A DNA stretch of 64,000 nt from positions 59,774-123,773 of the forward strand of contig CADCGC010000002.1 of the NCBI GenBank assembly GCA_902800905.1, in the 5' to 3' direction. The notes under the pieces are model-generated. The model was not told where the DNA came from. It saw nothing but the letters and a program-made list of their open reading frames with translations, and searched no databases. A program made the translations under genes and the position numbers. Below are positions 1 through 64,000 of the stretch, in pieces. This DNA is from an uncultured Erysipelotrichaceae bacterium. GTDB taxonomy: Bacteria > Bacillota_I > Bacilli_A > RFN20 > CAG-826. Numbering within the stretch: position 1 is the stretch's first letter; every line of letters starts with the position of its first letter.

Positions 1-76
1 AGACCTTTGCTATTCAAGAATATCATTTACCGATATATCACTATATTTGTATGGAATTAGAAAAAAGGATTTGACT

Positions 77-2242
77 ATGAAAAGAAAAGGCAGAGTAACA
101 ATTCCAACGGATGAGACTTTTGTTGAAGAAACAAAAGTTATTGCGGATTTATGGGGCGCTGATGCGGTTAGAGATTGTGATGGTGTTTCTCTTCCAAAAA
201 ACGCCAGAGAACTAGCGGATAAAGTATATAATACTTACTTTGTCGTTAGAGGAGATAATGAATGGGGAAGAAAACATCCAGAAGAAGCTCCTTGTGCCTT
301 TTTGATGTCTACTAAACGGATTGCCACTAATAATCAATTATCGTTTGATGTTCAACGTGGATATCATCCAGATCAAGTTAAACCAGCTTTTGACAAATTG
401 TCTTACTGGCAAGTATTTGATTTAACCGAGAACGTCGAAGTTAAAAACTTTGAATTAAAAGGCGATAAGCTTGTTGTTAATAATTTAAAAGCATTTCATG
501 AATATGTTGTCTATTTCCTTGCAAGAATCACTTGGCATCCAACTCAAGTTTATAATTACATTACTAATAATTGGACTTGTGAAAAGCAGCTCATTTATGA
601 TCCTGCCTATCCAAATACCGCCGAATATATTAAAGAATATATGCAAAAGTGGCTAGATGAACATCCAGAAACTAGCGTTGTTAGATTTACCACATTCCTA
701 TATAACTTTTCACTTTTCTTCAATGAAGAAGGAAAAGAAAAGTTTGTTGATTGGTTTGGTTATGGCTTAGCGTGTTCACCAGCCTTACTTGAAAAATTTA
801 AACAAGAATACGGCTATGAATTAAAAGCTAAAGATTTTATTGATGGTGGATGTTTTAATAATCCATTTAGGCTACCTTCTAAAGAATTTAAAGATTATAT
901 GAAATTCTTACAGAAGTTTGTCACATCGACAATTAGAGGGCTTGTTGATATTGTTCATAAGAATAATAGAGAAGCAATGATGTTCCTTGGTGATGATTGG
1001 ATTGGTAGCGAACCATATGGTGAATATTTTAAAGATATGAATCTTGATAGTGTGGTTGGCTCTATTGGTGGTGGTGTCACTGTGAGAATGCTCGCAGAGA
1101 TTCCGCACGTTAAAATCCATGAAGGAAGATTCTTACCATATTTCTTTCCTGATACATTCTTTGAAGGAAATGAAGAGAATGCAGTTAAGGAATTAAATAA
1201 GAATTGGACAACCGCTAGAAGAGCGTTATTAAGAAAACCATTAGATAGAATGGGCTTTGGTGGCTATCTTTCTTTGGCTGCCAAGTTCCCAAAATTTGTT
1301 AATCGCGTTAGTGAGATATGTGATGAATTTAGATATATCTATGATATGAGTAGCAAATGCGAACCAAAATCATTCTTAACAGTCGCTATTTTAAATGCCT
1401 GGGGAAAGATTAGAAGTTGGCAATCACATATGGTTGCTCATGAATTATGGTATCAACAAATTTATTCATATCAAGGTGTGCTTGAGTCATTAAGCGGATT
1501 ACCTGTTAATGTTAAATTCGTTTCTTTTGATGATGTGATTAATCATGATGTTGATTCAGACATTGATGTCATCATTAATGTCGGTGATGAAGGGACAGCG
1601 TATTCAGGTGGAAAATATTGGAATAACCCAGTTCTTATAGCGAAATTAAGAAAATGGGTTGCTGATGGACATGGATTTATTGGAGTAGGAGAACCAACCG
1701 CTTTCACTAAAGATGACACTTGCTTTGCTTTGAAAGATGTTCTCGGTGTTGATAAGGAAAAAGGATTCACTTTATCTAATGATAAATACAATATCCAAAA
1801 GAAAGAGCATTTCATTACTGACGGACTTGACGATATTGATTATGGAGAAGGAATGAAGAATATTTACGCTTTAGACAACACAGAAGTTCTGGATATTGAG
1901 TTCTCTAATCGGTTTGTAAGAAATGTTAATGTTGGTGAGGTAAAATTAGTCGCTAACGAATATTTCAAAGGTCGAGGAGTTTATATTGCTGGCCTTCCTT
2001 ATAGCTCTAATAATGCGAGATTATTATATAAAGCCTTATTATGGGTATCACATAAAGAATCTCAACTTGAAAGAGCGTTCTCATCTAACAAAGATATTGA
2101 ATGCACATATTATGAAAAGAGTAGAACTTATTGTTTGATTAACAATTCATTCAAAGAGCAAAAGACAACATTCTATAATATAGATGGAAACAAAAAAGAA
2201 GTTATTGTTCCACAAAATGGTATATTGTGGATAAAAGAATAA
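77..2242 (+). CDS. GH112 beta-1,3-galactosyl-N-acetylhexosamine phosphorylase-like (lacto-N-biose / galacto-N-biose phosphorylase family; could also be the Gal-beta1,4-Rha phosphorylase branch)
   Basis: Long ORF with the start trimmed to the ATG at 77 behind AAGGA. The conserved blocks GRVTIPTDETF..WGADAVRDCDGV, VVRFTTFLYNFSLFF, MMFLGDDWIGSEPY, GRFLPYFFPDTFFEGN, GGYLSLAAKFPKF, DIDVIIN and GRGVYIAGLPYSSNNARLL match what I recall of Bifidobacterium LnpA-type GH112 enzymes (~720-750 aa). Confidence 0.72.
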   Translation: MKRKGRVTIPTDETFVEETKVIADLWGADAVRDCDGVSLPKNARELADKVYNTYFVVRGDNEWGRKHPEEAPCAFLMSTKRIATNNQLSFDVQRGYHPDQVKPAFDKLSYWQVFDLTENVEVKNFELKGDKLVVNNLKAFHEYVVYFLARITWHPTQVYNYITNNWTCEKQLIYDPAYPNTAEYIKEYMQKWLDEHPETSVVRFTTFLYNFSLFFNEEGKEKFVDWFGYGLACSPALLEKFKQEYGYELKAKDFIDGGCFNNPFRLPSKEFKDYMKFLQKFVTSTIRGLVDIVHKNNREAMMFLGDDWIGSEPYGEYFKDMNLDSVVGSIGGGVTVRMLAEIPHVKIHEGRFLPYFFPDTFFEGNEENAVKELNKNWTTARRALLRKPLDRMGFGGYLSLAAKFPKFVNRVSEICDEFRYIYDMSSKCEPKSFLTVAILNAWGKIRSWQSHMVAHELWYQQIYSYQGVLESLSGLPVNVKFVSFDDVINHDVDSDIDVIINVGDEGTAYSGGKYWNNPVLIAKLRKWVADGHGFIGVGEPTAFTKDDTCFALKDVLGVDKEKGFTLSNDKYNIQKKEHFITDGLDDIDYGEGMKNIYALDNTEVLDIEFSNRFVRNVNVGEVKLVANEYFKGRGVYIAGLPYSSNNARLLYKALLWVSHKESQLERAFSSNKDIECTYYEKSRTYCLINNSFKEQKTTFYNIDGNKKEVIVPQNGILWIKE

Positions 2243-2254
2243 TGGAGAAAAGTT

Positions 2255-3247
2255 ATGGCAAAAGTTATCAACACAAAAATCGTTAAGAATCTTCCTTGGG
2301 AAGATAGACCAGAAGGATACTTCTTACCTGTATGGAGATACAGCAAGAATCCTGTTATTGACCGTAATGTAAATCGCACAATTGAAAGAACATTCAATAG
2401 TGGATTCGTTCCTTTTGGAGATGGTTTCGTTGGTGTTTTTAGAGGCGACACATATACAGGAATATATAAACTATTCGTTGGTCGATCTAAAGATGGACTT
2501 CATTTCGATATTGATGAAACTCCAATTAAATTCGTTGACAAAAACGGTAATCCCGTGGAAGAAACCCGTTATTCTTATGATCCAAGAGTAGTTGAACTCG
2601 AAGGCTCTTATTACATCATCTTTGCTGATAACTATAACGAAGTAACAATTGGCATTGCTAAAACCGATGATTTTAAAACCTTTACAAAATTAGAATATCC
2701 ATTTATTCCAAACTGTCGTAATGGAGCGTTGTTCCCAAGAAAAATTAATGGAAAATATATGATTCTTTCTAGACCTAGCGATAACGCAGCGTCAATGTTT
2801 GGAAATATGTTCATTAGTGAATCAAGCGACCTAGAATATTGGGGACATCATCGTCTCATTACTAGAAACGGATGGGCTAATTGGAACGGAGTTAAATGTG
2901 GCGGTGGTCCAGTTCCAATTGAAACAGATGAAGGATGGCTCGTTATTACTCACGGTGTTCTTTATAACGTTAATAATGTTGTCTATTCAATGGGGGCGAT
3001 TGTTCTTGATAAAGATGATCCTTCAAAAGTTATTCATAAATGTGAAAACTTCTTGTTAACTCCACAAGCGATATATGAAACAACCGGACACACTCCAAAT
3101 GTTGTCTTCCCTACTAATGTCTTAGTTGGTGAAAACGGCAAACTCGCTATTTATTATGGAGCAGCAGATTGTTGTACTTGTTTAGCTTTTACAACACTTG
3201 ACATATTAATGGATTACATAAAAGAACACGATTGTGTTAACAAGTAA
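2255..3247 (+). CDS. GH130-family glycoside phosphorylase-like protein (beta-mannoside phosphorylase family, DUF377)
   Basis: 330 aa with a PWEDRPEGYF..W.YSKNPV N-terminus and repeated beta-propeller-like blades typical of GH130. It starts 12 nt after the GH112 gene and is followed by a bidirectional terminator. Confidence 0.55.
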   Translation: MAKVINTKIVKNLPWEDRPEGYFLPVWRYSKNPVIDRNVNRTIERTFNSGFVPFGDGFVGVFRGDTYTGIYKLFVGRSKDGLHFDIDETPIKFVDKNGNPVEETRYSYDPRVVELEGSYYIIFADNYNEVTIGIAKTDDFKTFTKLEYPFIPNCRNGALFPRKINGKYMILSRPSDNAASMFGNMFISESSDLEYWGHHRLITRNGWANWNGVKCGGGPVPIETDEGWLVITHGVLYNVNNVVYSMGAIVLDKDDPSKVIHKCENFLLTPQAIYETTGHTPNVVFPTNVLVGENGKLAIYYGAADCCTCLAFTTLDILMDYIKEHDCVNK

Positions 3248-3253
3248 AAAATG

Positions 3254-3283
3254 AAGTCGGAATTTCCGGCTTCTTATTTTTTA
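3254..3283. terminator. bidirectional rho-independent terminator between convergent genes
   Basis: GAAGTCGGAA/TTCCGGCTTC hairpin with one G-U pair, flanked by an A-run upstream and T-run downstream, so it works on both strands. Confidence 0.7.
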
Positions 3284-3579
3284 CTAAAGTAACTAATCAT
3301 ATTCTTTAGTGTGTTTCTTAATATTTTATTGGTTTTCCCAAACTTTCCATACACAGATACATTAACCAAAGCTTTATGGTCTTCTTCACTGATTGTGAAG
3401 GTGAATTCAAAACCATTTTGTTTTGCAAATATTTCAAAGTAATCAGGATTTGGTTCTATTTCCTCAAAGTTACTGGCTTCTAACCATTCCTTTACTAAGG
3501 AAAAACATCTTGGTTGTGATATTTCAACAATGAATGGTGAAACATTAGTTCCTTCTTTTGATTGAGAATAACCGTTCAT
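3274..3579 (-). CDS. small hypothetical protein (~101 aa) immediately downstream of the ABC ATPase gene
   Basis: ORF-track ORF 3274..3624 trimmed to the internal Met at 3579, 2 nt after the ATPase stop. It ends exactly at the terminator hairpin. No recognisable motif. Confidence 0.3.
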   Translation of the reverse strand: MNGYSQSKEGTNVSPFIVEISQPRCFSLVKEWLEASNFEEIEPNPDYFEIFAKQNGFEFTFTISEEDHKALVNVSVYGKFGKTNKILRNTLKNMISYFSKK

Positions 3580-3580
3580 A

Positions 3581-4876
3581 TTATTTATTTTCTTCAAACA
3601 AGACACTTTCTGTTGTGTCTTCATCGAATAGATGGGTTTTCTTTAAATTGAAAACATATTTGTTGCTATCATCTTGTTTGATGTTCCATTTAGCGTTGAC
3701 TTTAATTGAAATTTTTTCGTCTTTGATTTCAGTATAGACAATTCTTTCATAACCAAGAAGTTCAACAAAGTTGCATTTTAGTTCGATTGGCTTACTAGCG
3801 TTTTCTTTGTTTGGGTCATCTGCAAGATAGATATCTTCTGGTCTTACTCCAAGAATTAAATCGTGTTTGTTTCCATTAATAATGCTTTCAACTTTATCAA
3901 TTAACGCTTTATGTTTTTTTAATTCTTCATCATTATCAAATTCGATTGGTTTTTTACGTTTGCTGTTTTCAATCGATTTGTTATATTCTTCAATTTCAGA
4001 ATATCTTTCAGTGTATTGCTTCTTTACTTTTAAAAGTAAATTGGAATAGTAATTATCGTGCTTTTTAATTTCTTCTTTATTCAAAGAATATTCTAAAGAA
4101 TCTGCAACAAGAATCTTACCTTTATCATATGTTACTTTTATGAAGTTCATTGATGGACTACCAATGAATCCGGCAACAAAGATATTCACTGGATGAGAAT
4201 ATAATTCTTCTGGAGTTCCGATTTGTTGAATATAGCCATCTTTCATAACAACAATACGATCCGCCATAGTCATCGCTTCGGTTTGGTCGTGGGTAACATA
4301 AATTGTGGTTGCTCCGACTTTTTGATGAATCTTAATGATTTCACTTCTCATTTGAACTCTTAATTTAGCGTCCAAATTACTTAAAGGCTCATCCATTAAG
4401 AAGACTTTTGGCTCTCTAACGATTGCTCTACCTAAAGCCACTCTTTGACGTTGTCCACCAGAAAGGGCTTTTGGCTTTCTATCTAAGTATTGTTTTAATC
4501 CAAGGATTTCTGCAGCGGCTTGAATTCTTTTATCAATCTCTTCTTTACTCATATGTCTAATTCTTAGACCGAACGCCATATTTTCATATACAGACATATG
4601 TGGGTATAGAGCATAGCTTTGGAACACCATTGCGATGTCACGATCTTTTGGATGGACTTCATTGACTAGCTTATCGTCGATATATAATTCGCCGTCGGTG
4701 ATTTCTTCTAGTCCCGCTACCATTCTTAAAGTTGTGGATTTCCCGCATCCTGATGGACCGACAAAAACAATGAATTCTTTGTCATTGACTTCTAAGTTAA
4801 AATCAAAAACAGCCTGAACATTGTTGTCATATATTTTGTTAATATTAACAAATTTTAAAGATGACATATTTTGCAC
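3581..4876 (-). CDS. sugar ABC transporter ATP-binding protein, MalK/MsmX/UgpC family, with a ~60-70 aa insertion in the C-terminal regulatory domain
   Basis: Walker [11 protein letters not shown]-loop, ABC signature [15 protein letters not shown], Walker [13 protein letters not shown] and H-loop. At 431 aa it is longer than the typical ~370 aa. Confidence 0.9.
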
Positions 4877-4892
4877 CTCGAAAACATTTTGC

Positions 4893-4917
4893 TAATAAGA
4901 TGTTATCACACTTATTA
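4893..4917. promoter_or_regulatory. perfect 7-bp inverted repeat TAATAAG-N11-CTTATTA in the divergent promoter region (candidate operator)
   Basis: Read directly from the sequence. It overlaps the putative -35 of the promoter facing the FucU-like gene. Confidence 0.3.
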
Positions 4918-4932
4918 GTTAAATAGTATAAT
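4903..4932 (+). promoter_or_regulatory. putative sigma-70-type promoter (TTATCA-N18-TATAAT) for the FucU/RDD genes
   Basis: TATAAT at about 4927-4932, 28 nt upstream of the ATG at 4960, with a weak -35. Confidence 0.35.
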
Positions 4933-4959
4933 ATTATTCGTATATACGAGGTCAAAACT

Positions 4960-5382
4960 ATGCTTTATCATGTTCCAAAAATTATTTCTCCTTCTCTACT
5001 TAAGGCACTTTGTGAAATGGGTCATGGAGATGAACTTGTCATTGCGGATGCAAATTATCCAAGCGAGACAAATGGTAAAAGAGTCGTTCGCGCGGATGGA
5101 CTTGGAGGAGAGGAACTCCTTGAAGCAATTTTAGAGTTGATGCCTTTAGACACATATTCTGAATTTAATATGCTTTTAATGAACACCACAAACGGAGATC
5201 CAACTCCAGAAATTTGGGCAAAATATCAAGCAATAGCAAATAAGAAAGACAAGAACACAAAGATTGGATTTCTTGAAAGAAATGAATTCTATGAAAGAAG
5301 TAGAAGCGCCTATGTCATTGTTGCTAGCGGTGAAGAAGCAGTATACGCAAATATCATTCTTAAAAAGGGAGTTATTAAGTAA
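4960..5382 (+). CDS. RbsD/FucU family sugar mutarotase (L-fucose mutarotase or D-ribose pyranase)
   Basis: 140 aa. The N-terminus MLYHVPKIISPSLLKALCEMGHGDELVIADANYP matches the RbsD/FucU family signature. Confidence 0.75.
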   Translation: MLYHVPKIISPSLLKALCEMGHGDELVIADANYPSETNGKRVVRADGLGGEELLEAILELMPLDTYSEFNMLLMNTTNGDPTPEIWAKYQAIANKKDKNTKIGFLERNEFYERSRSAYVIVASGEEAVYANIILKKGVIK

Positions 5383-5385
5383 TTA

Positions 5386-6450
5386 ATGGCGATACCTACA
5401 AGTTCTAACATCACAAAGCCAAATTTGTTTTCAAGAATCGTAGCCTTTGCTATCGATTTTTCTCTTGTTGTGTTTTTGAGTTATTTCAGTTCAAGATTAA
5501 TCTATACTGGCTTTCAAAATTCAAACACAGAACTAAGTGTTGCAGTTCAGGGTGAGAGCAAACATATCGTTTCATCTCATTTAGCACAAAAAGATAGTAG
5601 TGGTAGTTATATTTCATACGCTGAAACAGAGTATTTTGATATAACTGAAACAGGTTTTAAGATTATTGATTCTTTATCATATTTTTATTTGGCCTATTTA
5701 GTGGGAGATACCTCTAAGGCAATTAATGGGGATGTTGTTTCACCAAACGCAGATGTTGAGATGGATGTTGGTGGAGTAAAAACAACTCCAAGGAATTTAT
5801 ATACAGTCTCTTGGTTTAATGAAAATGTTTTATCTCTCCCTAAAGAAGGAGAATCTCCAAAATATGATTATTTTGAATATTACAAAACCGCTGGAGATGA
5901 AATCGATTATTCAAGAGTTGGAAAAGTAAATGCGAAATATATTAAAGCTGAAGTTGTTGATGAAACTGAAAAGATTTATGTTGACGCTCCAGCAGAGATG
6001 ACTAGTTATGCCTATCATCAGTATAAGAAAGCAATTGATAATCTATTCGATCAAAACTATATGGTGGAATTTAACAAAACCAAAACTTCTACTAATCAGT
6101 TAATTACATTACTATCACGTGAATTCTTTGTCTTAGTCTTCTTTGTTTTAATTCCTCTATTAACTAAACACGGAAAAACTTTGGGTAAATTATTATTTAG
6201 ACTTAAACTTGTTAATTTTGAGGGTGAGGATATTAAAAAATGGCAAGTGTTACCCCGCTCGCTAACTTTTATTGCTATTCCTCTCCTTTTATATTTAGTT
6301 ACTAATTTCTATATTCAATTAGGAATAATTTCGGGAATCATTGTTGTTTCAATTGTTTTATTTGTTATTGATAAGCAAAACAAAAGAGCGCTTCACGACT
6401 ATATTGCTCGTACAGTTGTGTCGGATGATACAATTACCTCAGAAAATTGA
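5386..6450 (+). CDS. RDD-family integral membrane protein with a large extracytoplasmic insert
   Basis: An N-terminal hydrophobic segment with R..D, TM helices near the C-terminus, and a terminal ...RALHDYIARTVV motif characteristic of the RDD family (PF06271). Confidence 0.5.
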   Translation: MAIPTSSNITKPNLFSRIVAFAIDFSLVVFLSYFSSRLIYTGFQNSNTELSVAVQGESKHIVSSHLAQKDSSGSYISYAETEYFDITETGFKIIDSLSYFYLAYLVGDTSKAINGDVVSPNADVEMDVGGVKTTPRNLYTVSWFNENVLSLPKEGESPKYDYFEYYKTAGDEIDYSRVGKVNAKYIKAEVVDETEKIYVDAPAEMTSYAYHQYKKAIDNLFDQNYMVEFNKTKTSTNQLITLLSREFFVLVFFVLIPLLTKHGKTLGKLLFRLKLVNFEGEDIKKWQVLPRSLTFIAIPLLLYLVTNFYIQLGIISGIIVVSIVLFVIDKQNKRALHDYIARTVVSDDTITSEN

Positions 6451-6478
6451 TAAACAAAATATTAAACTATTGTATAAT
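6447..6478 (+). promoter_or_regulatory. putative extended -10 promoter (TGTATAAT) for the 917-aa lipoprotein gene
   Basis: TTGTATAAT at about 6470-6478, ~80 nt upstream of the ATG at 6558. The -35 is poor. Confidence 0.4.
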
Positions 6479-6557
6479 ATTTATATTAGTGAAAGTGTTT
6501 ATAACGATTATAGATGCTTTTTGATATGAAACCATAATGGCAGAAAGGAATTCATTT

Positions 6558-9290
6558 ATGAATTTTAAGAAAACTTCATTATTGTTTGTTGCTGGTATGG
6601 CAGGAGCAATGTTAGTTTCGTGTACTCCAAAAACAACATACTACAACATTAAATTTTTTAACGATGACGGAACTCTTCTTCAGGAATCTAAAGTAGAAAA
6701 AGACAAGATGCCTGAATACAAGGGAAATGATCCGGTTAAGGACGCAACAGCAGAGTATACATATACTTTTAGTGGTTGGAGTCCTGAACTTGCACCTGCA
6801 ACCAAGGATGCATCTTACACTGCGACATATTCCTCTACGAAGAACTCTTACACAATCAAGTTTGTCAATTATGATGGCGAAGAATTATCTAGTCAATCAT
6901 ATGAATATGGTGCGATGCCTGAATACACAGGAAACGACCCAGAAAAAGCACCAACAGTGGACACTGTTTATGAATTTAGTGGTTGGACTCCAGAAGTAGT
7001 TAGAGTTACAGGTAACGCCACATATACAGCGACATTTACAAGTTCTACAAGAAAATACACAGTTACTTTTGCCGACTGCAACCTTGACCCAGTAGAAGTT
7101 GAATATAATCAAACACTTGAAGAACCTGAAGATCCTGAAAAGGCAGCTACTGAGGATTATGTTTATTTCTTCACTGGCTGGACATTAAATGGCGAGCCAT
7201 ATGACTTTGATTCAAAAATAACTGGTGATATAGTCCTTAACGCTAATTGGGAAGCTGTCAGTGCTAAAGAACACGGAAATAGATGTACATACATTCATTA
7301 TCCGGAGAAGGAAGCAACATATTTAGAAGCAGGACACGCTGAATTCTGGTATTGCGAACTTCATAAAAATTATTTAGCAGAAGAACCAACCGTTGGAACA
7401 ATTGAAGAAGCCGAAGAAGATTTTGAAGGCACTGTACCCGAAGGCATCGAAGTTTATCCTGTTCTTGAAGGTGGAGACAAATATCTTACTATCGATGTTG
7501 GTGGTGATGACACTAAAGACAAAGCTGCTCTTTGGACAAAAGATAGATATGAAGATATTTTAGGAATTACTTTCAAAGCCAGAATCAGTGGTGGAAGAAA
7601 AGACGAGTCAAAGACCCCATGGATTGGATTCACATTTGATGCCGACCACACTTTATATAACAACCCAGTATTTGCTTCTGATAAATATGTCTTTGATAAT
7701 CACTGGCGTGTTTATTCAATTTCTGTTGACTTAAAAAACGGACCTGCAAACTTTGTTTACGCAAAAGGTGAGTTTGCTGAAGGAAGCAAGTTGGATATTG
7801 ATAACATTTCTATTACATACGCAGATGGAACAGCTTTTGAAAACTTTGATGGTGAAGAATCATTATTTGAATTTGATGAAGATGTAGCCAAATATAATGC
7901 GGTTAGAAAAGACAATACATTCTTTAGAATTAATATTGAAACCGACAAGCAAAACACTGGTGATAATGCATTAGGATTTTCTATTAAGAAATATGATTCA
8001 ATCTCTAAAGTCTCTTATAAGATGAGAGTTACTGCAGAAACTCCTGATGTTGATGATCACGGAACACCAAAATGGGCTGGTATTGGTGTTGCTAATAATC
8101 ATGACTTATACACTAATATGAGAACAGCGTCATACTTGTTTGATGGAGAATGGCATTCATATAATGCTTCATATACATTAGAAAGCGGATTTGTTAACCT
8201 TATTCATAATTCTGGCCAATTCTTTGCTGGAACAACGCTCGATTTCGATGATATTGAAATCACATATGAAGATGGCACTGTTGTCGATTCATTTGAAGAA
8301 GCATTTATATTTACTGGAACATTTGAATACGTTCAAACCAAAGACGCTCGTTATGCTCAATTTGCGTATCTTGAATCAGAAGAGATTTTACCTCCAACAA
8401 ATTGCTTTGCAAGAATCAATCTTTCAACAATGCAATCCTCATCTCCTTTATATTCAAATGAGATGTTTACAAATATCACAAATATCCAATTTGATTATCG
8501 TTTAACAACAAAAAAGAATGCTTGGTGGGGCTTTGGCATTTCAACATATGTTGAACCAACATGTTATGACACCGATCCGGGTCACGTTGATTGGAAAGTA
8601 ATGCCTGGAAATGGTAACGCAGATGGACAATGGCATAGAGAAGTATCTCTAGCGATGAATGGTGGTACAGGCAGATTTAAATTTGTTTTTGCCGCTAACG
8701 AATTTGATGCTACTGGTTCGACAATGGATTTAGACAACATTATTATCACTTATGATAATGGCAAGACTGCAGTATTTGACTTCTTAGGTGATATGCCAAT
8801 TAAGACAACTGCTTCATTCATTCCTGAAGAACCAGAAGAACCAGAAGTTTTAGTGGATTGCTATGCAAGAATCAACCTTTCTACAAACGAATCATTATCA
8901 CCATTTGTTTCAGTAGATCAATTTGAAGATATTAGCAATATTACATTTGACTATCGTTTGACCACTACAAAGAATTCTTGGTGGGGATTTGGTGTTTCTA
9001 CTAAAGATAATCCAAACGTCTATGATAGTGGATGTAATGTTTGTTGGAAAACAATTAGTGGAAACGGCACTCCTGATGGTGAGTGGCATCAAGGTTCTAT
9101 CAACATTACTGGAACAGGTAGATTTGTCTTCATCTTCGCTGCTGGTGAATTTGATTCAAGCGATTCTACACTTGATTTAGATAACATTGTTCTTACCTAT
9201 AATAGTGGAGAAACCGTAACATTTGATTTTACTGATGTAAGTAAATTTAATGTTAAAACAAATCTTGTTACTTTCATTCCACAAGAATAG
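6558..9290 (+). CDS. surface lipoprotein with three Listeria/Bacteroides-type (Flg_new) repeats, a Cys/His mini-module and two tandem WWGFG beta-sandwich (CBM-like) domains
   Basis: Start trimmed to MNFKK behind GAAAGGAA. Lipobox LVSC. The repeat architecture is read directly from the translation. No catalytic motif recognised. Confidence 0.6.
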   Translation: MNFKKTSLLFVAGMAGAMLVSCTPKTTYYNIKFFNDDGTLLQESKVEKDKMPEYKGNDPVKDATAEYTYTFSGWSPELAPATKDASYTATYSSTKNSYTIKFVNYDGEELSSQSYEYGAMPEYTGNDPEKAPTVDTVYEFSGWTPEVVRVTGNATYTATFTSSTRKYTVTFADCNLDPVEVEYNQTLEEPEDPEKAATEDYVYFFTGWTLNGEPYDFDSKITGDIVLNANWEAVSAKEHGNRCTYIHYPEKEATYLEAGHAEFWYCELHKNYLAEEPTVGTIEEAEEDFEGTVPEGIEVYPVLEGGDKYLTIDVGGDDTKDKAALWTKDRYEDILGITFKARISGGRKDESKTPWIGFTFDADHTLYNNPVFASDKYVFDNHWRVYSISVDLKNGPANFVYAKGEFAEGSKLDIDNISITYADGTAFENFDGEESLFEFDEDVAKYNAVRKDNTFFRINIETDKQNTGDNALGFSIKKYDSISKVSYKMRVTAETPDVDDHGTPKWAGIGVANNHDLYTNMRTASYLFDGEWHSYNASYTLESGFVNLIHNSGQFFAGTTLDFDDIEITYEDGTVVDSFEEAFIFTGTFEYVQTKDARYAQFAYLESEEILPPTNCFARINLSTMQSSSPLYSNEMFTNITNIQFDYRLTTKKNAWWGFGISTYVEPTCYDTDPGHVDWKVMPGNGNADGQWHREVSLAMNGGTGRFKFVFAANEFDATGSTMDLDNIIITYDNGKTAVFDFLGDMPIKTTASFIPEEPEEPEVLVDCYARINLSTNESLSPFVSVDQFEDISNITFDYRLTTTKNSWWGFGVSTKDNPNVYDSGCNVCWKTISGNGTPDGEWHQGSINITGTGRFVFIFAAGEFDSSDSTLDLDNIVLTYNSGETVTFDFTDVSKFNVKTNLVTFIPQE
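6637..7260 (+). repeat. 3 tandem ~70-aa repeats (Y.Y.F.GW.P.......Y.A.(Y/F)), Listeria-Bacteroides/Flg_new-like
   Basis: YTYTFSGWSPELAP..ASYTATYSST, YEFSGWTPEVVR..ATYTATFTSS and YFFTGWTLNGEP..DIVLNANWEA. Confidence 0.55.
8403..9260 (+). repeat. tandem duplication of a ~150-aa beta-sandwich module (C(F/Y)ARINLST...FDYRLTT.KN.WWGFG(I/V)ST...DG.WH...TG.GRF.F.FAA.EFD...ST.DLDNI..TY)
   Basis: The two copies are ~60-70% identical at the DNA level, for example tgctttgcaagaatcaatctttc vs tgctatgcaagaatcaacctttc and ggtggggctttggcatttc vs ggtggggatttggtgtttc. Confidence 0.7.
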
Positions 9291-9304
9291 ATTTAAATAA
9301 TAAT

Positions 9305-9328
9305 TGGTCTGGTTTAAGCCAGACCTTT
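9305..9328 (+). terminator. rho-independent terminator after the surface lipoprotein gene
   Basis: GGTCTGG-tttaag-CCAGACC followed by TTTT. Confidence 0.6.
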
Positions 9329-9344
9329 TCGTTGGAGTGTCATT

Positions 9345-11594
9345 ATGAAAACCACATTAACAAACAACTGGAAGCTTTACATTGTAAAAGATTCTGACTT
9401 AAACCCTGATAATCTAGATTTTGCTAAGTATCAGTGTTTTAATAATGTTTCTATTCCAACTTTGTTGGAATTAGAACTTTATCGAAATCATATTCTTGGT
9501 CATCCATATGAATCAACGAATATCTGGAAATACCACAAATATGAGGATTATCATCAATTTTATGTTGTTCATTTTAATTCAAATCGCAAACAAAAAGTTT
9601 TGATCATCAATGGTGTTGACACGATTGCTGATGTTTTTGTTAATGGTGAACTAGTTGGAAAAACAGAGAATATGTTTATTTCATATTCTTTCAACTTGAG
9701 GAATCTAAAAAAAGATAACGAATTAATCATCCATATTTATCCATCTGTTTTAGAAGGAAGAAAATATAAAATAACCGATGACTTATTTGCGTTTAAGTAT
9801 AATTACGAAAGCTTAAATATAAGAAAGTGCCCTTCTAGTTTTGGGTGGGATATTTTACCTAGAACCGCTTTAGGTGGAATATATAAAACCGTTGAAATAG
9901 TTGACTCCCTACCTATTATTGAAGACGTTCATGTCATTGCGGCAAATATTTCTAAAGAGTCTGCTAATCTAAAATTTGATATTACTTATCGTAAGATTGG
10001 TAACTATGAAACAATCATTGAAGGTAAGTGTGGAAAACAACTTTTTTTCACTAGGAGCAATAAAATAAAAATTCATAACCCAAAACTATGGAACATTAGA
10101 GGTTATGGAAAGCCTAATCTTTATAAGATTAAAGTTAAACTTTATGAAAATGGTAAGCTAATTGAAACAAAGTCATTTAGATATGGAATTCGTAAGGTTG
10201 AATTAAAAAGAACATCAACTGTTCAAGAAAATGGTTGCTTTGAATTTTATATCAATGACCGAAAAGTATTTTTGATGGGATGTAACTGGGTACCTGTTGA
10301 AGCAATCAAACACATTGATGATGAAAGAATGCTCGTCGCCCTTAACGCAGTTGAAGATTTAAATTGCAACACAGTTAGAGTGTGGGGTGGTGGTACTTAT
10401 GAATCTGATAGGTTCTATGAAGAATGTGACAAAAGAGGAATTTTTATTTGGCACGACTTTATGATGGGCTGTGCTTCTTATCCTCAGACACCAGACTTTA
10501 AAAGAAAATTAAAAACCGAAATCAATTACATTGTTAAGAAATTAAGAAACCACCCATCTATTTGCTTGTGGGCTGGTGACAACGAAGATGATTTAGCGAT
10601 TAAATATTGGGCGGTTAATAAAAGAAGTCCTAGCACAAACATTTTAACTAGAGAATTGATTCCAAACATTTTAAAGAAAGAAGATAACTATCGACCATAT
10701 TTGCCATCTTCTCCTTATATTGATGAATACGCAGAAGCACATCTAAAAGAACCGCTAAGTGAAGATCATCTTTGGGGCCCTCGTGATTACTTTAAAGGCG
10801 AATTCTATGGCAACGCTGTCGCATATTTTACAAGCGAAATAGGATATCACTCCTTAAGCTGCTTAGATTCTTTACAAAGATATCTTCATAAACCATGGCC
10901 TTTCTTTGAAGGAGAAATTGAAAAAGATCCAAATTCAAGACTACTAAAAAAAGCGAAACCAACAAAAGAATATATGTGTCATGAAACTGTTGCAATGGAG
11001 GATTATGAATCTCCATTTGAATATCGCATTCTTTTAATGGTTAATCAAGTAAGAACCTTATTTATCAATGATTTTGATAATATCAATGATTTCTCTATTG
11101 CGAGCCAAACTTCACAAGCTGAGGCAATGAAATACTTCATTGAGAAGATGAGAAAAGATTATAAACGCAACGGTGGAATTATTTGGTGGAATATTCTCGA
11201 TGGGTGGCCACAAGTCAGTGAGGCATTATTAGATTATTACTTCAATAGAAAGAAAGCGTATGACTATGTAAAGATTTGTCAAAGTAAGAACTTATTGATG
11301 ATGAACGAAGATCCTGATGGTTTAAATCTTTATTTTGTTTCTGAAGATGACAAGAAACATAGATACACTTATGAAATAATTGATGCTTATCAAGATAAAT
11401 TAATCGATAGTGGTTCTTTTGTCTCTAGTCCAAGAGATTCAATTAAGATAAAGAAAGTTAATGCGGCAGAAAAGACATTATTGATTCTTAAATACAAAGA
11501 TGAGCGTGGAAAGGAATGCACAAATCATTTCCACACTCATATCATTGATATTGATTTATTTAAATATTTAGATGCAATGAAAAAATATTATTAA
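9345..11594 (+). CDS. GH2 beta-mannosidase
   Basis: 749 aa. GH2 sugar-binding region with FGWDILPR (GWDW-type motif), NTVRVWGGGTYESDRFYEECDKRGIFIWHDFMM and WAGDNE (acid/base region), as in bacterial beta-mannosidases. Confidence 0.7.
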   Translation: MKTTLTNNWKLYIVKDSDLNPDNLDFAKYQCFNNVSIPTLLELELYRNHILGHPYESTNIWKYHKYEDYHQFYVVHFNSNRKQKVLIINGVDTIADVFVNGELVGKTENMFISYSFNLRNLKKDNELIIHIYPSVLEGRKYKITDDLFAFKYNYESLNIRKCPSSFGWDILPRTALGGIYKTVEIVDSLPIIEDVHVIAANISKESANLKFDITYRKIGNYETIIEGKCGKQLFFTRSNKIKIHNPKLWNIRGYGKPNLYKIKVKLYENGKLIETKSFRYGIRKVELKRTSTVQENGCFEFYINDRKVFLMGCNWVPVEAIKHIDDERMLVALNAVEDLNCNTVRVWGGGTYESDRFYEECDKRGIFIWHDFMMGCASYPQTPDFKRKLKTEINYIVKKLRNHPSICLWAGDNEDDLAIKYWAVNKRSPSTNILTRELIPNILKKEDNYRPYLPSSPYIDEYAEAHLKEPLSEDHLWGPRDYFKGEFYGNAVAYFTSEIGYHSLSCLDSLQRYLHKPWPFFEGEIEKDPNSRLLKKAKPTKEYMCHETVAMEDYESPFEYRILLMVNQVRTLFINDFDNINDFSIASQTSQAEAMKYFIEKMRKDYKRNGGIIWWNILDGWPQVSEALLDYYFNRKKAYDYVKICQSKNLLMMNEDPDGLNLYFVSEDDKKHRYTYEIIDAYQDKLIDSGSFVSSPRDSIKIKKVNAAEKTLLILKYKDERGKECTNHFHTHIIDIDLFKYLDAMKKYY

Positions 11595-13522
11595 TTTAAT
11601 AATATTGCCGCAATTGAGGATGCAAATCCATGATTACAAGAAGCGGTTGGAATATTCTTTTCCCATAATGTTCCAGAGTAACTAGCCATAGTGTAGAAGT
11701 AATCAATTGATTCTTCATACACTTTTTCTTTTTCGCCAATACTCTTTAGCCATAGGAATCTTAAATAGTTTCCTATAAATGAATTGCTTCTTGCTATTTC
11801 TGTGTAAGTGTCTTTTCTATTTGGCCCTAGTTCGTTTTTAATAAATTCTATGAAACGCTTATCGTTACTAATACCGAAGAACAGTGCGTAGTATTGGCAG
11901 GTCTCACTGGTATGGTTCTTTTGAAGAATTAATTTACCATTTTCTCTAACTGCGTTATCAACATAAACTTTCCCGTTAAATGATAGTTTATTGATATTTG
12001 AGGCGACTTCTTGCGCTTTATTTAACAAATTATTATCTCTAAATAACTCTCCAGCCGCTCTTAACATAGATGAGTAAAGCATATTTGTTGGGAACGAAAG
12101 GCCTTTAACATAATCCTCTGTTCCAGCTTCACTCCATTCAACAAAAACCCAGCCATTTAAGTTTTCTAAGAGGCGATATTCGTTTTCAAATTTTTCAAAA
12201 TAATGAATAAGTTTATATATTTTCTCTTTAGCAGCATTAACCAATTCTTTGTCGTTTGTCTTTTTGAAATAGTTTTCTAATTCAAGAACAAACCACATAG
12301 ACCAATTAGGAATGAATAATGATTCTTGAGATGGGAACACCATCGGGAGCATACCTTCTTCGATTTCGTCATATCTAGCGATGATAAAGTTTTCTAAGAA
12401 TTGTTTTTCTATATTATTGTTTTTAGCAAAGAATGATTCTGCCATAGACATAAAGTATCCATCACAAAGCCATCCACCTCTTTCTCTTCCAGGGCAGTCA
12501 GTATAAATGTCAACGGAGTTTTGAATGAATGTTTCCCTTGCTGATTTAATAATTAAATCAAGCTTTTTGTTTCCTGTTTCTTTAATTTCTTTGATAGTGT
12601 CGTTTTGAATTAAGATAAGTGAAGGAACGACTTCACATTTTTTGTTTGTGAGAATTCTTAAGTGCTTTAGGGAATATACAGTTGAAGTGACGACTTCGTT
12701 TTGACCTTTGTTGGATTCCACTGTTATCAAATCCATACAGCTCGATCTTCCAAATATCCATTTCCCATTATCAAGATATTCATCAAAGACAACAAAAATC
12801 TTGGTGTCATCTTCCTGAGCGTTTATTTTTAATTTAATTAGACCACTTTTTTCAATTGCTGATTCATATTCATTACAAATATATCCATTTATTTCATCAA
12901 CGAACTCTTTTTCGACATTAAAAGAATAAAATTCCGGATGGTCATTATCTTTTAAATAATTAGGAATTTTAACTGAATCAAATCCTTTAAATATAAATTC
13001 TTTTTTGTGATTGAACTTTTGTTCTTTATATAAACAAGTATCGCCAATACCTCCAATGAGCGTTGGATTCTCTACTTCATATGTTATAAGCTGTTGTTCA
13101 TTAATATTCGATAAGTTAAATCTTTCTCCAAACCCTCTTTGAAAACTATATTTGAAAGAACGGTTATCGTGTTTTGATGATTCAAACGCTAAAAAGTTAT
13201 CAGCAGTCGCAACAATTTGGTCTTTATAGTAGAGTTCGGCTCCAAAAAATGGTTCGAAGAAGTCGGCGTCTAAAGATGGGCAACCATATGATAAAACAAG
13301 AACTTCAATTTCTTTTGTTCCTTTTGGTATATGTATATTCCTAATTCTTGAAAAACCTTCCGCGGTTCTTTCTGGCCCATATGAAACTAGCTTTCCATCG
13401 AAAAATACTGTATAAAAAGGACCAGCACTTAGACTAAGTATATCGCAGTCTTTAGTTAACCTATATTTAAAATAAACCTTTATTTCGAACTTTTGATTTG
13501 TTTTTGCCCAAACGTGTTTCAT
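11591..13522 (-). CDS. six-hairpin glycosidase-like protein, GH78 (alpha-L-rhamnosidase)-like catalytic domain
   Basis: 643 aa. The DCPGRERGGWLCDGYF motif resembles the D.P.RER.GW.GD signature I associate with the Bac_rhamnosid6H domain. This is from memory only, and the protein is short for a GH78. Confidence 0.4.
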   Translation of the reverse strand: MKHVWAKTNQKFEIKVYFKYRLTKDCDILSLSAGPFYTVFFDGKLVSYGPERTAEGFSRIRNIHIPKGTKEIEVLVLSYGCPSLDADFFEPFFGAELYYKDQIVATADNFLAFESSKHDNRSFKYSFQRGFGERFNLSNINEQQLITYEVENPTLIGGIGDTCLYKEQKFNHKKEFIFKGFDSVKIPNYLKDNDHPEFYSFNVEKEFVDEINGYICNEYESAIEKSGLIKLKINAQEDDTKIFVVFDEYLDNGKWIFGRSSCMDLITVESNKGQNEVVTSTVYSLKHLRILTNKKCEVVPSLILIQNDTIKEIKETGNKKLDLIIKSARETFIQNSVDIYTDCPGRERGGWLCDGYFMSMAESFFAKNNNIEKQFLENFIIARYDEIEEGMLPMVFPSQESLFIPNWSMWFVLELENYFKKTNDKELVNAAKEKIYKLIHYFEKFENEYRLLENLNGWVFVEWSEAGTEDYVKGLSFPTNMLYSSMLRAAGELFRDNNLLNKAQEVASNINKLSFNGKVYVDNAVRENGKLILQKNHTSETCQYYALFFGISNDKRFIEFIKNELGPNRKDTYTEIARSNSFIGNYLRFLWLKSIGEKEKVYEESIDYFYTMASYSGTLWEKNIPTASCNHGFASSIAAILLN

Positions 13523-13523
13523 T

Positions 13524-15668
13524 TTATTTACCTAAATACTCGATTGATTTTAGTGCAGATACTTCAAATATATCGTTCTTTTTTTGAACGAACTCTTTTT
13601 CTGTTCCGTCGATAATTAATGTGAATTTCTCACCTATATTATTGAAAATTTTAATTGTGTCAGGTTTATTCATTTTAATTGAAAAAGACAATTTGTTATG
13701 TTTGATTTCACCAGAAACTTTGTGATTATTAAAAATCGTTAATTTTTTAAAATAAACGTGATTTTCCGATAATTTTTTTGCAATTGCTGGGAAAATTGTT
13801 AAAATCTGTCCGCTTGTTCTTATCATCATATCTGTGATTGATCTTACAAAACCAACATTTGCTTCTAGGGTAAATGCGTATGATTGCAGTTCACTATATC
13901 CTTTATGATTATAGTCCATATTCATGTGGAAACAGTTGTCGTTAATAAAGCCGTCCACAAATGCATGTGTAAACTTATAAGCATCTTCTCCTAAACACAG
14001 ATAACTCGCTAAAGAAGATGCCTCGGTAAATGAGAATCCAGCCCATTCGCTTGTGCCAATATTTATTAACCTATTATAATCTTTAAATATTTGATTATAT
14101 TGATCATATGGTAGAACGTTTTCAAAGTTCTTATGTGAGAGAATATGAGAAAAATGTCTATGAGAAATTGAATACTCTAATTTTTTTGAAATCATTGTTT
14201 CTCCATTTATATTTTTTAAGTAATCTCTCAAGCTTGATTGTCGACCAAGATAATAGTTTGAATCTAAGCCTAGGATTTTTGAATATTCGACTAATGTTCT
14301 ATATAGATAGTGTAGTGTTGATAATTCAAAGTTGCTTTGACTATCTAATATCGAGTTTTTGTTGCAATCGTTTATTTCTGGAGAAGCAGAAAACTCAAAT
14401 TGCAAGTGCCCATCTTTCTCAACTAACAAAGACGATATACATTTTTCAATATTTGAAAAGAATGGAAACGCTCTGTTTTTTAAGAATGATTTATTTCCTG
14501 TGTAGCGATAATAGTTATCAAACGAAGAAGAAATCCAAATTGAGTTACATGGATTAAGAGCGTACATAGGCCATCCACCTAGTGGAGTGCAGTTTTGGCT
14601 CATTACTCCAGGAATGAAATAGCCATCTGCATTACAAAACTTCTTAGCGAGCTTTTTAAATTTGGTTCTATTGTTCCATAAATAATCAACCAGCACTTTT
14701 CCTTCTTTGAAGTCACCGGTCTTCATATATGATTCATACGACATCTGAAGATTGATATCCATATGGTAATCACCTTTCCACGGAGGAAGATTACCGTCGT
14801 TTCTAGTCCAAACACCTTCTAAAGACATCGGATATTTTCTTCTGCTATTGCACGCAAAGAAATAACGACCGAAATTGTATGTTCGGTCAATTTTTTCATC
14901 ACCAGTAAAAACTAATGCATGATTGAAATATCTACGCCAATATCTGCTGTGCTCTTTTTTATATATTTCTTTTTCTTTTGAATAGGATACTAAAAGAGAT
15001 TTTGCATCTTCTAAACTGCATTCGTCAGATTTAAAAACTGTTACAAATAATGTATCAAATAGTTGTCCCTTTACATTATATGAAACGATACCGTAATTAT
15101 AATTACATGGGGTTTCTTGCATGATATACCTAAAATTTTTATCGGTGTATTCTTTAAAAATTGGGTATGAAAGACCATTTGTTTTTCTTGATAAGTATTC
15201 GGGCATTTTGAACGTGAATGTTAAGCCTTTTGGATAATTGATGATTAGGACGTCTTTATTCGCATCAAGATATCCGTCAAATAATCCTGTTAAAGATTTG
15301 ACTTTGTATTCTGCTCTTTTTATATCGACACAAAATCTACTTCTTTTTGAGATTTGGTTATCAAAAACAATCGATCCAGCATTAAGCTTTGTCGGATATG
15401 GGTGATTATAGCAACCATCAAACAGCCTTAAATATTCATCCCAATCGGCTTTCATGAGTCGAACCATATCGTGGTATGTGAATTGTTTTGATTTCATCTC
15501 TGGTGTTAAACGGTTATCCCAAAGGTCAATTCTATCTAAAGAAAAAACAATGTCTTTTTCTCCATAAATCAGAGCGCCAAAAAAGCCATTTCCAACCATT
15601 AAGCCTTGATGCCACTCTTTAATTGGACCGTTAACTGTATGTTGATAAATTAGTGATTTGCAATCCAT
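13524..15668 (-). CDS. GH95-like glycosidase (alpha-L-fucosidase/alpha-L-galactosidase family)
   Basis: 714 aa. The N-terminus EWHQGLMVGNGFFGALIYG..VFSLDRIDLWD resembles the GH95 N-domain signature (W..ALPIGNG.LGAM.FG..E...LNE.TLW). It lies 1 nt upstream of the GH78-like gene in the same orientation. Confidence 0.45.
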   Translation of the reverse strand: MDCKSLIYQHTVNGPIKEWHQGLMVGNGFFGALIYGEKDIVFSLDRIDLWDNRLTPEMKSKQFTYHDMVRLMKADWDEYLRLFDGCYNHPYPTKLNAGSIVFDNQISKRSRFCVDIKRAEYKVKSLTGLFDGYLDANKDVLIINYPKGLTFTFKMPEYLSRKTNGLSYPIFKEYTDKNFRYIMQETPCNYNYGIVSYNVKGQLFDTLFVTVFKSDECSLEDAKSLLVSYSKEKEIYKKEHSRYWRRYFNHALVFTGDEKIDRTYNFGRYFFACNSRRKYPMSLEGVWTRNDGNLPPWKGDYHMDINLQMSYESYMKTGDFKEGKVLVDYLWNNRTKFKKLAKKFCNADGYFIPGVMSQNCTPLGGWPMYALNPCNSIWISSSFDNYYRYTGNKSFLKNRAFPFFSNIEKCISSLLVEKDGHLQFEFSASPEINDCNKNSILDSQSNFELSTLHYLYRTLVEYSKILGLDSNYYLGRQSSLRDYLKNINGETMISKKLEYSISHRHFSHILSHKNFENVLPYDQYNQIFKDYNRLINIGTSEWAGFSFTEASSLASYLCLGEDAYKFTHAFVDGFINDNCFHMNMDYNHKGYSELQSYAFTLEANVGFVRSITDMMIRTSGQILTIFPAIAKKLSENHVYFKKLTIFNNHKVSGEIKHNKLSFSIKMNKPDTIKIFNNIGEKFTLIIDGTEKEFVQKKNDIFEVSALKSIEYLGK

Positions 15669-15750
15669 TAATTCTTATATAACAAATTATAAATTGTTTT
15701 TCCCCATCAATATATTTTTTTGATTAGAATTGAAAAAAAATAATTCTATT

Positions 15751-15779
15751 TTGTGTGTATGTATTTACAGGCGTATAAT
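15751..15779 (+). promoter_or_regulatory. putative promoter TTGTGT-N17-TATAAT for the 15-kb surface-glycan operon
   Basis: TATAAT at about 15774-15779, 25 nt upstream of the ATG at 15804. The divergent intergenic region 15669-15803 also contains the inverted repeat AGAATT-N10-AATTCT at about 15726-15747. Confidence 0.4.
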
Positions 15780-15803
15780 TTGTGTATATCGAGATTTTGA
15801 ATT

Positions 15804-16703
15804 ATGAAAAAAGCTAAACGCAAGCATAATTCTCGTTCTTATCTGCTAACCAAAAGAGAAAAAATCATTTTAGGTATTGTTTTTGTTTTGCTTCTAATCT
15901 ATGCTTTGTCTCTTATTTTCCCATTCTTCTTTTTGCTGATGAATTCTTTCAAGGATGAAGTTGAATATTTTTATGACTCAACAGGTTTCCCAAAGACTCC
16001 AACATTTGAGAATTATATTACTTTATTTAGTGGTTATAAGGTTGGAACAGGTATTGGTGATGGCGAAGCCACTATTGGAGAGATGTTCTGGAATTCTATC
16101 TCACTAGCGGTTGTTGAAACAGTCACATCAATGTTCTTTACTTGCTGTGCAGCTTATGTTTTAGCAAAATACAAATTCCCGGGAAATAAATTCTTATACA
16201 CCTTTGTTATTGTTAGCTCTGTTGTTCCTACCATTGCAGCTATTTCTGCTACATATCGATTGATGTCAGATATTCAATTAATTGGAACATTTATTGGAAT
16301 GATTATTATGAACTGTGGCGCCTTTACTGGTGGGTTCTTATATATTCACAGCTATTTCAAGAGTATCCCTTGGTCATTTGCGGAATCTGCGATGATTGAT
16401 GGGGCAAGTGATTTTAAAATTTTCTTTAGAATTATGATTCCAATGGCGAAGAACGGAATCCTTACTTTCACTATTTTGAGATTTTTGGGATTTTGGAACG
16501 AATATTGGATTCCATATTTGTTCTATCCAAACCATCCAACTTTAGGTGTTGGATTGACTCTTTTAAAAGCAGAAGCTGTTAATACAGGTAGTTACACGAT
16601 GTTATTTGCTGCAATGATCGTGGCAATCGTTCCTATTTTGATTTTCTACGCTATATTCCAAAAACAATTATTATCAAATACTATCGACGGAGGATTGAAA
16701 TAA
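15804..16703 (+). CDS. carbohydrate ABC transporter permease (MalG/AraQ/LplC-like)
   Basis: 6 TM helices. EAA loop ESAMIDGASDFKIFFRIMIPMAKNG. Confidence 0.8.
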   Translation: MKKAKRKHNSRSYLLTKREKIILGIVFVLLLIYALSLIFPFFFLLMNSFKDEVEYFYDSTGFPKTPTFENYITLFSGYKVGTGIGDGEATIGEMFWNSISLAVVETVTSMFFTCCAAYVLAKYKFPGNKFLYTFVIVSSVVPTIAAISATYRLMSDIQLIGTFIGMIIMNCGAFTGGFLYIHSYFKSIPWSFAESAMIDGASDFKIFFRIMIPMAKNGILTFTILRFLGFWNEYWIPYLFYPNHPTLGVGLTLLKAEAVNTGSYTMLFAAMIVAIVPILIFYAIFQKQLLSNTIDGGLK

Positions 16704-16710
16704 TTAAGTT

Positions 16711-17625
16711 ATGAATGTCCAAGTGTTGAATAAGAAAAAGAAGAAAAAGATTAACGTTAGGCGAGCGCTTTTTATCGCTGGAATGTTAGCGATTCCACTC
16801 ATTCAATTTGGAATATTCTTTGTTTATGTAAATATCAATTCTATCTTGTTGACATTTAGAGTTGTTGATCCAATCACTGGTACATACGGATGGGGACTAG
16901 ACAATTATCAAGACTTCTTCTATCGATTCACTGAATATCCTGATTACAAAGATGCGATATTTAATTCGTTGATGTTTGGTCTTAATGATTTGCTCCTTGT
17001 TTTGATATCTCTTGTTTTAGCGTATTTCTTCTTTAAGAGAATACCTGGCACTCAATTCTTTAGAATTATATTCTTCTTACCATCTATTATCTCTATTGTT
17101 ATTTATACAATGGCGTATTCATTGATGTTTAAGGCTGGCTCAGGTCCAATCAACGTTTTAATTACTTCTTTAGGAGGAGAGGAGCCAGATTGGCTACTTG
17201 ATGAAAACCTAGCAAGAATGCTTGTTATGATTTATTGTTTGTGGGTTGGTACCGGATATAACATTTTGATTTTTGGTGGTGCGATGGCAAACATCAATAC
17301 TGAAGTTATTGAGTACGCTAAACTCGACGGTGTCGGCATGTTTAGAGAATTATTCCAAGTTATTCTCCCGATGATTTGGCCAACACTATCGGTTGCATTC
17401 ATTGGTAGTGTTACTACTGTCTTTACATTATTTATTCAAGTTAAATTAATCGTTGGTGATTCGTTTGGAACACCTCGAACAATCGCATTCTTGATTAACG
17501 ACAATGTTATGAGTAATCAGGAAAAAGCCGCCACAATTGGTATTATTTTCACCGTTGTTGCTACCCCGGTTATTTTACTTGTCAGAAAACTTATTGATTA
17601 CGTTGGAAAGAAATTTGGTTATTGA
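16711..17625 (+). CDS. carbohydrate ABC transporter permease (MalF/AraP/LplB-like)
   Basis: EAA loop EYAKLDGVGMFRELFQVILPMIWP. Multiple TM helices. Confidence 0.8.
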   Translation: MNVQVLNKKKKKKINVRRALFIAGMLAIPLIQFGIFFVYVNINSILLTFRVVDPITGTYGWGLDNYQDFFYRFTEYPDYKDAIFNSLMFGLNDLLLVLISLVLAYFFFKRIPGTQFFRIIFFLPSIISIVIYTMAYSLMFKAGSGPINVLITSLGGEEPDWLLDENLARMLVMIYCLWVGTGYNILIFGGAMANINTEVIEYAKLDGVGMFRELFQVILPMIWPTLSVAFIGSVTTVFTLFIQVKLIVGDSFGTPRTIAFLINDNVMSNQEKAATIGIIFTVVATPVILLVRKLIDYVGKKFGY

Positions 17626-17646
17626 TATAAATTGGAGGCCATATTT

Positions 17647-19956
17647 ATGAAAAAACAACTAACTCTATTACTCGGACTATTTGGATTAACTGCCATTGCT
17701 TTTAGTGCGGTTGGTCCAAACTATCATTCAACAAGAGCAGGATCAAAAGAAATCCTAATTGTTGATGACAATTTTAATGATGGCAATTATCGTCAAAGTT
17801 ACGATCCATCAAAATGGTTAGAACCGATTGGAGGACACATTAGACAATCAGATTCTAATGAAAGTTATTTAACAAATAAGGGAGCGGCAGCCACTAATGG
17901 TGAAAGACTTATGTTTGGCACCAAACAAATGGTTCAAGGCTTATCCTTATTTAAAATTGATGTCTGTCTTAGGAATGATGAATGGGTAGGAATTAAGTTT
18001 TATAAAGAACTCCAAACCCCTAGTTCAATGGCCCAAAATGCATATGATATGTCAATTCTTTTCCATAAGAGTGGAATTACTCCAAATAATAGTGTCTCTA
18101 CTGGACAACAATTATTTAGACATGATGGAACAGAAGCCCCCTCTGGCGGAATTGGATTACTTGAGGTTTGTGGTATCTCTAGTTCTATTGGAAATTGGGT
18201 GACTCTCGACTTTGTTCCAATTGATGCGAATAATATGACTCTCTACGTTTATCCACAAGCAGAAGGTCGTAACGCTGACAGATCTGTGACCATTAAATGT
18301 AGTGAAGATGGACTTATGAATTATGGGAATTGCCAAATTGGTATTCAAGCCAGTAATGGTGCAAGATATTCAATCGACAATTTAGTGATCGAAAGTACAA
18401 ATATAAATGTTAATGAAGAATTCGTTTCTTTTGATGATTCACTTCCAGAGAATCCTTTGGGATACGTCAAAAAGAATGGCGGTTCTTATGTTTTAGATGG
18501 TAACAGCACTCTTAGATTTGCTCCAGAAGCAATGGAAGGAGAAAAATTTGTTACTAAAAAGAAAATTGCTCTTGATATGACTATTGCAGCAGCAGTTGAA
18601 ATGATTAATGCGAAATTCAATCTTAAATTCAAATCAACCGCAGCCTCTAGTGAAAAAATCGCGTTCTTTGTTGGCTTAAGTAACGCTAGCTATGATTTAT
18701 CTCAAGGCGGATGTTACTTAGAATTTAACAAAACAAAGGTTGAATTAAAACTCTTCAAAAATGGTGTTCTAATTAATAGTGAAGAAGAACAAAGAATTCA
18801 AAAGGCAATCGATGGATTAACAAGTTCTGAAGGTAGAAATATTACTGTTTCTGTTCAAAAGAACGGAATTCTTAGAATCTATGTTGAAGATGAACTTTTA
18901 TATTCTTTAGAAGACAATGAAAACGAAGAAATGAGAGTGTCAAAATACGCTGGATATGTTGGCTTTGCGGTAACTGGTGGTTTAGCTCAAGAAGTCAATG
19001 TTGATAACGTGTTAATTAAATCTGCAAGTTATTATGTACCAGTGACAAAATCTGTCACCCATAATTTCTCTAATGATTTCTTTGGAAACGAAGGACATGA
19101 AGATTTCTATATTCCTGATAGTTATGCTGGAAAGATTTCAGTAAAAGATGGAAAACTTGATTGGGATAACTGCGCTGATAACGCGATGTTTGGTTCTGCA
19201 TATCAATATGATGCCTTTATATTAGATTACAAACTTTGTAATGTTAGAGTTGGTGAAGGATATACAGCCCCAAATAAATGGATTGGTTTAGATCTCTCTA
19301 GAGAAAGCAAATATGTTACTGAATATGGTAGTTATTTAATGCCATATATTGAAATCGTTCCAACTACTGAAGAAGTTAGAATGAATTTCTATAAGAAAGA
19401 TTCTTCTCCTCTTGATGCAAACGAGCTTGTTAAGAATATGATTGTTGAACACAAGAGAATCCCTGCGAAATGGTTTAGAGACATTCAATACACAAACGCA
19501 TCTGATGTTTATAACATTAAAGAAGAAAACGCGGTTTGCATTAGATGGGTTAGTGATGGCACAAACTTAGACTTATACCTCAAGAGAGCGGATGACCCAG
19601 TATTTGGTGAACCATATTACACAATTAAGAATCTTGAAATCCAAGGTTACTTTACTTTGACTGTCACTGGTTGGACAACCCTCCAATATGATGATTTCTC
19701 AATGGCAAATACCTCAACTCTTTACGTTTGCGCGGATAACGAATCTCCAGAGACAATCATTGATACACAAATCACAATTATCTATGAACCTGGCACAGAC
19801 ATTAACTTAGGCGAAGAAGTTAGATTATATAGCAACAACACTCTTTGGATTATTTTGGTTGCGGCTTTAGGAACAACTACTGTTGCCTTTGCTGCTTTAT
19901 TTATCGTCAATCTTGTTAGAAACAAGAAGATGAAAGGAGGAGCAAAGAATGAATAA
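17647..19956 (+). CDS. membrane-anchored surface protein (N-terminal signal peptide, C-terminal TM anchor plus basic tail), function unknown
   Basis: Start trimmed to MKKQ behind GGAGG. Signal LLLGLFGLTAIAFSA. C-terminal LWIILVAALGTTTVAFAALFIVNLVRNKKMK. It contains a DNLVIES...FVSFDD segment similar to the ends of the beta-sandwich modules in the neighbouring proteins. Confidence 0.5.
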   Translation: MKKQLTLLLGLFGLTAIAFSAVGPNYHSTRAGSKEILIVDDNFNDGNYRQSYDPSKWLEPIGGHIRQSDSNESYLTNKGAAATNGERLMFGTKQMVQGLSLFKIDVCLRNDEWVGIKFYKELQTPSSMAQNAYDMSILFHKSGITPNNSVSTGQQLFRHDGTEAPSGGIGLLEVCGISSSIGNWVTLDFVPIDANNMTLYVYPQAEGRNADRSVTIKCSEDGLMNYGNCQIGIQASNGARYSIDNLVIESTNINVNEEFVSFDDSLPENPLGYVKKNGGSYVLDGNSTLRFAPEAMEGEKFVTKKKIALDMTIAAAVEMINAKFNLKFKSTAASSEKIAFFVGLSNASYDLSQGGCYLEFNKTKVELKLFKNGVLINSEEEQRIQKAIDGLTSSEGRNITVSVQKNGILRIYVEDELLYSLEDNENEEMRVSKYAGYVGFAVTGGLAQEVNVDNVLIKSASYYVPVTKSVTHNFSNDFFGNEGHEDFYIPDSYAGKISVKDGKLDWDNCADNAMFGSAYQYDAFILDYKLCNVRVGEGYTAPNKWIGLDLSRESKYVTEYGSYLMPYIEIVPTTEEVRMNFYKKDSSPLDANELVKNMIVEHKRIPAKWFRDIQYTNASDVYNIKEENAVCIRWVSDGTNLDLYLKRADDPVFGEPYYTIKNLEIQGYFTLTVTGWTTLQYDDFSMANTSTLYVCADNESPETIIDTQITIIYEPGTDINLGEEVRLYSNNTLWIILVAALGTTTVAFAALFIVNLVRNKKMKGGAKNE

Positions 19957-21430
19957 TAAAGATAGAATTATTTCTTCAATAGGATTTGTTCTAACTCTTG
20001 TTCTTCCTTCTTGTAATGCAGGACAACTAAATGTCCCTGCTTTTGAGCATGACCCTAATAAGAGAATTCATATTACCGCTTATTCAGGTCCAACAAGAGC
20101 GAAATTAGTTACTCCAACTAGTCCAGAAACCCTTACTGAAGAGCATATGAGAAAAGTCTCTGAAGCAGGCTTTACAAAGATTCTTGCTCTATATGAAGGC
20201 GCTGGTAGACAAGTAGGCAATGATACCTATGAAATCATTGAAAATCTATCCCAAAAAGCGCAAGAGGACGCCTTAATTGCTTTAGACTTAGCGGAACAAT
20301 TTGGCATCAAATACTATGTCAGAGACTGGTCATTTTATGGAATGGTTAAGCAATACGCTGACCCAACATATAACCATCCTGCCATTTTAACTGATGAGCA
20401 ATATGACAAAGTGCTTAAGAAGATGTTCGATGAAAATAACCAATATATCCATCATCCTGCTTACGCTGGTAATTTCTGTCATGATGAGCCGTTTTATAAC
20501 GAGCTTGATCGTATCGCAGTTCAAGTTGATTTATACCAAAAATATATGGCAGAACAAAATGCTTATGGTGAGCCGATTGTTAATCTTTTACCAATGACCG
20601 CTGGCGCAGACGCTTTCAGTGGACATTCATATTATGAATATGTTGATCATTATTTTGATTTAATCGCACCAAAAGTTGGCTTTGTTTCTTATGACTTCTA
20701 TCCATTTAGAGAAGATAAAGATGATGGAAGCTATTTGAAAGATTTATATGTTCCAAACCTTAACCTTATGGCGACAAAATGCAAGGATAACAATATTGAT
20801 TTAAGAACATTTATCCAAGCTGAAGGTGATTTTACCGGAACAAGAAGCATGACTGGTGCGGCTGATTTCAGATTCCAAATCTACACTGAACTTGCCTTTG
20901 GTTCTAAAGAAATTATTTATTATGAATACGCAAATGCGAAGAGCCAGGCAGACCCAGAAGCCGATTATGCTTTATTTAATACTGAAACAGAAGAATATAA
21001 CTGGACATATGACGCTGCAAAACTTGTGAATAATGAAATTCATCAAATCGAAGATGCATATTTGCAATATAAGTGGGATGGTGTTATGTACAAGTGTGCA
21101 AATGAATTAATTGAGAATATTGGTTTCTCTTATCTTAAAGGAGAAAAATATACTTTTACTTCTCATCCACGTGTGAGCATTGAAAATTGTGAACGTGACG
21201 CTCTTATGGGTGTGTTTAAAAACGAAGCAAACGATGATGCGTTTATGCTAGTTAATTACACAGACCCATACTTCAAATTCAACAACAAAGTAACCCTTCA
21301 TTTTAATAATGCAAAAGGATTACTTATGTATCGTCTTGGACAAAAAATGGTGGTTGATCTCCCTTCTAGTGGTAACTATACATTTGATCTTTATCCTGGT
21401 GAAGGAAGATTCATTATTCCAATTAATTAA
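19949..21430 (+). CDS. lipoprotein, uncharacterised conserved enzyme-like family (paralogue 1 of 3, possibly a TIM-barrel glycoside hydrolase-like domain)
   Basis: GGAGG RBS. Lipobox LVLPSC. It shares the blocks ..EAGF.K.L.L(Y/F)EG, NLLP, YFD.IAP.VG(F/Y)VS(Y/F)D.Y, N(I/V)DLRTFI, F(R)FQIY..LAFG(S/A)KEIIYY.Y and W(S/K)WDG with 22878..24068 and with the C-terminal third of 24058..28371. Confidence 0.5.
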   Translation: MNNKDRIISSIGFVLTLVLPSCNAGQLNVPAFEHDPNKRIHITAYSGPTRAKLVTPTSPETLTEEHMRKVSEAGFTKILALYEGAGRQVGNDTYEIIENLSQKAQEDALIALDLAEQFGIKYYVRDWSFYGMVKQYADPTYNHPAILTDEQYDKVLKKMFDENNQYIHHPAYAGNFCHDEPFYNELDRIAVQVDLYQKYMAEQNAYGEPIVNLLPMTAGADAFSGHSYYEYVDHYFDLIAPKVGFVSYDFYPFREDKDDGSYLKDLYVPNLNLMATKCKDNNIDLRTFIQAEGDFTGTRSMTGAADFRFQIYTELAFGSKEIIYYEYANAKSQADPEADYALFNTETEEYNWTYDAAKLVNNEIHQIEDAYLQYKWDGVMYKCANELIENIGFSYLKGEKYTFTSHPRVSIENCERDALMGVFKNEANDDAFMLVNYTDPYFKFNNKVTLHFNNAKGLLMYRLGQKMVVDLPSSGNYTFDLYPGEGRFIIPIN

Positions 21431-21444
21431 AGGAGTTAATCAAA

Positions 21445-22854
21445 ATGAAAAAAGGAAACAAACTTATTGGAACATTGTTATTTAGTTTAGCAATGATTCT
21501 TCCATCTTGTGGTGGAACTCAAGATGACTTCAAAGGCACTTACATTGACTTTGGATTTTTGAAAGCAGGTATTGGCACTGAAGTTTATGAAAAGATCGCG
21601 GAAGCCTACCACACTGAACACCCAGATTACAAAGTCAAACTCCATGCCTCTATTGATATTAACAATATTGCGAAGAACTCATTTGAATCTGGAAAGAATA
21701 TCTATGATATTTATTCTTTAAGACAAAATAACGTTATTACTCAATACTATATCAAAGGATACTTGCTTGATTTAAAGGATGTTGTTTATAACGCTGAAAT
21801 TGCTGATGGAAAAACGCTTTTAGAATTATGTGATGAAAGCGTAATTGAGTATTCAAAATATTCCACAGAGAGAGATGGTGTGGTTGAAGACCACTTTGTC
21901 AGTGTTCCAGAGTTCGTTAATGTTAATGGCTATGTTTATAACAAGAAACTATTTGCACAACACGGATGGAAAGTTCCAAACACTACAGAAGAAATGAAAG
22001 CTCTATGCTTACAAATTGCTGCAGCAGGAATTTCGCCGATTGTTTTCTGTTCACCTAACTCCGCTGATGGATATGTCTATTATCTTTTAAACGGAATTAA
22101 TACTCAGTATGAAGGCATTCAAAATATGAAAGATGCCTATAAGTTTGAAAGTGCAGAAATCTTTAATCCTAGTAATCGTACAGGTAAACTTCACGCACTA
22201 CAAACCTTCAAAGATTTGTACAAGGAATCTAACGGACTAGTTTATCCTAACTCAATCAATATTGACGCTCAAGAAGCACAAAAAGCTTTGCTTTTAGGAA
22301 GAGCAGCAATGATGGTTAATGGTTCTTGGTTTGAAACAGAAATGAGAAAATTCATTGATCCAAGCAAGCATGAATTAGCGATGTTCAAAGTTCCTGAATA
22401 TTCTGAAGACGGAGAAATTCTCCATGCTCCTGGATACACAAACGATGGTAAAGGAATCATCGATAGTGAATATACCGCCGAATATGTTATTCCTACTTTG
22501 GCTCCTCATAAAGAAGCCGCAATCGATTTCTTAAAATTCATGCAAAGACCAGATATTTGTGAACTTTATACAAAGTATAGTAACAATATCCGTCCATTCA
22601 AATATAACAAAAACCCAGAGAGTAGTGTTTATTCAAATATGTCTTCATTTGGTAAAACTGTTTTACAACTCGCAAATGAAAACACACTCTTTGTCGCATC
22701 ATCAAAACATCCAAAATACATTCTTGGTGAAATCTCTTATTGGCCATCAGGTGATAGTGATAGGTATCACACCAATAGACTTCTTAGACAAGACAAAGAA
22801 CCAATTGATTGTTTAGAGGTTGAATATAATAACGCCAAGAAGGTTCTTGGATAG
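21445..22854 (+). CDS. lipoprotein, carbohydrate ABC transporter substrate-binding protein (family-1 SBP, LplA/MalE-like)
   Basis: AAGGAG RBS. Lipobox ILPSCGG. ~470 aa, the size and composition of a cluster-D sugar SBP. It sits between the permeases and the enzyme paralogues. Confidence 0.55.
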   Translation: MKKGNKLIGTLLFSLAMILPSCGGTQDDFKGTYIDFGFLKAGIGTEVYEKIAEAYHTEHPDYKVKLHASIDINNIAKNSFESGKNIYDIYSLRQNNVITQYYIKGYLLDLKDVVYNAEIADGKTLLELCDESVIEYSKYSTERDGVVEDHFVSVPEFVNVNGYVYNKKLFAQHGWKVPNTTEEMKALCLQIAAAGISPIVFCSPNSADGYVYYLLNGINTQYEGIQNMKDAYKFESAEIFNPSNRTGKLHALQTFKDLYKESNGLVYPNSINIDAQEAQKALLLGRAAMMVNGSWFETEMRKFIDPSKHELAMFKVPEYSEDGEILHAPGYTNDGKGIIDSEYTAEYVIPTLAPHKEAAIDFLKFMQRPDICELYTKYSNNIRPFKYNKNPESSVYSNMSSFGKTVLQLANENTLFVASSKHPKYILGEISYWPSGDSDRYHTNRLLRQDKEPIDCLEVEYNNAKKVLG

Positions 22855-22877
22855 ATTAAGAATAGGAAGATTTAACT

Positions 22878-24068
22878 GTGAACAAAGATATTAAATTTGG
22901 CTTTTGGAATTACGCTCCGTTTGGTGTTATTAGTAACAAAGAAGCGGTAAAAGATTGGGTTAATGCTGAATCTAATTTACCGATGAGCTTTGTTTATGAT
23001 TTTCATAACGGAAATAAAGAAGAAATAATTGAACTTCTTGATGAATGCCAAAAGAGCAACTTAAAGTTAATCATTTCTGATACCAGAACTATTTTTAGAA
23101 ATCTTTGTTCAGTCAGTGAAGAACAATTTAGAAAAGACGTTAAAGCGGCGTTTGATGATTTCGGTCATCATCCTGCCGCTTTCGGCTTCTTTGTTGGAGA
23201 CGAACCTTCTCCTGAAGAAACAGATTTATTTATAAAAGCCGTTAAAATTGTTAAAGAAGAAACGCCTGGACTAGTTCCTTTTGGTAATCTTCTTCCATAT
23301 TTTGGAGCAAGTGACCATGTCTTAGACATTGGGAACAAAAACTTTGAATATTATTCCAATCTAGTGGGCAAGATATTAAAAGAAACCGGACTTCCAGTTA
23401 TTGGATACGATCAATATAGCCAGTGCTTAGATGATTTAGGCAATCAAGAAACCGGAATCAATAGCTATTTCATTGGTTTGGACAAATATTATGACTTATG
23501 TAAGAAGAACGATTCTTCCTTCTATATCTCTCTTCTTTCGGTTGGACACTGGATGTATCGCGTTCCAAGTGAAGATGATATTAGATGGCAAATATCGACC
23601 GCTTTTGCTCATGGGGCTAGAGGAGTTATTTGGTTCTATTTCTATCAAGATGATAAAGATTATAGTTATCGCTTATCTCCATTTACAAATTATGGACTCA
23701 AGAAAACTCCGATGTACGATATCGTGAGTCGAGAACAATATCTCTTCAAAAAAACATTTGAAGATCAATTCAACAAAATGGAACTCGTTAATGTTTATCA
23801 TCTAGGCCATATATATGATGAAAACAAAAGATTTGTTTATGACGAATATATCAAAGATGTAATGGTAGATAGAAAACTTCCTGTTATCATTTCGTATTAT
23901 AAAGAATTTAATAGCGACAAAAAGTGGGTTTCATTTGTTAATGGATCTCAAAAATATGCGAGTATTTTAAGAATCACATTTTCTAAAGGACACAAAGAAG
24001 TGTTCTGGCTTGCTCCTGGAGAGATGAGACTATTTGATTTAGACGAGGTTTGCACTAGTGAAGAATAA
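22878..24068 (+). CDS. cytoplasmic paralogue (2 of 3) of the uncharacterised enzyme-like family
   Basis: GTG start and no signal peptide. HHPAAFGFFVGDEP, GNLLPYFG, GYDQY, GARGVIWFYFYQD correspond to the same blocks as in 19949..21430. Confidence 0.5.
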   Translation: MNKDIKFGFWNYAPFGVISNKEAVKDWVNAESNLPMSFVYDFHNGNKEEIIELLDECQKSNLKLIISDTRTIFRNLCSVSEEQFRKDVKAAFDDFGHHPAAFGFFVGDEPSPEETDLFIKAVKIVKEETPGLVPFGNLLPYFGASDHVLDIGNKNFEYYSNLVGKILKETGLPVIGYDQYSQCLDDLGNQETGINSYFIGLDKYYDLCKKNDSSFYISLLSVGHWMYRVPSEDDIRWQISTAFAHGARGVIWFYFYQDDKDYSYRLSPFTNYGLKKTPMYDIVSREQYLFKKTFEDQFNKMELVNVYHLGHIYDENKRFVYDEYIKDVMVDRKLPVIISYYKEFNSDKKWVSFVNGSQKYASILRITFSKGHKEVFWLAPGEMRLFDLDEVCTSEE

Positions 24069-27000
24069 AACCATATCTATTTTGTTTTTAGGAGTTATTG
24101 GAGTTGTCGCATCTGCGATAGCTTTATCGCACTCTCATGATGTTGCTTTAGCTAGTGGAACGGATGAACATTCAAGTTCATGCACCTGGAATCACTATTT
24201 AAGAGTTGAACCGACATATGAAAATGATGGAATACAAGAATATTATGTCTGCTGTTCTCATCATGAAAGCGTTCTAGAAAGACCAACACTTGGGACAATC
24301 GTTGATAAAGGCACTCCATCCTCTTCTTTTATCAGTGGTTTAGAAGATAATGATTTCAGATTAATTCCTTCATATCGAAAACAAGTTAAACCAGTTCAAG
24401 ATGAAATTGATGGGCTTTCTGAGGCGTTTAAGATATCTGATGGCAGTCAAATTGATAAAGCATATAACCTTTATAACAACACTAGTGAAGAGCTTAAAAC
24501 CTATGTTAATGATGTTTCAAAATTAGAAGGCATTTATGAGAGATACCACGAATCATATGATGTTCTTATCGATACAGTTAATAATGAATATCAATCAAAG
24601 ATATATAATTCGAATTATGATGTTGAACCAGTTTTAAATGAAAACGCTGGATATTGTTCTTCTTTTACTAATATCACTCCAACTGATGACAACTGGATTG
24701 GTTTTGGCACTTCAAAGACCACAAATATTTCAAACTATAGCGAGATATTGCTCTATGTATATAGCAACCTAAATTTCGATTGTGATTTTGATGTTAGGTA
24801 TTCTGGTAGCACTTTTGACTTAACAAACAAAGTTAAAGTTTATTCTAAATCATGGAGTGAAATAACAATTCCTCTTTCAACATTTATAACAAATCAATTG
24901 AAAGACTTATTTGTTGGTACATGGATTAGTGATGCTAGATATAACACTTTTGAGAATGGGTTTTTATTCTCTTCGCTTTACGGCGTTAAAAAGATTACTA
25001 CCCCAAGTAGAACATATATTGATTTGTCTGATGATCAAAAGACCACTGACACAGTCAACTTTGTTGGTGACAAATATATTGAAGACGTGAATTATGCAGC
25101 CTTTGTTTATTCTCCTGCTTATTCTGCTTCACTTGGAAAAGTTAACTTTATTACCACTCAACCATATAGCAACGTCACCTCTGTTAGTTTTGATGCGAAG
25201 ATCGATGGAACGGCGACAGGATGGTGGGGTATTGGCCACTCAACCTCTATTGAAAACGCAAGAATATATAACGGAATGTGCACAACCGGTGTCAAAAACA
25301 CTCAAAACGAATTCCAACATATCGCAATTAATGTTAGTGTAACTGACCCGGAATACATTTACTTTATTTTTGAAGTTGGAACATTTACTAAAAATGTCTA
25401 TATCGATAATGTCACTATCGTTAGTGGTGGAGTTGAATACACTGATGATTTTGATAGCGGTTCTTCAGCCTTATTTAATAATTCTTCATCAGTTTTAGGA
25501 AATGCAGTTAGCATTCAATTAATCAGTAGCGATGCTAAATTCTTATCACGTTCAGTAAAAGACTACTATGTTGAAGTTAGTCCATATAATTACGATACTT
25601 CGACATTATATACACGTTCATCTTATACAGGTGTTTATAAGGTTTCTTATGACGCAAAAGTTGATGGAACAATTGTTAATAATCTTTCAAACAATGAACA
25701 AATTTGGTGGGGTTTTGGTGTTACTGATGACCCAACAAACGTTTACTCTGGACTTCAATTTGTTAGAGAAGTGCTATCTACTGATAATGAATGGAAACAT
25801 TTTGAATATGAGATTCAAACTCCAGTTGATGGATATGTTCACTTTGTGTTCAATCCATTAAAGACGAATGTTCCTGTTCTTTTAGATAACATTACTTTCT
25901 TTACTGAAGGTAGTGTCTTTGTTGAAAACTTTACTGATGGGCTATCCACTTTATTTAATGTTGGCGCTCATCTTGATATTAAGAAGAAGAGCGACCCATC
26001 AATTACCTTCAATGGTGGAATTAACGCCTCAGAAAAAGACTATTCTGTCTTAATGGATATTTATAATTATGGCAACGTTTCTGGCAATGAAGCGACATTT
26101 AAAACAAAAGTTCCATATAACAACGTTACGAGTATCTCCTATGATATGAAGATTGATGGGACCATAACATTTACAAACACAGATCCATATTGGGTTGGTG
26201 TCGGTCATGACGCAAATCAAAACGCTAGTATCTATAAAGGACTTAGAACATCTAACACATTTACTACTAATGATGGTTGGATGAGATTTACATATACATT
26301 CTCTGGACTAGGCTTAGAATATTTCTTCTTTGTTTCTAATCCTGTTCACGCCCATAACAATGTTTATTTTGACAATGTCATTATTGTTAGTGATGGAGTG
26401 GAATACACTGATACATTTACCAACGGAAAGAGCGAACTATTTAATTTAGGTTCTTATGTTTCTTTACATTTTGAATCAGAAAGCATGACCGATGAAATTG
26501 CCTATAATGTATTAACAGAGAGTCAATGCTATTTTGAAGGTCCTCAATTTGTTAGAGATAATTTAGAAAATTATGAAGCCTTAGTGTATGGCTCTATTGC
26601 TCATCAAATTACAGGACAAGGAAGGTATGCGATTCTTATTTATAATGATTTGAATGTTGCGGAATATTTATTTGTTGATGATGAATATATTTCTTACTGT
26701 TCTAATACTTCAATAATTAATGCCACGTCTTATAATGGGCAGTCTTATAACATCAGTGTTTCAGTAGATGGAAGAATAACAATTAACAATCAGATTCTCG
26801 CTATTTCTAGTGGAGTTAATGATTCACTTAAATTTGTGTCGTTCTTTAGCCAAGGTTCGGTTGTCTTTACTGATATTTCTTTAGATTCAACTTATAGAGA
26901 AATTCATACTTCTGAAACAATTGATGGAATAGAAGTTCCTTACTTATATTCAGAAGATAATATTGTGTTTAACGCATATGGTTCTCCAACAGTTGCCGAT

Positions 27001-28371
27001 TGGAATGGTGTGAAAGATAGTAACCCAACTATGGCGACTGATGAAATCTTCCAAGATTACTATGACGCTGGATTTAGAAAGTGCTTGCCACTTTTTGAAG
27101 GACGAACTGGAGCAAGATATGACTTCAATACTTATTATGATTTGTATCTTGAAGCAACTGGTTCGCAAAAAGAATCATACAAAAACCAATGTATCCAAAA
27201 ACTCGACATTATTTGTGAAAAAGCCGACAGAGACGCGATGGAAATAATGTCTGTTGCCTCTAAATATGGAATTAAATATATTGTTCTTAATTCAATTATT
27301 TTTGAACTAATTGGACAAACTACTCCAAACGGAAACAATATTCAGATTGAAGATTATCCATGGATTTTTGATCGTGTCTTTAGAGATGACAGCGAATATT
27401 TCTATCAAGTTCAATACGTTGGTAACTTTATGCAAGATGAACCAATTGGTGTTGAAGGACTTGAAAGATTATATGCGGCTGTTGTTTTGTATTATCAATA
27501 TACAGCGGCTTTAGGAATTGAAAGTGAACCTGTTATTAATCTACTTCCTGGAAACTACACGGATAATAATTATGTCGCTTATCTTGATTATTATTTTGAA
27601 CATATTGCTCCTCTTGTTGGATATGTTAGCTTTGACCAATATGTCTTACAAGTTTCTAATGGCACTTATTCAGTGAAGTCCACACACTTATCTAACTTAT
27701 ATTTATTAGCCTCACGAGCAAAACAATATAATGTCGATTTAAGAACGTTCATTTTCCCAAGATGTCAGGATGAGGGAAGTAATAGAGGCATTACAATGGC
27801 GGATGAACTAAGGTTCCAAATTTACGCCAATTTGGCTTTTGGTGCTAAAGAAATCATCTATTATGGTTATACAACTCATAACAGCACAAATGAAACAGAA
27901 GGTCTTGTTAATATGTATACCGGAGAGAAGAGCGATGTATATTACTACGCTAAAGAAGTTAATAACGAAGTATTATCTTTCGGTCAAGCATATATGCATT
28001 TCTCATGGGATGGAATTATTGGTAAAGACACTGGTGGGTGGCTAAGTAAAAATACCTGCCTAACTCAATTAAGTAAACTTAATTCGATGAATAGTCACGC
28101 TGGATTATCATCTTTCTCTGTTAATAAGAACTCACTCATTGGTTGCTTCAAAGATAGTGATTCTCAATACGCATATATTCTTATGTATTATGGCGATCCA
28201 AAAACCGCAAGTGGAACAGACACAATTCAATTAACTTTCTTAGACAAATATAATGGCGTTATTGTTTATCAAAACGGTGGAAAACACGCTTATCGAATTG
28301 ATAATCATAAGCAATCTATTACTCTTAATCCTGGTTGTGGAGCGTTTGTTATCCCGGTAACTTTAAATTAG
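24058..28371 (+). CDS. 1437-aa surface protein with an N-terminal anchor, a Cys/His mini-module, 3-4 WWGFG beta-sandwich (CBM-like) modules, and a C-terminal enzyme-like domain (paralogue 3 of 3)
   Basis: GTG start overlapping the upstream gene. N-terminal hydrophobic segment ILFLGVIGVVASAIAL. The repeats and the C-terminal homology (NVDLRTFIFPRCQDEG..ELRFQIYANLAFGAKEIIYYGY..YMHFSWDG) are read directly from the translation. Confidence 0.6.
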   Translation: MKNKTISILFLGVIGVVASAIALSHSHDVALASGTDEHSSSCTWNHYLRVEPTYENDGIQEYYVCCSHHESVLERPTLGTIVDKGTPSSSFISGLEDNDFRLIPSYRKQVKPVQDEIDGLSEAFKISDGSQIDKAYNLYNNTSEELKTYVNDVSKLEGIYERYHESYDVLIDTVNNEYQSKIYNSNYDVEPVLNENAGYCSSFTNITPTDDNWIGFGTSKTTNISNYSEILLYVYSNLNFDCDFDVRYSGSTFDLTNKVKVYSKSWSEITIPLSTFITNQLKDLFVGTWISDARYNTFENGFLFSSLYGVKKITTPSRTYIDLSDDQKTTDTVNFVGDKYIEDVNYAAFVYSPAYSASLGKVNFITTQPYSNVTSVSFDAKIDGTATGWWGIGHSTSIENARIYNGMCTTGVKNTQNEFQHIAINVSVTDPEYIYFIFEVGTFTKNVYIDNVTIVSGGVEYTDDFDSGSSALFNNSSSVLGNAVSIQLISSDAKFLSRSVKDYYVEVSPYNYDTSTLYTRSSYTGVYKVSYDAKVDGTIVNNLSNNEQIWWGFGVTDDPTNVYSGLQFVREVLSTDNEWKHFEYEIQTPVDGYVHFVFNPLKTNVPVLLDNITFFTEGSVFVENFTDGLSTLFNVGAHLDIKKKSDPSITFNGGINASEKDYSVLMDIYNYGNVSGNEATFKTKVPYNNVTSISYDMKIDGTITFTNTDPYWVGVGHDANQNASIYKGLRTSNTFTTNDGWMRFTYTFSGLGLEYFFFVSNPVHAHNNVYFDNVIIVSDGVEYTDTFTNGKSELFNLGSYVSLHFESESMTDEIAYNVLTESQCYFEGPQFVRDNLENYEALVYGSIAHQITGQGRYAILIYNDLNVAEYLFVDDEYISYCSNTSIINATSYNGQSYNISVSVDGRITINNQILAISSGVNDSLKFVSFFSQGSVVFTDISLDSTYREIHTSETIDGIEVPYLYSEDNIVFNAYGSPTVADWNGVKDSNPTMATDEIFQDYYDAGFRKCLPLFEGRTGARYDFNTYYDLYLEATGSQKESYKNQCIQKLDIICEKADRDAMEIMSVASKYGIKYIVLNSIIFELIGQTTPNGNNIQIEDYPWIFDRVFRDDSEYFYQVQYVGNFMQDEPIGVEGLERLYAAVVLYYQYTAALGIESEPVINLLPGNYTDNNYVAYLDYYFEHIAPLVGYVSFDQYVLQVSNGTYSVKSTHLSNLYLLASRAKQYNVDLRTFIFPRCQDEGSNRGITMADELRFQIYANLAFGAKEIIYYGYTTHNSTNETEGLVNMYTGEKSDVYYYAKEVNNEVLSFGQAYMHFSWDGIIGKDTGGWLSKNTCLTQLSKLNSMNSHAGLSSFSVNKNSLIGCFKDSDSQYAYILMYYGDPKTASGTDTIQLTFLDKYNGVIVYQNGGKHAYRIDNHKQSITLNPGCGAFVIPVTLN
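25138..26450 (+). repeat. three tandem ~140-aa beta-sandwich modules (V(S/K)(F/Y)DAK(I/V)DGT....WWG(I/F)G....(I/V)Y.G......W.....(Y/F)..........F.F......V.(I/L/F)DN(V/I).....G.....E.FT.G.S.LFN)
   Basis: The three copies end in VYIDNVTIVSGGVEYTDDFDSGSSALFN, VLLDNITFFTEGSVFVENFTDGLSTLFN and VYFDNVIIVSDGVEYTDTFTNGKSELFN. Confidence 0.65.
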
Positions 28372-28391
28372 TTTAGTAAGGAGTTGGTTTT

Positions 28392-30677
28392 ATGAAAAAA
28401 TCATTTATTTTATCCGCATTAATTCTAAGTCTTTCTCTTTTGAGTGGCTGCACAAGTAATTCCGATAGTGGAGGTGGAGGAGGAGATCCTATTGACCCAG
28501 AAGAACAATGTGAACATAGTTATAAATATCACCAAAAGGTTGAAGCCACTTGTACTGAAGATGGAAACGAAGCATATTTTTCATGTTCCAATTGCGACAA
28601 GATTTTTAACGAAAAGAAGCAAGAAACCCCATATTCTGAACTTGTTATCCCTGCCTTGGGACATGATATTGGACACGTTAATGCGACAACTCCACGCAAT
28701 TGCTTGGAACTAAGTGTCATTGAACATTATCACTGTAGTAGATGTGAAAAGAACTTTGAGGATGAAGCCGCTACTATTGAACTCGATTCAATCGATGGAT
28801 ATTATGGTGAGCATAATTTCGTTGATTACCCTGCCAAAGCCGCTTCTTGCGCTGAAGAAGGGAACATTGCCTATGCCGAATGTTCTTATTGCCATAAAAT
28901 ATATTCAATTGATCATCAAACCCAGATTACTGACGGTTCATATATTATTGAAAAAACACAACACCATTTGACACATCATGAAGCTGTTCAATTTGAAAAT
29001 ATTGAATATTGGGAATGCTCTGAATGTGAAAAAAAATTCTCTGATGAAGACGGAGGCGAAGAAGTGGAAAATGTTTCTATTCGTGATGAACACGATTTAT
29101 TAAATGATAATGTTAAGAATTATCTTGCCGCGACTACTGAAGCAGATCAAATCAATGCTTTAAGAGTATCAACTCCATTTAATAATCAAGTTAGAAAAGT
29201 CCTTTCATGGAAAACTAATGATAATGGACCATACACTATTGAAGTCTCTGAGAGCCAAGATTTTACCAATCCTATGACATTTACTGCTTCTAATTCACCA
29301 TTAACTCTTCCTGGAACATTATTCCCAGGACATACATATTATTGGAGAGTAAAAGATAGTTCTGATCAATTAGTAGTGACCATTGAAAGATTTATTGTTG
29401 ATGGCACTTATCCAGTTAGAACTCTATTCGTTGATGGAGTCTCTAATGTTAGAGACGCTGGAGGATGGACTGCTAAAGACGGAAACAAAGTCCTTTATGG
29501 AAAAATCATTAGAGGTGGAAGATTAAGAGATATCACTGAGGATGGCAAAAAAACATTCTTAGAAGATTTAGGCATTAAAACCGAACTTGATTTAAGAGGC
29601 GATGGTGTAAGTGATATTTCTGATTCTAGACTCACATATATCAAGCAAGGACTTAACCAATACACAATGCTAGTTCCTAATTATCTTTCTCCTATCGTTC
29701 AAGGAAAAGGTGATTTAAGATATGGGTTTGACACCACAACTCCTAATGCGCTAGCGGCAATTTTCAATGTCTTAGCCGATTCCTCTAATTATCCAATTTA
29801 TTATCACTGCAATGCTGGAGCAGATAGAACCGGTTCATTAACTTATTTAATCAATGGTCTTCTTGGTGTTTCTTATGAAGATTTAACAAGAGATTTTGAA
29901 TTAACAACATTCTCTGCTCAAGGAAACAGATTCCGTAGTGGTGTTAGTGGAAATAGTTTTGTTTCTACTGGTGAGATGGCAGGAATCTATGAATGTGACT
30001 CCCTTAACTATGTCGCTTGGGGAAAACTTCACGAGCTTATTTCCACCAATTACGCGCAAGAAAACGGACAATTATGTTCGGCGATTGAATATTATTTGAA
30101 GAAAGTTTGTAAGATTTCTGATGAAACAATTAAACAAGTTAGAAGAAACCTCTTAGGAAAAGATGTTGAATTTGATGAAGTGGTTGTGGAAGACGAAAGC
30201 ACAGTGTTTACTCCTGAAAATGGTAACCAGACATTAGCAAATCAAATAGAATATGAAAAAGGTAATTTCTTCGGTAAATTGTCCTATAAGTTCACTGCCT
30301 ATACTCCAACTGGCCAAGGCAAAGTTGACCACTATATTTATCATAATTTAGATATTATTAATAATCCTGCCTACACAAAATTCCATTTTGATGTCTATGT
30401 TCCAGCGACAAGTGCAAAGTGGAACACAAGTGAAGGAAAAGATACTGGAGCAAGATTTGCAATCTCCGCAAAAGCTTCATCGACTACACGTATTGAATTT
30501 AGTGATGAATTCTCTTCATCATCTACTAATAAATACAAGATTATTACTGATGAGTGGATGACTTTTGAAATTGAGATTTCTCAGTTTAGTAATCTCATTC
30601 GTTTTGCGTTCTATTTGCCTTATGCTACTGAGCAAATTCCAGCGATAGTGTATTTTGCAAACGTCCACGTTTCTTAA
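28392..30677 (+). CDS. lipoprotein with N-terminal Cys/His-rich repeats, an FN3-like segment, a CX5R protein-tyrosine-phosphatase-fold domain (Y_phosphatase3/Siw14-like) and a C-terminal beta-sandwich
   Basis: Lipobox LSLLSGCTS followed by a Gly5 linker. Repeated C.H..Y.....A(T/S)C.E.GN.AY..CS.C.K.(F/Y). The PTP-domain entry is NVRDAGGW...LYG..IRGGRL, and the P-loop is HCNAGADRTG at about 29804-29833. Confidence 0.6.
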   Translation: MKKSFILSALILSLSLLSGCTSNSDSGGGGGDPIDPEEQCEHSYKYHQKVEATCTEDGNEAYFSCSNCDKIFNEKKQETPYSELVIPALGHDIGHVNATTPRNCLELSVIEHYHCSRCEKNFEDEAATIELDSIDGYYGEHNFVDYPAKAASCAEEGNIAYAECSYCHKIYSIDHQTQITDGSYIIEKTQHHLTHHEAVQFENIEYWECSECEKKFSDEDGGEEVENVSIRDEHDLLNDNVKNYLAATTEADQINALRVSTPFNNQVRKVLSWKTNDNGPYTIEVSESQDFTNPMTFTASNSPLTLPGTLFPGHTYYWRVKDSSDQLVVTIERFIVDGTYPVRTLFVDGVSNVRDAGGWTAKDGNKVLYGKIIRGGRLRDITEDGKKTFLEDLGIKTELDLRGDGVSDISDSRLTYIKQGLNQYTMLVPNYLSPIVQGKGDLRYGFDTTTPNALAAIFNVLADSSNYPIYYHCNAGADRTGSLTYLINGLLGVSYEDLTRDFELTTFSAQGNRFRSGVSGNSFVSTGEMAGIYECDSLNYVAWGKLHELISTNYAQENGQLCSAIEYYLKKVCKISDETIKQVRRNLLGKDVEFDEVVVEDESTVFTPENGNQTLANQIEYEKGNFFGKLSYKFTAYTPTGQGKVDHYIYHNLDIINNPAYTKFHFDVYVPATSAKWNTSEGKDTGARFAISAKASSTTRIEFSDEFSSSSTNKYKIITDEWMTFEIEISQFSNLIRFAFYLPYATEQIPAIVYFANVHVS
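28510..29040 (+). repeat. three to four Cys/His-rich ~40-aa repeats, possibly small metal-binding modules
   Basis: CEHSYKYHQKVEATCTEDGNEAYFSCSNCDKIF; NCLELSVIEHYHCSRCEKNF; ASCAEEGNIAYAECSYCHKIY; EYWECSECEKKF. Confidence 0.5.
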
Positions 30678-30700
30678 TTAGATATTACTAAATTATCATA

Positions 30701-30731
30701 GGGGAATTCGTTAATGAATTCTCCTTTTTTG
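30701..30731 (+). terminator. strong rho-independent terminator ending the 15-kb operon
   Basis: GGGGAATTC-gttaat-GAATTCTCC followed by TTTTTTG. Confidence 0.7.
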
Positions 30732-30768
30732 TTGAAAAATGAATTGATTTGATTTTTTTGGAATTTTC

Positions 30769-30797
30769 TTGAATTAATTAATATTTATATGTATTAT
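30769..30797 (+). promoter_or_regulatory. putative promoter TTGAAT-N17-TATTAT upstream of the small ORF and flotillin gene
   Basis: An AGGAGG RBS follows at about 30808, 9 nt before the ATG at 30823. Confidence 0.5.
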
Positions 30798-30822
30798 GTA
30801 GTTGTCTAGGAGGTAAAAAGAC

Positions 30823-31188
30823 ATGCAAATACAATGGTTTAGTTCGAAGGAAAAAGTTGGAACAGCGTCCTTCTATAACACGAACATTACATTAAACACA
30901 ATCGCCTCAGTTCCATTTGAATATGCATATCGTGTTCAAGTTGGTTTAGATGAGCAAGGAAATGTAGTTGTTAGACCGTTAACGAAGGAGAAAGTTCAAA
31001 GCGGTGATTTGGACGAATATACCATTTTGCAAATGTCTGTCAAAAAGACCTATTCTAGAATCTCATCAACAATGTTGATGAAAAGAATTTCAGAGGCGTT
31101 AGGTATTACGTTATCTGATAAGCCAGTTAAGTTTGATACAACCTGGGATGAAGTAGAAAATATTCTCACTATTCATATCAAGAAATAG
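30823..31188 (+). CDS. hypothetical soluble protein (121 aa) upstream of flotillin
   Basis: Good RBS and promoter. No recognisable motif. It is not NfeD-like. Confidence 0.4.
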   Translation: MQIQWFSSKEKVGTASFYNTNITLNTIASVPFEYAYRVQVGLDEQGNVVVRPLTKEKVQSGDLDEYTILQMSVKKTYSRISSTMLMKRISEALGITLSDKPVKFDTTWDEVENILTIHIKK

Positions 31189-31256
31189 CGATTAACCAAG
31201 CTCTCCCGAATCAAACTTTTGGCGGAACAAAAGTAATGATAAAGGAGGGTTTGAAA

Positions 31257-32744
31257 ATGTCATTATTTCTTGCAATTTTATTCAGTGTGTTAGGAGTGGT
31301 GTTATTACTTGTCTTCTTACTCTGCTCATACACCAAAGCCGGACCAGATGAAGCAATCATGATTTCTGGTCTAGGAAAAAGAAAAATCTTAAGAGGACAA
31401 GCTGGTTGGAAACTTCCTTTCTTACAAAGAAAAGATAGATTGTCATTAAAAGTGTTCCAAGTCGATATTAAGACTCGTGAATCAATTCCAACTAACGAAT
31501 TCATCAACATCAATGTCGATGGTGTCGCTAATCTTAAAATCTCTAGCGATCCAGCACTTCTTGAAAGAGCGTTTGAAGCCACTCTTGGGATGACTCAAGA
31601 AGACTTAATTGAACAAGTTAAGCAGGTTCTTGAAGGCAATATGCGTGAAATCATTGGCACAGTTGGAATTAGACAACTTGTCCAAGATCGTAAAGGTGTT
31701 GCAGAAGCTGTTAAAGAAAATGTTATTCCAGACATGAGTAAATTAGGTCTTGAATTAGTGAACTTCAACATTCAAAACTTCTCCGATGGGAATCATGTCA
31801 TTGAAAACTTAGGTATTGATAACATTTCTCAAATCTCTAAAGAGGCCGCGATTGCTAAAGCTCATGCTGATAGAGATGTCGCGATTGCTAAAGCAAAAGC
31901 CGCTCAAGAAGCAAACGAAGCGGAAGTCAATGCAAAGACCATTATTGTTCAAAAGAATACAGAATACGCTCTTAAAGAAGCAGAATTAAAGATTAAGACA
32001 GATACTGCTAGAGCGGACGCTGATGCAGCGTATAAGATTCAAGAACAAAAGAGACAAGAAGAAATCAATGTTGCGACTACAAATGCTGAAATCTCTAAGA
32101 GAGAAAGAGAAGTTGAACTCGGCAACAAAGAAGTTGAATTAGCAGAAAAGAAATTAGCGGCTACCATTAATAAGAAAGCTGATGCTGAAAAATATGCAGC
32201 AGAAAAAGCTGCTGAAGCAGAATTATTCAAGAGAAAGACAATCGCTGAAGCAGAACTTGTTGAAGCTCAAAGAAAAGCCGAGATTAAAACTGTTGCGGCA
32301 GAAGCTGAAAGAAAAGCTCGTGAAGAAGGCGCTACTGCAGTAAGAATTGAAGCAGAAGCAAATAAAGAAGCCGCTCTTGCTGAAGCAAAAGGAATCGAAG
32401 CCAAAGGAACAGCAGAAGCTGACGCCATCAAAGCAAAAGCTGAAGCGATGAAGAACTATAACGATGCAGCAACATTAAAGCTCATCCTTGAAAGCAATGT
32501 CTTACCAGAGACCGTTAGAGCGTATGCCGAACCAATCGCTGCTGCTCTAGCACAAATCGATGGCATCACAATGTATGGGGATGGTAATGAAGCAAAACTC
32601 GTTAGCGAGATTCAACAACACGGTGATCAAATCTTTGAAGGATTAAACAAAACCTTAGGTGTTGATCTCAAATCGTTATTACTCGGATATTTTGGAACAA
32701 AAGTAATCGGCAATAACAACAAGACACAACAAAGTGTTCAATAA
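31257..32744 (+). CDS. flotillin-like SPFH/band-7 protein (FloT/YuaG type)
   Basis: Start trimmed to MSLF behind AAGGAGG. N-terminal TM hairpin, SPFH domain, and a long Ala/Glu/Lys-rich coiled-coil (EA repeats). ~495 aa. Confidence 0.85.
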   Translation: MSLFLAILFSVLGVVLLLVFLLCSYTKAGPDEAIMISGLGKRKILRGQAGWKLPFLQRKDRLSLKVFQVDIKTRESIPTNEFININVDGVANLKISSDPALLERAFEATLGMTQEDLIEQVKQVLEGNMREIIGTVGIRQLVQDRKGVAEAVKENVIPDMSKLGLELVNFNIQNFSDGNHVIENLGIDNISQISKEAAIAKAHADRDVAIAKAKAAQEANEAEVNAKTIIVQKNTEYALKEAELKIKTDTARADADAAYKIQEQKRQEEINVATTNAEISKREREVELGNKEVELAEKKLAATINKKADAEKYAAEKAAEAELFKRKTIAEAELVEAQRKAEIKTVAAEAERKAREEGATAVRIEAEANKEAALAEAKGIEAKGTAEADAIKAKAEAMKNYNDAATLKLILESNVLPETVRAYAEPIAAALAQIDGITMYGDGNEAKLVSEIQQHGDQIFEGLNKTLGVDLKSLLLGYFGTKVIGNNNKTQQSVQ

Positions 32745-32752
32745 CTTAAAAG

Positions 32753-32795
32753 GCTGTTAGGAACTTAAAAGAGTTAATAACAGCTTTTTCTTTTT
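32753..32795 (+). terminator. putative terminator after the flotillin gene
   Basis: GCTGTTA...TAACAGC hairpin with a long loop, followed by TTTTTCTTTTT. Confidence 0.4.
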
Positions 32796-32822
32796 CGTTT
32801 GATATAATTGTTTTGATGGTAT

Positions 32823-33371
32823 TTGCATATGAAAATGATAAATAAGTCAAATGGAATAATTGCCTCTGATAGTGTTATTAGAATTCAAGCCATGGACACC
32901 AGCATGTTTTATGATGTTTGGAGAAATTCTTTAGACGAAAACAACAGACGATTTGTGCCTGACGAGGTCTTTGAAACACTAGAAGAAGCTAGTGAAGTGG
33001 TGGAACAAATTATTAAGTTCTATGATAGTGAGACGGGCCCATTTATTTATGCGTTAATGAGACAAGAAGATAACGCTAATATGGGGTATGTTCAATTAAT
33101 CAAAATTGAAGACGGTTGGGAAATTGGATATCACATCGCAAAGATTTATACCTGTAAAGGTTACGCCACAAGAGCGGTCAACCTATTCCTAGACTACATT
33201 AAAAAAGAAACAAAACTTAACGAAGTGCTTGGCATTGTGTTATCAGATAATCATGCGAGTATAAAAGTTCTTGAGAAGACTGGATTCGAATTGAAATTCG
33301 ATGGCATCGGAGTTTATCAAGGCAAAAAGAGAAAAATAAGAAAATATATTAAATGTTTAACTTTTAATTAA
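32823..33371 (+). CDS. GNAT-family N-acetyltransferase (RimJ/RimL-like)
   Basis: 182 aa. GYHIAKIYTCKGYATRAVNLFLDYI and LGIVLSDNHASIKVLEKTGF fit the acetyl-CoA binding motifs A and B. Confidence 0.7.
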   Translation: MHMKMINKSNGIIASDSVIRIQAMDTSMFYDVWRNSLDENNRRFVPDEVFETLEEASEVVEQIIKFYDSETGPFIYALMRQEDNANMGYVQLIKIEDGWEIGYHIAKIYTCKGYATRAVNLFLDYIKKETKLNEVLGIVLSDNHASIKVLEKTGFELKFDGIGVYQGKKRKIRKYIKCLTFN

Positions 33372-33401
33372 ACATATAAGAAACCCACTATATTAAAAGA
33401 A

Positions 33402-33430
33402 AAAGACCTTACTTGGTCTTATTTTTTTTC
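33402..33430. terminator. bidirectional terminator shared by the convergent GNAT and K+ channel genes
   Basis: AAGACC-ttactt-GGTCTT. It is followed by T8 on the plus strand and by TTTCTTTT on the minus strand. The channel-gene stop codon lies in the loop. Confidence 0.6.
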
Positions 33431-34359
33431 TTGGAAGTTTCTTCCTCTTTTTCTTCCTTTATCTTTTCTAATTCTTTTGGTTCGCCTTTGTTTTTTACTT
33501 CGTTATAGAAGTTAACAATAACACTGGTAATTAAAGCGACAACGATGATGCCATAAATTCCGAGGACGACAGACAAGACTCTACCAACAGTAGTGGTGGC
33601 TGATATATCTCCAAATCCAATGGTGGTGACAATAGCGAATGAATACCATAATGCATCGCCATAGTTTTCCATGGCTGGTTCGAAGATTGTGAAGATAAAT
33701 GAAAACGAGAAGATTAATACCACTAATCCATATAAGACTTCTAACGCGTATGTCTTACGCAAAATCTTAATCATCGCGCCTAATTGAATTCTTGAGAACG
33801 CAAAGACCATGATGTGTGCTAATGAAACAGTAATAATAATCAATGCGGTCATTACCAATCCTGATATTAATAATGCTGGAGCTTCACCAATAAGAGTGAA
33901 TAGCAAAATTGCCACTACAAGTGACGCTAAAGAAAGTAGAGTGTTACAAACAATATTAAATATCTTTTTATTTTCAAATATCTTAAGCAATCTATTAGCG
34001 AATATTGTTAATACATATGTTCCACATAAGATGTAATATGGGATTGGTTCATATGGAACAAATAGGAAAGCGACCGCAATCAATAAATATATCACGGCAA
34101 AGACAATGTGCTTGATGTAAGCAATCTTGTTGTAGTTATAGAGTTTATATACGAGCATTAAGTTAATTGAAGAAAGTGTTAAGAAAAAGAATGCGATGCT
34201 TAAGAAAACCTTCATCATTAGAGAGTTGTTGACGTCCATCATGTAATTCAAAGACGAGATGGTGAACGCTAAAATTGCAGCGTTAATAATACTGCTAGAA
34301 ATTAAAAGAATCGTGAATTTTTGATCTTTTGTTAATGTCTTTCTTTTTTTCATGTGCAT
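33409..34359 (-). CDS. potassium channel family protein (two-TM pore domain preceded by additional TM helices)
   Basis: Selectivity-filter signature TTIGFGD flanked by hydrophobic helices, with an N-terminal basic tail. Confidence 0.65.
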   Translation of the reverse strand: MHMKKRKTLTKDQKFTILLISSSIINAAILAFTISSLNYMMDVNNSLMMKVFLSIAFFFLTLSSINLMLVYKLYNYNKIAYIKHIVFAVIYLLIAVAFLFVPYEPIPYYILCGTYVLTIFANRLLKIFENKKIFNIVCNTLLSLASLVVAILLFTLIGEAPALLISGLVMTALIIITVSLAHIMVFAFSRIQLGAMIKILRKTYALEVLYGLVVLIFSFSFIFTIFEPAMENYGDALWYSFAIVTTIGFGDISATTTVGRVLSVVLGIYGIIVVALITSVIVNFYNEVKNKGEPKELEKIKEEKEEETSKKKNKTK

Positions 34360-34516
34360 TTATTATATTTTTCTTTTGTTAATTTTACTATACATACTAT
34401 TCAAAGATGTTTTTATTGCCATTTTTAAAACCAAGATTATTTCAAATAATCCAAGCATAATGGCTATAAGGGATTTTTTTAAAAATCTGCTGTATCAATT
34501 TATAATTGTATCCTGC

Positions 34517-34544
34517 TTGACACACATATTTACTGGGCTATAAT
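34517..34544 (+). promoter_or_regulatory. near-consensus sigma-70 promoter TTGACA-N16-TATAAT for the starch-utilisation locus
   Basis: Read directly from the sequence. AGGAGG RBS at about 34567, ATG at 34582. Confidence 0.65.
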
Positions 34545-34581
34545 TTAATTATCAATAATTTTTCTAGGAGGAAAAAAACGC

Positions 34582-36108
34582 ATGAAAAAATTATTAGGCG
34601 TGCTTGCCATTGGTTTAGCGTGCGCAATGTTAGCTGCATGTAACCAAGGTGGTACTCCATCGCAACCAGTCGATAAAGACAAGATTCTCGAAGTTGCGGA
34701 TTTTGAACAATTTTCAGTCGTTGGTCAACACCAAATCGAAGTAGATGGTGAAGATGTCGCAAACGAATGGAAAGTCAAAGACTACAACGTCATGAGAGCT
34801 GTTTCTTTAAATCAATTGGCAGCAATGGATTCAGCATTAGAAGCAAAAGTTGAAGCTAAAGGCGTTAGAGGCCTTTATGTCTTAGAAGGCGTTGTCCTTG
34901 GCGCTAATGATGCTGGATACGACAAAACCAGACCTGAAGGCGAAGAAATCGTTACTGTTAACGGTTCTTATACATTCAAGGTTTGTGGTGATGAATTAGA
35001 TGATGAAGAAGTTTGGCAAAGAGCCACTCACTATCCATCAGCTGAAGCTCACGGTGAATCCTTAACCGACAACTTATGGATTACAGAAAACATGACCGCT
35101 ACAATCGATGATAACGGTTATGACCACAATACAGACCCAGTTGCTAAAGCCGCTGGCGCTTACACTGTTGTCTTTGCTCTTTACAAAGCACCTCAAGGTC
35201 CAATGAGCCTCTCCTGTGGTATCGGTTTAATTAAAACTGGCGACAGAGATCCATACGTTGCACCAGAAACATATCCAGTCGAAAAACTCGAAGTTATCGG
35301 TGGATTCAATGATTGGTCAGATGACACTGCTCTTGAAATGGCCAAGAACGAAAACACATTCACTGCTCAATTAGTTTTAGAAGCAGCTTCTGAAATCAAA
35401 ATCAGAGCTAATGGTGAATGGAAGAGATCATTCGGTAAACAAGCCTTAGAAGGCAAAGTAGTTGGCGGAAACGATGACAACATCGCTTTAGGCGCTGCTA
35501 CATGGAACATTTCTATTACATTATCTTCTTGTGATGATTTACAAGTTGGTGATGAAATCGTCGCATTCACAATCGAAGCTGAAGGCGAAGTCGCAAAGAA
35601 CCCAGTCGAATCAATGGACGTTGCTGGTGGATTCAATAGTTGGAATCCAGGTGAAGATGACAAATTAGCAAAAGACGGCAATACATTTTCTGGTGACATC
35701 GCATTAGCAGAAGCTGGCGAAGTTAAAGTCAGAGTTAACTGCGATTGGACAATCGCTTTAGGCGCAACCGCTCTTGAAACAAAAGTCGTTACAGGTAACG
35801 ATGGCAACATCGCATTAGAAGCTGGCGAATACACTGTTACAGTTACATTTGCTGCTGATGATATGGAAGACATCGCTGTTGGCGCTGAACTCGTTGCTTT
35901 CACAATCGAAGCAAAAGGCGCTGCAGATCCAAAAGGTTCACAAAACAACCCATACACAGTTGCAGAAGCTTTAGCAGAAATCATGAAATTAGAAGATGGT
36001 AAAAAATCATCTGATAGATTCTATGTTTCTGGTGTTTGCACAGAATTCGTTAAAACTTCGTTAGTGGTGGAAACGTTACTCCAGAAATGGCAAGTGGAAC
36101 AAATTTAG
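34582..36108 (+). CDS. surface lipoprotein with two tandem starch/glycogen-binding-like modules (SusE/SusF-like role, inferred)
   Basis: Lipobox LAACNQG. Two ~110-aa repeats begin (I/V)(I/V)GGFN(D/S)W...NG.W. They resemble the GSFNNW-type CBM20/25/26/48 starch-binding modules. The gene lies directly upstream of the amylase and pullulanase genes. Confidence 0.5.
   Translation: MKKLLGVLAIGLACAMLAACNQGGTPSQPVDKDKILEVADFEQFSVVGQHQIEVDGEDVANEWKVKDYNVMRAVSLNQLAAMDSALEAKVEAKGVRGLYVLEGVVLGANDAGYDKTRPEGEEIVTVNGSYTFKVCGDELDDEEVWQRATHYPSAEAHGESLTDNLWITENMTATIDDNGYDHNTDPVAKAAGAYTVVFALYKAPQGPMSLSCGIGLIKTGDRDPYVAPETYPVEKLEVIGGFNDWSDDTALEMAKNENTFTAQLVLEAASEIKIRANGEWKRSFGKQALEGKVVGGNDDNIALGAATWNISITLSSCDDLQVGDEIVAFTIEAEGEVAKNPVESMDVAGGFNSWNPGEDDKLAKDGNTFSGDIALAEAGEVKVRVNCDWTIALGATALETKVVTGNDGNIALEAGEYTVTVTFAADDMEDIAVGAELVAFTIEAKGAADPKGSQNNPYTVAEALAEIMKLEDGKKSSDRFYVSGVCTEFVKTSLVVETLLQKWQVEQI
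35287..35925 (+). repeat. two tandem ~110-aa repeats (GGFNxW ... VVGGNDxNIAL ... VAFTIEA)
   Basis: VIGGFNDWSDDTALEMAKNENTFTA...IVAFTIEAEGE and VAGGFNSWNPGEDDKLAKDGNTFSG...LVAFTIEAKGA. Confidence 0.6.
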
Positions 36109-36152
36109 TTTCCGTTACACCAAAAAACGCATAATTTATCATAAACATTTAT

Positions 36153-36183
36153 GGGAGGTTTTTTAAACCTCCCTATTTGTTTA
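36153..36183 (+). terminator. rho-independent terminator between the starch-binding and amylase genes
   Basis: GGGAGGTTT-ttt-AAACCTCCC followed by TATTTGTTT. Confidence 0.65.
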
Positions 36184-36253
36184 ATTGGGCATCTAGAACC
36201 AATTAAAGAAATATATTTAATAAAAGTTATTATTTTTAATAAGGATTTTATAT

Positions 36254-38263
36254 ATGTCTAGAAAACTTTTAGCTCTATTACCTGTTTGTTTAATTTTTAG
36301 CGCGTGTACGGGCGAGCAGCCTTTACCAGAACCAACAGGTGAAAAGAAGTACGTCGATGTACAACTTAGCGACATCTCTACAAAAGATGGAAATATTTTC
36401 CATGCTTTCTGTTGGAAATTTAGCGATGTTACCGCTAACCTAGCGTCAATTGCAGAACAAGGATTTAAATCTGTTCAAATTTCTCCAGTTCAACAACCAA
36501 AATCTGGTGGACCAAACTGGTGGAGTTTTTATCAACCACTTTCTTTCTCTATCGCTGATAACTCTACTCTTGGAACAAAAGATGACTTAATTGAGATGTG
36601 CGCAGCTGCGGATAGATATGGAATTTCTATCATCGCTGATATTGTTTTCAATCACTTAGCAAACATTGATGAAAAACATTTAGAAGCAGATGGAACCCCA
36701 ACTGTTTCTCCAAGTGTTGAAGCGTATGAACCAGAAATCTACGCGAAAAGAAACGCTAGCGGAGAAGAAGCGACTTTCCACCACAATACAAAAGCTACTG
36801 GAAGTGGAGCGATTACACAAAATTATCCTTATGGTGCATTACCTGATTTAAATACCGCTCATCCACTTGTTCAACAAAGAAGCTTAGATTTACTTAAAGA
36901 ATGTATCGATGTTGGTATCGATGGATTTAGATTAGATGCCGCTAAACATATTGAGACTCCTACCGATCCTGAATACGCTAGCGACTTCTTCCCAAATGTC
37001 ATTGATGCTGCAAAAGCATATTACAAAACCAAAACAAATAAAACTGATGAAGATCTTTATGTTTATGGTGAAATCTTAGATGATGTTCAAGGCGGAAGAA
37101 CAATTGATGATTATCTTCCATATATGGATGTCACTGATAACCAAACAAGAGATGCTTATATTCGTTCAACAGTTAGCAAAGATTGTTCTTTAACTGTGAC
37201 TGCAAAATATGAAAAGAACTGTGATCCTAGCCATATCGTTGTTTGGGGAGAATCCCATGATGACTATTGCAACGCTGGCACAGTTCCTGCTGCTGTCCAA
37301 GTCAATAGAGTGTGGGCGATGATGATGGCAAGAAAAGGTGCGAAAGGCTTATATCTTGCTAGACAAGCAAATAGAGATAATCTTACTGTTGCGCAAGTAG
37401 GTTCTTATACATTTGAAGAACCAAGTGTCGCAGTTATGAATAAATTCCATTATTGCTACAAAGATGTCGATGATTTTGTTTCTTCTCAACAAGAAATCTA
37501 CATTTGTGAGAGATATGATGAAGAATTCACAAATAGTCACGCCGCTGTTATCGTTGACACCACAAAGAACGTAGTGGCAGGCGGAAAAGATGTCACCTTC
37601 AAGAAAATCTCTGATGGCAAATATTATGACCAAATGACTGGCAAAGAAGTCGTCGTTAGAGGTCATAGAGCTCATATTGATTTCGGTGATTCAAATATTT
37701 GTGTTCTTACAACTACTGAAAATATGGCTCGACCATTTGTCAAAGTGTCTAATCGTGGTGGTTCATTTGTTGATTCATTAAAAGTTATTGTCAATTTACA
37801 AGATGCGACAGGAACATATCAAATCAATAACAAGGCCGCTGTCGACTTATCCGCTACAACTGAAATCACTATCAGAGCATCTGACGCAGTTGATGGAGTC
37901 ATTACTCTCAAATTAGCGTACGGCAACGAACAATATAGTTACCAAAGAGAATTCAAATATCGTTCAGTCACCCTTATTGAAGGATACTTTAATGTTATTA
38001 ATTTGAATTCTAGATATTTTACTGAAAATGAAATCTATCTTTGGTCTTGGGGAGTAAGTAAAGGCCAATGGAGTAAGAATTACACCGTAAGAGATGGCGT
38101 TCTCTTAATCGATTTAAATACATTCACTGATACATCATTCCTTATTGCTTTATTTGAAAAAGGATATGAAATTACTAATTTAACAAAATGGGATGACAAC
38201 TCATTAAAACAATCAAAAGATCTCGCAATTAAAGACAAGTTCTTTGATGCGACAGGTTTCTAG
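36254..38263 (+). CDS. lipoprotein alpha-amylase (GH13)
   Basis: Lipobox IFSACTG. GH13 regions FHAFCWKF, IADIVFNH, GFRLDAAKHIE (nucleophile region), GEILD and VWGESHD. Confidence 0.85.
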   Translation: MSRKLLALLPVCLIFSACTGEQPLPEPTGEKKYVDVQLSDISTKDGNIFHAFCWKFSDVTANLASIAEQGFKSVQISPVQQPKSGGPNWWSFYQPLSFSIADNSTLGTKDDLIEMCAAADRYGISIIADIVFNHLANIDEKHLEADGTPTVSPSVEAYEPEIYAKRNASGEEATFHHNTKATGSGAITQNYPYGALPDLNTAHPLVQQRSLDLLKECIDVGIDGFRLDAAKHIETPTDPEYASDFFPNVIDAAKAYYKTKTNKTDEDLYVYGEILDDVQGGRTIDDYLPYMDVTDNQTRDAYIRSTVSKDCSLTVTAKYEKNCDPSHIVVWGESHDDYCNAGTVPAAVQVNRVWAMMMARKGAKGLYLARQANRDNLTVAQVGSYTFEEPSVAVMNKFHYCYKDVDDFVSSQQEIYICERYDEEFTNSHAAVIVDTTKNVVAGGKDVTFKKISDGKYYDQMTGKEVVVRGHRAHIDFGDSNICVLTTTENMARPFVKVSNRGGSFVDSLKVIVNLQDATGTYQINNKAAVDLSATTEITIRASDAVDGVITLKLAYGNEQYSYQREFKYRSVTLIEGYFNVINLNSRYFTENEIYLWSWGVSKGQWSKNYTVRDGVLLIDLNTFTDTSFLIALFEKGYEITNLTKWDDNSLKQSKDLAIKDKFFDATGF

Positions 38264-38272
38264 GAGGCAAAT

Positions 38273-41032
38273 ATGCTAAAGAAAACTACTTTATCAATTT
38301 TAACATCAGTCACTATGCTCCTCCTTCTCACTTCGTGTGGGAATGGCTCTAGTGGTGGAGATTCTGGTGGTGATGGAGGACCTGCAAAGGTTGATAACTA
38401 TACAAAAGAAACTGAAACTTATAAGGATAAGCCAGAAGCTACAACCACCAAAGTTCGTTTCCACTATAGAAGAAAGGATGACGACGGATCTCTATCTTCT
38501 TATGTGAAATGGCAAATCTGGTCATGGGATACCGCTAATGGTGGTAATGGGGCATGGTATGAATTTACAAAATACGACGATTATGGCGTAATTTGTGATA
38601 TCACTTTAGCGGATGTTGCTAAAGATGGTAATTTCACTAGCCAAATCGGTTTCATCGTTTCTACTGTTAACTGGACAAAAGATGGTGACGCCGATAGATA
38701 TGTTGATGTCTTATCTAAAGCACCTGGTGGTGTTCAAGAAGTTTACTTATATCAAGGAAAGACCAATATTTATAACGATCCTGATTCACCATTCTTAGAT
38801 ACACTTGGCTACGCCACACTCAACTCATTAAACGAAGTTCTTGTTACATTCAAACCAAACGATAATTCCTTTGCGTTTAACGCGAGTAAGTTAGTTGTTA
38901 AGAAGAACGGAAATATTGTTAATAACTACACAGTTGGTAGCTATGCTAGTAAGAAAGTCACCATTACATTTAATGAACCATTAGACATTACTGATTCATT
39001 ATCTGTTGGCTATGCCTTCTCAAGTACATATACAGATGAAAAAGTTGTCGCAGTCACAAAATACTTCGATACCGACGACTTTAAGAACAAATATCATTAC
39101 ACCGGTACTGATTTAGGTGTGTCTTTCGATAACGAAAATAACCCATCCAAAACAACATTTAAACTTTGGGCGCCAACAACCAAATCAGTTAAACTCAACT
39201 TATATGAAGCTGGTAATGGTGGTTCTCCAATTTCTTCAACTGAAATGACAAAAGGAGAAAAAGGTGTCTTTGAAAAAACCTTCAATGAAGATCTAGATGG
39301 TAAATATTACACCTATACAGTCACCAATTCTAAAGGCACAAACGAAGTTGTTGATCCATACGCAAAATCTGCTGGTCTCAATGGCCAAAGAGGTATGGTT
39401 GTTAACTTCACAAGATTAAATAAACAAATCTCTGGTTGGGATAGTGATACTAGACCATCATGGGGTAGACACAGTTATGGTAGCGAAGCTATCATCTATG
39501 AAATCCATGTTAGAGATATGACAATCAATCCTAATAGTGGTGTTTCTGCTTCTCATAGAGGAAAATATTTAGGTTTAACTGAAGATGACACTACACACGT
39601 TGGTGAAAACGGTGTTGAAGTATCAACAGGTTTAGCCCACTTAGAAGAACTTGGAATTACCCATGTTCAAATTCAACCATTCTATGATTATTCAAGTGTT
39701 GATGAATCACTTGATACCACAGTGATGTCTGAAACCAACTACAACTGGGGATATGATCCACTTAATTACAACGTTTTAGAAGGTAGTTATTCTACAAACC
39801 CATCCGATGGTTATAACAGAATCATCGAATTCAAACAAATGGTTATGGCCTTACATAGTAAAGGCATCTCCGTTAATATGGACGTTGTTTATAATCACAC
39901 CTCTGGTTTTGACACAAGCAACTTGCAAAAAATCGTTCCTAACTATTATTACCGCACCAGCGTTAGTGGAACTCCAAGTAATGGTTCTGGCTGTGGCAAC
40001 GAACTCGCTTCCAATAGATTCATGGTCAACAAATTTGTTCGTGAATCTGTGAAATTCTATACATCTGAATATCACTTAAGTGGATACCGTTTTGACCTTA
40101 TGGGCTTAATGGATAACCAAGTGATGATTGATGTCTATAATGACAACAAAGCCATTTATGATAGCGTGATGGTTTATGGTGAACCTTGGACAGGTGGAAC
40201 AACTCCTTTAGAAGGAACAACTGATCCAAATAAACTTGATAGCCAACAAACCATTCAAAACTCATTGTCAAAACAATATTTCTACGGTGATGGCGTTCTT
40301 GTTGGAGCGTTCAATGACCAAATTAGAAATGCAATTAAAGGTGACAACGGCCCAGGAAAAGGCTGGATTAATGGCTTAGCATATTCCTCTGCAATCGAAG
40401 CAGGAGTTAAGGGCATGTTTAAGACCAGTGCTTCCACAATTTCTCCAAGCCAAGTCATTAACTATGTTTCATGTCACGATAATTACACTCTTTTTGATCA
40501 TTTAACATTGAACACCAAGGGATCAACAAGAGTCATGAAAGATTTATATACTCAAGCTGATGCAATCGTTTTAATGGCGTGTGGCGTTGCTTTCATGCAA
40601 GAAGGCGAAGATTTCATGCGTTCTAAAGCTTATGTCAAAGACGGTGAAACAATTTACGAACATAACTCATACAATGTTGGCGACTTTATTAACAACATGG
40701 ACTATGAACTTAAGAGTAAGAACATGGATGTCTTCAATTACTTCAAAGACACAATTGAATTAAGAAAAGATATTGAAGGTTTAAGCATTAATACACGTGA
40801 AGAAGTTACTGCTAATATTAAGTCTTATTCTGGTTCAACAGCTTCCGCTAAATATGAAATCCGTTCAGGAAGTAACACATATTTAGTCATCCACTCTGTT
40901 GGTGGTGGAACATTTAATGTTGGAAGCGGATATACTTTAGTCCTCAACTCTAAGCTTGGTAGCACCGTTAGTGGTGTTGATACTGGCTCAGTTACTTTAG
41001 GTAGCAACCAAACAATTGTTTTAAGAAAATAA
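38273..41032 (+). CDS. pulA: lipoprotein pullulanase type I (GH13_14) with N-terminal CBM41/CBM48-like modules
   Basis: Lipobox LLTSCGNGSSGG. YNWGYDPLNY pullulanase signature, GYRFDLMGL nucleophile region, VYNHT and YVSCHDN. Confidence 0.85.
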   Translation: MLKKTTLSILTSVTMLLLLTSCGNGSSGGDSGGDGGPAKVDNYTKETETYKDKPEATTTKVRFHYRRKDDDGSLSSYVKWQIWSWDTANGGNGAWYEFTKYDDYGVICDITLADVAKDGNFTSQIGFIVSTVNWTKDGDADRYVDVLSKAPGGVQEVYLYQGKTNIYNDPDSPFLDTLGYATLNSLNEVLVTFKPNDNSFAFNASKLVVKKNGNIVNNYTVGSYASKKVTITFNEPLDITDSLSVGYAFSSTYTDEKVVAVTKYFDTDDFKNKYHYTGTDLGVSFDNENNPSKTTFKLWAPTTKSVKLNLYEAGNGGSPISSTEMTKGEKGVFEKTFNEDLDGKYYTYTVTNSKGTNEVVDPYAKSAGLNGQRGMVVNFTRLNKQISGWDSDTRPSWGRHSYGSEAIIYEIHVRDMTINPNSGVSASHRGKYLGLTEDDTTHVGENGVEVSTGLAHLEELGITHVQIQPFYDYSSVDESLDTTVMSETNYNWGYDPLNYNVLEGSYSTNPSDGYNRIIEFKQMVMALHSKGISVNMDVVYNHTSGFDTSNLQKIVPNYYYRTSVSGTPSNGSGCGNELASNRFMVNKFVRESVKFYTSEYHLSGYRFDLMGLMDNQVMIDVYNDNKAIYDSVMVYGEPWTGGTTPLEGTTDPNKLDSQQTIQNSLSKQYFYGDGVLVGAFNDQIRNAIKGDNGPGKGWINGLAYSSAIEAGVKGMFKTSASTISPSQVINYVSCHDNYTLFDHLTLNTKGSTRVMKDLYTQADAIVLMACGVAFMQEGEDFMRSKAYVKDGETIYEHNSYNVGDFINNMDYELKSKNMDVFNYFKDTIELRKDIEGLSINTREEVTANIKSYSGSTASAKYEIRSGSNTYLVIHSVGGGTFNVGSGYTLVLNSKLGSTVSGVDTGSVTLGSNQTIVLRK

Positions 41033-41038
41033 AAACAT

Positions 41039-41455
41039 ATGAGTAAAAGCGTAGTCAGAACATATCCACTTAAAGGACTATCAATCTTCCTATCCGTTGT
41101 TATTGTCCTCTCAATCGGACTATCAATTGGTATTGTGTTCATAGAAGACCTCTTAGTATTAAGAATTGTTATCTGGGTATTTTCTGGGATCTTCGCAATT
41201 ACATCAATTGTCGTCTTATTAAAAGAAGCGATTATCTACTTGTCTTTTGATGAAGAAAGCGAGATTCTCACTTCTCACGAATTCATAATAAGACGCAAGA
41301 TACCGCTAACAAAGATTAGCCGTATCGAAGTTAAAGATGGTTTCTATGTCTTCTATTCAGGGAAACAAAAAATCTACACTCTTGGGGCAGATCGCCCTAA
41401 TGCTAATGAATTAGCCCTGGCGTTAGAAAGACATAAAATAAAAATTAAATGGTAA
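41039..41455 (+). CDS. small membrane protein with two TM helices and a bacterial PH-like (YdbS/DUF304-type) C-terminal domain
   Basis: Two hydrophobic helices, then LSFDEESEILTSHEFIIRRKIPLTKISRIEVKDGFYVFY, typical of bPH_2 proteins. Confidence 0.4.
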   Translation: MSKSVVRTYPLKGLSIFLSVVIVLSIGLSIGIVFIEDLLVLRIVIWVFSGIFAITSIVVLLKEAIIYLSFDEESEILTSHEFIIRRKIPLTKISRIEVKDGFYVFYSGKQKIYTLGADRPNANELALALERHKIKIKW

Positions 41456-41480
41456 AAATTTTAGTAAAAGGAGGCTATTT

Positions 41481-43358
41481 ATGGCGGAACTAAAATTAAA
41501 TCATATTTATAAGGTTTATGATAATGGTCATAAAGCTGTTAATGATTTCTGTATCGACATTAAAGATAAAGAATTCATTGTCTTCGTTGGACCATCCGGA
41601 TGTGGTAAATCAACAACCTTACGTATGATTGCTGGTTTAGAGAAAATTACTGCTGGCGACCTTTTCATTGGTGACACACTCGTAAATGATATGGAACCAA
41701 AAGATCGTGACATCGCAATGGTTTTCCAAAACTACGCCTTGTATCCACACATGACTGTCTATGACAACATGGCGTTTGGATTAAGGAATAGACGTATTCC
41801 TGAAGACGTAATTAAAGAAAAAGTTCTTAAAGCCGCGAACACCCTTGATATCACCGACTATCTTAGCAAAAAGCCAAAAGAAATGTCCGGTGGTCAAAGA
41901 CAACGTGTTGCTTTAGGAAGAGCGATTGTCCGTGAACCAAAAGTATTCCTTCTCGATGAACCTCTTAGTAATCTTGATGCGAAGTTAAGAGCGCAAATGA
42001 GAACAGAGATTACTAAACTTCACAAAGAGCTTCAAACAACGTTCATTTACGTTACCCACGACCAAGTCGAGGCGATGACTATGGGCACACGTATCGTTGT
42101 TATGAAAGCAGGGTATGTTCAACAAATTGACACCCCAATGAATCTTTATGACAAACCATACAATCAATTTGTCGCAGGATTTATCGGAACACCTCAAATG
42201 AACTTCTTTGATGTAAAACTTCAAAGAAAAGGTGACAAAGTCAACATGTTAATGCCTGATGAGAGCACTGTCGTATTGAATTATGACTCATTTGCAAAAG
42301 TCCATGGTTCTTACTTAGACGGTGAAAAAGATGTTATCTTTGGTATTAGACCAGATCATATCATCTTGTCAGAAAAAGACACTGGCTTAAAAGTTAGAGT
42401 GACAGCGGTTGAACACCTTGGTAATGAATCAATCATCTACGGAAATCTTGGCGAAGAAAAGAAAGACTTCACCATGAAAGATGAAGGTAAATCCATCATC
42501 ATTAAAGACACCAACAATACAAAAGTTGAGGTCGATGATGTTGTGTTTATTGGATTCAAAGAAGACAAGATTCATTTATTTGACAAATCAACTCAAGTGA
42601 CACTCATTCTTGATGTTCCAGCTTCTAACTATGTTAAAGCAGAACTCGATGGAGACACCTTATCAGTACTAAACGGCAAAGTGAAATTACCTGCTGCTGT
42701 TTTAGCAAAACTTGAAGGTCACAAAGACTTAGCTCTTGAAATTGCTCCTTCAGCGATTGTCAAAGGCAACTCACTTAAACTCAAAGTTAAGAGAGTCGAA
42801 CAAGTTGATGACAAGTATCTTGCTCACCTCGTTTACGAAGATCACTACGTCTTTGCGTTGGTCGATGAAAAAGTAAAAGAGGGCGATACCTACGCGTTTG
42901 ATGTCGAATTTGATAAAGTCAAAGCGTTTGATGGTGAAGAAGAACTTCTTGCACCAATCGGTGAGAATGAACACTTAGATGGTAAATTCGTTAAGAAAGA
43001 TATCAACAGAAAAGAAGTTGAATTCTATTACGTTATTGGTGGCACTCAAATTAGTGACACCCTTGGTAATGGTTTCAAAATCAACTCAGTTGATGGTAAC
43101 GAATGTTACTCCAAAACATATAAATACGTCTTTAACCGTGACAAAGTTGTTGTTGGTCAAGGAGAGATTAAGGCTACAGCTTTAGAACTCTTAGACTACG
43201 GACACGTTAAATATGTCAAAGCTAAAGTTGGCGAAGAAGAATTATTACTTGTTGTCCCAGAAGGATTAGAGCTTTCTAATGGACAAGAATTCTCTTTCGA
43301 TGTTAAAGGCAAGGATGTTGAAGTTTGGGATAAGAAGAACGACTTCAGAATTTGTTAA
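41481..43358 (+). CDS. sugar ABC transporter ATP-binding protein, MalK/MsmX family, with a ~250-aa C-terminal extension
   Basis: Walker [25 protein letters not shown], Walker B and H-loop within the first ~370 aa. 625 aa in total. The extension is rich in beta-strand-like K/E/V segments. Confidence 0.9.
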   Translation: MAELKLNHIYKVYDNGHKAVNDFCIDIKDKEFIVFVGPSGCGKSTTLRMIAGLEKITAGDLFIGDTLVNDMEPKDRDIAMVFQNYALYPHMTVYDNMAFGLRNRRIPEDVIKEKVLKAANTLDITDYLSKKPKEMSGGQRQRVALGRAIVREPKVFLLDEPLSNLDAKLRAQMRTEITKLHKELQTTFIYVTHDQVEAMTMGTRIVVMKAGYVQQIDTPMNLYDKPYNQFVAGFIGTPQMNFFDVKLQRKGDKVNMLMPDESTVVLNYDSFAKVHGSYLDGEKDVIFGIRPDHIILSEKDTGLKVRVTAVEHLGNESIIYGNLGEEKKDFTMKDEGKSIIIKDTNNTKVEVDDVVFIGFKEDKIHLFDKSTQVTLILDVPASNYVKAELDGDTLSVLNGKVKLPAAVLAKLEGHKDLALEIAPSAIVKGNSLKLKVKRVEQVDDKYLAHLVYEDHYVFALVDEKVKEGDTYAFDVEFDKVKAFDGEEELLAPIGENEHLDGKFVKKDINRKEVEFYYVIGGTQISDTLGNGFKINSVDGNECYSKTYKYVFNRDKVVVGQGEIKATALELLDYGHVKYVKAKVGEEELLLVVPEGLELSNGQEFSFDVKGKDVEVWDKKNDFRIC

Positions 43359-43365
43359 TTAATTT

Positions 43366-44172
43366 ATGGAAGAATTTAAAGAAGAAAACAGTCAAGTAGT
43401 GGTGGAGGAAGGTCCAAAACCACAATATAACCAAAAGCCAAGACTTGTGGCGAGAATTCTCAGCGGTCTTGTCGATTACTTTATTGTTTTTCTATCTGCA
43501 TTTCTCTTCTTACAAATCATCTTAGCGACACCTTGGGGTGGCTATCATATCTCACTAAGAAATGACATGTTAAGAATCCAAGACACCTATGCGCTTCAAT
43601 ATGATGTCAGTCATAAAGTTTATGAAGGAGAAGAAAAATACTCATCATACGCTGGCTATATCATCTATACCGAAACCGAAGGTGAGAATGTTGGAAAGAA
43701 ATATGTCGTTGTAGCTAATGATAACATTACCGCTGAGGCTAAGAATAATTACACAAGCGCAGTTTCTAATGATGGTGTTTACCAAAGTCATCTCATTACA
43801 TATAAAGCAAATTATTATGGAATGTTAATGGCCTCACTAGGAACTAGTGAATTGATATTTGTGTTAATCATTCCTCTAGTAAATAAACGTAGAGCATCAC
43901 TTGGAAGATTAGTTGCTATGACTTCTTTGATTTCAAAGAAAGAAGAGCAAGCCAAGTGGTGGCAAGTCTTAATTAGATTTGCCTTTGTCCTCTTAGTTGA
44001 AAGCGCATTACCTCTCTATTTCTTAAGTGAAATAGCGACACTCCTAATCGTTATTGGAGTTAACGCTATCATCATGCTAATTAGTAGAAAGACTGGTAGA
44101 ACGCTTAGAGATTATGTCTCACTAACGATGATTATAAATAAAAACACTTATAAACCAATCAGTGAACAATAA
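43366..44172 (+). CDS. RDD-family membrane protein
   Basis: RLVARILSGLVDYFIVFLSAFLF at the N-terminus and TGRTLRDYVSLTMII at the C-terminus. Same architecture as 5386..6450. Confidence 0.5.
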   Translation: MEEFKEENSQVVVEEGPKPQYNQKPRLVARILSGLVDYFIVFLSAFLFLQIILATPWGGYHISLRNDMLRIQDTYALQYDVSHKVYEGEEKYSSYAGYIIYTETEGENVGKKYVVVANDNITAEAKNNYTSAVSNDGVYQSHLITYKANYYGMLMASLGTSELIFVLIIPLVNKRRASLGRLVAMTSLISKKEEQAKWWQVLIRFAFVLLVESALPLYFLSEIATLLIVIGVNAIIMLISRKTGRTLRDYVSLTMIINKNTYKPISEQ

Positions 44173-44182
44173 GGAGGTTCAT

Positions 44183-45586
44183 ATGAAAAGAATTGGAAAA
44201 ACTTTATTGGCTGTATTATCAGCCGGAATGATGACTAGCACATTAGCATCGTGTGGTAGTTCCAAACCTGAAATTACACTTTGGGTTGGTGAAGAATCCG
44301 TTGCATTCTATCAAAAGGTTTGTAACGAATTCGAAAAAGAACAAGACTTTGGTTATTCAATTAGAGTTGTTGCTTCTGATGCTGGTAGTATTGCTGGACC
44401 ATTCGTCGCCGATAATACTGCTTGTGGTGACATTGTTACTGTCGCTCATGACAACATTGGTAAATTTGCTCAAAAGCAATTAATCAGAGGAATTAATGAC
44501 CCTGAATTATTAGCCCAAATTGAAGCTGATAACCCAGATACATATAAGGAAGTCATTAAATCCGTATATGGTAAGGATACAAGCACCAAATATACATTCG
44601 GTGTTCCTTATATTTCACAAACATTATTCTTAATGTACAACAAAACCTATATTTCCGAGGAACAAGCTAAGACGTTCGAAGGCTTGAAAGAGGCTGTTGA
44701 CGCTGCTAACGCCGCAAATCCAGCGTTAAATGCATCTGCCGTTACTTCTAAAGGTTCAGATGGATTTAACTTCTCATTCACCTTATTAGCAAGAAATGCT
44801 CAAACAAAAGAAACATCATTAAAACTTTATGAGAATTTAGTGAAAACTGAAACATATGCTCAAGGCGATGACACAGTTGCTAACTTAAAATGGATTAATG
44901 ATGCAACAACAAATCAAAACTTATTTACATTTCCAAATAGCTCTGGTTTCCAAACCATGTTAAATACCGGTAGTGCTTTATCCGTTATTGGTGGAGCATG
45001 GATGTATGGCGCATGTGTTAAAGCCATGGGTGGTGAAGACAAAGTTGGTATCGCAACTATTCCAACATGGACTTTACAAGAAAGACACGTTGAAGGAACA
45101 ACTATTCCAGCCGGAACAGTTATGCAAGGTGGATCATTTGCTGACTGTAAAGCATTTGTCATTAACGGCGCGATTAGCAGTGACAAATATCAACCAATCC
45201 AAAAATTATTAAAACATCTTTCCAGTAAAGAAGTTCAAAACAAATCATTCCTTGAAGCATATAACGTTCCTGCTTACGAAGGATATATGGAATATATCGA
45301 AACCATCAAAGACCAAGTCCCAGCAAATATTTATAACCTTGCAAAGGCTCAAGACAAGATGGCGGAATTTGGCATTCCACAACCATTCGTTACAAGTACA
45401 TTAAATAACTACTACTATATGCAAGGCGCTGATGGAATCTATTCAACGGTGGTTGAAGATGAAAAAACTACTGATAGAAAAATCAGAGAAGCCTTATGGA
45501 ATATGGAATATATCTGGAAATGGGGAGATAACTCCAAAGCTACAGTTCCAGAAGTGCTCCCAGGATCCACAGATAAACAAAGCTAA
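44183..45586 (+). CDS. lipoprotein maltose/maltodextrin ABC substrate-binding protein (MalE-like)
   Basis: Start trimmed to MKRIGK behind AAGGAGG. Lipobox LASCGSS. ITLWVGEE... N-terminus and ~460-aa family-1 SBP. It lies upstream of the MalF/MalG permeases. Confidence 0.7.
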   Translation: MKRIGKTLLAVLSAGMMTSTLASCGSSKPEITLWVGEESVAFYQKVCNEFEKEQDFGYSIRVVASDAGSIAGPFVADNTACGDIVTVAHDNIGKFAQKQLIRGINDPELLAQIEADNPDTYKEVIKSVYGKDTSTKYTFGVPYISQTLFLMYNKTYISEEQAKTFEGLKEAVDAANAANPALNASAVTSKGSDGFNFSFTLLARNAQTKETSLKLYENLVKTETYAQGDDTVANLKWINDATTNQNLFTFPNSSGFQTMLNTGSALSVIGGAWMYGACVKAMGGEDKVGIATIPTWTLQERHVEGTTIPAGTVMQGGSFADCKAFVINGAISSDKYQPIQKLLKHLSSKEVQNKSFLEAYNVPAYEGYMEYIETIKDQVPANIYNLAKAQDKMAEFGIPQPFVTSTLNNYYYMQGADGIYSTVVEDEKTTDRKIREALWNMEYIWKWGDNSKATVPEVLPGSTDKQS

Positions 45587-45624
45587 TTAAACAATAATTC
45601 TTTTTAGAAGAAAGGAGGAATTAT

Positions 45625-47205
45625 ATGTCGGAAAACAAAACAACTGAGACAATAGAGATTAAGAATACGTCTATTTTCGTTCGTTTTGGAAAGGCATTTA
45701 TTAAGTTCTTCACGAAATCCATTCCTAACTTCTTTACTAAGAAATTGCCTAACTTCTTTGTAAAACTTGGAATGGGAATTAAAAACGGCACAATTAATTT
45801 TTTCAAAACGTTTATTGAAGGTAGCGTTGGCACTAAGTTATCTCACTTAATCTTTGGCGCTGGAAACATTTACCGTGGCCAAATCATTAAGGGTTTACTC
45901 TTCTTAGCGTGCCAAGTAGGACTTATTCTCATCTTTGTGCTAAATCCTACTGTTACCGGTCCAAATGGTATTCAAGTTCCGATTGGCTTTAAAGCATTAT
46001 TGAACTTAGCTCTTCAAGGAAGAGAAGCAAGTGATGATCCATTTGATCCACACCCTGCAGATAGTTCTCAATTGATGTTACTATTTGGATTATTAACAAT
46101 TGGTTTACTCTTCTTATATATCTTTATTTGGAGACTCTCTATCAAGAGCAGTGCTCAATCAGACAAAGACATTAAAGAAGGAAGAAAACCAACAACTTTC
46201 TTACAAGACTTACAGGCATTAATCGATGGCAAGTTCCATGTTTTGATGATTACCCCAACATTTATTGCGGCGATTGTCTTTACTCTCTTACCAACGATTT
46301 ACATGATTTGTATCGCCTTTACAACTTATAACTTAACGACCATGACTCCTGATGAAGGAACTCCAACAAGTTTGTTCCACTGGAATGGATTTGAAAACTT
46401 CGGAGCGATGTTCAGTGGTGAAGGTCGCCTAGGAAGAGAAATCAATGCGAGATTCTTCCCAGTCTTAGGTTGGACAATTTTGTGGGCAATCTTTGCCACT
46501 GTGACATGTTACTTTGGTGGTATCCTACTCGCCTTATTAATCAACAAGAAGGGATTAAAAGGAAAGAAAGTCTACCGTACCATGTTCGTTCTTACGATTG
46601 CCTTACCACAATTCATCTCACTTCTTGCTGTGAGATTCCTTCTTTCAGCAGAAGGCCCAGTAAACACACTTTTAAAGAACTTAGGGTGGATTACTGAATC
46701 AATCAGTTTCTTAGGACTAGAAACAAGTGGAAATAATGTTGCTCTAGCAAGAACAATGATTATTCTTATCAATATGTGGATTGGTATTCCATATACGATG
46801 CTTATGACGAGCGGTATTCTTATGAATATTCCTACCGATTTATATGAAGCCGCGAAGGTTGATGGAACAAGCCAACTTAAGATGTTCTTCAAGATTACTC
46901 TCCCATACATCGTCTTCGTTACCACGCCTTATCTCATTTCTAGCTTTATTGGAAATATTAACTCATTTAACACGATCTTCCTTCTCTCTGGTGGTGGACC
47001 GACTGTTAAAGACGCAGCAGGTATGGCGTATACCGCTGGTGATACAGACTTGTTAGTTACCTGGTTATATAAATTAACTATCGATAAAGGTGACTACAAT
47101 ACAGGTGCGGTTATTGGTATTTTGACATTCTTATTCACATCTACCATTACCTTAATCACCTATAGAAACTCCAAAGCTTATAAAGAGGAGGATACGTTCC
47201 AATGA
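45625..47205 (+). CDS. maltodextrin ABC transporter permease MalF-like (long N-terminal extension)
   Basis: 8 TM helices. EAA loop EAAKVDGTSQLKMFFKITLPYI. Confidence 0.8.
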   Translation: MSENKTTETIEIKNTSIFVRFGKAFIKFFTKSIPNFFTKKLPNFFVKLGMGIKNGTINFFKTFIEGSVGTKLSHLIFGAGNIYRGQIIKGLLFLACQVGLILIFVLNPTVTGPNGIQVPIGFKALLNLALQGREASDDPFDPHPADSSQLMLLFGLLTIGLLFLYIFIWRLSIKSSAQSDKDIKEGRKPTTFLQDLQALIDGKFHVLMITPTFIAAIVFTLLPTIYMICIAFTTYNLTTMTPDEGTPTSLFHWNGFENFGAMFSGEGRLGREINARFFPVLGWTILWAIFATVTCYFGGILLALLINKKGLKGKKVYRTMFVLTIALPQFISLLAVRFLLSAEGPVNTLLKNLGWITESISFLGLETSGNNVALARTMIILINMWIGIPYTMLMTSGILMNIPTDLYEAAKVDGTSQLKMFFKITLPYIVFVTTPYLISSFIGNINSFNTIFLLSGGGPTVKDAAGMAYTAGDTDLLVTWLYKLTIDKGDYNTGAVIGILTFLFTSTITLITYRNSKAYKEEDTFQ

Positions 47206-48116
47206 TAAAACCGACAAATAAATATTCGTCTCAATCAAGAAACGAAAAAGCCTCTTTAATCCTCTCTTATGTCGCTTTGACAATCTTGTCCTTACTTTGG
47301 ATTATTCCAATTTTATGGGTTGTCTTAAACGCATTTAGACAAGACGCTGGTATTGTTTCTAAAGATTTCTTCCCAGAGACCTTCGGTGGAGTGATTAATT
47401 TCAAATTACTCTTTACTGAAACTTACTATGGTGTTGATCATGCTTTCTTACGCTGGATGCTTAACACTCTTATTGTTGCGGTGTTTGACTGTGTGTTTTC
47501 CACCTTCTTAATTCTCTCTGTTGCGTACTGTATGTCTAAACTTAGATTTAAATTACGTAAGGCATTCATGAACTTGACAATGATTATTGGTTTATTCCCA
47601 GGATTCATGTCAATGATTGCTATTTACTACTTATTAAAATCTATCGGTTTAGCTGGTAACACTGCTAGAGATACTTCATGGCTCAACTTAGTTGGTCTTA
47701 TCCTCGCCTATTCCGCCGGTGCAGGTATGGGCTATCAAATCGCTAAAGGATTCTTCGATGTTATACCATCATCCTTAGTTGAATCCGCAAAACTTGATGG
47801 CTGCACCAACTTTAAGATTTTCTGGAAGATTATTCTCCCATTATCCAAGCCAATCATTATTTATACCGCATTAATGTCATTTACAGGACCATGGATGGAC
47901 TTCATCTTTGCCAAGGTTATTATTGGTAACGCTCCTGAAATGTGGACGGTATCAGTTGGATTATATTCCTTGATGTTTGGTTCTCAACCAAAACAAGAAC
48001 TCTTCACTCAATTCGCTGCTGGATGTGTGATTGTTGGTATCCCAATTGTCTCACTCTTCATGGCACTACAGAACTACTATGTTGAAGGTGTCACAGCTGG
48101 TGCTGTTAAAGGTTAA
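47202..48116 (+). CDS. maltodextrin ABC transporter permease MalG-like
   Basis: EAA loop ESAKLDGCTNFKIFWKIILPLSKP. 6 TM helices. Start overlaps the upstream stop (ATGA). Confidence 0.85.
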   Translation: MIKPTNKYSSQSRNEKASLILSYVALTILSLLWIIPILWVVLNAFRQDAGIVSKDFFPETFGGVINFKLLFTETYYGVDHAFLRWMLNTLIVAVFDCVFSTFLILSVAYCMSKLRFKLRKAFMNLTMIIGLFPGFMSMIAIYYLLKSIGLAGNTARDTSWLNLVGLILAYSAGAGMGYQIAKGFFDVIPSSLVESAKLDGCTNFKIFWKIILPLSKPIIIYTALMSFTGPWMDFIFAKVIIGNAPEMWTVSVGLYSLMFGSQPKQELFTQFAAGCVIVGIPIVSLFMALQNYYVEGVTAGAVKG

Positions 48117-48136
48117 GGAATCTATACCACTTATAT

Positions 48137-48161
48137 GGGCTACCTATTTGGTAGCCTTTTA
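48137..48161 (+). terminator. rho-independent terminator after the MalG-like gene
   Basis: GGCTACC-tatttg-GGTAGCC followed by TTTT. Confidence 0.55.
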
Positions 48162-48208
48162 ACACCCTTAAGCAAGAAGTCCCCACTTCTTTAAGTGGAG
48201 GTAGTATG

Positions 48209-49510
48209 TCACACTAAAAAATATAGCACTAGTAAAGCAGTAGCGATAGTTGGGATAGAGATGATTACCCCGTATTTTACAAACCCCACAAAAGAGAATT
48301 TTACTTCGTGTTTCATAAGAAGAGCAGAGAACATGATTCCCGCTAAAGCTCCTAGTGGAGTGAGGAACGCTCCGATGTTGCTACCAACAATTGTAGCGTA
48401 AACCGCTTGAATATATTGAGCGCCTTCTAATCCGTTCATTAAATTAGCAAATAGGATACTCATTGGAATGTTGTTAATGATATTTGCGGAGACATATGAA
48501 GCCGTTCCGTACACAAAAACCAGCGGTTCATGATATAAGAAACCCGCTATTTCGTTTGAAATGCCTTGAGTGTTTAATGCCACAACAATGATGAACATTG
48601 ATAAGAAAAACGGGATTAATTGATATGGCAGTCTCCTTAAAGATTCAGTGACATATAGCCAATTCTTTTTAGTGACGATTCTTGTAATGATATTAAAAAT
48701 CATTAATGAACCCGCACAGCTTAAAGACACAATCCACATTTCAATATTGATATATGAGGAGATGATGAGGAATACTAAGCACACTGAAAGGTGGACAATT
48801 CCAACCCAAAGATCAAACTTGCTTTCTATATGAAAATCATCTTCAACAATTTCTAGTGGTGATAATAGTTGCTTCCTAAAAAATAGGAAGATGATTGATA
48901 GTTCTACAATACCTGCTGCAATAGTAGGCAACGCCATCACTTTAAAGTAACTGACAAAGTCAATGTTAGCGGAGGTTGCTAAATAGATATTAGTAGGGTT
49001 ACCAATAATAAACATCATTGACCATGTATTAGCGGCAGCAAACTCTGCAATTAAATATGGAAGAGGATTAATTTTAGTGTTCTTACAGAAGAAACAAATA
49101 AAAGGCGTGAGAGTTAATATTACAATGTCATTTGATGTAAAGACTGTAAGAATCGAAGTTAAAAAGTAGAAGATAAAGAACAACATTATTTGACTGTTCT
49201 TTGCTTCTTTAGTTGCGAGCTTTGCTAAAAACCTAAATAAACCGGTTTCATCAAGGAAGATTGATAAGAAAGTCATCGAGAAAAATAGGACAATGATTTT
49301 AAGTGGATTAACTTCATTGCTACTTGTTAATTGATTGAAAACCTCGCCTATTGGGGCTAACGAAGAAGCAAGTAAAATTATTGCCCCGAGAGTGGCAATC
49401 ATCCAGTAAGTATCTAATCTAAACTTTTCAATTCTAATGTGTGGGAAGAATAGTATTGATAGAGTGATGAGAACGAATGTTGTTATTGCAATAATTAATG
49501 TCGCAATCAT
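48209..49510 (-). CDS. polytopic permease of the ArsB/NhaD/CitMHS ion-transporter superfamily (substrate unknown)
   Basis: 433 aa and ~11-12 TM helices. The internal GNPTNIYLA segment resembles ArsB/NhaD-type proteins. Confidence 0.45.
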   Translation of the reverse strand: MIATLIIAITTFVLITLSILFFPHIRIEKFRLDTYWMIATLGAIILLASSLAPIGEVFNQLTSSNEVNPLKIIVLFFSMTFLSIFLDETGLFRFLAKLATKEAKNSQIMLFFIFYFLTSILTVFTSNDIVILTLTPFICFFCKNTKINPLPYLIAEFAAANTWSMMFIIGNPTNIYLATSANIDFVSYFKVMALPTIAAGIVELSIIFLFFRKQLLSPLEIVEDDFHIESKFDLWVGIVHLSVCLVFLIISSYINIEMWIVSLSCAGSLMIFNIITRIVTKKNWLYVTESLRRLPYQLIPFFLSMFIIVVALNTQGISNEIAGFLYHEPLVFVYGTASYVSANIINNIPMSILFANLMNGLEGAQYIQAVYATIVGSNIGAFLTPLGALAGIMFSALLMKHEVKFSFVGFVKYGVIISIPTIATALLVLYFLV

Positions 49511-49583
49511 AAATAAACCAAACGATATTATGCTCTTAATTTTTTGAAAAACAACAATAAATATTTGTTAATATATTATTGCA

Positions 49584-50327
49584 ATGAAATTTGAAGAAGT
49601 AAGTTGGTATTCTGAGCGACTTTGTAGAGAAATGAATATCAAGATTTATGGTCACTACGGGCCAGCTTTTATCGCGTTTCCTTGTCAAAACAAACAAAGT
49701 GATGATTTATCAAACAACGGAATGATTAACGCTTTGAGTTACTATCTAGAAAACGGATTAATGAAATTGTTCTGTGTTGATTCAAATGATGATGAAACCG
49801 TTTCTTCTTATTCTTGGGATATGGGTTATGCTGGATATAAACTTGAAATGTATCATCAATACATCATTAATGAAGTCCTTCCTTTCGTTTATGACAACAT
49901 GAAAGGGTACTGTGAGCCTTTCCTAATTGGAATGAGCATGGGAGGAAGTCATGCAGCGAACAATTTCTTCCGAAGACCCGAACTCTTTAGTGGGTTTATC
50001 GGATTAAGTGGAAAATACGATATAGCCAGTTTCTTTCATGGTTATATGGATGAAAACATCTATATGAACTCACCAACACATTGCTTAAGAAATATGCCAA
50101 ATGATCACCCATATATCAATCTTTTCAACCAAAAGAAAATGATTGTAGTGGTGGGTAGAGGTGCTTGGGAACACTTAGTCATTGACTCTAACTACGAACT
50201 AGCGAATATCGCTCATGAAAAAGGAATTAATATCGATTTCAATTTCTGGGATGAGAACAGTGTCCATGATTGGGTGAGCTGGTTATACCAAATGCCAATA
50301 TTTATCGATAAGATTTTAAAAGAGTAG
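49584..50327 (+). CDS. esterase-family alpha/beta hydrolase (putative esterase PF00756-like)
   Basis: Nucleophile-elbow GMSMGG with the surrounding FLIGMSMGGSHAANNFFRRPELFSGFIGLSG, as in esterase D/enterochelin-esterase-like proteins. Confidence 0.6.
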   Translation: MKFEEVSWYSERLCREMNIKIYGHYGPAFIAFPCQNKQSDDLSNNGMINALSYYLENGLMKLFCVDSNDDETVSSYSWDMGYAGYKLEMYHQYIINEVLPFVYDNMKGYCEPFLIGMSMGGSHAANNFFRRPELFSGFIGLSGKYDIASFFHGYMDENIYMNSPTHCLRNMPNDHPYINLFNQKKMIVVVGRGAWEHLVIDSNYELANIAHEKGINIDFNFWDENSVHDWVSWLYQMPIFIDKILKE

Positions 50328-50352
50328 GTAAGGGCCTACTTTTTTACCATAA

Positions 50353-50381
50353 GTCTCATTTGTTTACAAAAAATAGTGATA
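50353..50381 (+). promoter_or_regulatory. putative promoter TTTACA-N17-TATAAG for the AcnX/reductase operon
   Basis: Preceded by a weak hairpin-T6 at about 50328-50350. RBS AAGGAG at about 50398. Confidence 0.5.
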
Positions 50382-50412
50382 GAATTATAAGTGTATTAAG
50401 GAGATTCCGGTT

Positions 50413-51708
50413 ATGTATAAACCAAAAATGGAATTAACCTTGGAACAAAGAGAAATACTTGAAGGCAAACAAGGACCAACCATGGCGAAGATTATGGAAA
50501 CGGTTGTAATGTTTGGTGATATTTTTGATGCACCAAGGTTAGTGAAAGTCACTCATGATGATGGCCACTTAGTAACTTCTTTTGGAATTAAGTTATTAAA
50601 GCCACTTTTTTCAACAATGGAACAAATCAATGAAGCAGGAATTACCACCAAAGGTGTCTTTACTGTTGATCCTCGCCCAATTGATTATGAAAACGTTAAG
50701 TGTAACTTACTAGAGAAACTCGTGTTTTCAAAAGTCATGTACGCCAAACAAGAAATGTATGAAGAACAATTATATAAGGCAGGTCTAAAAGACAGTAACG
50801 CTTTCACATGTGCTTCTTACTTACCAGAAATTGGTAACACTCCAAAAGAAGGCGATATCTTGGCGTGGGCTGAAAGTAGTGCGGTTGTCTTTGCTAATTC
50901 CGTACTTGGCGCTAGATGTAACCGTAATAGTGGAATGATTGACCTCTTTGGTTCAATCCTTGGCTATGTTCCTGAATTTGGACTATTAACCGATGAAGGA
51001 AGAAAAGCCAAATGGAAAGTCATCATTAAATGCGCCAAGAAACCTGAAGCACAAATCTTAGGTTCCGCTATTGGAATGAAAGTCATGGAAGATGTCCCAT
51101 ATGTCATCGGCCTAGACAAATGGTTAGGTAATGAGATTAATGATGAAAATACTGGATATCTTAAGGATTTTGGTGCCGCAACAGCCTCTAATGGAGCAGT
51201 TGGTTTATATCACATTGATGGATTAACTCCAGAAGCTAAGAGGTTAGGACAAAAACTCATTAGAGAAGACGCCAAAGAATATATTATCGATGATGCTGAA
51301 CTTGAAAGAGTGTACGCCTCATATCCAATTATGTGGAAGAAACCAGAAAAGAAAGGAAACCTTGTCTTTATTGGATGTCCACATCTTACATTCACTCAAC
51401 TAAATGATTGGACCGATAAGATTATTGCTGGATTAAAAGAAACAGGACATAAGAAAGTTGTTGTTAGAACAATCATGACAACCGCTCCTGATATCTTAGA
51501 CAAGTTCAAGAAGACTCCTAAATATGAAGAACTATTAAAGACTGGTGTTAAAGTGACAACCATTTGTCCACTTATGTACACTAATAACCCATTAACTAAA
51601 GCTAGAAGAATCTATACAAGTTCTAACAAGTTAAGAACTTATAGCACTGCTAGATATGCGAAAGACCAAGAAATACTGGATTTCGTTATTGGAAAGGAGG
51701 CTAAGTAA
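50413..51708 (+). CDS. AcnX (aconitase X) large subunit, DUF521: type IIa cis-3-hydroxy-L-proline dehydratase-like / mevalonate-5-phosphate dehydratase-like
   Basis: 431 aa. The N-terminus ..LTLEQREILEGKQGPTMAKIMETVVMFGDIFDAPRLVKVTHDDGH fits the DUF521 signature. A DUF126-type small subunit follows. Confidence 0.7.
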   Translation: MYKPKMELTLEQREILEGKQGPTMAKIMETVVMFGDIFDAPRLVKVTHDDGHLVTSFGIKLLKPLFSTMEQINEAGITTKGVFTVDPRPIDYENVKCNLLEKLVFSKVMYAKQEMYEEQLYKAGLKDSNAFTCASYLPEIGNTPKEGDILAWAESSAVVFANSVLGARCNRNSGMIDLFGSILGYVPEFGLLTDEGRKAKWKVIIKCAKKPEAQILGSAIGMKVMEDVPYVIGLDKWLGNEINDENTGYLKDFGAATASNGAVGLYHIDGLTPEAKRLGQKLIREDAKEYIIDDAELERVYASYPIMWKKPEKKGNLVFIGCPHLTFTQLNDWTDKIIAGLKETGHKKVVVRTIMTTAPDILDKFKKTPKYEELLKTGVKVTTICPLMYTNNPLTKARRIYTSSNKLRTYSTARYAKDQEILDFVIGKEAK

Positions 51709-51709
51709 G

Positions 51710-52150
51710 ATGAAAGAATTTAAAGGTAGAGTAATTGCAGGTGGTAACTGGAAAGGTGAAGCTGCAGTATCTCATCAAGGATTTAATACTTTAGCGTCAT
51801 TCCAAAAGAGCGCTCTTAATAACTCAAAGCAAGTCTTGGTTTCTGATCAAAATAACAAAGACTTATTTGGCGTTAATATTACTGGCAAGGCCTTATGCTT
51901 ACCAATTACAATTGGTAGCACTACTGGTGGACTTGTTATTCAAACAGTCTGTCAAATGGGTATTGCTCCTTCTTGTTTCCTCTTTTCAGAATCAATTGAT
52001 TCTTTAGCAGCCTCTGGCATTGTTTTAGCGAAGATTTGGGAGAATTCACCAGTTATCGCTATTGATAGATTAGGCGAAGAATTCTTAAATACTGTTAAGA
52101 CTGGCGACAAATTAGAAGTTAAAGAAGATGGAACTGTCATTATCCTATAG
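51710..52150 (+). CDS. AcnX small subunit (DUF126)
   Basis: Start trimmed to MKEFKGRV behind GGAGG, 1 nt after the large-subunit stop. ~146 aa. The GRVIAGGNWKGEAAVSHQGFN..AS start is typical of DUF126. Confidence 0.65.
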   Translation: MKEFKGRVIAGGNWKGEAAVSHQGFNTLASFQKSALNNSKQVLVSDQNNKDLFGVNITGKALCLPITIGSTTGGLVIQTVCQMGIAPSCFLFSESIDSLAASGIVLAKIWENSPVIAIDRLGEEFLNTVKTGDKLEVKEDGTVIIL

Positions 52151-52158
52151 GAGAGATT

Positions 52159-54210
52159 ATGAGAAAAGATATTGAACCATTACTTACTCCTTGGAAAATA
52201 GGAAACTGTGAAATTAAAAATAGAATTGTCCTCACCTCAATGGGTGGAACTGATTTATTTGGTTGGATGGAAATGAACCATTTTGATAAAGATGGTGCTC
52301 GTTTCATTATGGAAGTTGCGAAGAATAACTGCGGTCTTCTTCTTCCTGGGTGTCAACCTGTTTATAACCCAATGTTTGGACAATGGTTGTTTAAAAACAA
52401 AAAGATGTTTAAAGACCTTGCTGAATGGATGCCAGAATTCCATAAGACAGGGGCTAAATTATTCATTCAATTAACTGCTGGATTTGGTAGAAGTTTCACT
52501 GTTAGTGAAATGATGGAAAAACTCTATAACAACAAAGTGTTAAGAGCGCTTTCTAAACCAGTAATGGATTTAGATAAGATTACCGCGTCAGCTTCTCCAT
52601 CTCCAAATAGATGGTCAGACAAACTTCCATCTAGAGAAATGACTAAAGAAGAAATTGAATATTTCATCCAAGCCTTTGCAAAATCCGCGAAGCTTTGCAA
52701 AGACGCAGGTGTTGATGGTGTTGAGATTCATGCGGTTCACGAAGGATATCTTCTTGACCAATTCACTCTCAAATACGTTAACAAGAGAACTGATGAATAT
52801 GGTGGCTCTTTAGAAAATAGATATCGCTTTGCGATTGAAATTGTTAAGGCCATCAAAAAGGAATGTGGAGATGACTTCCCAGTTTCCTTAAGATATTCAG
52901 TTGTTAGTAAAACTAAAGGATTTAGAGAAGGGGCTCTTCCTGGAGAAGAATACACTGAAGTAGGACGTGACTTTGAAGAATCTATTTTAGCGGCGAAAGC
53001 TTTAGAAGAAGCAGGCTATGATATGCTTAACTGTGATAATGGAACATATGATGCATGGTATTGGGCTCACCCACCTGTTTATATGCCTGAAAATTGTAAC
53101 CTTGAATATGTCGAAAAACTCAAACCACATGTAGGTATCCCACTCGTTTGCGCTGGAAGGATGACTTTAGAAGCTGGAGCAAAGAGCGTTAAAGAAGGCA
53201 AACTTGATGGTGTTGGTTTTGCTCGTAATTTCTTAGCGGACCCAGAGTGGTTCACTAAAGTGCTTAACGGACAAGAACAAGAAATTAGACCTTGTATCCA
53301 TTGCCATAATGGCTGTTTCAATATGTGTCACTATAAAGGTGTACCAAACGATCAAGACTTAAGTGATTCATTACATCTTTCTAGGTGTGCGGTTAACGCG
53401 GAAATGATGCAGTGGAACAAACATAAGATTGTTAAGACTGATAAACCAAGGACAGTTCACATCGTTGGTGGAGGTATTGGTGGTATGGAAGTTGCTCGTG
53501 TTCTTAAACTAAGAGGACACAATCCAATCATTTATGAAAAGAGTGATGTCTTAGGTGGAACGTTCATTCCTGCAAGTGCAGAATCATATAAATATCGCTT
53601 AAGACAACTCCTAACTTGGTATCGATATCAAATGGAGAAACTTGGAGTCGAAATTAAGTTCAACACTGAGATTAAAGATATCAATCAATTCAAAGGCGAG
53701 CCAGTTGTGATTGCTACTGGTAGTAAACCAAGAATTCTTAATGTTCCTGGTAAAGAAAGAATGATTGAAGCTTGCGAATATCTAAACGGTAAGAAAGTTG
53801 GAGATAAAGTTGCAGTCATTGGTGGTGGTCTCACTGGTAGTGAAATCGCTTATGAATTAGAACTACAAGGACATCACCCAATCATCATTGAAATGAAAGA
53901 TGACTTAGTGGCGCAAAAAGGCGTTTGCTTAGCAAACTCTTCATACTTAAGAGAATACTTCGCATGGAAGAAAGTCCCTGTTTATCTAGAAACAATGCTT
54001 AAAGAAGTCAAAGAAAAATCAATCGTTGTGACTAATAAAGAAGGAAAAGAACAAGAGATTGAATGTGATTCAGTTATCTCTTCTGTCGGTTATATTCCAA
54101 CTCCTCTTGTGACCAAAGGAAGTAATGTTTATCTCGTAGGAGATTGCTTACAAGTTGGCAATTTAAGAAGTGTCATTTGGAGAGCCTACGAAGTAGCGAT
54201 GAAAATCTAA
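52159..54210 (+). CDS. flavoprotein of the 2-enoate reductase / 2,4-dienoyl-CoA reductase (FadH) family: OYE-like TIM barrel, 4Fe-4S motif and FAD/NAD(P)-binding domain
   Basis: 683 aa. OYE N-terminus LLTPWKIGNCEIKNRIVLTSMGG. Cys cluster CIHCHNGCFNMCHYKG. Rossmann VHIVGGGIGGMEVA and a second VAVIGGGLTGSEIA. Confidence 0.8.
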   Translation: MRKDIEPLLTPWKIGNCEIKNRIVLTSMGGTDLFGWMEMNHFDKDGARFIMEVAKNNCGLLLPGCQPVYNPMFGQWLFKNKKMFKDLAEWMPEFHKTGAKLFIQLTAGFGRSFTVSEMMEKLYNNKVLRALSKPVMDLDKITASASPSPNRWSDKLPSREMTKEEIEYFIQAFAKSAKLCKDAGVDGVEIHAVHEGYLLDQFTLKYVNKRTDEYGGSLENRYRFAIEIVKAIKKECGDDFPVSLRYSVVSKTKGFREGALPGEEYTEVGRDFEESILAAKALEEAGYDMLNCDNGTYDAWYWAHPPVYMPENCNLEYVEKLKPHVGIPLVCAGRMTLEAGAKSVKEGKLDGVGFARNFLADPEWFTKVLNGQEQEIRPCIHCHNGCFNMCHYKGVPNDQDLSDSLHLSRCAVNAEMMQWNKHKIVKTDKPRTVHIVGGGIGGMEVARVLKLRGHNPIIYEKSDVLGGTFIPASAESYKYRLRQLLTWYRYQMEKLGVEIKFNTEIKDINQFKGEPVVIATGSKPRILNVPGKERMIEACEYLNGKKVGDKVAVIGGGLTGSEIAYELELQGHHPIIIEMKDDLVAQKGVCLANSSYLREYFAWKKVPVYLETMLKEVKEKSIVVTNKEGKEQEIECDSVISSVGYIPTPLVTKGSNVYLVGDCLQVGNLRSVIWRAYEVAMKI

Positions 54211-54232
54211 AGTACATATATATGTATTTATG

Positions 54233-54257
54233 GCCCAAGGCAACTTGGGTCTTTTTT
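54233..54257 (+). terminator. rho-independent terminator after the reductase gene
   Basis: GCCCAAG-gcaa-CTTGGGT followed by CTTTTTT. Confidence 0.65.
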
Positions 54258-54301
54258 GAACTTCTAAGTCTATGATATAATCATAGTAACAAGGTTTAAT
54301 T

Positions 54302-55642
54302 ATGGATGGCTTAACACTCTTTTACATGTTTGCCACAATACTTCTTATCATTTTGATGGTTGCAATGAGTATCCATGTTTTGAATTACTCTGGTTTTAAC
54401 AAGCAACAAAAAGGATGGTTTATTGCTACCTTTGCATCAATTTCTTTCTGTGCTTTGGCGGAGTTTATGCTACACGGAATTCCATATGATCCTCGTTTTA
54501 AAGTTATATTAACAATCTTAACCGTTCTCCAATTTGCGTTAGCTCCTTGCTTTGCGATGCTATTTGCTGGTGCTCTTGGCTTAAGATATCAAGGTAGAAT
54601 CGCTATCATATTCTTTGGAATATGTTTATTAATTGGAGTGTGCTGCGCTCCATTTGAATTAGTGTTCCTCTTTAGAGATGTTGCTGACGAGACATATAAA
54701 TTTGGTTATAATCGTGGTCCGTTATTCATTATTTATCTAATCACATATTTTACTAGCTTGGTTTATATCATTATTGCCCTATTCATTGTTGGAAGAAAAT
54801 TCCACCATCGTGATATTAGCACGATTATCATGGTCCTTGTTGTTTTAGCAGCAGGTATCATTCCAATGACTATATATCAACTTCATATTGCTTATATTGC
54901 TGTTGGTATGGCAGCGTGTTTATGTTATGTCTATTACAACGATCTTGTACAACAAGATACGAGTGCTGAATTACTAGAAAAACAACAAAAGATATCAGAA
55001 TTACAAACTCAGATTACCGCTCGTCTTGCTAACTTAATTGAATCTAGAGACACCGAAACTGGTGGACATGTTGCTAGAACTAGTGAATATGTCAAAACTC
55101 TAGCGGAAGATTTAAAGGCAGATGGAGTGTACACCGATATAATTAACGACCATTTCATTTTCTTACTCTACAATCTTGCCCCAATGCATGATGTTGGAAA
55201 GATTCTTGTCTCTGATAAGATTTTAAGAAAACCTGGAAGATTAACTCCTGAAGAATATGAAGAGATTAAAAAACATGCTTCTATGGGTGGTACAGTTGCT
55301 CGACAAGTATTGAGTGGCATCGCTGATGAAGAGTATCTAAATTTTGTTTCTGATATTGCAACCTATCACCACGAAAGATGGGATGGTAATGGCTATCCAA
55401 ATAAGTTAAGTGGTGAAGATATTCCATTATGCGCTAGGATTATGGCAATCGCTGATGTCTTTGATGCTTTAGTGTCAAAAAGATGTTATAAAGAAGCAAT
55501 GCCAGTAGAAGAAGCATTTAAAGAAATTGAAAAAGAATCTGGAACACACTTTGATCCAAAACTAGTGGAAGTGTTCCTTAAACATAAAGAAAAATATGCA
55601 TCAATTAACGCAGAGATTACCGACAAGGAAAAAGGTGGGTGA
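54302..55642 (+). CDS. membrane-anchored HD-GYP domain c-di-GMP phosphodiesterase (multi-TM sensor N-terminus)
   Basis: ~7 TM helices, then HD...HDVGK, YHHERWDGNGYPN (GYP motif) and IADVFDAL. Confidence 0.85.
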   Translation: MDGLTLFYMFATILLIILMVAMSIHVLNYSGFNKQQKGWFIATFASISFCALAEFMLHGIPYDPRFKVILTILTVLQFALAPCFAMLFAGALGLRYQGRIAIIFFGICLLIGVCCAPFELVFLFRDVADETYKFGYNRGPLFIIYLITYFTSLVYIIIALFIVGRKFHHRDISTIIMVLVVLAAGIIPMTIYQLHIAYIAVGMAACLCYVYYNDLVQQDTSAELLEKQQKISELQTQITARLANLIESRDTETGGHVARTSEYVKTLAEDLKADGVYTDIINDHFIFLLYNLAPMHDVGKILVSDKILRKPGRLTPEEYEEIKKHASMGGTVARQVLSGIADEEYLNFVSDIATYHHERWDGNGYPNKLSGEDIPLCARIMAIADVFDALVSKRCYKEAMPVEEAFKEIEKESGTHFDPKLVEVFLKHKEKYASINAEITDKEKGG

Positions 55643-55651
55643 ATAAAAGAC

Positions 55652-56866
55652 ATGAAGAAAATTGTCTTTTTGACTAGAAAAGAGTCACCTCGATACGAGT
55701 ATTTAATGAGTATTCTTGAAGGAGAATATGAAGTTTTAGTTGCTACAGGAAGAGATGAAATTATAAAACTTCTCGACGAATCATTTAGTAAACTATCTGC
55801 TTTCATTATTGATAATCCTTCTCATGTTTTATGCATTGATGATTTATTTAAATTCATCCAAAGCAAAAACAGTTATATGTTCACTCTACCTATTCTTTTG
55901 CTTACCGACGAAGAAAACTCTGATAAAGATGACGCTTATTTATGTGATTTAGCAGTAGGAATGATTACCAAAGGAGAGAGTAAGAAAACTGTTCTTCAAA
56001 GAATCAAAAACACAATTACATTCTCAAGCTCAAGAAGCTTTGATGACTTCTCTGATATGCTTAAAGTCCTTCCTTCTTTAATTTATGTCAAAGACATTGA
56101 TGGAAGATACGCTTTCTGTTCTCAGCACTGGCATCACCTTACTAGACCAGGAGAATCCATTAGAGGTCTTACCGATTTTGATATTCGTAAAGATAAGAAT
56201 AACGCGAGGATCGCTCGTGAGTCTGATTTAAAGGTTATTGAAACCGGACAAGGGATGAACTATGTCATTAAAGAAGACACGGATGAAGGTATCGATTATC
56301 TTCAAGTCATTAAAGAACCTTTGAAGAATGAAAGAGGAGAGGTTACTGGTATTATTGCAATTATCAATAATGTTACTAACGAAGAACTTCTTAGACAGGA
56401 ATTAAGATATAAATCAATTACTGACCAATTAACAGGTGTCTTTAATCGTATGTATTTTGAAGAAGTGGCGAAGAAATATAAAGACAATCTCCCAACCCCA
56501 CTTACTTTAATTGCCGCGGACTGTGATGGTCTTAAGAAGATTAATGACAAATTTGGCCATGCAGCGGGCGACAAATACATTTGTTGGGCTAGAGACCTTC
56601 TAAAAGAATCTCTCCCTGAAGACTCTTTGCTCTTTAGAATGGGTGGAGATGAATTCATCGCTGTTGTTAAAAATACCGATAAGCTTAAGGCTGCGACTTA
56701 CGTCAAAAAGATCATGCATAACGCCAAAAAATATAAGAATGAAGACTTTATGCTTCGCATTTCTGTTGGAAGCTACACGATTACGAGAAAGACTCAATCG
56801 ATTGAAACCGCAATGGTGTTAAGTGACAAAGAAATGTACAAGATGAAGAAGTCACATAGGAAATAA
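55652..56866 (+). CDS. GGDEF-domain diguanylate cyclase with N-terminal receiver-like and PAS-like segments
   Basis: C-terminal LTGVFNRMYFEE...DCDGLKKINDKFGHAAGD...RMGGDEFIAV (intact GGDEF). Confidence 0.85.
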   Translation: MKKIVFLTRKESPRYEYLMSILEGEYEVLVATGRDEIIKLLDESFSKLSAFIIDNPSHVLCIDDLFKFIQSKNSYMFTLPILLLTDEENSDKDDAYLCDLAVGMITKGESKKTVLQRIKNTITFSSSRSFDDFSDMLKVLPSLIYVKDIDGRYAFCSQHWHHLTRPGESIRGLTDFDIRKDKNNARIARESDLKVIETGQGMNYVIKEDTDEGIDYLQVIKEPLKNERGEVTGIIAIINNVTNEELLRQELRYKSITDQLTGVFNRMYFEEVAKKYKDNLPTPLTLIAADCDGLKKINDKFGHAAGDKYICWARDLLKESLPEDSLLFRMGGDEFIAVVKNTDKLKAATYVKKIMHNAKKYKNEDFMLRISVGSYTITRKTQSIETAMVLSDKEMYKMKKSHRK

Positions 56867-56883
56867 GAAGTATTTGTGTTAAG

Positions 56884-56908
56884 GAGTTGGATTTTCCAAC
56901 TCTTTTTA
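56884..56908 (+). terminator. rho-independent terminator after the GGDEF gene
   Basis: GGAGTTGG-atttt-CCAACTC followed by TTTTT. Confidence 0.65.
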
Positions 56909-57024
56909 TAATCGCAATGCATTGTCATCAAGATAATGCAACAGGATTATTTATCCAATAAGGCAAAACAAAAAACGATTAAACAAAAGTTGTAATATTT
57001 TCATCCATAATATATGATTATTCT

Positions 57025-57522
57025 ATGAATAAAATCATTAATATTAAAAACAAAAAAGCAATTGTTGAAATTCAAAAGTTTAAAGACAAAAAATATTCTC
57101 TCATAGATATCAAGTTTGAAAATGTACATTTAAAAGACATTAATAAATACGTTCTTTTCGATTTGTTTGATAAAAATGATTTATATATTAATTCGACAAC
57201 TTTATGGGAACTAATGCAGCCAATTGGCAAATCTGGATCTCATAATTATCATAATTTGACTCCAGAAGATATTTACAATGCTTTGAATTCAATCATAGAA
57301 CCATATTGTGTTTTTAAAGTAAAAAACGATAGATATGCAGTTATACCAGTATATGTGTCTTCGTTCGATGAGCCTATATTGATTGTTATAGAAAAAGGTG
57401 CTGAGTTAATAAATAAGCAAAACGCAAATATAAACAAAATTGTAACTATGTATCCGAAAAGCGATATAGACAATTATTTAAAAGGAATCAATGAAAAAGA
57501 TATTATATACATAAAAAAATGA
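57025..57522 (+). CDS. hypothetical protein, very AT-rich orphan ORF (165 aa)
   Basis: Lys/Asn/Ile-rich with no motif recognised. It sits in an AT-rich stretch between two terminators and an unusually GC-rich 130-nt segment. Confidence 0.35.
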   Translation: MNKIINIKNKKAIVEIQKFKDKKYSLIDIKFENVHLKDINKYVLFDLFDKNDLYINSTTLWELMQPIGKSGSHNYHNLTPEDIYNALNSIIEPYCVFKVKNDRYAVIPVYVSSFDEPILIVIEKGAELINKQNANINKIVTMYPKSDIDNYLKGINEKDIIYIKK

Positions 57523-57699
57523 GAACCGAACGGGGCTCCAATTGCCACCTTGGATTCTCTACCGTTTGAAGATGTACCTTTTTATGGGCCCTGTCTTCTC
57601 TTCGCCACTCTTTTATAAAGCGTCTAGGTCAAGAGGCTATTTACAAATATAGCTTTGGCTAGCTACCTATATTATATATTGTTCGGGAGGAACTGCAAT

Positions 57700-58554
57700 A
57701 TGAAACAAGAACAAATTGGTCCAAAAATCAAAAAACTTAGAAAGAATAAAGGATTAACCCAAACCGAATTAGCGGATGCTCTAGGCTACTCTGGAAAATC
57801 TGCTATTGCTCATATTGAAAAAGGCGATGCTGATATGACTTATGAGAAGATCCTCCTTCTTTTAAGAACATATATGTTAGATGCTAACGAATTGTTTGAA
57901 GTCGAGAAGCTTGATAAGCAATTAGATGATTGGAGAACGGAACAAAGGAAAAACAAAAAAGTAGTGGTATATATTCATGGATTATATGGATCTGCTAACG
58001 AGGCCGAAAACTATTCTTATTTAAAAGATGAATATGATGTGGTTGGACTCGATTATCAAGACGGAAATCCTTGGGAGTTAGAAGATGCTATAAGAAACAA
58101 ATTCATAAAACTGACTAAAAGCTATAAAGAAGTAGTTATAATTGCCAATTCTATTGGAGCGTATTATGCATATGAATATCTAAGCGATTTTGATATCAAA
58201 CGAGCGTTCTTCATTTCTCCATTAGCGAGTATGTATCAAATTATATTAAACATAATGATGTCTAAAGACATATATTTAGAAGAACTAAAAGAACAAAGAT
58301 TAATTAATATAGATGATAAAACAACTATTTCTTATGAATACTTAAAATATCTAGAAAACCATAAAGATAATTGGGAAGTCCCAACTGAAATCTTATACGG
58401 TGAAAGAGATAATGTTGTTTACATTGAGAATATTGCGGATTTTTTGGCAGATCACCCTAATGCTAGATTGACAATTAAAAAAGGGGCAGAACATTATTTC
58501 CATACCCCTGATGAAAAAGATTTTATTAAGAACTGGATTTTAAGAAATCTCTAA
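57700..58554 (+). CDS. XRE-family HTH domain fused to an alpha/beta-hydrolase fold domain
   Basis: Start trimmed to MKQEQ behind GGGAGG. HTH IKKLRKNKGLTQTELADALGYSGKSAIAHIEKG. Hydrolase segment VVVYIHGLYGS...IIANSIGAYYA (GxSxG-like ANSIG). Confidence 0.6.
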   Translation: MKQEQIGPKIKKLRKNKGLTQTELADALGYSGKSAIAHIEKGDADMTYEKILLLLRTYMLDANELFEVEKLDKQLDDWRTEQRKNKKVVVYIHGLYGSANEAENYSYLKDEYDVVGLDYQDGNPWELEDAIRNKFIKLTKSYKEVVIIANSIGAYYAYEYLSDFDIKRAFFISPLASMYQIILNIMMSKDIYLEELKEQRLINIDDKTTISYEYLKYLENHKDNWEVPTEILYGERDNVVYIENIADFLADHPNARLTIKKGAEHYFHTPDEKDFIKNWILRNL

Positions 58555-59744
58555 TCTTCTGAATAATTTGTGAAGTATCCTTGAACTAAAACAACAGGAG
58601 TTCCCTTGTCTCCGGATCCACTGGTTAAATCACATAAGGAACCAATTAAGTCCGTTAATTGACGAGGAGTGGTGCCTTGGGAGGCCATGTTACCTACTAG
58701 GCTACCCTCTTTTTCTTTAATCTTCTTTTTAATTGCGAGTCTAAGTTCTTCGCCTTTCAAATCTTTGAATTCGTTATCAGCGAGGAATTTAAGCTTCAAT
58801 TCATTTGGTGTTCCTCTTAAACCTTCTGTAAAGAAAGGAGAAACGACCGGATCGGCGAGTTCCCAAATCTTTCCTTGTGGGTCTTTGAACGCTCCATCGC
58901 CATAGACCATGACTTCAACGTGCTTACCAGTTTTCTCTAAAATTTGTTTTTGGATATTTTCAACGAGTGGCTGTCCGTCTCTAGGGAAGAGCTTAACAAC
59001 TTCTTCTGTTGATTTATTAGAACCTAGTAAGCCATATTTTTCGTTATATCCGCTTCCATTAACTGGAGCGTTTAAGATATCATCCATACCTAAAACAATC
59101 TTTGCACCTTTTTCTTTTAAAATACGTTTCGTGCGGTTTCTTGTATGGATATCGCATGTTAAAACCTTATCTGTGTAGTTAAGAATGGTCTTAGCTTGGT
59201 TAGCAAAAATAACTTCAACTTCGCATCCTTCTTTCTTAATTAAATCGACATAGTAATCGATATAATCAACACCAGTGAATTCATGGACTTTGTGTCCAAA
59301 GAGTTCGCGATATTTCTTTAAATCAAGGACATCGCTATATGGATTGACACCCTTTTCATCTAATTCATCATAGGTGAGTAAAGCGTTTCCAACTTCATCA
59401 CTTGGATATGAGAGCATTAAATAAATTTTATTTACCCCTCTAGCAATACCTTTAAGAAGGATAGCAAATCTATTTCTTGAAAGGATTGGGAAGATAACTC
59501 CAATATCTCCTCCACCAAATTTGTTTTTAACATCAGTAGCAATGTCATCAACTCTTGCGTAGTTTCCTTGGCTACGAGCAACAACACTTTCAGTGATAGC
59601 AATAACGTCTCTATCATTGATAGGGAATGGTTCGTTTTCACTAGCGGCAAGAACGCTTGAAACGACGAGAGTCGCTAAATCATCACCTTGTTTGATAATT
59701 GGGAGTCTAATTCCTCTTGATATTGTTCCAACGTATTTAGACAT
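58551..59744 (-). CDS. F420-0:gamma-glutamyl ligase (CofE)-like domain protein, non-F420 context
   Basis: 397 aa. The N-terminus GIRLPIIKQGDDLATLV..DRDVIAITESVVARSQG and the C-terminus LCDLTSGSGDKGTPVVLVQGY resemble the CofE/PF01996 fold. Recognition is from memory only. Confidence 0.4.
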   Translation of the reverse strand: MSKYVGTISRGIRLPIIKQGDDLATLVVSSVLAASENEPFPINDRDVIAITESVVARSQGNYARVDDIATDVKNKFGGGDIGVIFPILSRNRFAILLKGIARGVNKIYLMLSYPSDEVGNALLTYDELDEKGVNPYSDVLDLKKYRELFGHKVHEFTGVDYIDYYVDLIKKEGCEVEVIFANQAKTILNYTDKVLTCDIHTRNRTKRILKEKGAKIVLGMDDILNAPVNGSGYNEKYGLLGSNKSTEEVVKLFPRDGQPLVENIQKQILEKTGKHVEVMVYGDGAFKDPQGKIWELADPVVSPFFTEGLRGTPNELKLKFLADNEFKDLKGEELRLAIKKKIKEKEGSLVGNMASQGTTPRQLTDLIGSLCDLTSGSGDKGTPVVLVQGYFTNYSED

Positions 59745-59747
59745 AAC

Positions 59748-61163
59748 TTAATCCTTCTTTTCAATTATGTTTCTAGCGATGTATATTCCACAGGCACTGG
59801 CTTGTGCAAGACCTCTAGTAAGTCCTGCTCCATCACCTGCTACGTATAAGTTCTTTATACCTTTAACTTCTAATTTCTTATCCATATCTGGGTGAGCACT
59901 ATAATACTTGGCTTCAACACCATATAAAAGAGTGTGCTCGGTAGCGATACCTGGAGTGATTTTATCTAAGACTTCAATCATTTCAATAATTGATCTCATT
60001 GTTTTATATGGTAAAGCAAGGGCTAAATCGCCAGGGACAGCCTCTTTTAAGGTTGGCCTAACAAATCCTTCGTTAATTCTTTTTACGGTACTTCTTCTAC
60101 CTAATTTGATGTCTCCGTATTTTTGAACAATGACCGAACCACAGGCAAGTTGATTCGCTAAAGAAGAAACTTTTAAAGCGTATTCATTAGGTTTCTTGAA
60201 TGGTTCTTCAAATTTATGAGAAACAAGTAAGGCAAAGTTTGTGTTATTACTTGAGTATTTGGAATTGTTATAGGAGTGGCCATTAACATTAACAACACCT
60301 TCATAGTTTTCCATAACAACGTGTCCACCTGGGTTAGAACAGAATGTTCTGACTGTGGAGCCTACAGATGTCTTATAGACAAACTTTCCTTCGTATAGGT
60401 TTTCATTAATTTCTTCCATAACGAGGTTTGGACATTCAACACGAACACCGATATCAACTTGAGTTTGTGTCATTGGAATTTGGTATCTATCAAATAGTTC
60501 GTTAAGCCATTTAGAGCCTTCTCTTCCAACACCCAAAACGACGTATTTAGCCTCAAGAACCTCACCGTTTTCAAGTTTGACACCTTTTACGACATTATTC
60601 TCATCGATGATATCTATCACTTTAGTGGAGAATCTCATATCAATCTTTTCTTTTAAATGGTCATATATTCTAGAAAGAATTTTGAGGTTTTCTTCTGTAC
60701 CTAAGTGTCTAACTTTACTTCTAAGAAGTTTGACACCGACAGACATCGCTCTTCTTTCAATTTCTCTAACTTTATCAGTTTCTGGATTGGTAATGACTTC
60801 AGTCGCACCAAAAGAAAGGTTGATTTTATCAACGTAATCAATGATGTCCATTAATTCTTCTGGACTCATGTAATCTATCAGCCAACCACCGAATTCGGTA
60901 GTAATATTAAACTTTCCATCAGAGTATGCGCCCGCCCCTCCAAATCCGTTGGTGATTGAACAAGCTGGGAAGCACTCTCTATAGCCCTTTTGACTAATTG
61001 GGCAACGGTCAATTTTGTGTTCTAAAACTGGGCAATGTCTTTCATAAATATTCTTACCTCTATCAAGGAGAAGAATTTTAAGGTCGCTTCTCTTATGAGC
61101 GAGCTCGTAAGCACACATGTATCCACTTGGGCCGGCGCCTACAATTATGACATCGTATTTCAT
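59748..61163 (-). CDS. FAD-dependent dehydrogenase (COG2509-like uncharacterised family)
   Basis: Start trimmed to MKYDVIIVGAGPSG (Rossmann GxGxxG) behind a G-rich RBS. C-terminal YVAGDGAGLTRGLAQASACG. Co-oriented with the CofE-like gene, 3 nt apart. Confidence 0.6.
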   Translation of the reverse strand: MKYDVIIVGAGPSGYMCAYELAHKRSDLKILLLDRGKNIYERHCPVLEHKIDRCPISQKGYRECFPACSITNGFGGAGAYSDGKFNITTEFGGWLIDYMSPEELMDIIDYVDKINLSFGATEVITNPETDKVREIERRAMSVGVKLLRSKVRHLGTEENLKILSRIYDHLKEKIDMRFSTKVIDIIDENNVVKGVKLENGEVLEAKYVVLGVGREGSKWLNELFDRYQIPMTQTQVDIGVRVECPNLVMEEINENLYEGKFVYKTSVGSTVRTFCSNPGGHVVMENYEGVVNVNGHSYNNSKYSSNNTNFALLVSHKFEEPFKKPNEYALKVSSLANQLACGSVIVQKYGDIKLGRRSTVKRINEGFVRPTLKEAVPGDLALALPYKTMRSIIEMIEVLDKITPGIATEHTLLYGVEAKYYSAHPDMDKKLEVKGIKNLYVAGDGAGLTRGLAQASACGIYIARNIIEKKD

Positions 61164-61287
61164 AGTGAATTCCCCCCTAGAAAACACCATAAAATTATAA
61201 CATTTCCTCCTTATCTTTTATATAGAAAGTCTTATTATTTTATCTTTGTCTTGGAATTATCTTTTTTTGATACAATAATAGTTGCGT

Positions 61288-62343
61288 ATGGATGTTAATA
61301 AAGTTATTAATGAGTTTGCTTTATCTAGTGAAATGACTAGTTATAGACCACTTGGAAATGGTCTTATTAACACAACGTTTTTAATCATCACCAAAGATGG
61401 CAATAAATATGTTCTTCAAAGAATTAATACAGAAGCTTTTAAAAATGTTGATGGCTTAATGTCTAACATTTATGAAGTGACAAGTTTTCTTTTAAAAAAA
61501 GGACAAAAAACTCTCGAGATTATTAAGACAAAAGACAATAAATTATATTTTGAATGTGAAGAAGGATGTTTTCGCGTTTATAAATATATTGATATTGCAG
61601 TCACATATGAAGGTGTAAGTGACTTAAATATTGTGTATAAAGCCGCTAAAGCATTTGGCGAACTTCATAAAACACTTAAAGAATATGATGGGCCTTCGTT
61701 AGTGGAAACCATCCCTCATTTTCATGATACAAAAAAGAGATACCAAAACTTTTTAAATGCAATCAAAGAAGACAATCACCAAAGAGTGGAATCTTGCCTT
61801 AAAGAAATTGAATCCATCAAGAAATATCAAAATGAATATTCAAAAGTAGTGGATGGAATTAAAGAAGGAAGAGTGAGTAACGCTGTTACGCATAACGATC
61901 CAAAGATTAATAACGTTATGTTTGATAAAGAAACTGGAGATTTTGTTGCGGTTATTGACTTAGACACGATTATGCCAGGTAGTTATTTATATGACTTTGG
62001 CGATGCGTTAAGAAGCTTATTCACTGGAGAATATGAAGATAGTAAAGACTTATCGAAGATAAATATTAAATATGATGTTTTTGAAGCATACGTTAAAGGA
62101 TATTTGGAAGAAATGAAAGATGCTTTAACGGAGTACGAAAAAGAATTGTTATCATTTTCTGCTTTCTTGATGACAATAGAGGTTGCAATGAGGTTCTTAG
62201 AAGATTATTTAAGAGGAGATGTTTATTTCCACACTGAATATCCTGAACACAATCTTGTCAGAGCAAGAACCCAAATCAAACTCGCTAATGAAATATATCA
62301 GTCTTTTGATAAATTGAATCTTATTGTTAAAAAATACTTATAA
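61288..62343 (+). CDS. APH/choline-kinase-fold sugar kinase, candidate N-acetylhexosamine 1-kinase (NahK-like)
   Basis: Start trimmed to ATG (MDVNKV; the ORF track used an upstream TTG). Brenner-type catalytic loop HNDPKINNVMFD and DLDT..PGSYLYDFGD. ~350 aa, as in NahK. Confidence 0.5.
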   Translation: MDVNKVINEFALSSEMTSYRPLGNGLINTTFLIITKDGNKYVLQRINTEAFKNVDGLMSNIYEVTSFLLKKGQKTLEIIKTKDNKLYFECEEGCFRVYKYIDIAVTYEGVSDLNIVYKAAKAFGELHKTLKEYDGPSLVETIPHFHDTKKRYQNFLNAIKEDNHQRVESCLKEIESIKKYQNEYSKVVDGIKEGRVSNAVTHNDPKINNVMFDKETGDFVAVIDLDTIMPGSYLYDFGDALRSLFTGEYEDSKDLSKINIKYDVFEAYVKGYLEEMKDALTEYEKELLSFSAFLMTIEVAMRFLEDYLRGDVYFHTEYPEHNLVRARTQIKLANEIYQSFDKLNLIVKKYL

Positions 62344-62425
62344 GTTGTAAACAATTTTAAATGTTTCTTTTTTGTTTACGCATTCATCAATTTGTTTACT
62401 AAAACAGAGATTAAAATAGAGTTAT

Positions 62426-63343
62426 ATGAAAAACAAACTTTATTTATTTTTACTTTCTCCAATTCTCTTTTCTGTCATTGGGTGTGGTGGTGATTCTAGT
62501 CCTAAACCAGTGGATGTTGTGATTATTTCAGGACAATCTAATGGAGTAGGCTGTACATGGTGTAACCAAATCGAAGGTTGTCCGTCTTTAGGCTCAGAAA
62601 AATATAATGAATATTTTAATGGATATTCTGATGTCCAAATCGCTTATGATTGTTGGACAAAAGATTGGCCAGCATCAGGAATTACTTTCTATTCTCAAAA
62701 CACATCAAGAAATAACAACTTTGTCCCTGTGAAATTAGGTCAAGGGAATGGCACTCATTCATTTGGACCAGAGATTGGAATTGCAGAAGAACTACATGAA
62801 GAATATGGAAATAGATTATTCTTAATCAAATTTGCCTGTGGTGGTAGTAACCTCAAAGATGATTGGATGAAAAAAGAAGATTCTCCGATGTATAACAAGT
62901 TTATTGACTATGTCAAACTTCAAATTGAGCACCTTAAAAAGAAAGGCTACATCCCGACAATAAAGGCATTATGTTGGATGCAGGGTGAAGGTGATTCATA
63001 CTATGGCTATTATCAAACATATCGAGCCAATACTAGGAAGTTTGTTACTGATTTAAGAACTGACTTAAGAGAATATTGTGGAGATAGAGAATTTGCCTTT
63101 ATCGACGCTGGCATTAATAACAATGGAGCAAGATGGCAGTACTGGAAACAAGTTAACGACGCGAAGATGGCGTTCGCTGAGGAAAGTGATAATAACTTCT
63201 ATATCGATACCATAGGAGCGGGCATGCACACTAACCAAGAGCCAGTTGGAAATGTTGACGCTGATCACTATGATTCAGAATCAGAAGTTCTATTAGGACA
63301 CTTATTTGCTCAAACATTTAAACAATTCCTATCAGACAAATAG
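62426..63343 (+). CDS. lipoprotein with SASA-type carbohydrate esterase domain (sialate O-acetylesterase-like, SGNH/DUF303)
   Basis: Lipobox SVIGCGG. Catalytic-Ser block VVIISGQSNGVG near the N-terminus and C-terminal D..H, typical of the PF03629 family. Confidence 0.6.
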   Translation: MKNKLYLFLLSPILFSVIGCGGDSSPKPVDVVIISGQSNGVGCTWCNQIEGCPSLGSEKYNEYFNGYSDVQIAYDCWTKDWPASGITFYSQNTSRNNNFVPVKLGQGNGTHSFGPEIGIAEELHEEYGNRLFLIKFACGGSNLKDDWMKKEDSPMYNKFIDYVKLQIEHLKKKGYIPTIKALCWMQGEGDSYYGYYQTYRANTRKFVTDLRTDLREYCGDREFAFIDAGINNNGARWQYWKQVNDAKMAFAEESDNNFYIDTIGAGMHTNQEPVGNVDADHYDSESEVLLGHLFAQTFKQFLSDK

Positions 63344-63355
63344 AATAAAACACTA

Positions 63356-63383
63356 AGAGATGCAAGAAACCATCTCTTTTTGT
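63356..63383 (+). terminator. rho-independent terminator after the SASA lipoprotein gene
   Basis: AGAGATG-caagaaac-CATCTCT followed by TTTTTG. Confidence 0.65.
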
Positions 63384-63408
63384 TTGTTTATATAAATATA
63401 AGGAGTGC

Positions 63409-63438
63409 TTGTTAACTGGTTTTACTATTTGTTAACAA
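63409..63438. promoter_or_regulatory. 8-bp perfect inverted repeat TTGTTAAC-N14-GTTAACAA upstream of the phosphohexomutase gene (candidate operator)
   Basis: Read directly from the sequence. Each half-site contains the palindrome GTTAAC. Confidence 0.3.
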
Positions 63439-63480
63439 AAATGTTTATTATTTAAGAGATAACAAGAATAAAATTGAATT

Positions 63481-64000
63481 ATGAATAATATCGAAGAACT
63501 TTACCAAAAATGGTTACGTCATGCGAAAGATGATAAAGACCTAATTTTAGAATTAGAGCAAATTAAAAATAACGAAAATAAAAAAGAAGATGCCTTCTAC
63601 CGTGAATTAGAATTTGGCACTGGTGGACTCCGCGGAGTAATTGGAGCGGGCACCAATAGAATGAATATCTATGTCATTAGAAAAGCGTCTCAAGGATTAG
63701 CAAATTACGTTAAGAAGCATTATCAAAATCCAAGTATTGCAATAAGCTATGATTCAAGAATTAAAAGCGACTTATTTTCAAGAACTGCCGCTGAAGTTTT
63801 TGCATCTAATGGCATTAAAGTCTTTATATATAAAGAATTAGAACCAACCCCATGCTTAAGCTATGCGGTTAGAGAACTACATACTTCTGCCGGCATTATG
63901 GTAACAGCGTCACATAATCCATCAAAATATAACGGATATAAAGTGTATGGTGATGATGGATGTCAAATTACTACAGCCGCTGCTAAAGAGATAACTGAAG
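63481..64000 (+). CDS. phosphoglucomutase/phosphomannomutase (alpha-D-phosphohexomutase, PgcA-like), 3' end outside window
   Basis: Absent from the ORF track because it is truncated. From ATG 63481: MNNIEELYQKWL...GTGGLRGVIGAGTNRMN... and the active-site loop TASHNPSKYNGYKVYGDDG. Confidence 0.85.
   Translation, partial: MNNIEELYQKWLRHAKDDKDLILELEQIKNNENKKEDAFYRELEFGTGGLRGVIGAGTNRMNIYVIRKASQGLANYVKKHYQNPSIAISYDSRIKSDLFSRTAAEVFASNGIKVFIYKELEPTPCLSYAVRELHTSAGIMVTASHNPSKYNGYKVYGDDGCQITTAAAKEITE

What the first reader, a model, noticed from the sequence alone, without database searches (positions are those of the whole stretch)
77..3283. GH112 plus GH130 phosphorylase operon: a phosphorolytic route for Gal-beta1,3-HexNAc and beta-mannosides
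Two glycoside phosphorylases from different families are co-transcribed and terminated by a clean bidirectional hairpin. GH112 is the signature enzyme of the bifidobacterial GNB/LNB pathway (mucin core-1 and human-milk type-1 chains). GH130 enzymes phosphorolyse beta-mannosides such as Man-beta1,4-GlcNAc from N-glycan cores. The same window also encodes a GH2 beta-mannosidase, a GH95-like fucosidase, a FucU mutarotase, a NahK-like kinase (61288-62343) and a phosphohexomutase (63481 onward). Together these would close the pathway from Gal-1-P, GlcNAc or Man-1-P to glycolysis. This points to energy-saving host-glycan catabolism in an organism that is likely a reduced-genome commensal or pathogen.
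Basis: partly seen in the sequence, partly recalled or inferred. Interest (0 to 1): 0.6.

Follow-up and report, generated by a model that had tools for sequence, protein, structure and literature searches.

The report
Two sugar phosphorylases in one operon
An uncultured rumen bacterium carries two well-known energy-saving sugar-splitting enzymes (GH112 and GH130) side by side in one operon; the gene calls are right, but the pairing is peculiar to this species and the claimed host-glycan diet is not shown.

Summary
Window 77-2242 encodes a complete GH112 phosphorylase and 2255-3247 a GH130 phosphorylase. They are 12 nt apart, and a strong bidirectional terminator follows at 3253-3273. The window cuts the operon. 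In six independent metagenome assemblies a GDSL esterase gene and a ROK-kinase/SIS-isomerase fusion gene lie directly upstream, and the fusion gene's stop codon is window 72-74.

GH112 groups with the characterised Bifidobacterium Gal-beta1,3-HexNAc phosphorylase (100/100 bootstraps), not with the other half of the family. GH130 keeps all phosphorolysis residues and the Tyr/Arg pair diagnostic of beta-1,4-mannosides. However, it belongs to a diverged sub-clade that has lost the canonical acceptor-side loop motif (GHTPFGD), so its acceptor sugar cannot be predicted. A second, canonical GH130 lies about 7 kb beyond the window end.

The pairing is not a conserved module. None of 80 metagenomic GH130 loci holds a GH112. 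Close GH130 orthologues sit beside GH2 beta-mannosidase-like genes, and close GH112 orthologues sit beside a GH95-like/GH78-like pair.

The source is a rumen Bacilli lineage, so plant glycans are at least as likely a substrate as host glycans. These are ordinary new members of known families. Interest is low to moderate.

The parts
1..74 (+). 3' end of the upstream ROK sugar-kinase / GmhA-like SIS isomerase fusion gene (512 aa in full), with its TGA stop at 72-74. It is preceded in the genome by a GDSL/SGNH esterase gene. These are the first two genes of the operon, cut off by the window start.
   Evidence: Identical contigs L002-L006 show GDSL (208-212 aa), then ROK+SIS (512 aa), then GH112 after a 2-nt gap. 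The ROK part resembles glucokinase and ManNAc kinases; the SIS part resembles phosphoheptose isomerase GmhA.
77..2242 (+). GH112 beta-galactoside phosphorylase of the GLNBP (Gal-beta1,3-GlcNAc/GalNAc) clade. 721 aa, cytoplasmic.
   Evidence: Family hits. It is 49% identical to B. longum GLNBP over 580 aa. The proton donor Asp313 corresponds to query Asp306. The motifs VRFTTF, EGRFLPYFFPDTF and MVAH are shared with GLNBP and absent from the other half of the family. The NJ split has 100/100 bootstrap support. The N-terminus has no signal peptide.
2243..2254 (+). 12-nt intergenic spacer with a Shine-Dalgarno GGAG at 2244-2247, 7 nt before the GH130 ATG.
   Evidence: Sequence read.
2255..3247 (+). 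GH130 beta-1,4-mannoside phosphorylase. 330 aa, cytoplasmic. It belongs to a diverged sub-clade with an altered loop L2.
   Evidence: Family hits. All key residues are kept, in query numbering: R63, Y108, D109, R155, N156, R173, K214, H233, F285, D305. UhgbMP H174 is replaced by A179 and Y240 by V242. The clade-wide motif is RPSDNA..FGN where canonical enzymes have RPSD[NS]GHTPFGD.
3253..3273 (.). Bidirectional intrinsic terminator: a 9-bp GC-rich hairpin flanked by an A-run (3246-3251) and a T-run (3277-3282). It ends the operon on the + strand and the convergent ATPase/116-aa ORF unit on the - strand.
   Evidence: It is the only + strand terminator-like site followed by a clean T-run between the GDSL start and the GH130 stop in L003.
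3274..3624 (-). 116-aa ORF of unknown function. Its start overlaps the 3' end of the ATPase gene by 44 nt. It is called as a gene in all assemblies.
   Evidence: No family hit passes threshold.
3581..4876 (-). MsmK/MalK/UgpC-type ABC transporter ATP-binding protein. It is the probable energiser of the sugar ABC importer(s) of this locus.
   Evidence: Pfam ABC_tran plus OB_MalK; NCBIfam UgpC subfamily at 488 bits. The same gene precedes FucU-RDD in relative L011.
4960..5382 (+). L-fucose mutarotase (FucU/RbsD family).
   Evidence: Pfam 141 bits. The NCBIfam FucU equivalog scores 123.5 bits, below its cut-off of 141.
9345..11594 (+). Cytoplasmic GH2 beta-mannosidase-like enzyme. GH2 is the recurrent genomic partner of this GH130 clade.
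   Evidence: Best PDB match is CapGH2b (9NFE) at 386 bits, a beta-mannosidase of subfamily GH2_13 from a beta-heteromannan PUL. A GH2 lies next to GH130 in L001, L095 and L010, and within 8 kb in L008.
11591..15668 (-). Convergent pair: a divergent GH78-like six-hairpin protein (11591-13522) and a divergent GH95-like protein (13524-15668). This pair is the conserved neighbour of GH112 in relatives.
   Evidence: Pfam hits; weak PDB matches. Orthologues at 61-64% identity abut GH112 in L011 and L013.
15804..22854 (+). ABC importer operon: two permeases (15804-17625), two Pfam-less proteins (774 aa; 493-aa lipoprotein) and a lipoprotein solute-binding protein (21445-22854).
61288..62343 (+). NahK-type N-acetylhexosamine 1-kinase. 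It is part of a separate locus that continues beyond the window: SASA esterase, PGM/PMM, two esterase-like genes, a lipoprotein, LacI, a second GH130 and permeases.
   Evidence: 324 bits to B. longum NahK. Locus layout.

Best explanation
Window 77-3247 holds the last two genes of a four-gene catabolic operon of an uncultured rumen Bacilli bacterium. The gene order is SGNH/GDSL esterase, ROK-kinase/SIS-isomerase fusion, GH112, GH130. A bidirectional terminator closes the operon.

Both phosphorylases lack signal peptides, so they act in the cytoplasm on small oligosaccharides. These are brought in by lipoprotein-dependent ABC importers, which are energised by the convergent MsmK-like ATPase.

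GH112 uses phosphate to split Gal-beta1,3-GlcNAc/GalNAc into alpha-Gal-1-P plus free HexNAc. GH130 uses phosphate to split a beta-1,4-mannoside into alpha-Man-1-P plus a free reducing sugar. Each reaction saves one ATP compared with hydrolysis followed by a kinase step.

The ROK-SIS fusion most likely phosphorylates, and then isomerises, the unphosphorylated sugar that is released (GlcNAc, mannose or glucose). The esterase most likely removes O-acetyl groups first.

What is shown and what is inferred:
- Shown: family membership, catalytic residues, gene order, the terminator and the cytoplasmic location.
- Inferred: the exact substrates, the role of ROK-SIS and the role of the esterase.

The two phosphorylases were brought together recently in this lineage and are not a conserved module. 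The GH130 belongs to a diverged sub-clade whose acceptor specificity is not predictable. The source glycans are unresolved: plant material (mannan oligosaccharides, Lewis-a-bearing plant N-glycans) is at least as likely as host mucin or N-glycans.
For: Family and residue evidence.

Operon structure: the same gene order occurs in six independent assemblies. There is a 2-nt gap between ROK-SIS and GH112, a 4-nt overlap between GDSL and ROK-SIS, and a 12-nt spacer with an RBS before GH130. A single strong terminator follows.

Location: GH112, GH130, GH2, GH95-like and GH78-like proteins have no signal peptide, whereas the neighbouring unknown proteins and the solute-binding protein are lipoproteins.

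GH130 mechanism: the rules (proton donor Asp, Arg/His phosphate site, Tyr/Arg pair for beta-1,4) come from PMC7660257, and all are met.

Lineage-specific pairing: 0 of 80 metagenomic GH130 loci hold a GH112. GH130 orthologues at 65-85% identity sit next to GH2, GH31 or sugar-acid genes. GH112 orthologues at 67-78% identity sit next to GH78-like/GH95-like, unknown lipoproteins, or GH31/GH43.

Rumen origin: the nearest genome is 'Bacilli bacterium isolate ruminal_MAG_143'.
Against: No enzyme activity has been measured. The GLNBP-clade assignment rests on one characterised anchor, B. longum. Characterised Gal-Rha phosphorylases (Cphy_1920, Oter_1377) could not be fetched and placed on the tree. 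Co-transcription is inferred from spacing and the terminator, not from RNA data, and promoter-like matches are no more frequent than chance. The ROK-SIS role is inferred from domain homology only. GalT and GalE, which are needed to use Gal-1-P, were not seen in about 81 kb of sequence examined.
Confidence: 0.8

Rival explanations
1. The operon is a dedicated host-glycan route. GH112 handles GNB/LNB from mucin core-1 or milk type-1 chains. GH130 handles Man-beta1,4-GlcNAc from N-glycan cores. GH95, FucU, GH2, NahK and the mutase complete the pathway in a reduced-genome commensal or pathogen.
For: GH112 lies in the GLNBP clade. A true NahK orthologue is in the genome. A GH95-like gene, FucU and an ABC importer are conserved around GH112 in relatives, which resembles the Roseburia inulinivorans locus with ABC, GH112, GH95 and GH29 (PMC7335108). 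Both phosphorylases would release GlcNAc, which a ROK kinase could take.
Against: The source is the rumen, not a milk-fed gut or a mucosal pathogen. No GH33, GH20, GH18/85, GH29, GH38/92, GH101 or GH136 was detected by Pfam in 64 kb. The GH130 lacks the loop motif shared by the N-glycan enzyme UhgbMP. NahK and the mutase sit in another locus with a second GH130. The GH95-like protein is too divergent to be called an alpha-1,2-fucosidase.
Confidence: 0.25
2. Plant-glycan reading. The locus salvages plant-derived oligosaccharides in the rumen. These could be acetylated beta-mannan oligosaccharides (esterase, GH130, GH2 beta-mannosidase, ROK mannokinase, SIS Man-6-P isomerase). They could also be plant complex N-glycans, whose Lewis-a antennae contain Gal-beta1,3-GlcNAc and whose core contains Man-beta1,4-GlcNAc.
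For: The origin is ruminal. The closest characterised GH130 is the mannooligosaccharide phosphorylase TM1225. The closest characterised GH2 is a beta-mannosidase from a heteromannan PUL. A GDSL esterase lies in the operon, and another lies upstream of GH130 in L095. Plant N-glycans carry Gal-beta1,3[Fuc-alpha1,4]GlcNAc (PMC9522356). GmhA-type SIS enzymes make a manno-configured aldose from a ketose, the same chemistry as Man-6-P isomerase (established biochemistry; inference).
Against: No GH26, GH5 or GH113 mannanase, GH36 alpha-galactosidase, GH29 alpha-1,3/4-fucosidase or PNGase/ENGase was detected in the window. A canonical mannan-type GH130 locus already exists elsewhere in the genome. That makes a second enzyme for the same substrate less likely. 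GH112 has no known role in mannan use.
Confidence: 0.3
3. The GH112 is not a Gal-HexNAc phosphorylase. It acts on Gal-beta1,4-L-Rha (from rhamnogalacturonan I) or another beta-galactoside, in line with its conserved GH78-like neighbour.
For: A six-hairpin GH78-like gene abuts GH112 in L011 and L013 and lies in the same locus here. Automatic names and the TIGR02336 model do not separate the two GH112 groups. The query has Thr where B. longum has Val162.
Against: The query clade groups with B. longum GLNBP at 100/100 bootstraps, away from the other family representatives. It shares three motif blocks that the other group lacks. NahK is present in the genome. The GH78-like protein matches a real rhamnosidase at only 27 bits.
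Confidence: 0.1

Closest known systems
Bifidobacterium longum GNB/LNB phosphorylase LnpA (GLNBP, GH112; PDB 2ZUS/3WFZ) and the lnpABCD GNB/LNB pathway
   Same: It has the same three-domain architecture and is 49% identical over 580 aa. The catalytic Asp313 and surrounding motifs are conserved, and it falls in the same major clade. A NahK orthologue (324 bits) is in the genome.
   Different: It is not clustered with NahK, GalT, GalE or a GL-BP-type transporter. Here GH112 is co-transcribed with an esterase, a ROK-SIS fusion and a GH130. NahK lies 59 kb away in another locus. No GalT or GalE was seen. Thr replaces Val162.
Roseburia inulinivorans HMO/mucin locus (ABC transporter + GH112 + GH136 + GH29 + GH95; PMC7335108)
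   Same: It is a Firmicutes-type design. A lipoprotein solute-binding protein and ABC importer feed cytoplasmic fucosidase-like enzymes, and GH112 finishes the LNB/GNB.
   Different: No GH136 or GH29 was detected. The GH95-like protein is very divergent. A GH78-like protein, a GH2 and a GH130 are present instead. The habitat is the rumen.
GH130_2 beta-1,4-mannoside phosphorylases: TM1225 and RaMP2 (mannooligosaccharides), UhgbMP and BT1033 (Man-beta1,4-GlcNAc / N-glycan core)
   Same: The size is the same (about 330 aa) and there is no signal peptide. The proton donor, phosphate-binding Arg/His and the Tyr/Arg beta-1,4 pair are all conserved.
   Different: It is only 47-52% identical to them, whereas they are 60-67% identical to each other. 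The loop L2 motif GHTPFGD is replaced by A-A-S-M-F-G-N (His174 lost), and Tyr240 is replaced by Val. The genome's second GH130 is the canonical one.
Roseburia intestinalis-type beta-mannan utilisation locus (LacI, ABC importer, acetyl esterases, GH130 enzymes, phosphomannomutase). Recalled from my own knowledge (La Rosa et al. 2019), not checked here.
   Same: The locus just beyond the window end has LacI, GH130b, permeases, PGM/PMM and three esterase-like genes. The operon studied here also begins with an SGNH esterase.
   Different: That resemblance applies to the second locus, not to the GH112-GH130 operon. No GH26 or GH113 mannanase, GH36 or epimerase was seen.

Membership tests
[quoted passage not shown] | Three-domain architecture: N-terminal TIM barrel, central domain and C-terminal domain | tested here: met
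   PF09508 at 575.8 bits, PF17385 at 295.1 bits and PF17386 at 58.3 bits, all full length. TIGR02336 at 868.6 bits against a cut-off of 560.3.
[quoted passage not shown] | Catalytic proton donor Asp313 (B. longum numbering) in the motif FLGD(Q/D)WIG | tested here: met
   Query Asp306 sits in MFLGDDWIGSEPY. The role of Asp313 is taken from Nishimoto & Kitaoka 2007, cited in PMC7896129.
[quoted passage not shown] | Falls in the clade of characterised Gal-HexNAc phosphorylases rather than the Gal-beta1,4-L-Rha phosphorylase clade | tested here: inconclusive
   It groups with B. longum GLNBP at 100/100 NJ bootstraps, apart from 14 other family representatives, and shares three motif blocks. No labelled GalRhaP sequence could be obtained, so the identity of the other clade is inferred. 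Its members include Verrucomicrobiota, the phylum of Oter_1377.
[quoted passage not shown] | Phosphate-dependent cleavage of LNB/GNB to alpha-Gal-1-P plus HexNAc | not testable with these tools
   Needs a recombinant enzyme assay.
Bifidobacterial GNB/LNB gene cluster (GL-BP ABC transporter, lnpA GH112, lnpB NahK, lnpC GalT, lnpD GalE) | GH112 clustered with NahK, GalT and GalE | tested here: not met
   NahK is 59 kb from GH112 and in a different locus. No GalT or GalE Pfam hit was found in the 64-kb window, in the 7.7 kb upstream or in the 10 kb downstream.
GH130 beta-mannoside phosphorylase | Proton donor Asp (UhgbMP D104), phosphate-binding Arg168/His231, and no signal peptide | tested here: met
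   Query D109, R173 and H233. The N-terminus MAKVINTKIVKNLPWEDRPEG has no hydrophobic leader. The rules are from PMC7660257. Absence of the second carboxylate (catalytic base) that marks GH130 hydrolases was not checked separately.
GH130 beta-mannoside phosphorylase | Tyr103/Arg150 pair that marks beta-1,4 linkage specificity (Glu/Lys marks beta-1,2; Glu/Arg marks beta-1,3) | tested here: met
   Query Y108 and R155. The rule is from PMC7660257.
GH130_2 / SSN meta-node C2 (Man-GlcNAc and mannooligosaccharide phosphorylases) | At least about 63% identity links to characterised members, and the canonical loop L2 motif RPSD[NS]GHTPFGD | tested here: not met
   It is 47-52% identical to TM1225, RaMP2 and UhgbMP. 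The loop reads RPSDNAASMFGN, and the whole sub-clade P0001-P0027 lacks the His.
GH130_2 / SSN meta-node C2 (Man-GlcNAc and mannooligosaccharide phosphorylases) | Acceptor specificity (GlcNAc/chitobiose versus mannose/mannooligosaccharide) | not testable with these tools
   The published analysis could not separate these specificities by sequence even within C2. An assay is needed.

The most novel reading that the evidence does not exclude
The window's GH130 represents an uncharacterised sub-clade of beta-1,4-type GH130 phosphorylases found in rumen and gut Bacilli. The sub-clade is defined by loss of the conserved loop-L2 His (motif RPSDNA..FGN), and it may have a new acceptor specificity. Its fusion into one operon with GH112 and a ROK-kinase/GmhA-like-isomerase fusion would mark a previously undescribed cytoplasmic route. 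In that route two phosphorylases and one bifunctional kinase-isomerase process the fragments of a single glycan, for example plant complex N-glycan: the Lewis-a antenna via GH112 and a beta-mannosyl core fragment via GH130.
Probability: 0.2. Interest if true: 0.55.

Novelty: new member of a known kind. Interest (0 to 1): 0.3.

Why it matters
If the assignments hold, a poorly known, uncultured rumen Bacilli lineage uses ATP-saving phosphorolysis for both beta-galactosyl-HexNAc and beta-mannosyl sugars. That is useful for rumen carbohydrate budgets and as a source of phosphorylases for oligosaccharide synthesis (LNB, beta-mannosides).

The more useful leads are secondary:
- a GH130 sub-clade with a remodelled acceptor loop, whose substrate is unknown;
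- a ROK-kinase/SIS-isomerase fusion;
- very divergent GH95-like and GH78-like proteins that are conserved next to GH112.

None of this overturns current knowledge. Both enzyme families, their mechanisms and their use in gut bacteria are well established.

Tried and rejected
Literature not available. I tried to read the GLNBP structure paper and the GalRhaP discovery paper for acceptor-site residues, and neither is held. The solabiose phosphorylase paper turned out to concern GH94, not GH112. A search for UhgbMP H174/Y240 found nothing. Roles of R32, N166, R210, E319, R358, Y362, F364 and V162 in GLNBP, and of H174/Y240 in UhgbMP, therefore rest on my memory. Only their conservation was tested.

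Labelling the second GH112 clade. I looked up source names for its members, but only automatic 'GalHexNAc phosphorylase' names came back. This also shows that TIGR02336 does not discriminate between the clades.

Searches with little return:
- The genome-contig scan with a single protein found only one relative.
- The metagenome scan returned only relatives at 48-55% identity. These were useful for the negative GH112 count but not for the close clade.
- Promoter scans were no better than shuffles.
- Pfam at E<=1 gave nothing usable for the large unknown ORFs.
- The 917-aa neighbour proved to be a repeat-rich InlB-B-repeat lipoprotein, so I dropped structure prediction for it.
- No tRNA and no Rfam family was found in the window.

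Considered and rejected. The 47-2242 TTG ORF is not the real GH112 start, because it overlaps the upstream gene's stop. An alternative genetic code is not needed: TGA works as a stop at 72-74 directly before the GH112 start, and the large ORFs listed under table 11 (TGA = stop) are long and uninterrupted. A chimeric assembly is excluded, because the same order occurs in six assemblies.

Full report
**Observation.** The ORF map shows two adjacent + strand genes. Window 77-2242 (721 aa from the ATG) carries the three Pfam domains of lacto-N-biose phosphorylase: PF09508 (E 5e-173), PF17385 (4e-88) and PF17386 (7e-16). It scores 868.6 bits on NCBIfam TIGR02336, above the cut-off of 560.3, and 709 bits against the solved Bifidobacterium longum enzyme. 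Window 2255-3247 (330 aa) matches Pfam GH130 end to end (E 1e-61). Its best solved relatives are TM1225 (356 bits), RaMP2 (318) and UhgbMP (303). The genes are 12 nt apart, with GGAG 7 nt before the second ATG. Five nucleotides after the GH130 stop lies a 9-bp GC-rich hairpin (3253-3273) between an A-run and a T-run. It folds at -20 kcal/mol on the + strand (z -7.6) and -15 kcal/mol on the - strand (z -5.4), and none of 200 shuffles folded as well.

**The operon is cut by the window.** The exact GH130 protein occurs on at least six independently assembled metagenome contigs. In all that extend upstream, GH112 is preceded by a GDSL/SGNH esterase gene (208-212 aa) and a 512-aa gene with ROK and SIS domains. 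The esterase and ROK-SIS genes overlap by 4 nt. ROK-SIS ends 2 nt before the GH112 ATG, and its TGA stop is window 72-74. This excludes the longer TTG ORF from position 47. Upstream of the esterase is a 245-nt gap and a divergently oriented EAL gene. In the 5.7 kb from the esterase start to the GH130 stop, the only + strand terminator-like site with a clean T-run is the hairpin after GH130. The unit is therefore most likely a four-gene operon. This is inferred from spacing, since promoter-consensus matches are no more frequent than in shuffles. The ROK part aligns from residue 5 with glucokinases and N-acetylmannosamine kinases and has no DNA-binding domain. The C-terminal part resembles phosphoheptose isomerase GmhA.

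**Organism.** The only related species-representative genome found is 'MAG: Bacilli bacterium isolate ruminal_MAG_143', at 85% GH130 identity. Named relatives are also 'Bacilli bacterium' MAGs. Record names of the contigs (STEW19, WILK20, TONG22) suggest published rumen and ruminant-gut surveys, but that reading of the names is my inference. G+C content is 31-38%. TGA functions as a stop. No tRNA or Rfam family lies in the window. 'Reduced-genome commensal or pathogen' could not be tested.

**GH112 subfamily.** The protein is 49% identical to B. longum GLNBP over 580 aligned residues. I searched the 1.84-billion-protein representative library and aligned the full-length representatives with the query, its close relatives and the B. 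longum sequence. Two motif groups appear. B. longum GLNBP, the query and the query's relatives share VRFTTF, EGRFLPYFFPDTF and S-W-x3-MVAH. The other representatives have VRLTSL and E[ILV]RLxPYFF, and lack MVAH. A neighbour-joining tree separates the clade holding the query and GLNBP from the other 14 representatives in 100 of 100 bootstraps. The catalytic Asp313 is conserved as query Asp306. The query and its three closest relatives carry Thr at B. longum Val162. From memory, this position influences GNB versus LNB preference, so it is a lead only. A caveat applies: no labelled Gal-beta1,4-L-Rha phosphorylase could be fetched. Source names do not discriminate either, because Verrucomicrobiota and Kiritimatiellales members of the other group are also auto-named GalHexNAc phosphorylase. 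I rate Gal-beta1,3-HexNAc specificity at about 0.75.

**GH130 subfamily.** The rules of Li et al. 2020 (PMC7660257) are all met in the query: proton donor D109, phosphate-binding R173 and H233, +1 residues R63 and D305, and the Y108/R155 pair diagnostic of beta-1,4 linkage. It is thus a beta-1,4-mannoside phosphorylase by every sequence criterion available. It is nevertheless not a typical GH130_2 enzyme. It is 47-52% identical to TM1225, RaMP2 and UhgbMP, while those are 60-67% identical to each other. Across 120 homologues, the query and the 26 sequences at least 61% identical to it replace the canonical loop motif RPSD[NS]GHTPFGD with RPSDNA[ASGC]xxFGN, losing UhgbMP His174. Position Tyr240 is Val, Leu or Tyr. 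By contrast, 84 of the 93 more distant homologues keep the His. This loop (L2, residues 169-180) folds toward the catalytic site in UhgbMP (PMC12814180). Even for canonical enzymes, the published analysis could not separate Man-GlcNAc from mannooligosaccharide specificity by sequence. The acceptor of the window enzyme is therefore unknown.

**A second GH130.** Extending past the window end shows this order: NahK (61288-62343), a SASA-family esterase, a 558-aa PGM/PMM, DUF4886, an S9-like esterase, a lipoprotein, LacI, a second GH130 and two permeases. This paralogue is 60% identical to TM1225, 56% to the window enzyme, and keeps His174 and Tyr240. That locus has its own canonical GH130.

**Is the pairing conserved?** It is not.
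- GH130 orthologues: at 85% identity the gene is followed by a GH2 (L001). At 79% it is preceded by a GDSL-like gene and followed by a GH2 (L095). At 82% it is followed by KDPG-aldolase, PfkB, FGGY, RhaA and FucI genes, with SIS_2 and GH2 8 kb away (L008). At 76% it follows a GH31. At 65% it follows a GH2. At 64% it precedes an ABC importer. At 59% it sits among housekeeping genes.
- GH112 orthologues: at 76-78% identity they lie in the arrangement FucU, RDD, GH3, two lipoproteins, GH112, [GH78-like, GH95-like, AraC], permeases. At 75% GH112 is followed by Pfam-less proteins and an ABC importer. At 67% it sits between a GH31 and a GH43, with UxuA, GDSL and SDR genes downstream.
- In 80 metagenomic loci around GH130 genes at 48-55% identity, with up to 10-kb flanks, tblastn finds no GH112. 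Seven have a GH2.

The adjacency is real in this species, since it appears in six assemblies, but it is a recent lineage-specific arrangement. The stable associations are GH130 with a GH2, and GH112 with FucU, RDD, GH78-like, GH95-like and an ABC importer.

**Surroundings.**
- GH2 (9345-11594) is closest to CapGH2b (386 bits), a GH2_13 beta-mannosidase from a beta-heteromannan PUL. The next best matches are DtMan and BtMan2A.
- The GH95-like and GH78-like proteins are very divergent, at 74 and 27 bits to their best solved relatives. 'Fucosidase' and 'rhamnosidase' are therefore only family-level guesses.
- GH112, GH130, GH2, GH95-like and GH78-like proteins lack signal peptides. The 917-aa, 493-aa and solute-binding proteins are lipoproteins. 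The 917-aa protein is built of InlB-type B-repeats.
- The design is the usual Gram-positive one: surface lipoproteins and an ABC importer, a shared MsmK-like ATPase, and cytoplasmic exo-enzymes and phosphorylases.

**Mechanism.**
- Shown: two inverting phosphorylases with intact catalytic machinery, co-oriented and tightly spaced with an esterase and a kinase-isomerase fusion, all cytoplasmic.
- Established knowledge: GH112 yields alpha-Gal-1-P plus HexNAc, and GH130 yields alpha-Man-1-P plus the reducing-end sugar. Each saves one ATP.
- Inferred: the esterase deacetylates imported oligosaccharides, and ROK-SIS phosphorylates and isomerises the released free sugar. If both phosphorylases release GlcNAc, the kinase would be a GlcNAc kinase. 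If GH130 and GH2 release mannose, the GmhA-like domain could act as a Man-6-P isomerase, because GmhA chemistry makes a manno-configured aldose from a ketose. A free-standing SIS_2 gene next to a GH2 in L008 fits this idea.

**Host or plant?**
- For host glycans: the GLNBP clade, NahK, and the parallel with the Roseburia inulinivorans ABC/GH112/GH95/GH29 locus.
- For plant glycans: the rumen origin, the mannan provenance of the nearest characterised GH130 and GH2, the SGNH esterase, and the presence of Gal-beta1,3-GlcNAc in the Lewis-a antennae of plant N-glycans together with a Man-beta1,4-GlcNAc core (PMC9522356).
- Against both: Pfam finds none of the expected upstream enzymes in 64 kb. These would be sialidase, hexosaminidase, ENGase, GH29 and GH136/GH101 for host glycans, or GH26/GH5/GH113 and GH36 for plant glycans. 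Several large ORFs have no Pfam hit. I leave the source unresolved, with plant at least as likely as host.

**Verdict.** The finding is real and the family calls are right. Both enzymes are new members of well-known families. The operon is a lineage-specific combination rather than a new system. Interest is 0.3. The most novel reading still open is that the loop-remodelled GH130 sub-clade has a new acceptor specificity, and that the four-gene operon processes fragments of one glycan (probability about 0.2).

Noticed in passing
window 1-74 and L003:6282-7820: The gene upstream of GH112 encodes a 512-aa fusion of a ROK sugar kinase (no HTH domain) with a GmhA-like SIS_2 isomerase domain. A free-standing SIS_2 gene sits next to a GH2 in relative L008 (17681-18304). 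This may be a bifunctional kinase-isomerase for the sugar released by the phosphorylases.
   Followed up: partly
L100:8863-20918 (starts at window 61288 and runs about 10 kb beyond the window end): A second sugar locus with the order NahK, SASA esterase, PGM/PMM (558 aa), DUF4886, S9-like esterase, lipoprotein (692 aa), LacI, a second GH130 (329 aa, canonical loop, 60% identical to TM1225), and two permeases. It looks like a LacI-regulated beta-mannoside importer and phosphorylase locus.
   Followed up: partly
window 6537-9290; L011:5848-8004; L013:5836-8007: A 917-aa lipoprotein made largely of InlB-type B-repeats, with a weak MAM-like C-terminus. Homologues at 33-34% identity lie immediately upstream of GH112 in two relatives and overlap it by 4-7 nt, so they appear coupled to GH112 there.
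   Followed up: partly
window 17632-21430 and 22878-28371: Four large ORFs in or after the ABC importer operon have no Pfam hit even at E<=1: 774 aa, a 493-aa lipoprotein, 396 aa, and 1437 aa with a signal sequence. They could hide the missing glycan-releasing enzymes.
   Followed up: no
window 11591-15668 (-): The GH78-like (643 aa) and GH95-like (714 aa) proteins are extremely divergent from characterised members (27 and 74 bits to the best PDB chains). Even so, they are conserved as a pair abutting GH112 in relatives L011 and L013, at 61-64% identity.
   Followed up: partly
window 3581-4876 with 5386-6450, and 41481-43358 with 43366-44172: A MalK/MsmK-type ABC ATPase occurs next to or near an RDD-family membrane protein twice in the window. 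The FucU-RDD pair is conserved in L011 and L013. The second ATPase is unusually long (625 aa).
   Followed up: no
window 3274-3624 (-); L096:5017-5343: A small ORF (116 aa, no family) starts inside the 3' end of the MsmK-like ATPase gene and is called in every assembly. A 108-aa ORF follows a MalK-like ATPase in relative L096 in the same way.
   Followed up: no
L004:7854-9988; L002:14283-19348: In one assembly GH112 is split into 310-aa and 401-aa ORFs. In another assembly the GH2 and the 917-aa lipoprotein are each split in two. These are either strain-level frameshifts or assembly errors.
   Followed up: no
window 54302-56866; L003:1-5401: Cyclic-di-GMP signalling genes flank the sugar loci: an HD-GYP-type HD_5 protein and a PAS-GGDEF protein inside the window, and GGDEF and EAL genes just upstream of the operon.
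   Followed up: no
window 57025-57522 and 58551-59744 (-): An isolated ORF with a phage MuF C-terminal domain. Nearby is an F420-0:gamma-glutamyl ligase-family protein with a large insertion (397 aa against a 218-position profile), which is unexpected in a Bacilli lineage.
   Followed up: no
window 50413-52150: Aconitase X large and swivel-domain subunits are encoded as two overlapping genes, next to a 683-aa Old-Yellow-Enzyme/pyridine-nucleotide-disulphide oxidoreductase fusion (52159-54210).
   Followed up: no

Follow-up and report, generated by a model that had tools for sequence, protein, structure and literature searches.

A recurring Cys/His module in three anchored surface proteins, a putative zinc-stabilised spacer

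Three exported proteins that are encoded within 64,000 nucleotides of DNA from an uncultured Erysipelotrichaceae bacterium (the window) seem to share a small pattern of cysteines and histidines. Is this a single module, and what might it do? The earlier note on this DNA placed the pattern just behind the membrane anchor of each protein, could not match it to a named domain, and suggested that it was either a treble-clef or zinc-ribbon-like pair of knuckles or a disulfide-stabilised knot, with a common role in docking or assembly.

Results and Discussion

The module occurs in three anchored proteins

We will call the three proteins P1, P2, and P3 (Table 1). The peptides that were quoted in the earlier note are present in all three, and both HMM and BLASTP searches (described below) support the recurrence of the module beyond chance. 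The approximate positions that had been given for the sites differ from the refined module coordinates by about 10-50 nt.

Table 1. Coordinates of the three proteins and of their Cys/His modules within the window
Feature	Residues (aa)	Nucleotides	Strand	Description	Source
P1		6537..9290	+	917-aa lipoprotein, lipobox LVSC	ORF list
P1 module	246-289	7272..7403	+	sequence HGNRCTYIHYPEKEATYLEAGHAEFWYCELHKNYLAEEPTVGTI	
P2		24058..28371	+	1437-aa protein, N-terminal TM anchor	ORF list
P2 module	38-81	24169..24300	+	sequence HSSSCTWNHYLRVEPTYENDGIQEYYVCCSHHESVLERPTLGTI	
P3		28392..30677	+	761-aa lipoprotein, lipobox LSGC	ORF list
P3 copy 1	40-90	28509..28661	+	canonical; predicted ligands H42, C54, C65, C68	
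P3 copy 2	91-139	28662..28808	+	Cys/His: H91, H95, C104, H112, H114, C115, C118	
P3 copy 3	140-190	28809..28961	+	predicted ligands H141, C153, C164, C167	
P3 copy 4	191-234	28962..29093	+	degenerate; Cys/His: H191/H192, H195/H196, C209, C212	

P1 contains three N-terminal repeats of ~70 amino acids, then a single Cys/His module (with H246, C250, H254, C273, and H276 as candidate ligands), and then repeated beta domains of ~150 amino acids. Its matches in Pfam were weak and below threshold. Homologs of P1 with 689-863 amino acids are encoded in three related loci, L002-L004 (E = 1e-35 to 1e-42). In these P1-like proteins, the module lies directly behind the membrane anchor and retains the order H, C, H, C, C, H.

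In P2, the anchor is followed by the module, a helical segment, repeated beta domains, and a C-terminal domain of ~480 amino acids that is paralogous to the ORF at 19949-21430. The locus is conserved in L002-L004. A search with the full-length protein found 13 full-length orthologs of P2, at 44-54% identity. All seven of its Cys and His residues (H38, C42, H46, C65, C66, H68, and H69) are invariant across these orthologs, so the loss of conservation that the earlier note had named as a refutation is not seen. The surface-type residues W44, N45, R49, E51, and E61 are invariant too. Across the 14 sequences, no other 44-aa stretch of P2 is as conserved as the module (rank 1 of 1394), in which 57% of the columns are invariant, versus 21.5% for the whole protein. 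AF2 predicts an all-beta structure for the module (pLDDT ~90). The seven invariant Cys and His residues of P2, and the six of the P1-like proteins, are more than a single metal site needs; P1 itself has no equivalents of C66 and H69.

P3 begins with Cys/His repeats; a Y_phosphatase3 domain (aa 347-588; Pfam PF13350, E = 8e-29) and a C-terminal domain come after them. The repeats have the signature H-x11-C-x10-C-x2-C and form a tandem array (aa 40-234, nt 28509-29093) of four ~50-aa units. The earlier count of three to four copies can thus be settled at four, the last of them degenerate. With an HMM built solely from proteins outside the window, copies 1, 2, 3, and 4 scored 57.5, 33.6, 31.5, and 21.8 bits, and their domain E values ranged from 2.6e-17 to 3.7e-6 against the 494 six-frame ORFs of the window; the 21.8 bits of copy 4 cover profile positions 18-40 only. 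The full signature (H3-x11-C15-x3-G19-x6-C26-x2-C29, with a "...P-A-L-G-H" junction) is found in copies 1-3 and partly in copy 4, which lacks the ATC segment. For instance, copy 1 ends in IPALG, and H91 comes next. The other copies are 20-35% identical to copy 1. AF2 predicts that copies 1-3 are all-beta (pLDDT ~90); its confidence is low for copy 4 (pLDDT ~35-63).

The modules of P2 and P3 begin 10-20 amino acids past the anchor, and the same is true of the P1-like homologs. The proposed position near the N-terminus therefore stands for P2 and P3. It fails for P1, whose module lies behind the three ~70-aa repeats.

P3-type repeats form a large family

A profile of the P3-type repeats matches 27,904 protein clusters at E ≤ 1e-3 and 3,917 clusters at E ≤ 1e-30, and a single protein can contain as many as 55 matched stretches. 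As for a named domain, no model in Pfam or NCBIfam matches the repeat.

Among 1,386 unique copies, H3, G19, C26, and C29 are each conserved in 100%, and C15 is conserved in 92%; where C15 is lost, it most often becomes His or Glu. In 1,814 copies, we also compared the presence of C15 with that of the upstream or downstream junction His, and the associations were weak and confounded by incomplete local alignments.

Typically, the arrays are long and adjoin lipid, transmembrane, or cell-wall anchors, and they are linked to many unrelated domains. By rough heuristics applied to 167 family proteins, the array begins within 21 amino acids of the Cys in 21 of the 47 proteins that have a lipobox-like motif and ends within 35 amino acids of the helix in 15 of the 39 proteins with a C-terminal transmembrane segment. 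The partner domains in the family are surface modules, namely choline-binding, LRR_5, cohesin, and dockerin domains.

With at least ~28,000 protein clusters and no family model, this repeat ranks among the larger extracellular modules that lack annotation. Gut and rumen-type Firmicutes carry it on their surface proteins in arrays of up to 55 units, and one of these proteins is an IgA protease with therapeutic interest. Defining the family would improve the annotation of thousands of "hypothetical" surface proteins, and it would account for spurious matches to C2H2, UBZ, and zinc-ribbon models in bacterial proteins. The window offers two compact test pieces: the three-to-four-unit array of P3 (aa 36-235) and the 45-aa single unit of P2 with its swapped ligands (aa 38-81).

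The only described relative is in an IgA protease

In the literature that we searched, no paper describes the repeat beyond two papers on the M64 IgA protease of Thomasclavelia ramosa (UniProt Q9AES2; PMC12237041, PMC12415215). The ZBD1/ZBD2 region of this protein, also known as CTD2/CTD4, is the repeat's only described relative. On the basis of AlphaFold models and SAXS, the 2025 papers describe the region as a putative zinc-binding, rod-like "periscope" fold (PMC12237041, PMC12415215). Tetrahedral Cys/His zinc sites were predicted at the interfaces between subdomains, and no disulfides were reported (PMC12237041). Isolated CTD2 is a fully extended rod by SAXS, and a periscope (stalk) role was proposed (PMC12415215).

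P3 copy 1 matches residues 860-911 of chain 9qa6_A of this protease (E = 5.8e-4). Provided that A31 is the first residue of the chain, as it is in the constructs of that study, we infer that the match falls inside ZBD1 (UniProt E879-T1008). The direct sequence match is to subdomain I ("AATCTTAGNSAYYTCDGCDKWF...IPAPGH"). The P3-type repeats may also resemble the ZBDs in an end-to-end arrangement of three-stranded beta units, with Cys/His clusters (predicted structural zinc sites) at the junctions. Both are located between the cell anchor and the part of the protein that holds the catalytic domain. Like the repeats, the ZBDs have neither a Pfam model nor a solved homolog. But they lie on the C-terminal side of the IgA protease, where they adjoin a sortase/TM anchor, while the window proteins have their modules on the N-terminal side, beside a lipid or TM anchor. 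The attached domains differ as well: an M64 peptidase in the IgA protease, and tyrosine-phosphatase-family and unclassified glycan-locus domains in the window.

A probable spacer next to the anchor

We infer that the module is probably a zinc-stabilised, anchor-proximal spacer in Gram-positive-type surface proteins, in which the zinc, the identities of its ligands, and the spacer role are all putative; its family membership, its conservation, the beta structure predicted for it, and its location within the proteins come directly from the analysis. In P1, P2, and P3 alike, the module separates the functional domains from the membrane anchor, so it would serve as a spacer beside the anchor and keep enzyme or binding domains at a distance from the cell surface. 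Each unit would be a small all-beta extracellular domain in which one tetrahedral zinc site replaces the hydrophobic core. In the canonical units (P3 copies 1-3), the ligands would be His3, Cys15 (the Cys of "ATC"), and the Cys26-x2-Cys29 pair. The presumed ligand His directly follows the "...PALG-H" junction of the preceding unit, so the metal would lock each unit to the previous one and turn the array into a stiff rod.

The earlier note had instead favored a common docking or assembly module. If so, the P1/P2-type modules would bind a common partner, or the modules of P1 and P2 would bind each other, and the two giant glycan-locus proteins would be gathered into one surface complex near an ABC transporter. 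This fits with the single-copy variant being the most conserved segment of P2, and with its presence in two different protein families at the same conserved locus on four contigs. The excess of invariant Cys and His residues over one metal site, along with the invariant surface-type residues, would be explained too. Nevertheless, we consider docking unlikely. Neither the window nor L002-L004 contains another module-bearing protein or an obvious receptor, and many residues may have to stay fixed just to let a small domain fold when it lacks a hydrophobic core. The locus also encodes an SBP (21445-22854) and proteins at 17632-19956 and 19949-21430. Moreover, the wider family behaves like tandem stalk arrays: long arrays beside anchors, joined to many unrelated domains, are what one would expect of stalks. 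We also considered a dockerin-like module and rejected it, as Pfam has no dockerin or cohesin match in P1, P2, or P3 and no cognate partner turned up in the window or in L002-L004.

Still, the proportion of invariant columns in the P1/P2 variant is well above what a passive spacer should need, which hints at an added specific role. One idea, which we regard as rather improbable, is that the P1/P2 unit serves as a dedicated metal module close to the membrane and joins the two giant, unclassified proteins of the conserved glycan-utilisation locus, either directly or through a third protein that both of them bind (for instance, the binding protein of the transporter). A second metal site, inter-molecular or regulatory, could then be built from the additional invariant His and Cys residues. 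If true, it would be a new principle for how nutrient-capture machines are assembled in these low-GC bacteria, which anchor the surface proteins of this locus in the membrane.

The variant in P1 and P2 is probably related to the P3-type repeat

P1 and P2 each have one copy of a shorter variant, H-x3-C-x3-H...Y...C-x2-H. The copies in P1 and P2 are clearly related to each other. An HMM built from the P2 orthologs alone matches P1 (E = 2e-6) and nothing else in the window, and by BLASTP, P1 240-289 is 40% identical to P2 32-81 (E = 2.9e-7).

Are P1 and P2 related to the P3-type repeat as well? The canonical HMM gives insignificant scores for P1 and P2 (6.8 and 4.4 bits), so their membership in the family rests on a profile-profile comparison over 30 columns. 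Using hhalign, the variant matched the canonical repeat with a probability of 89% (E = 2.2e-6), or with larger alignments, 92.5% (E = 4.8e-7), and both alignments give one register. In that register, Y54 of P2 corresponds to C15, C65 to C26, and H68 to C29. The first Cys of the variant occupies the position of the repeat's conserved His, and a Tyr replaces the Cys of ATC. It follows that the Cys-Thr of P1 and P2 is not the "ATC-T" Cys of P3, and the single shared Cys-Thr position that had been described across the three proteins has to be dropped.

The alternative is that the P1/P2 module is a separate novel domain, unrelated to the repeat, and that the short Cys/His motifs converged. Besides the low HMM scores, the module is ~8 amino acids shorter and lacks the F-x-D...G..EI hairpin, and sequence searches of the PDB with the P1 and P2 modules alone gave noise and did not match the IgA protease. 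But the hhalign result was obtained with two independent pairs of alignments. The spacings are also identical in the two types (4 residues from Y/C15 to G19 and 7 from G19 to C26), and both contain the motif "E-[AP]-T-x...G..E-[YF]-[YW]-x-C" as well as "P-x-x-G-[TH]" at the end. AF2 also predicts one strand pattern for the two types: in both P2 and P3 copy 1, strands are placed at aa 62-65 and 71-72 (the same residue numbers in each protein). Finally, Tyr at position 15 also occurs in canonical copies (P0003 and P0006). We therefore consider convergence to be quite improbable, and these comparisons give moderate support for placing the variant in the same fold family as the P3-type repeat. The orthologs of P2 came solely from the search with the full-length protein: a word-indexed homolog search with the alignment of the P1 and P2 modules yielded no candidates, and when GTDB genomes and JGI metagenomes were scanned with degenerate patterns, based on the module alignment or on full-length P2, no relatives were confirmed.

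The variant is a rearranged, highly conserved form that is absent from both IgA-protease papers. Relative to the IgA protease, it is a single shortened unit with permuted ligands. In the proposed metal site of P1 and P2, a Cys would stand at the position of His3, a Tyr would replace Cys15, and C-x2-H would replace C-x2-C. The fourth ligand would probably be the invariant His that is four residues upstream (H-x3-C) or the one four residues downstream.

A metal site is favored over a disulfide knot

Both a metal knuckle and a disulfide knot had been proposed; we favor the metal site. The patterns of conservation across the family point this way: His3, C26, and C29 are present in every copy, Cys15 is present in 92% and can be swapped for His or Glu, and each repeat has three Cys. 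The homologous region of the IgA protease was likewise predicted to have Cys/His zinc sites, and it shows no disulfides (PMC12237041). Disulfides are common outside the cell, where these proteins reside, and the Cys positions are invariant, as expected if the Cys were oxidatively paired and the His were incidental. But a knot without metal is very unlikely, given the odd number of Cys (the canonical repeat and the P2 module have three each) and a His3 that is as invariant as the Cys. Also, the module of P1 has just two Cys but three conserved His, and the IgA-protease constructs required a reducing agent for monodispersity (PMC12237041).

It is less likely still that zinc or another metal makes the stalk switch from stiff to slack and back, or regulates the enzymes attached to it, as was speculated for CTD2/CTD4 (PMC12415215): the extra invariant residues of P2 (H46, C66, and H69) could make a second, weaker site, and the ZBDs hamper IgA cleavage in vitro (PMC12237041), but this reading is purely speculative, sites that are fully coordinated by Cys and His are usually high-affinity and structural, and C66 and H69 are missing from P1.

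Comparison to other small metal-binding and stalk domains

Classical zinc ribbons, such as the C-terminal domain of TFIIS and Rpb9/A12.2/C11, share with the predicted fold of the module a C-x2-C knuckle at a hairpin and a small antiparallel sheet of three strands. ZBD1 subdomain I distantly resembles the zinc domain of TFIIS (PMC12237041), and Rpb9-type chains recur among the weak Foldseek matches of the module. However, in place of the first C-x2-C knuckle of these ribbons, the repeat has one Cys and a His that is 12 residues upstream. Classical zinc ribbons are intracellular and work with nucleic-acid machinery, while the repeat is extracellular and tandemly arrayed. Given the missing first knuckle, and given that fold searches with the module found no solved relative, we rejected membership in the treble-clef or classical zinc-ribbon (TFIIS/Rpb9) groups, and with it the two-knuckle fold that had been suggested at the outset.

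The repeat's best match in Pfam is PF23674 (RYYR-CCHC), through the "YY-x-C-x2-C" part (positions ~30-55 of 79). The match covers one third of the profile, with the N-terminus of P3 aligning to positions 30-55 only, and the scores are below the gathering cut-off of 27 (P3 scored 19.0 bits, and a consensus dimer scored 25.4 bits). Multi-copy members of the family get past 27 bits only when partial stretches are added up, with no single stretch passing by itself, and P1 and P2 have no match to PF23674 at E ≤ 10. Since the cut-off is not reached over the full 79-position profile, we rejected membership in PF23674, which is mentioned in no paper in the literature that we searched.

A parallel in function may be the periscope or stalk domains of Gram-positive surface proteins (G5-E of SasG/Aap, SHIRT, and Rib; PMC8201768, PMC9704523), which form tandem, mostly single-layer beta rods that project functional domains away from the anchor. 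CTD2/CTD4 have been placed explicitly in this functional class (PMC12415215). Yet the module has no sequence or fold relationship to these domains. In Aap, zinc mediates intermolecular dimerisation via His, Asp, and Glu, whereas the putative sites of the module would be intramolecular and fully coordinated by Cys and His. What defines periscope proteins is a variable number of near-identical DNA repeats, while the copies in P3 are just 20-35% identical and P1 and P2 are single-copy, so we do not assign these proteins to that class. Despite falling outside the definition of periscope proteins, the module may still serve as a stalk element.

Three exported proteins share a Cys/His module

Three exported proteins in the window, which we call P1, P2, and P3, carry a Cys/His module, either once (P1 and P2) or as tandem copies (P3). 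All of the Cys/His peptides cited in the earlier note are present in their sequences.

Positions of the three proteins and of their Cys/His modules
Feature	Window position (nt)	Strand	Description
P1	6537-9290	+	917 aa, exported, lipobox LVSC
P2	24058-28371	+	1437 aa, exported, hydrophobic anchor at N-terminus
P3	28392-30677	+	761 aa, exported, lipobox LSGC
P1 module	7272-7403	+	aa 246-289
P2 module	24169-24300	+	aa 38-81
P3 modules	28509-29093	+	four tandem copies, aa 40-90, 91-139, 140-190, 191-234

Judged by sequence comparison, the pattern is beyond chance. A homolog search with the N-terminus of P3 returned 17 proteins built from the P3-type unit. With an HMM built from these external proteins only, the copies in P3 score 57.5, 33.6, 31.5, and 21.8 bits, and no other ORF in the window is significant. 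An HMM built only from the modules of P2 orthologs detects P1 among 494 six-frame ORFs from the window (E = 2e-6), and P1 240-289 is 40% identical to P2 32-81 (BLASTP, E = 2.9e-7).

Pfam and NCBIfam gave no match on the modules of P1, P2, or P3; the earlier note could not match them to a named domain either. Elsewhere in P1, P2, and P3, these databases give a single firm assignment, Y_phosphatase3 (PF13350), at residues 347-588 of P3. P3 is a surface lipoprotein whose repeat stalk precedes this domain, and an extracellular enzyme of the tyrosine phosphatase family is unusual in such a setting. We found no relatives of P3 below 90% identity.

The canonical repeat forms a large family

The earlier note had proposed searching databases with an HMM of the module. 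With HMMER, we compared a profile made from external copies (A4; 56 positions) to 1.84 billion representative proteins. At E thresholds of 1e-3, 1e-10, and 1e-30, the canonical (P3-type) repeat was found in 27,904, 15,748, and 3,917 proteins, respectively, with up to 55 matched stretches per protein. The consensus is LGH-x-L-x-K-V-x-A-K-x-ATCTE-x-GN-x-x-YY-x-C-x-x-C-x-K-x-F-x-D-x-x-G-x-x-EI...IPALGH. Among 1,386 unique full copies, which come from the top 150 proteins and are skewed towards good matches, His3, Gly19, Cys26, and Cys29 are each 100% conserved and Cys15 is 92% conserved. Where Cys15 is absent, it is most often replaced by His or Glu (21% each).

In a Pfam scan of ten family members, no model spans the canonical unit. 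The only signals were summed sub-threshold fragments of zinc fingers (RYYR-CCHC PF23674, zf_UBZ, zf-C2H2, and Zn_ribbon_TFIIS). Alongside the unit, these ten proteins have surface modules, namely choline-binding repeats, BspA-type LRR, cohesin, dockerin, and a Shr-like domain. Some multi-copy members (P0059, P0100, P0150, and others) pass Pfam's whole-sequence cut-offs for zf_UBZ, zf-C2H2, Zf_2nd_IFT121, and RYYR-CCHC. They exceed the cut-offs of these eukaryotic families solely because partial stretches are summed, and this probably leads to false zinc-finger annotations in bacterial proteomes.

In many members (P0002, P0004, P0005, P0007), the canonical repeat is interleaved with a second and shorter Cys/His unit of ~35 aa, H-x-W...D-x-x-x-H-W-x-x-C-x-x-C...H. 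Copy 4 of P3 looks intermediate between the two types.

P1 and P2 contain a variant of the repeat

The canonical HMM alone misses P1 and P2 (6.8 and 4.4 bits). Profile-profile comparison does relate them: a profile of P1 and P2 matches 23 canonical copies with 89% probability (E = 2.2e-6), and 18 P2-type modules match 500 canonical copies with 92.5% probability (E = 4.8e-7), in the same register. Y54, G58, C65, and H68 of P2 align with Cys15, Gly19, Cys26, and Cys29. By spacing, C42 is at the position of His3 (12 residues ahead of position 15), but the hhalign block begins only at W44. Tyr at position 15 is also seen in some canonical copies (P0003 and P0006). The P2-type variant is shorter; the F-x-D...G..EI hairpin is absent, and its terminal P-x-x-G-[TH] recalls the P-A-L-G-H junction. 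All 18 P1/P2-type modules have H at -1, C at 3, H at 7, C at 26, and H at 29. We take the copies in P3 to be ordinary new members of the family and the modules of P1 and P2 to be a ligand-permuted, single-copy, highly conserved variant.

AlphaFold 2 models have a pLDDT of about 90 for copies 1-3 of P3 and for residues ~40-110 of P2, with the same strand pattern in both modules.

That the Cys and His should be conserved in orthologs had been set beforehand as a test. A search with full-length P2 found 13 orthologs (44-54% identity), and H38, C42, H46, C65, C66, H68, and H69 are invariant in P2 and all 13. W44, Y47, R-V-E-P-T-Y54, G58, and E-Y-Y-V are also invariant. Among the 1394 stretches of 44 aa along the 1437-residue protein, the module ranks first in conservation, with 57% invariant columns versus 21.5% for the whole protein.

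Three metagenome contigs from ENA carry related loci (L002 1-14365, L003 1-14320, L004 1-14326) with about 50% protein identity and the gene order of window 15804-28371: ABC permeases, an unknown of 757-781 aa, an unknown of ~490 aa, a binding protein, a P1-like protein, a protein of ~390 aa, and P2. Relative to the window, they have one added gene, between those for the binding protein and the 392-aa protein. It encodes a P1 homolog of 689-863 aa; in the window, P1 is instead 15 kb upstream of this place. P1 245-596 aligns to residues ~46-377 of these homologs (E = 1e-35 to 1e-42). P3 does not follow P2 in these contigs.

The earlier note had placed the module right after the membrane anchor. 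This holds for the P1-like proteins of L002-L004, in which a P2-type module directly follows the N-terminal anchor (HMM E = 1e-14 to 1e-16), but not for P1 itself, where three ~70-aa repeats (residues 33-240, window about 6633-7256) separate the lipobox from the module. These repeats are absent from the P1-like homologs; P1 simply gained them. Their only matches are weak: DUF6281 at E = 1e-4 and Flg_new_2, a divergent InlB B-repeat, at E = 0.17.

A putative zinc-binding rod

Copy 1 of P3 matches residues 860-911 of 9qa6_A, the M64 IgA protease of Thomasclavelia ramosa (PDB sequence search, E = 5.8e-4). Only in 2025 was the closest known relative of the module noticed, a putative zinc-binding rod region in this protease. 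The region includes ZBD1 (E879-T1008) and ZBD2 (G1101-T1171), which are described as antiparallel three-stranded sheets, with tetrahedral Cys/His zinc sites predicted where the subdomains meet (PMC12237041). These regions correspond to CTD2 and CTD4 of PMC12415215, in which PDBeFold gave no homolog; isolated CTD2 was a fully extended rod by SAXS, in agreement with its AlphaFold model, and "an uncharacterized periscope domain fold" was proposed to hold the protease out from the cell surface (PMC12415215). Our fold searches against solved structures gave nothing significant for the modules, in agreement with both studies (PMC12237041, PMC12415215). The probable counterparts of the ~35-aa unit in the protease are subdomains II and III of its ZBDs. 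Also, an InlB-B-repeat-like domain (CTD1) directly precedes the putative zinc domain of the protease, much as the ~70-aa repeats of P1 precede its module.

The putative zinc domains of the protease adjoin its C-terminal sortase/TM anchor, and the repeat family is similar. Repeats begin a few residues past the lipobox Cys in P0003 and P0007 and stop just ahead of a C-terminal TM helix in P0005, P0006, P0010, and P0015. Among 167 proteins that we surveyed roughly, the array was within 21 residues of the anchor in 21 of the 47 with a lipobox and within 35 residues in 15 of the 39 with a C-terminal TM. We consider the module's family membership, ligand-like conservation, and extracellular, anchor-adjacent placement to be established, along with its predicted all-beta structure.

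We propose that each canonical unit would bind one zinc via His3, Cys15, Cys26, and Cys29. Since His3 directly follows the last strand of the preceding unit, the metal would join consecutive sheets and make the array a stiff rod. In P1 and P2, the site may be rebuilt from C42, C65, H68, and either H38 or H46 (P2 numbering); with two His and two Cys, it would have the composition of sites 4-6 as predicted for the IgA protease. The modules would keep catalytic or binding domains off the membrane.

The earlier note had left the choice between a metal knuckle and a disulfide knot. We favor a zinc site over disulfides. For classical zinc ribbons, PF23674, periscope proteins, and dockerin alike, the module lacks a defining feature, and it is outside every named family.

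The P1/P2-type module might instead make a specific interaction or hold a second, regulatory metal site. There is room for this, as the invariant Cys and His (seven in P2, six in P1-like proteins) exceed the needs of one tetrahedral site, and a lone 44-aa unit would not project far as a spacer, but no part of P2 is under stronger constraint. We identified no partner, and nothing speaks directly for either idea; the docking or assembly role that had been suggested is not supported. The window offers good constructs for a first metal and structure determination of the repeat. Its family is large and unannotated, and its kind has been pointed out before in published work.

Neighboring proteins in the glycan locus

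The modules lie in a glycan-utilization locus with GH2, a GH78-like rhamnosidase, GH95, two ABC permeases, a solute-binding protein, and several large proteins without a family assignment. P1 (window 7500-9290) and P2 (about 25080-26400) both contain repeats of a ~150-aa beta domain that bears a WWG[FI]G motif; P1 602-910 aligns with P2 342-639 (E = 1.6e-8). The sole Pfam signal of these domains, a hit to MAM, is sub-threshold (24.4 bits; cut-off, 26.4). It is possible that they are an undescribed kind of carbohydrate-binding module.

The C-terminal ~480 residues of P2 (958-1434, window 26929-28371) are 32% identical (E = 7e-61) to a 493-aa lipoprotein (19949-21430), which in turn resembles a 396-aa protein (22878-24068; E = 1e-8). 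None of the three matches Pfam. Because they adjoin the sugar ABC transporter of the glycan locus, they may be an unclassified glycoside-hydrolase-like family. The 774-aa protein at 17632-19956, also without a Pfam match, combines a signal sequence at its N-terminus with a TM anchor at its C-terminus; in the related loci, it is conserved as a protein of 757-781 aa.

Follow-up and report, generated by a model that had tools for sequence, protein, structure and literature searches.

WWGFG-type beta-sandwich repeats in a glycan-utilisation locus of an uncultured Erysipelotrichaceae bacterium: a candidate carbohydrate-binding module family

Two proteins encoded within a 64,000-nucleotide stretch of DNA from an uncultured Erysipelotrichaceae bacterium (the whole of this stretch, from contig CADCGC010000002.1, is referred to below as the window) contain repeats of a module marked by a pair of adjacent tryptophans. 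A sequence-only reading of the window listed at least five such copies and put them forward as a candidate new family of carbohydrate-binding modules (CBMs), which raises the question of whether the repeats form a genuine domain family, what that family is related to, and whether its members are likely to recognise glycans.

Seven copies of a rare module

The WWGFG motifs are present at the positions where they had been reported, and all five copies stand. When an HMM built from these five is run over every six-frame ORF of the window, it recovers its seed by construction, so that only two further, more diverged copies in protein A (A1 and A2) are matches independent of it. This brings the count to seven modules of ~130-140 aa, four in protein A and three in protein B (Table 1). 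Within the window the E-values of the module HMM range from 1e-10 to 1e-54, and none of the remaining ORFs falls below E=0.05. Three other candidates were rejected. Protein D (17632-19956) is ruled out as a module carrier by the same search; the C-terminus of 28392-30677, previously offered as a tentative sixth copy, does not hold up (HMM E=0.19, hhalign probability 22%); and a weak match at residues ~205-240 of protein B, rather than being a fourth copy there, belongs to a separate second module type (hhalign probability between the types 0.6%), for which there is no sequence relative in the PDB.

Table 1. Features of the window discussed in the text
Feature	Coordinates	Strand	Remarks
Protein A	6558..9290	+	Lipoprotein, 910 aa (917 aa from upstream ATG at 6537)
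Module A1	7500-7874	+	Diverged; PWIGFTF / IDNISITY; unlisted in the sequence-only reading; i-E 1.8e-15
Module A2	7956-8318	+	Diverged; KWAGIGV / FDDIEITY; unlisted in the sequence-only reading; i-E 2e-10
Module A3	8397-8792	+	AWWGFGIS, LDNIIITY; sequence used for AF2 model
Module A4	8853-9254	+	Tandem duplicate of A3
Conserved cassette	15804..22854	+	Beside module proteins (Pfam)
GH-A-like lipoprotein paralogue	19949..21430	+	No modules; 32% identical to C-terminal domain of protein B
Protein B	24058..28371	+	1437 aa
Module B2	25099-25485	+	GWWGIGHS, IDNVTIV
Module B3	25561-25965	+	IWWGFGVT, LDNITFF
Module B4	26056-26448	+	YWVGVGHD, FDNVIIV
C-terminal domain of protein B	26830..28368	+	(beta/alpha)8 barrel + beta-sandwich, clan GH-A-like

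Sequence identity among the modules is 19-27% between proteins A and B and 29-55% inside one protein. A1 and A2 are 35% identical, and the nearest relative of A1 is the first module of an orthologue, P0009 (40%). A3 and A4 are reciprocal closest relatives (56%, against ≤37% to any other module; 55-56% at the amino-acid level) and share 68-72% of their nucleotides over about 380 nt, a modest similarity. Because they are mutually nearest by far, they are best explained by a lineage-specific tandem duplication; the duplication and DNA-level similarity proposed earlier for these two copies are thus borne out, but at 68-72% nucleotide identity the event was not a recent one. Modules B2, B3 and B4 are positional orthologues of modules in P0006, a 1443-aa orthologue of protein B encoded in a syntenic locus, and B2 is 58% identical to its counterpart there.

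The relatives of these proteins are not readily found. A scan of GTDB genomes with protein A returned no relative, and a word-indexed protein search retrieved only protein A itself with its residues 300-917 and nothing with the seven-module alignment; in public metagenomes there is a 910-aa protein, P0001, that is identical to protein A. The word-indexed search missed the relatives, and the family becomes visible only in an exhaustive HMM search of 1.84e9 protein representatives, which yields 126 clusters at E ≤ 1e-3 and 75 at E ≤ 1e-10. Most of these clusters are multi-copy, with up to 11 modules per protein, and three of the homologues contain dockerins. In one homologue, P0007, long arrays of near-identical repeats are separated by Cys-rich spacers. 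Judged from these searches, the module family is rare and unannotated, and literature searches on bacterial MAM-type CBMs, on the GH95/GH112/GH130 cluster and on recent new CBM families turned up no description of the module. With E-values of this order in the window, 126 homologous clusters, a confidently predicted fold (below) and the positional orthology between protein B and P0006, it is scarcely conceivable that the motifs are a chance resemblance or a low-complexity artefact with no real repeated domain behind them; apart from the low identity between proteins A and B, nothing speaks for such an explanation.

Domain architecture and conserved neighbourhood

The two window proteins present the modules in different surroundings. 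Protein A opens with a lipobox (LVSC), followed by three InlB-B/Flg_new-like repeats, a Cys/His mini-motif and the four modules, and has no catalytic domain. Protein B begins with a signal/anchor segment and a Cys/His motif, continues with the type-2 module and the three WWGFG-type modules, and ends, after an unassigned beta-rich segment, in a GH-A-like TIM barrel with an accompanying beta-sandwich. This C-terminal domain matches no Pfam or NCBIfam family, and one of its 19 homologues carries PF02449 (GH42). Its AF2 model (pLDDT 88, pTM 0.89) has GH51, GH30, GH42 and GH164 structures as Foldseek neighbours (E 1e-8 to 7e-11), and the domain contains an invariant DEP motif in which D203 and E204 are invariant. 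It is presumed to be the catalytic partner of the modules.

Fusion of the modules to a GH-A-like domain recurs in six of 44 module-bearing homologues, spanning both module subfamilies, in addition to protein B. Apart from one DUF4886, Pfam recognises no glycoside hydrolase, lyase or esterase in any of the 44 homologues, and the argument that the modules are appended to carbohydrate-active enzymes therefore rests on the unclassified and only putatively catalytic GH-like domain. Most module carriers, like protein A, have no catalytic domain.

Beside the module proteins lies a conserved cassette comprising two ABC permeases, protein D, a GH-A-like lipoprotein and a solute-binding protein, and four other loci repeat this gene order upstream of their module proteins. 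The GH-A-like lipoprotein, a paralogue of the C-terminal domain of protein B, adjoins the transporter in loci L002, L005, L059 and L060. A further GH-A-like domain of the window is encoded at 22878-24068. All seven other loci examined have a fused or adjacent member of the GH-A-like family; a GH95 and/or GH78-like gene is nearby in five of the seven, and five have a called gene for the solute-binding protein or a permease of an ABC transporter. The conserved cluster, which belongs to uncultured gut Bacillota, includes genes for GH95, GH2, GH112 and GH130, for a GH78-like enzyme and for an ABC sugar importer. All window components bear lipoprotein or signal sequences. NCBIfam models match none of the six locus proteins searched. 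Together, the genes of the window and the neighbourhoods of the seven other loci place the modules in a glycan-utilisation context.

Predicted fold and conserved positions

Structure prediction for one module, which the sequence-only reading had suggested as a check, was carried out on A3. The AF2 model (pLDDT 85.2, pTM 0.80) is an all-beta jelly roll of about 10 strands, in keeping with the earlier description of discrete beta-sandwich modules that are repeated and appended to other domains. By this prediction, the module is a beta-jelly-roll with a discrete fold, and its boundaries are reproducible over 114 non-redundant instances from 45 proteins, which form the alignment used to assess conservation.

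The most conserved positions in that alignment are W79 (112 of 114 modules), W43 (111), D113 (108) and Y57 (100), followed by G77 (86), W44 (76) and G45 (73); no Cys column is conserved. The W-W-G-x-G strand that contains the twin tryptophans (W43 and W44) is specific to the module family, as is a C-terminal extension of about 25 residues with two conserved phenylalanines (F129 and F136). The second tryptophan of the pair alternates with fully hydrophobic positions in its strand, a core pattern, and the first is near-invariant among paralogues that are otherwise 15-30% identical, and hence resembles a fold determinant. The twin tryptophans, taken by the sequence-only reading for a CBM-type binding motif, are thus indeed present, but by this pattern they look more like determinants of the fold than the lining of a binding groove, and the conserved aromatics (Trp, Tyr and Phe) more likely belong to the fold core than to a ligand site. 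Since the best-conserved residues behave in this core-like manner, the sequence offers no positive sign of where a sugar would bind. Specificity is more plausibly sought in variable loops, among them the VDWK insertion that only A3 and A4 have.

Remote relatives and proposed role

Profile searches of Pfam-A 2025, NCBIfam 2026 and all PDB sequences give no family match above threshold for the modules. The Pfam models that correspond to CBM6, CBM32, CBM35 and CBM51 (CBM_6, F5_F8_type_C, CBM_35 and NPCBM) match neither the whole proteins A and B at E ≤ 1 nor the seven individual modules at E ≤ 10, which agrees with the view that the modules fall outside these four families. More generally, neither a known family of CBMs or lectins nor a fold that does not bind carbohydrate was matched with confidence in Pfam, NCBIfam or the PDB. 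The remote signals that were obtained point in two directions, toward CBM4 and toward the MAM domain.

When a profile of 34 modules is compared with the PDB, the sole sequence match is the Thermotoga maritima module TmCBM4-2 (1GUI), at a borderline E=6.8e-4 (22.7 bits), with an alignment that takes in the greater part of the module (profile positions 24-108), starting in the 'SF.ak' strand and ending in the last one, 'iy.Ddv.v'; the profile of the seven window modules has no meaningful PDB match. It could be, on this basis, that the modules are highly diverged ordinary members of an existing CBM family, either CBM4/CBM22 or a recent family for which Pfam has no model. Against this stand the failure of CBM_4_9 (PF02018) and of every other Pfam CBM model to match the window proteins or any of 17 single modules (seven from the window and ten from homologues), the lack of any other CBM in the PDB-wide profile search, and the family-specific C-terminal extension and W-W-G-x-G strand, and membership in an existing family consequently seems quite improbable.

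The structural neighbours are of another kind. In a Foldseek comparison of the module model with the PDB, nothing reaches E ≤ 1e-3; the best single neighbour is a chain of the metalloprotease InhA2 (E 4e-3), the matching domain of which we take to be MAM-like, meprin chains follow (E 3.5e-2), with TM about 0.45-0.48 for InhA2 and meprin, and CBM6 chains are only weak neighbours (E>1e-2). The likeness to InhA2 and meprin is at the level of the fold, and many CBMs have it too. At the sequence level, MAM (PF00629) is the only recurring Pfam signal and the only one in protein A, where it remains below cutoff (24.4 bits against a gathering threshold of 26.4); protein B has no match. Taken singly, A3 reaches 13 bits and the six remaining window modules give no match; of ten single homologue modules, six lie at 18-21 bits and the other four are without a match. 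The whole-protein threshold is passed in 11 of the 44 homologues, which are multi-repeat proteins that reach it by summation (best E=7e-34). The match covers profile positions about 103-155 of 158, corresponding to the last three strands, and in one module positions 73-152.

In animals, MAM is a protein-protein interaction domain with conserved cysteines. Conceivably, then, the modules are MAM-like domains for protein-protein interaction or self-association, or rigid spacers, and bind no sugar of their own. Such a role would suit the mostly core-like character of the conserved positions and the stalk-like appearance of P0007-type arrays, with up to 11 near-identical repeats and their Cys-rich spacers, and the real binder could be the unrelated second module type that co-occurs with them. 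The MAM likeness, on the other hand, is limited to the last three strands and never reaches the per-domain threshold, the modules have none of the conserved cysteines, the genomic context is uniformly one of glycan catabolism, and the only PDB sequence match is a CBM4. A scaffolding function of this sort is rather unlikely. Overall, these weak signals suggest that the module family is distantly related to both, as a remote branch of a MAM / CBM4-type jelly-roll superfamily.

The explanation that we favour, by a modest measure, is that the modules, themselves non-catalytic, serve a Gram-positive polysaccharide-utilisation locus by binding glycans and constitute a candidate new CBM family; judged from sequence and setting, they probably bind glycans. 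They would be exposed on the cell exterior in two arrangements, as enzyme-free lipoprotein arrays (protein A) and N-terminal to a GH-A-like domain (protein B), and in both they would bind a target glycan that probably contains fucose and/or rhamnose. Multivalent arrays could then retain substrate on the cell surface, near the enzyme and the binding protein of the transporter. CBMs and surface glycan-binding proteins do this in other polysaccharide-utilisation loci. A broader proposal, which we advance more tentatively and consider somewhat doubtful as a whole, is that the modules found a new CBM family within a Gram-positive glycan system that also includes the type-2 module, a membrane-anchored protein resembling D, and a clan-GH-A-like glycoside hydrolase family that would be new and has three paralogues per locus, and that this system is conserved over uncultured gut Bacillota, acts on a fucose/rhamnose plant or host glycan and recognises it in a mode unlike that of CBM4 or MAM.

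If the modules do bind glycans, they would define a new CBM family and would also draw attention to a new family of glycoside hydrolases and to a conserved locus of several genes, in abundant uncultured Bacillota of the herbivore and human gut; current annotation recognises none of these. Such a result would supply new models for CAZyme annotators and a handle on which complex glycan is harvested, with rhamnogalacturonan, arabinogalactan-protein caps, and plant or host N- and O-glycans as candidates. Should they instead be MAM-like scaffolding, they would be a routine case of unclassified beta-sandwich repeats.

Comparison with known systems helps to place the modules. With MAM, including the domain of InhA2 from Bacillus anthracis (PDB 4YU5/4YU6), they share a beta-jelly-roll of similar size and the pattern of the last three strands ('W..y.v.l ... 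y.i.f.g ... liDdv.i'). They differ in having no conserved cysteines, an N-terminal half that is about 25-30 residues shorter and an additional conserved C-terminal hairpin (F129, F136), and in a context of bacterial glycan catabolism rather than animal cell adhesion or protease function. Like the CBM4 module CBM4-2 of Thermotoga maritima Lam16A (1GUI) and the CBM4-like module of PbXyn10C (4MGQ), they occur in tandem and N-terminal to a glycosidase-like domain; here, however, the W-W-G-x-G strand aligns with a non-aromatic strand of 1GUI ('PINVKIL'), many carriers have no catalytic domain at all, and the sequence relationship is borderline. With the surface glycan-binding proteins (SGBPs) of Bacteroidota and the binding proteins of Gram-positive polysaccharide-utilisation loci the analogy is purely one of function: the sequences are unrelated, and an ABC importer takes the place of SusC/D here. 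Such proteins are likewise non-catalytic surface lipoproteins that carry tandem beta-sandwich modules and are encoded beside the transporter and glycosidases of a single locus.

Module copies in two secreted proteins

Two large secreted proteins without family assignment, lipoprotein A and protein B (1437 aa), lie within 5-31 kb of the window, whose GC content is low (about 34%). Both carry the repeated jelly-roll segment of ~130-140 aa that is here called the WWGFG module. A sequence-only reading had counted at least five copies, and its quoted motifs are found at the positions it gave. An HMM made from these five, searched against all six-frame ORFs of the window, recovered every one of them and also detected a further, more diverged pair in protein A (A1 and A2, with i-E values of 1.8e-15 and 2e-10), so that the total is seven; below E=0.05 there was no further window match. 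A tentative sixth copy proposed at the C-terminus of protein C gives E=0.19 with this HMM and an hhalign probability of 22%, and is not retained. A weak HMM match near B residues 205-240 belongs to another type of repeated module, some 165 aa long, and comparison of protein D with the module showed no relationship.

Positions of modules, partner domains and associated features in the window
Feature	Position	Protein	Remark
Protein A	6537/6558-9290	A	lipoprotein
Cys/His mini-motif	7272-7364	A	
A1	7500-7874	A	five-copy HMM
A2	7956-8318	A	five-copy HMM
A3	8397-8792	A	seed copy, HMM
A3 insertion	8580-8609	A	residues 62-71
A4	8853-9254	A	seed copy, HMM
Protein D	17632-19956	D	774 aa
GH-A-like paralogue	19949-21430		lipoprotein
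GH-A-like paralogue	22878-24068		apparently cytoplasmic
Protein B	24058-28371	B	
Cys/His mini-motif	24169-24264	B	
Second module type	24550-25002	B	aa ~165-315
B2	25099-25485	B	seed copy, HMM
B3	25561-25965	B	seed copy, HMM
B4	26056-26448	B	seed copy, HMM
Beta-rich segment	26458-26830	B	aa ~800-925
GH-A-like paralogue	26830-28368	B	fused to WWGFG modules
Protein C	28392-30677	C	lipoprotein
Cys/His mini-motif	28509-28595 onward	C	N-terminus
Flanking gene sets	47-6450, 9345-15668		

A3 and A4 are mutual closest relatives by a wide margin (protein identity 55-56%; DNA identity 68-72% over about 380 nt). The tandem duplication earlier proposed for this pair holds and is lineage-specific, but it is not recent. 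Each of B2, B3 and B4 pairs with the module at the equivalent position in P0006, a 1443-aa orthologue of B, so the triplication in B is older than the A3/A4 duplication.

Fold, wider family and residue conservation

The AlphaFold2 model built from the seven-sequence alignment is confidently all-beta, with ~ten strands (pLDDT 85.2, pTM 0.80), in keeping with the beta-sandwich first proposed. Foldseek found no neighbour at E<=1e-3, the top neighbours (all E>1e-3) being a lipase accessory domain, InhA2, CBM6, CBM4 and meprin chains. As modeled, the fold is the common jelly roll, also seen in type-B CBMs, MAM and LamG, and none of the solved structures is a close relative. No Pfam model reaches threshold on proteins A and B, the sole signal being MAM (PF00629) in protein A, at 24.4 bits against a cutoff of 26.4 and covering the last strands only; among the seven modules scanned individually, one scores 13 bits against MAM and the other six nothing. 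NCBIfam gave no match, and the seven-module profile matched no solved structure by sequence. A 34-module profile has one borderline PDB sequence match, 1GUI (E=6.8e-4, 22.7 bits), the CBM4-2 of Thermotoga maritima laminarinase 16A, in an alignment that spans the ‘SFdAk’ strand to the final ‘liDnv.i’ strand. Given these Pfam and PDB-wide profile searches, it is quite improbable that the modules are members of an existing CBM family.

A word-indexed protein search returned the query protein itself and nothing else. An exhaustive HMM search against 1.84 billion cluster representatives retrieved 126 proteins at E<=1e-3, of which 75 reach E<=1e-10 and 28 reach E<=1e-30; almost all have 2-11 copies. 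Forty-four of these were analysed: 11/44 reach the Pfam MAM threshold when the whole protein is scored (best E=7e-34), five contain Flg_new repeats, three dockerins and one DUF4886, and none has a GH, PL or CE domain recognised by Pfam. When ten single homologue modules are compared with MAM, six score 18-21 bits, mostly at profile positions about 106-155, and the other four do not match; the whole-protein calls thus arise by summation over repeats.

In an alignment of 114 non-redundant modules, the near-invariant positions are W79 (112/114), W43 and F129 (111 each), D113 (108), F136 (101), Y57 (100), Y93 (99), F32 (98) and Y24 (95), with lower conservation at G77 (86), W44 (76) and G45 (73). 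Within model strand 44-49, positions 44, 46 and 48 are hydrophobic in 84-100% of modules and alternate with small residues (G, A, S or T) at 45, 47 and 49, so the second tryptophan, W44, has a core-facing pattern. The first, W43, sits at the strand entry beside this small-residue stripe, on which, together with W43, we infer that a conserved ~25-residue extension after the canonical last strand packs; F129 and F136 lie within the extension. Near-invariance of this kind, in paralogues that otherwise share 15-30% identity, is a more usual trait of fold determinants than of residues that set ligand specificity. The loops are variable. A ten-residue ‘VDWK/VCWK’ insertion, confined to A3, A4 and a few relatives (about 6-13 of the 114 modules), is a candidate specificity loop; it reads ‘GHVDWKVMPG’ in A3 and ‘CNVCWKTISG’ in A4, with the Trp conserved, and forms an extra predicted strand in the model.

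Partner domains and genomic neighborhood

Neither Pfam nor NCBIfam has a match for the C-terminal ~510 residues of B; one of their 19 homologues is annotated GH42. The AF2 model of this domain comprises a TIM barrel and a beta-sandwich (pLDDT 88, pTM 0.89) and finds GH51, GH30, GH42 and GH164 by Foldseek at E 1e-8 to 7e-11, with TM only 0.4-0.5; its profile matches GH42 beta-galactosidases in the PDB weakly. A ‘DEP’ motif (D203, E204) is invariant in this GH-A-like family, at the place where clan GH-A enzymes have the acid/base ‘NEP’. The family, with three paralogues in the window, is a candidate for a new glycoside hydrolase family. Fusion to this domain occurs in 6/44 module-bearing homologues, drawn from both module subfamilies.

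Other parts of these proteins also recur. The second module type of B (about 165 aa; ‘NWIGFG...YVYSN...GF.F.SLYG’) has no Pfam or PDB sequence match and no detectable relationship to the WWGFG profile (hhalign probability 0.6%), and recurs, as a single copy or as 2-4 tandem copies, among many WWGFG-module carriers (P0008-P0012, P0020, P0023, P0029, P0030, P0042, P0047 and P0049). Directly upstream of the module arrays is a Cys/His-rich mini-motif, ‘H..C.W.HY...(~15)...E[FY][WY].C..H’, kept in homologues P0006 and P0008-P0014. Protein C has related C..H...C..C repeats throughout its N-terminus, and in homologue P0007 such repeats lie between the 11 modules. The mini-motif has no convincing Pfam match, with faint A24_N_bact and zinc-ribbon signals in homologues, and may be a small zinc-binding spacer domain. 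An unassigned beta-rich segment separates the last module of B from the GH-A-like domain, and the whole N-terminal ~345 residues of B align to P0006 at 47% identity. Protein C combines Cys-rich repeats, a tyrosine-phosphatase-like Y_phosphatase3 domain (E=8e-29), which as an extracellular domain is odd within a glycan locus, and an unassigned C-terminal beta-rich domain. Protein D is secreted, with a C-terminal membrane anchor, and matches nothing in Pfam or NCBIfam; several ‘..(I/V)DN(L/V).I..’ strand motifs suggest that further jelly-roll domains may be present. Four other loci keep a protein like it (23-37% identity) directly after the ABC permeases.

The flanks form a coherent catabolic set encoding a GH112 lacto-N-biose/galacto-N-biose phosphorylase, GH130, an MsmK-like ABC ATPase, FucU mutarotase, an RDD membrane protein, GH2, a GH78-like six-hairpin protein and GH95; an ABC sugar importer is also present in the window. 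Among seven module-protein loci from other organisms, the GH-A-like family is fused or adjacent in all seven; four have a GH95 call and four a GH78 or GH78-like gene. L002, L005, L059 and L060 share the order permeases, D-like protein, GH-A-like lipoprotein, solute-binding protein and module protein, and L008, with dockerin-bearing versions of the module protein beside GH95, GH112, GH2 and GH130, echoes the window's gene combination. The contig comes from a metagenome, as a scaffold; the nearest relatives of its GH112 (69%) are in uncultured ‘Bacilli bacterium’ MAGs of sheep colon and horse faeces, followed by Clostridia such as Candidatus Scatosoma.

Proposed role and relation to known jelly-roll families

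The best-supported reading, from architecture and context, takes the modules to be non-catalytic extracellular jelly rolls that bind the locus's target glycan. Carried by both lipoprotein A and the putative enzyme B, they would give multivalent binding beside the ABC importer. GH95, FucU, the GH78-like protein, GH112, GH130 and GH2, with GH29 in relatives, suggest that the target is a plant or host glycan with fucose and/or rhamnose. We infer glycan binding itself, the ligand and the binding site alike. The main competing reading, a MAM-like interaction or stalk role, is favored by the top structural neighbor and the core-like conservation pattern, but it is rather unlikely: the uniformly glycan-related neighborhood and the module's sequence link to CBM4 speak against it.

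The jelly-roll fold and the general role of glycan-binding modules are already familiar. Current annotation, however, overlooks these ~126 clusters: the family is not in Pfam or NCBIfam, and its scanned single modules fall short of the MAM threshold and give no Pfam CBM4 match. In uncultured gut Bacillota it goes together with a GH-like family that is just as unannotated, with a second module type and with a conserved cassette. The family would be well suited to CAZy-style characterisation, though it is not surprising in kind. Taken together, the evidence places the WWGFG module as a distinct family within the MAM / CBM4-type jelly-roll superfamily: it is not a MAM domain by that family's own criteria, probably lies outside CBM4 as well and, unlike both, continues past the canonical last strand into its conserved extension.
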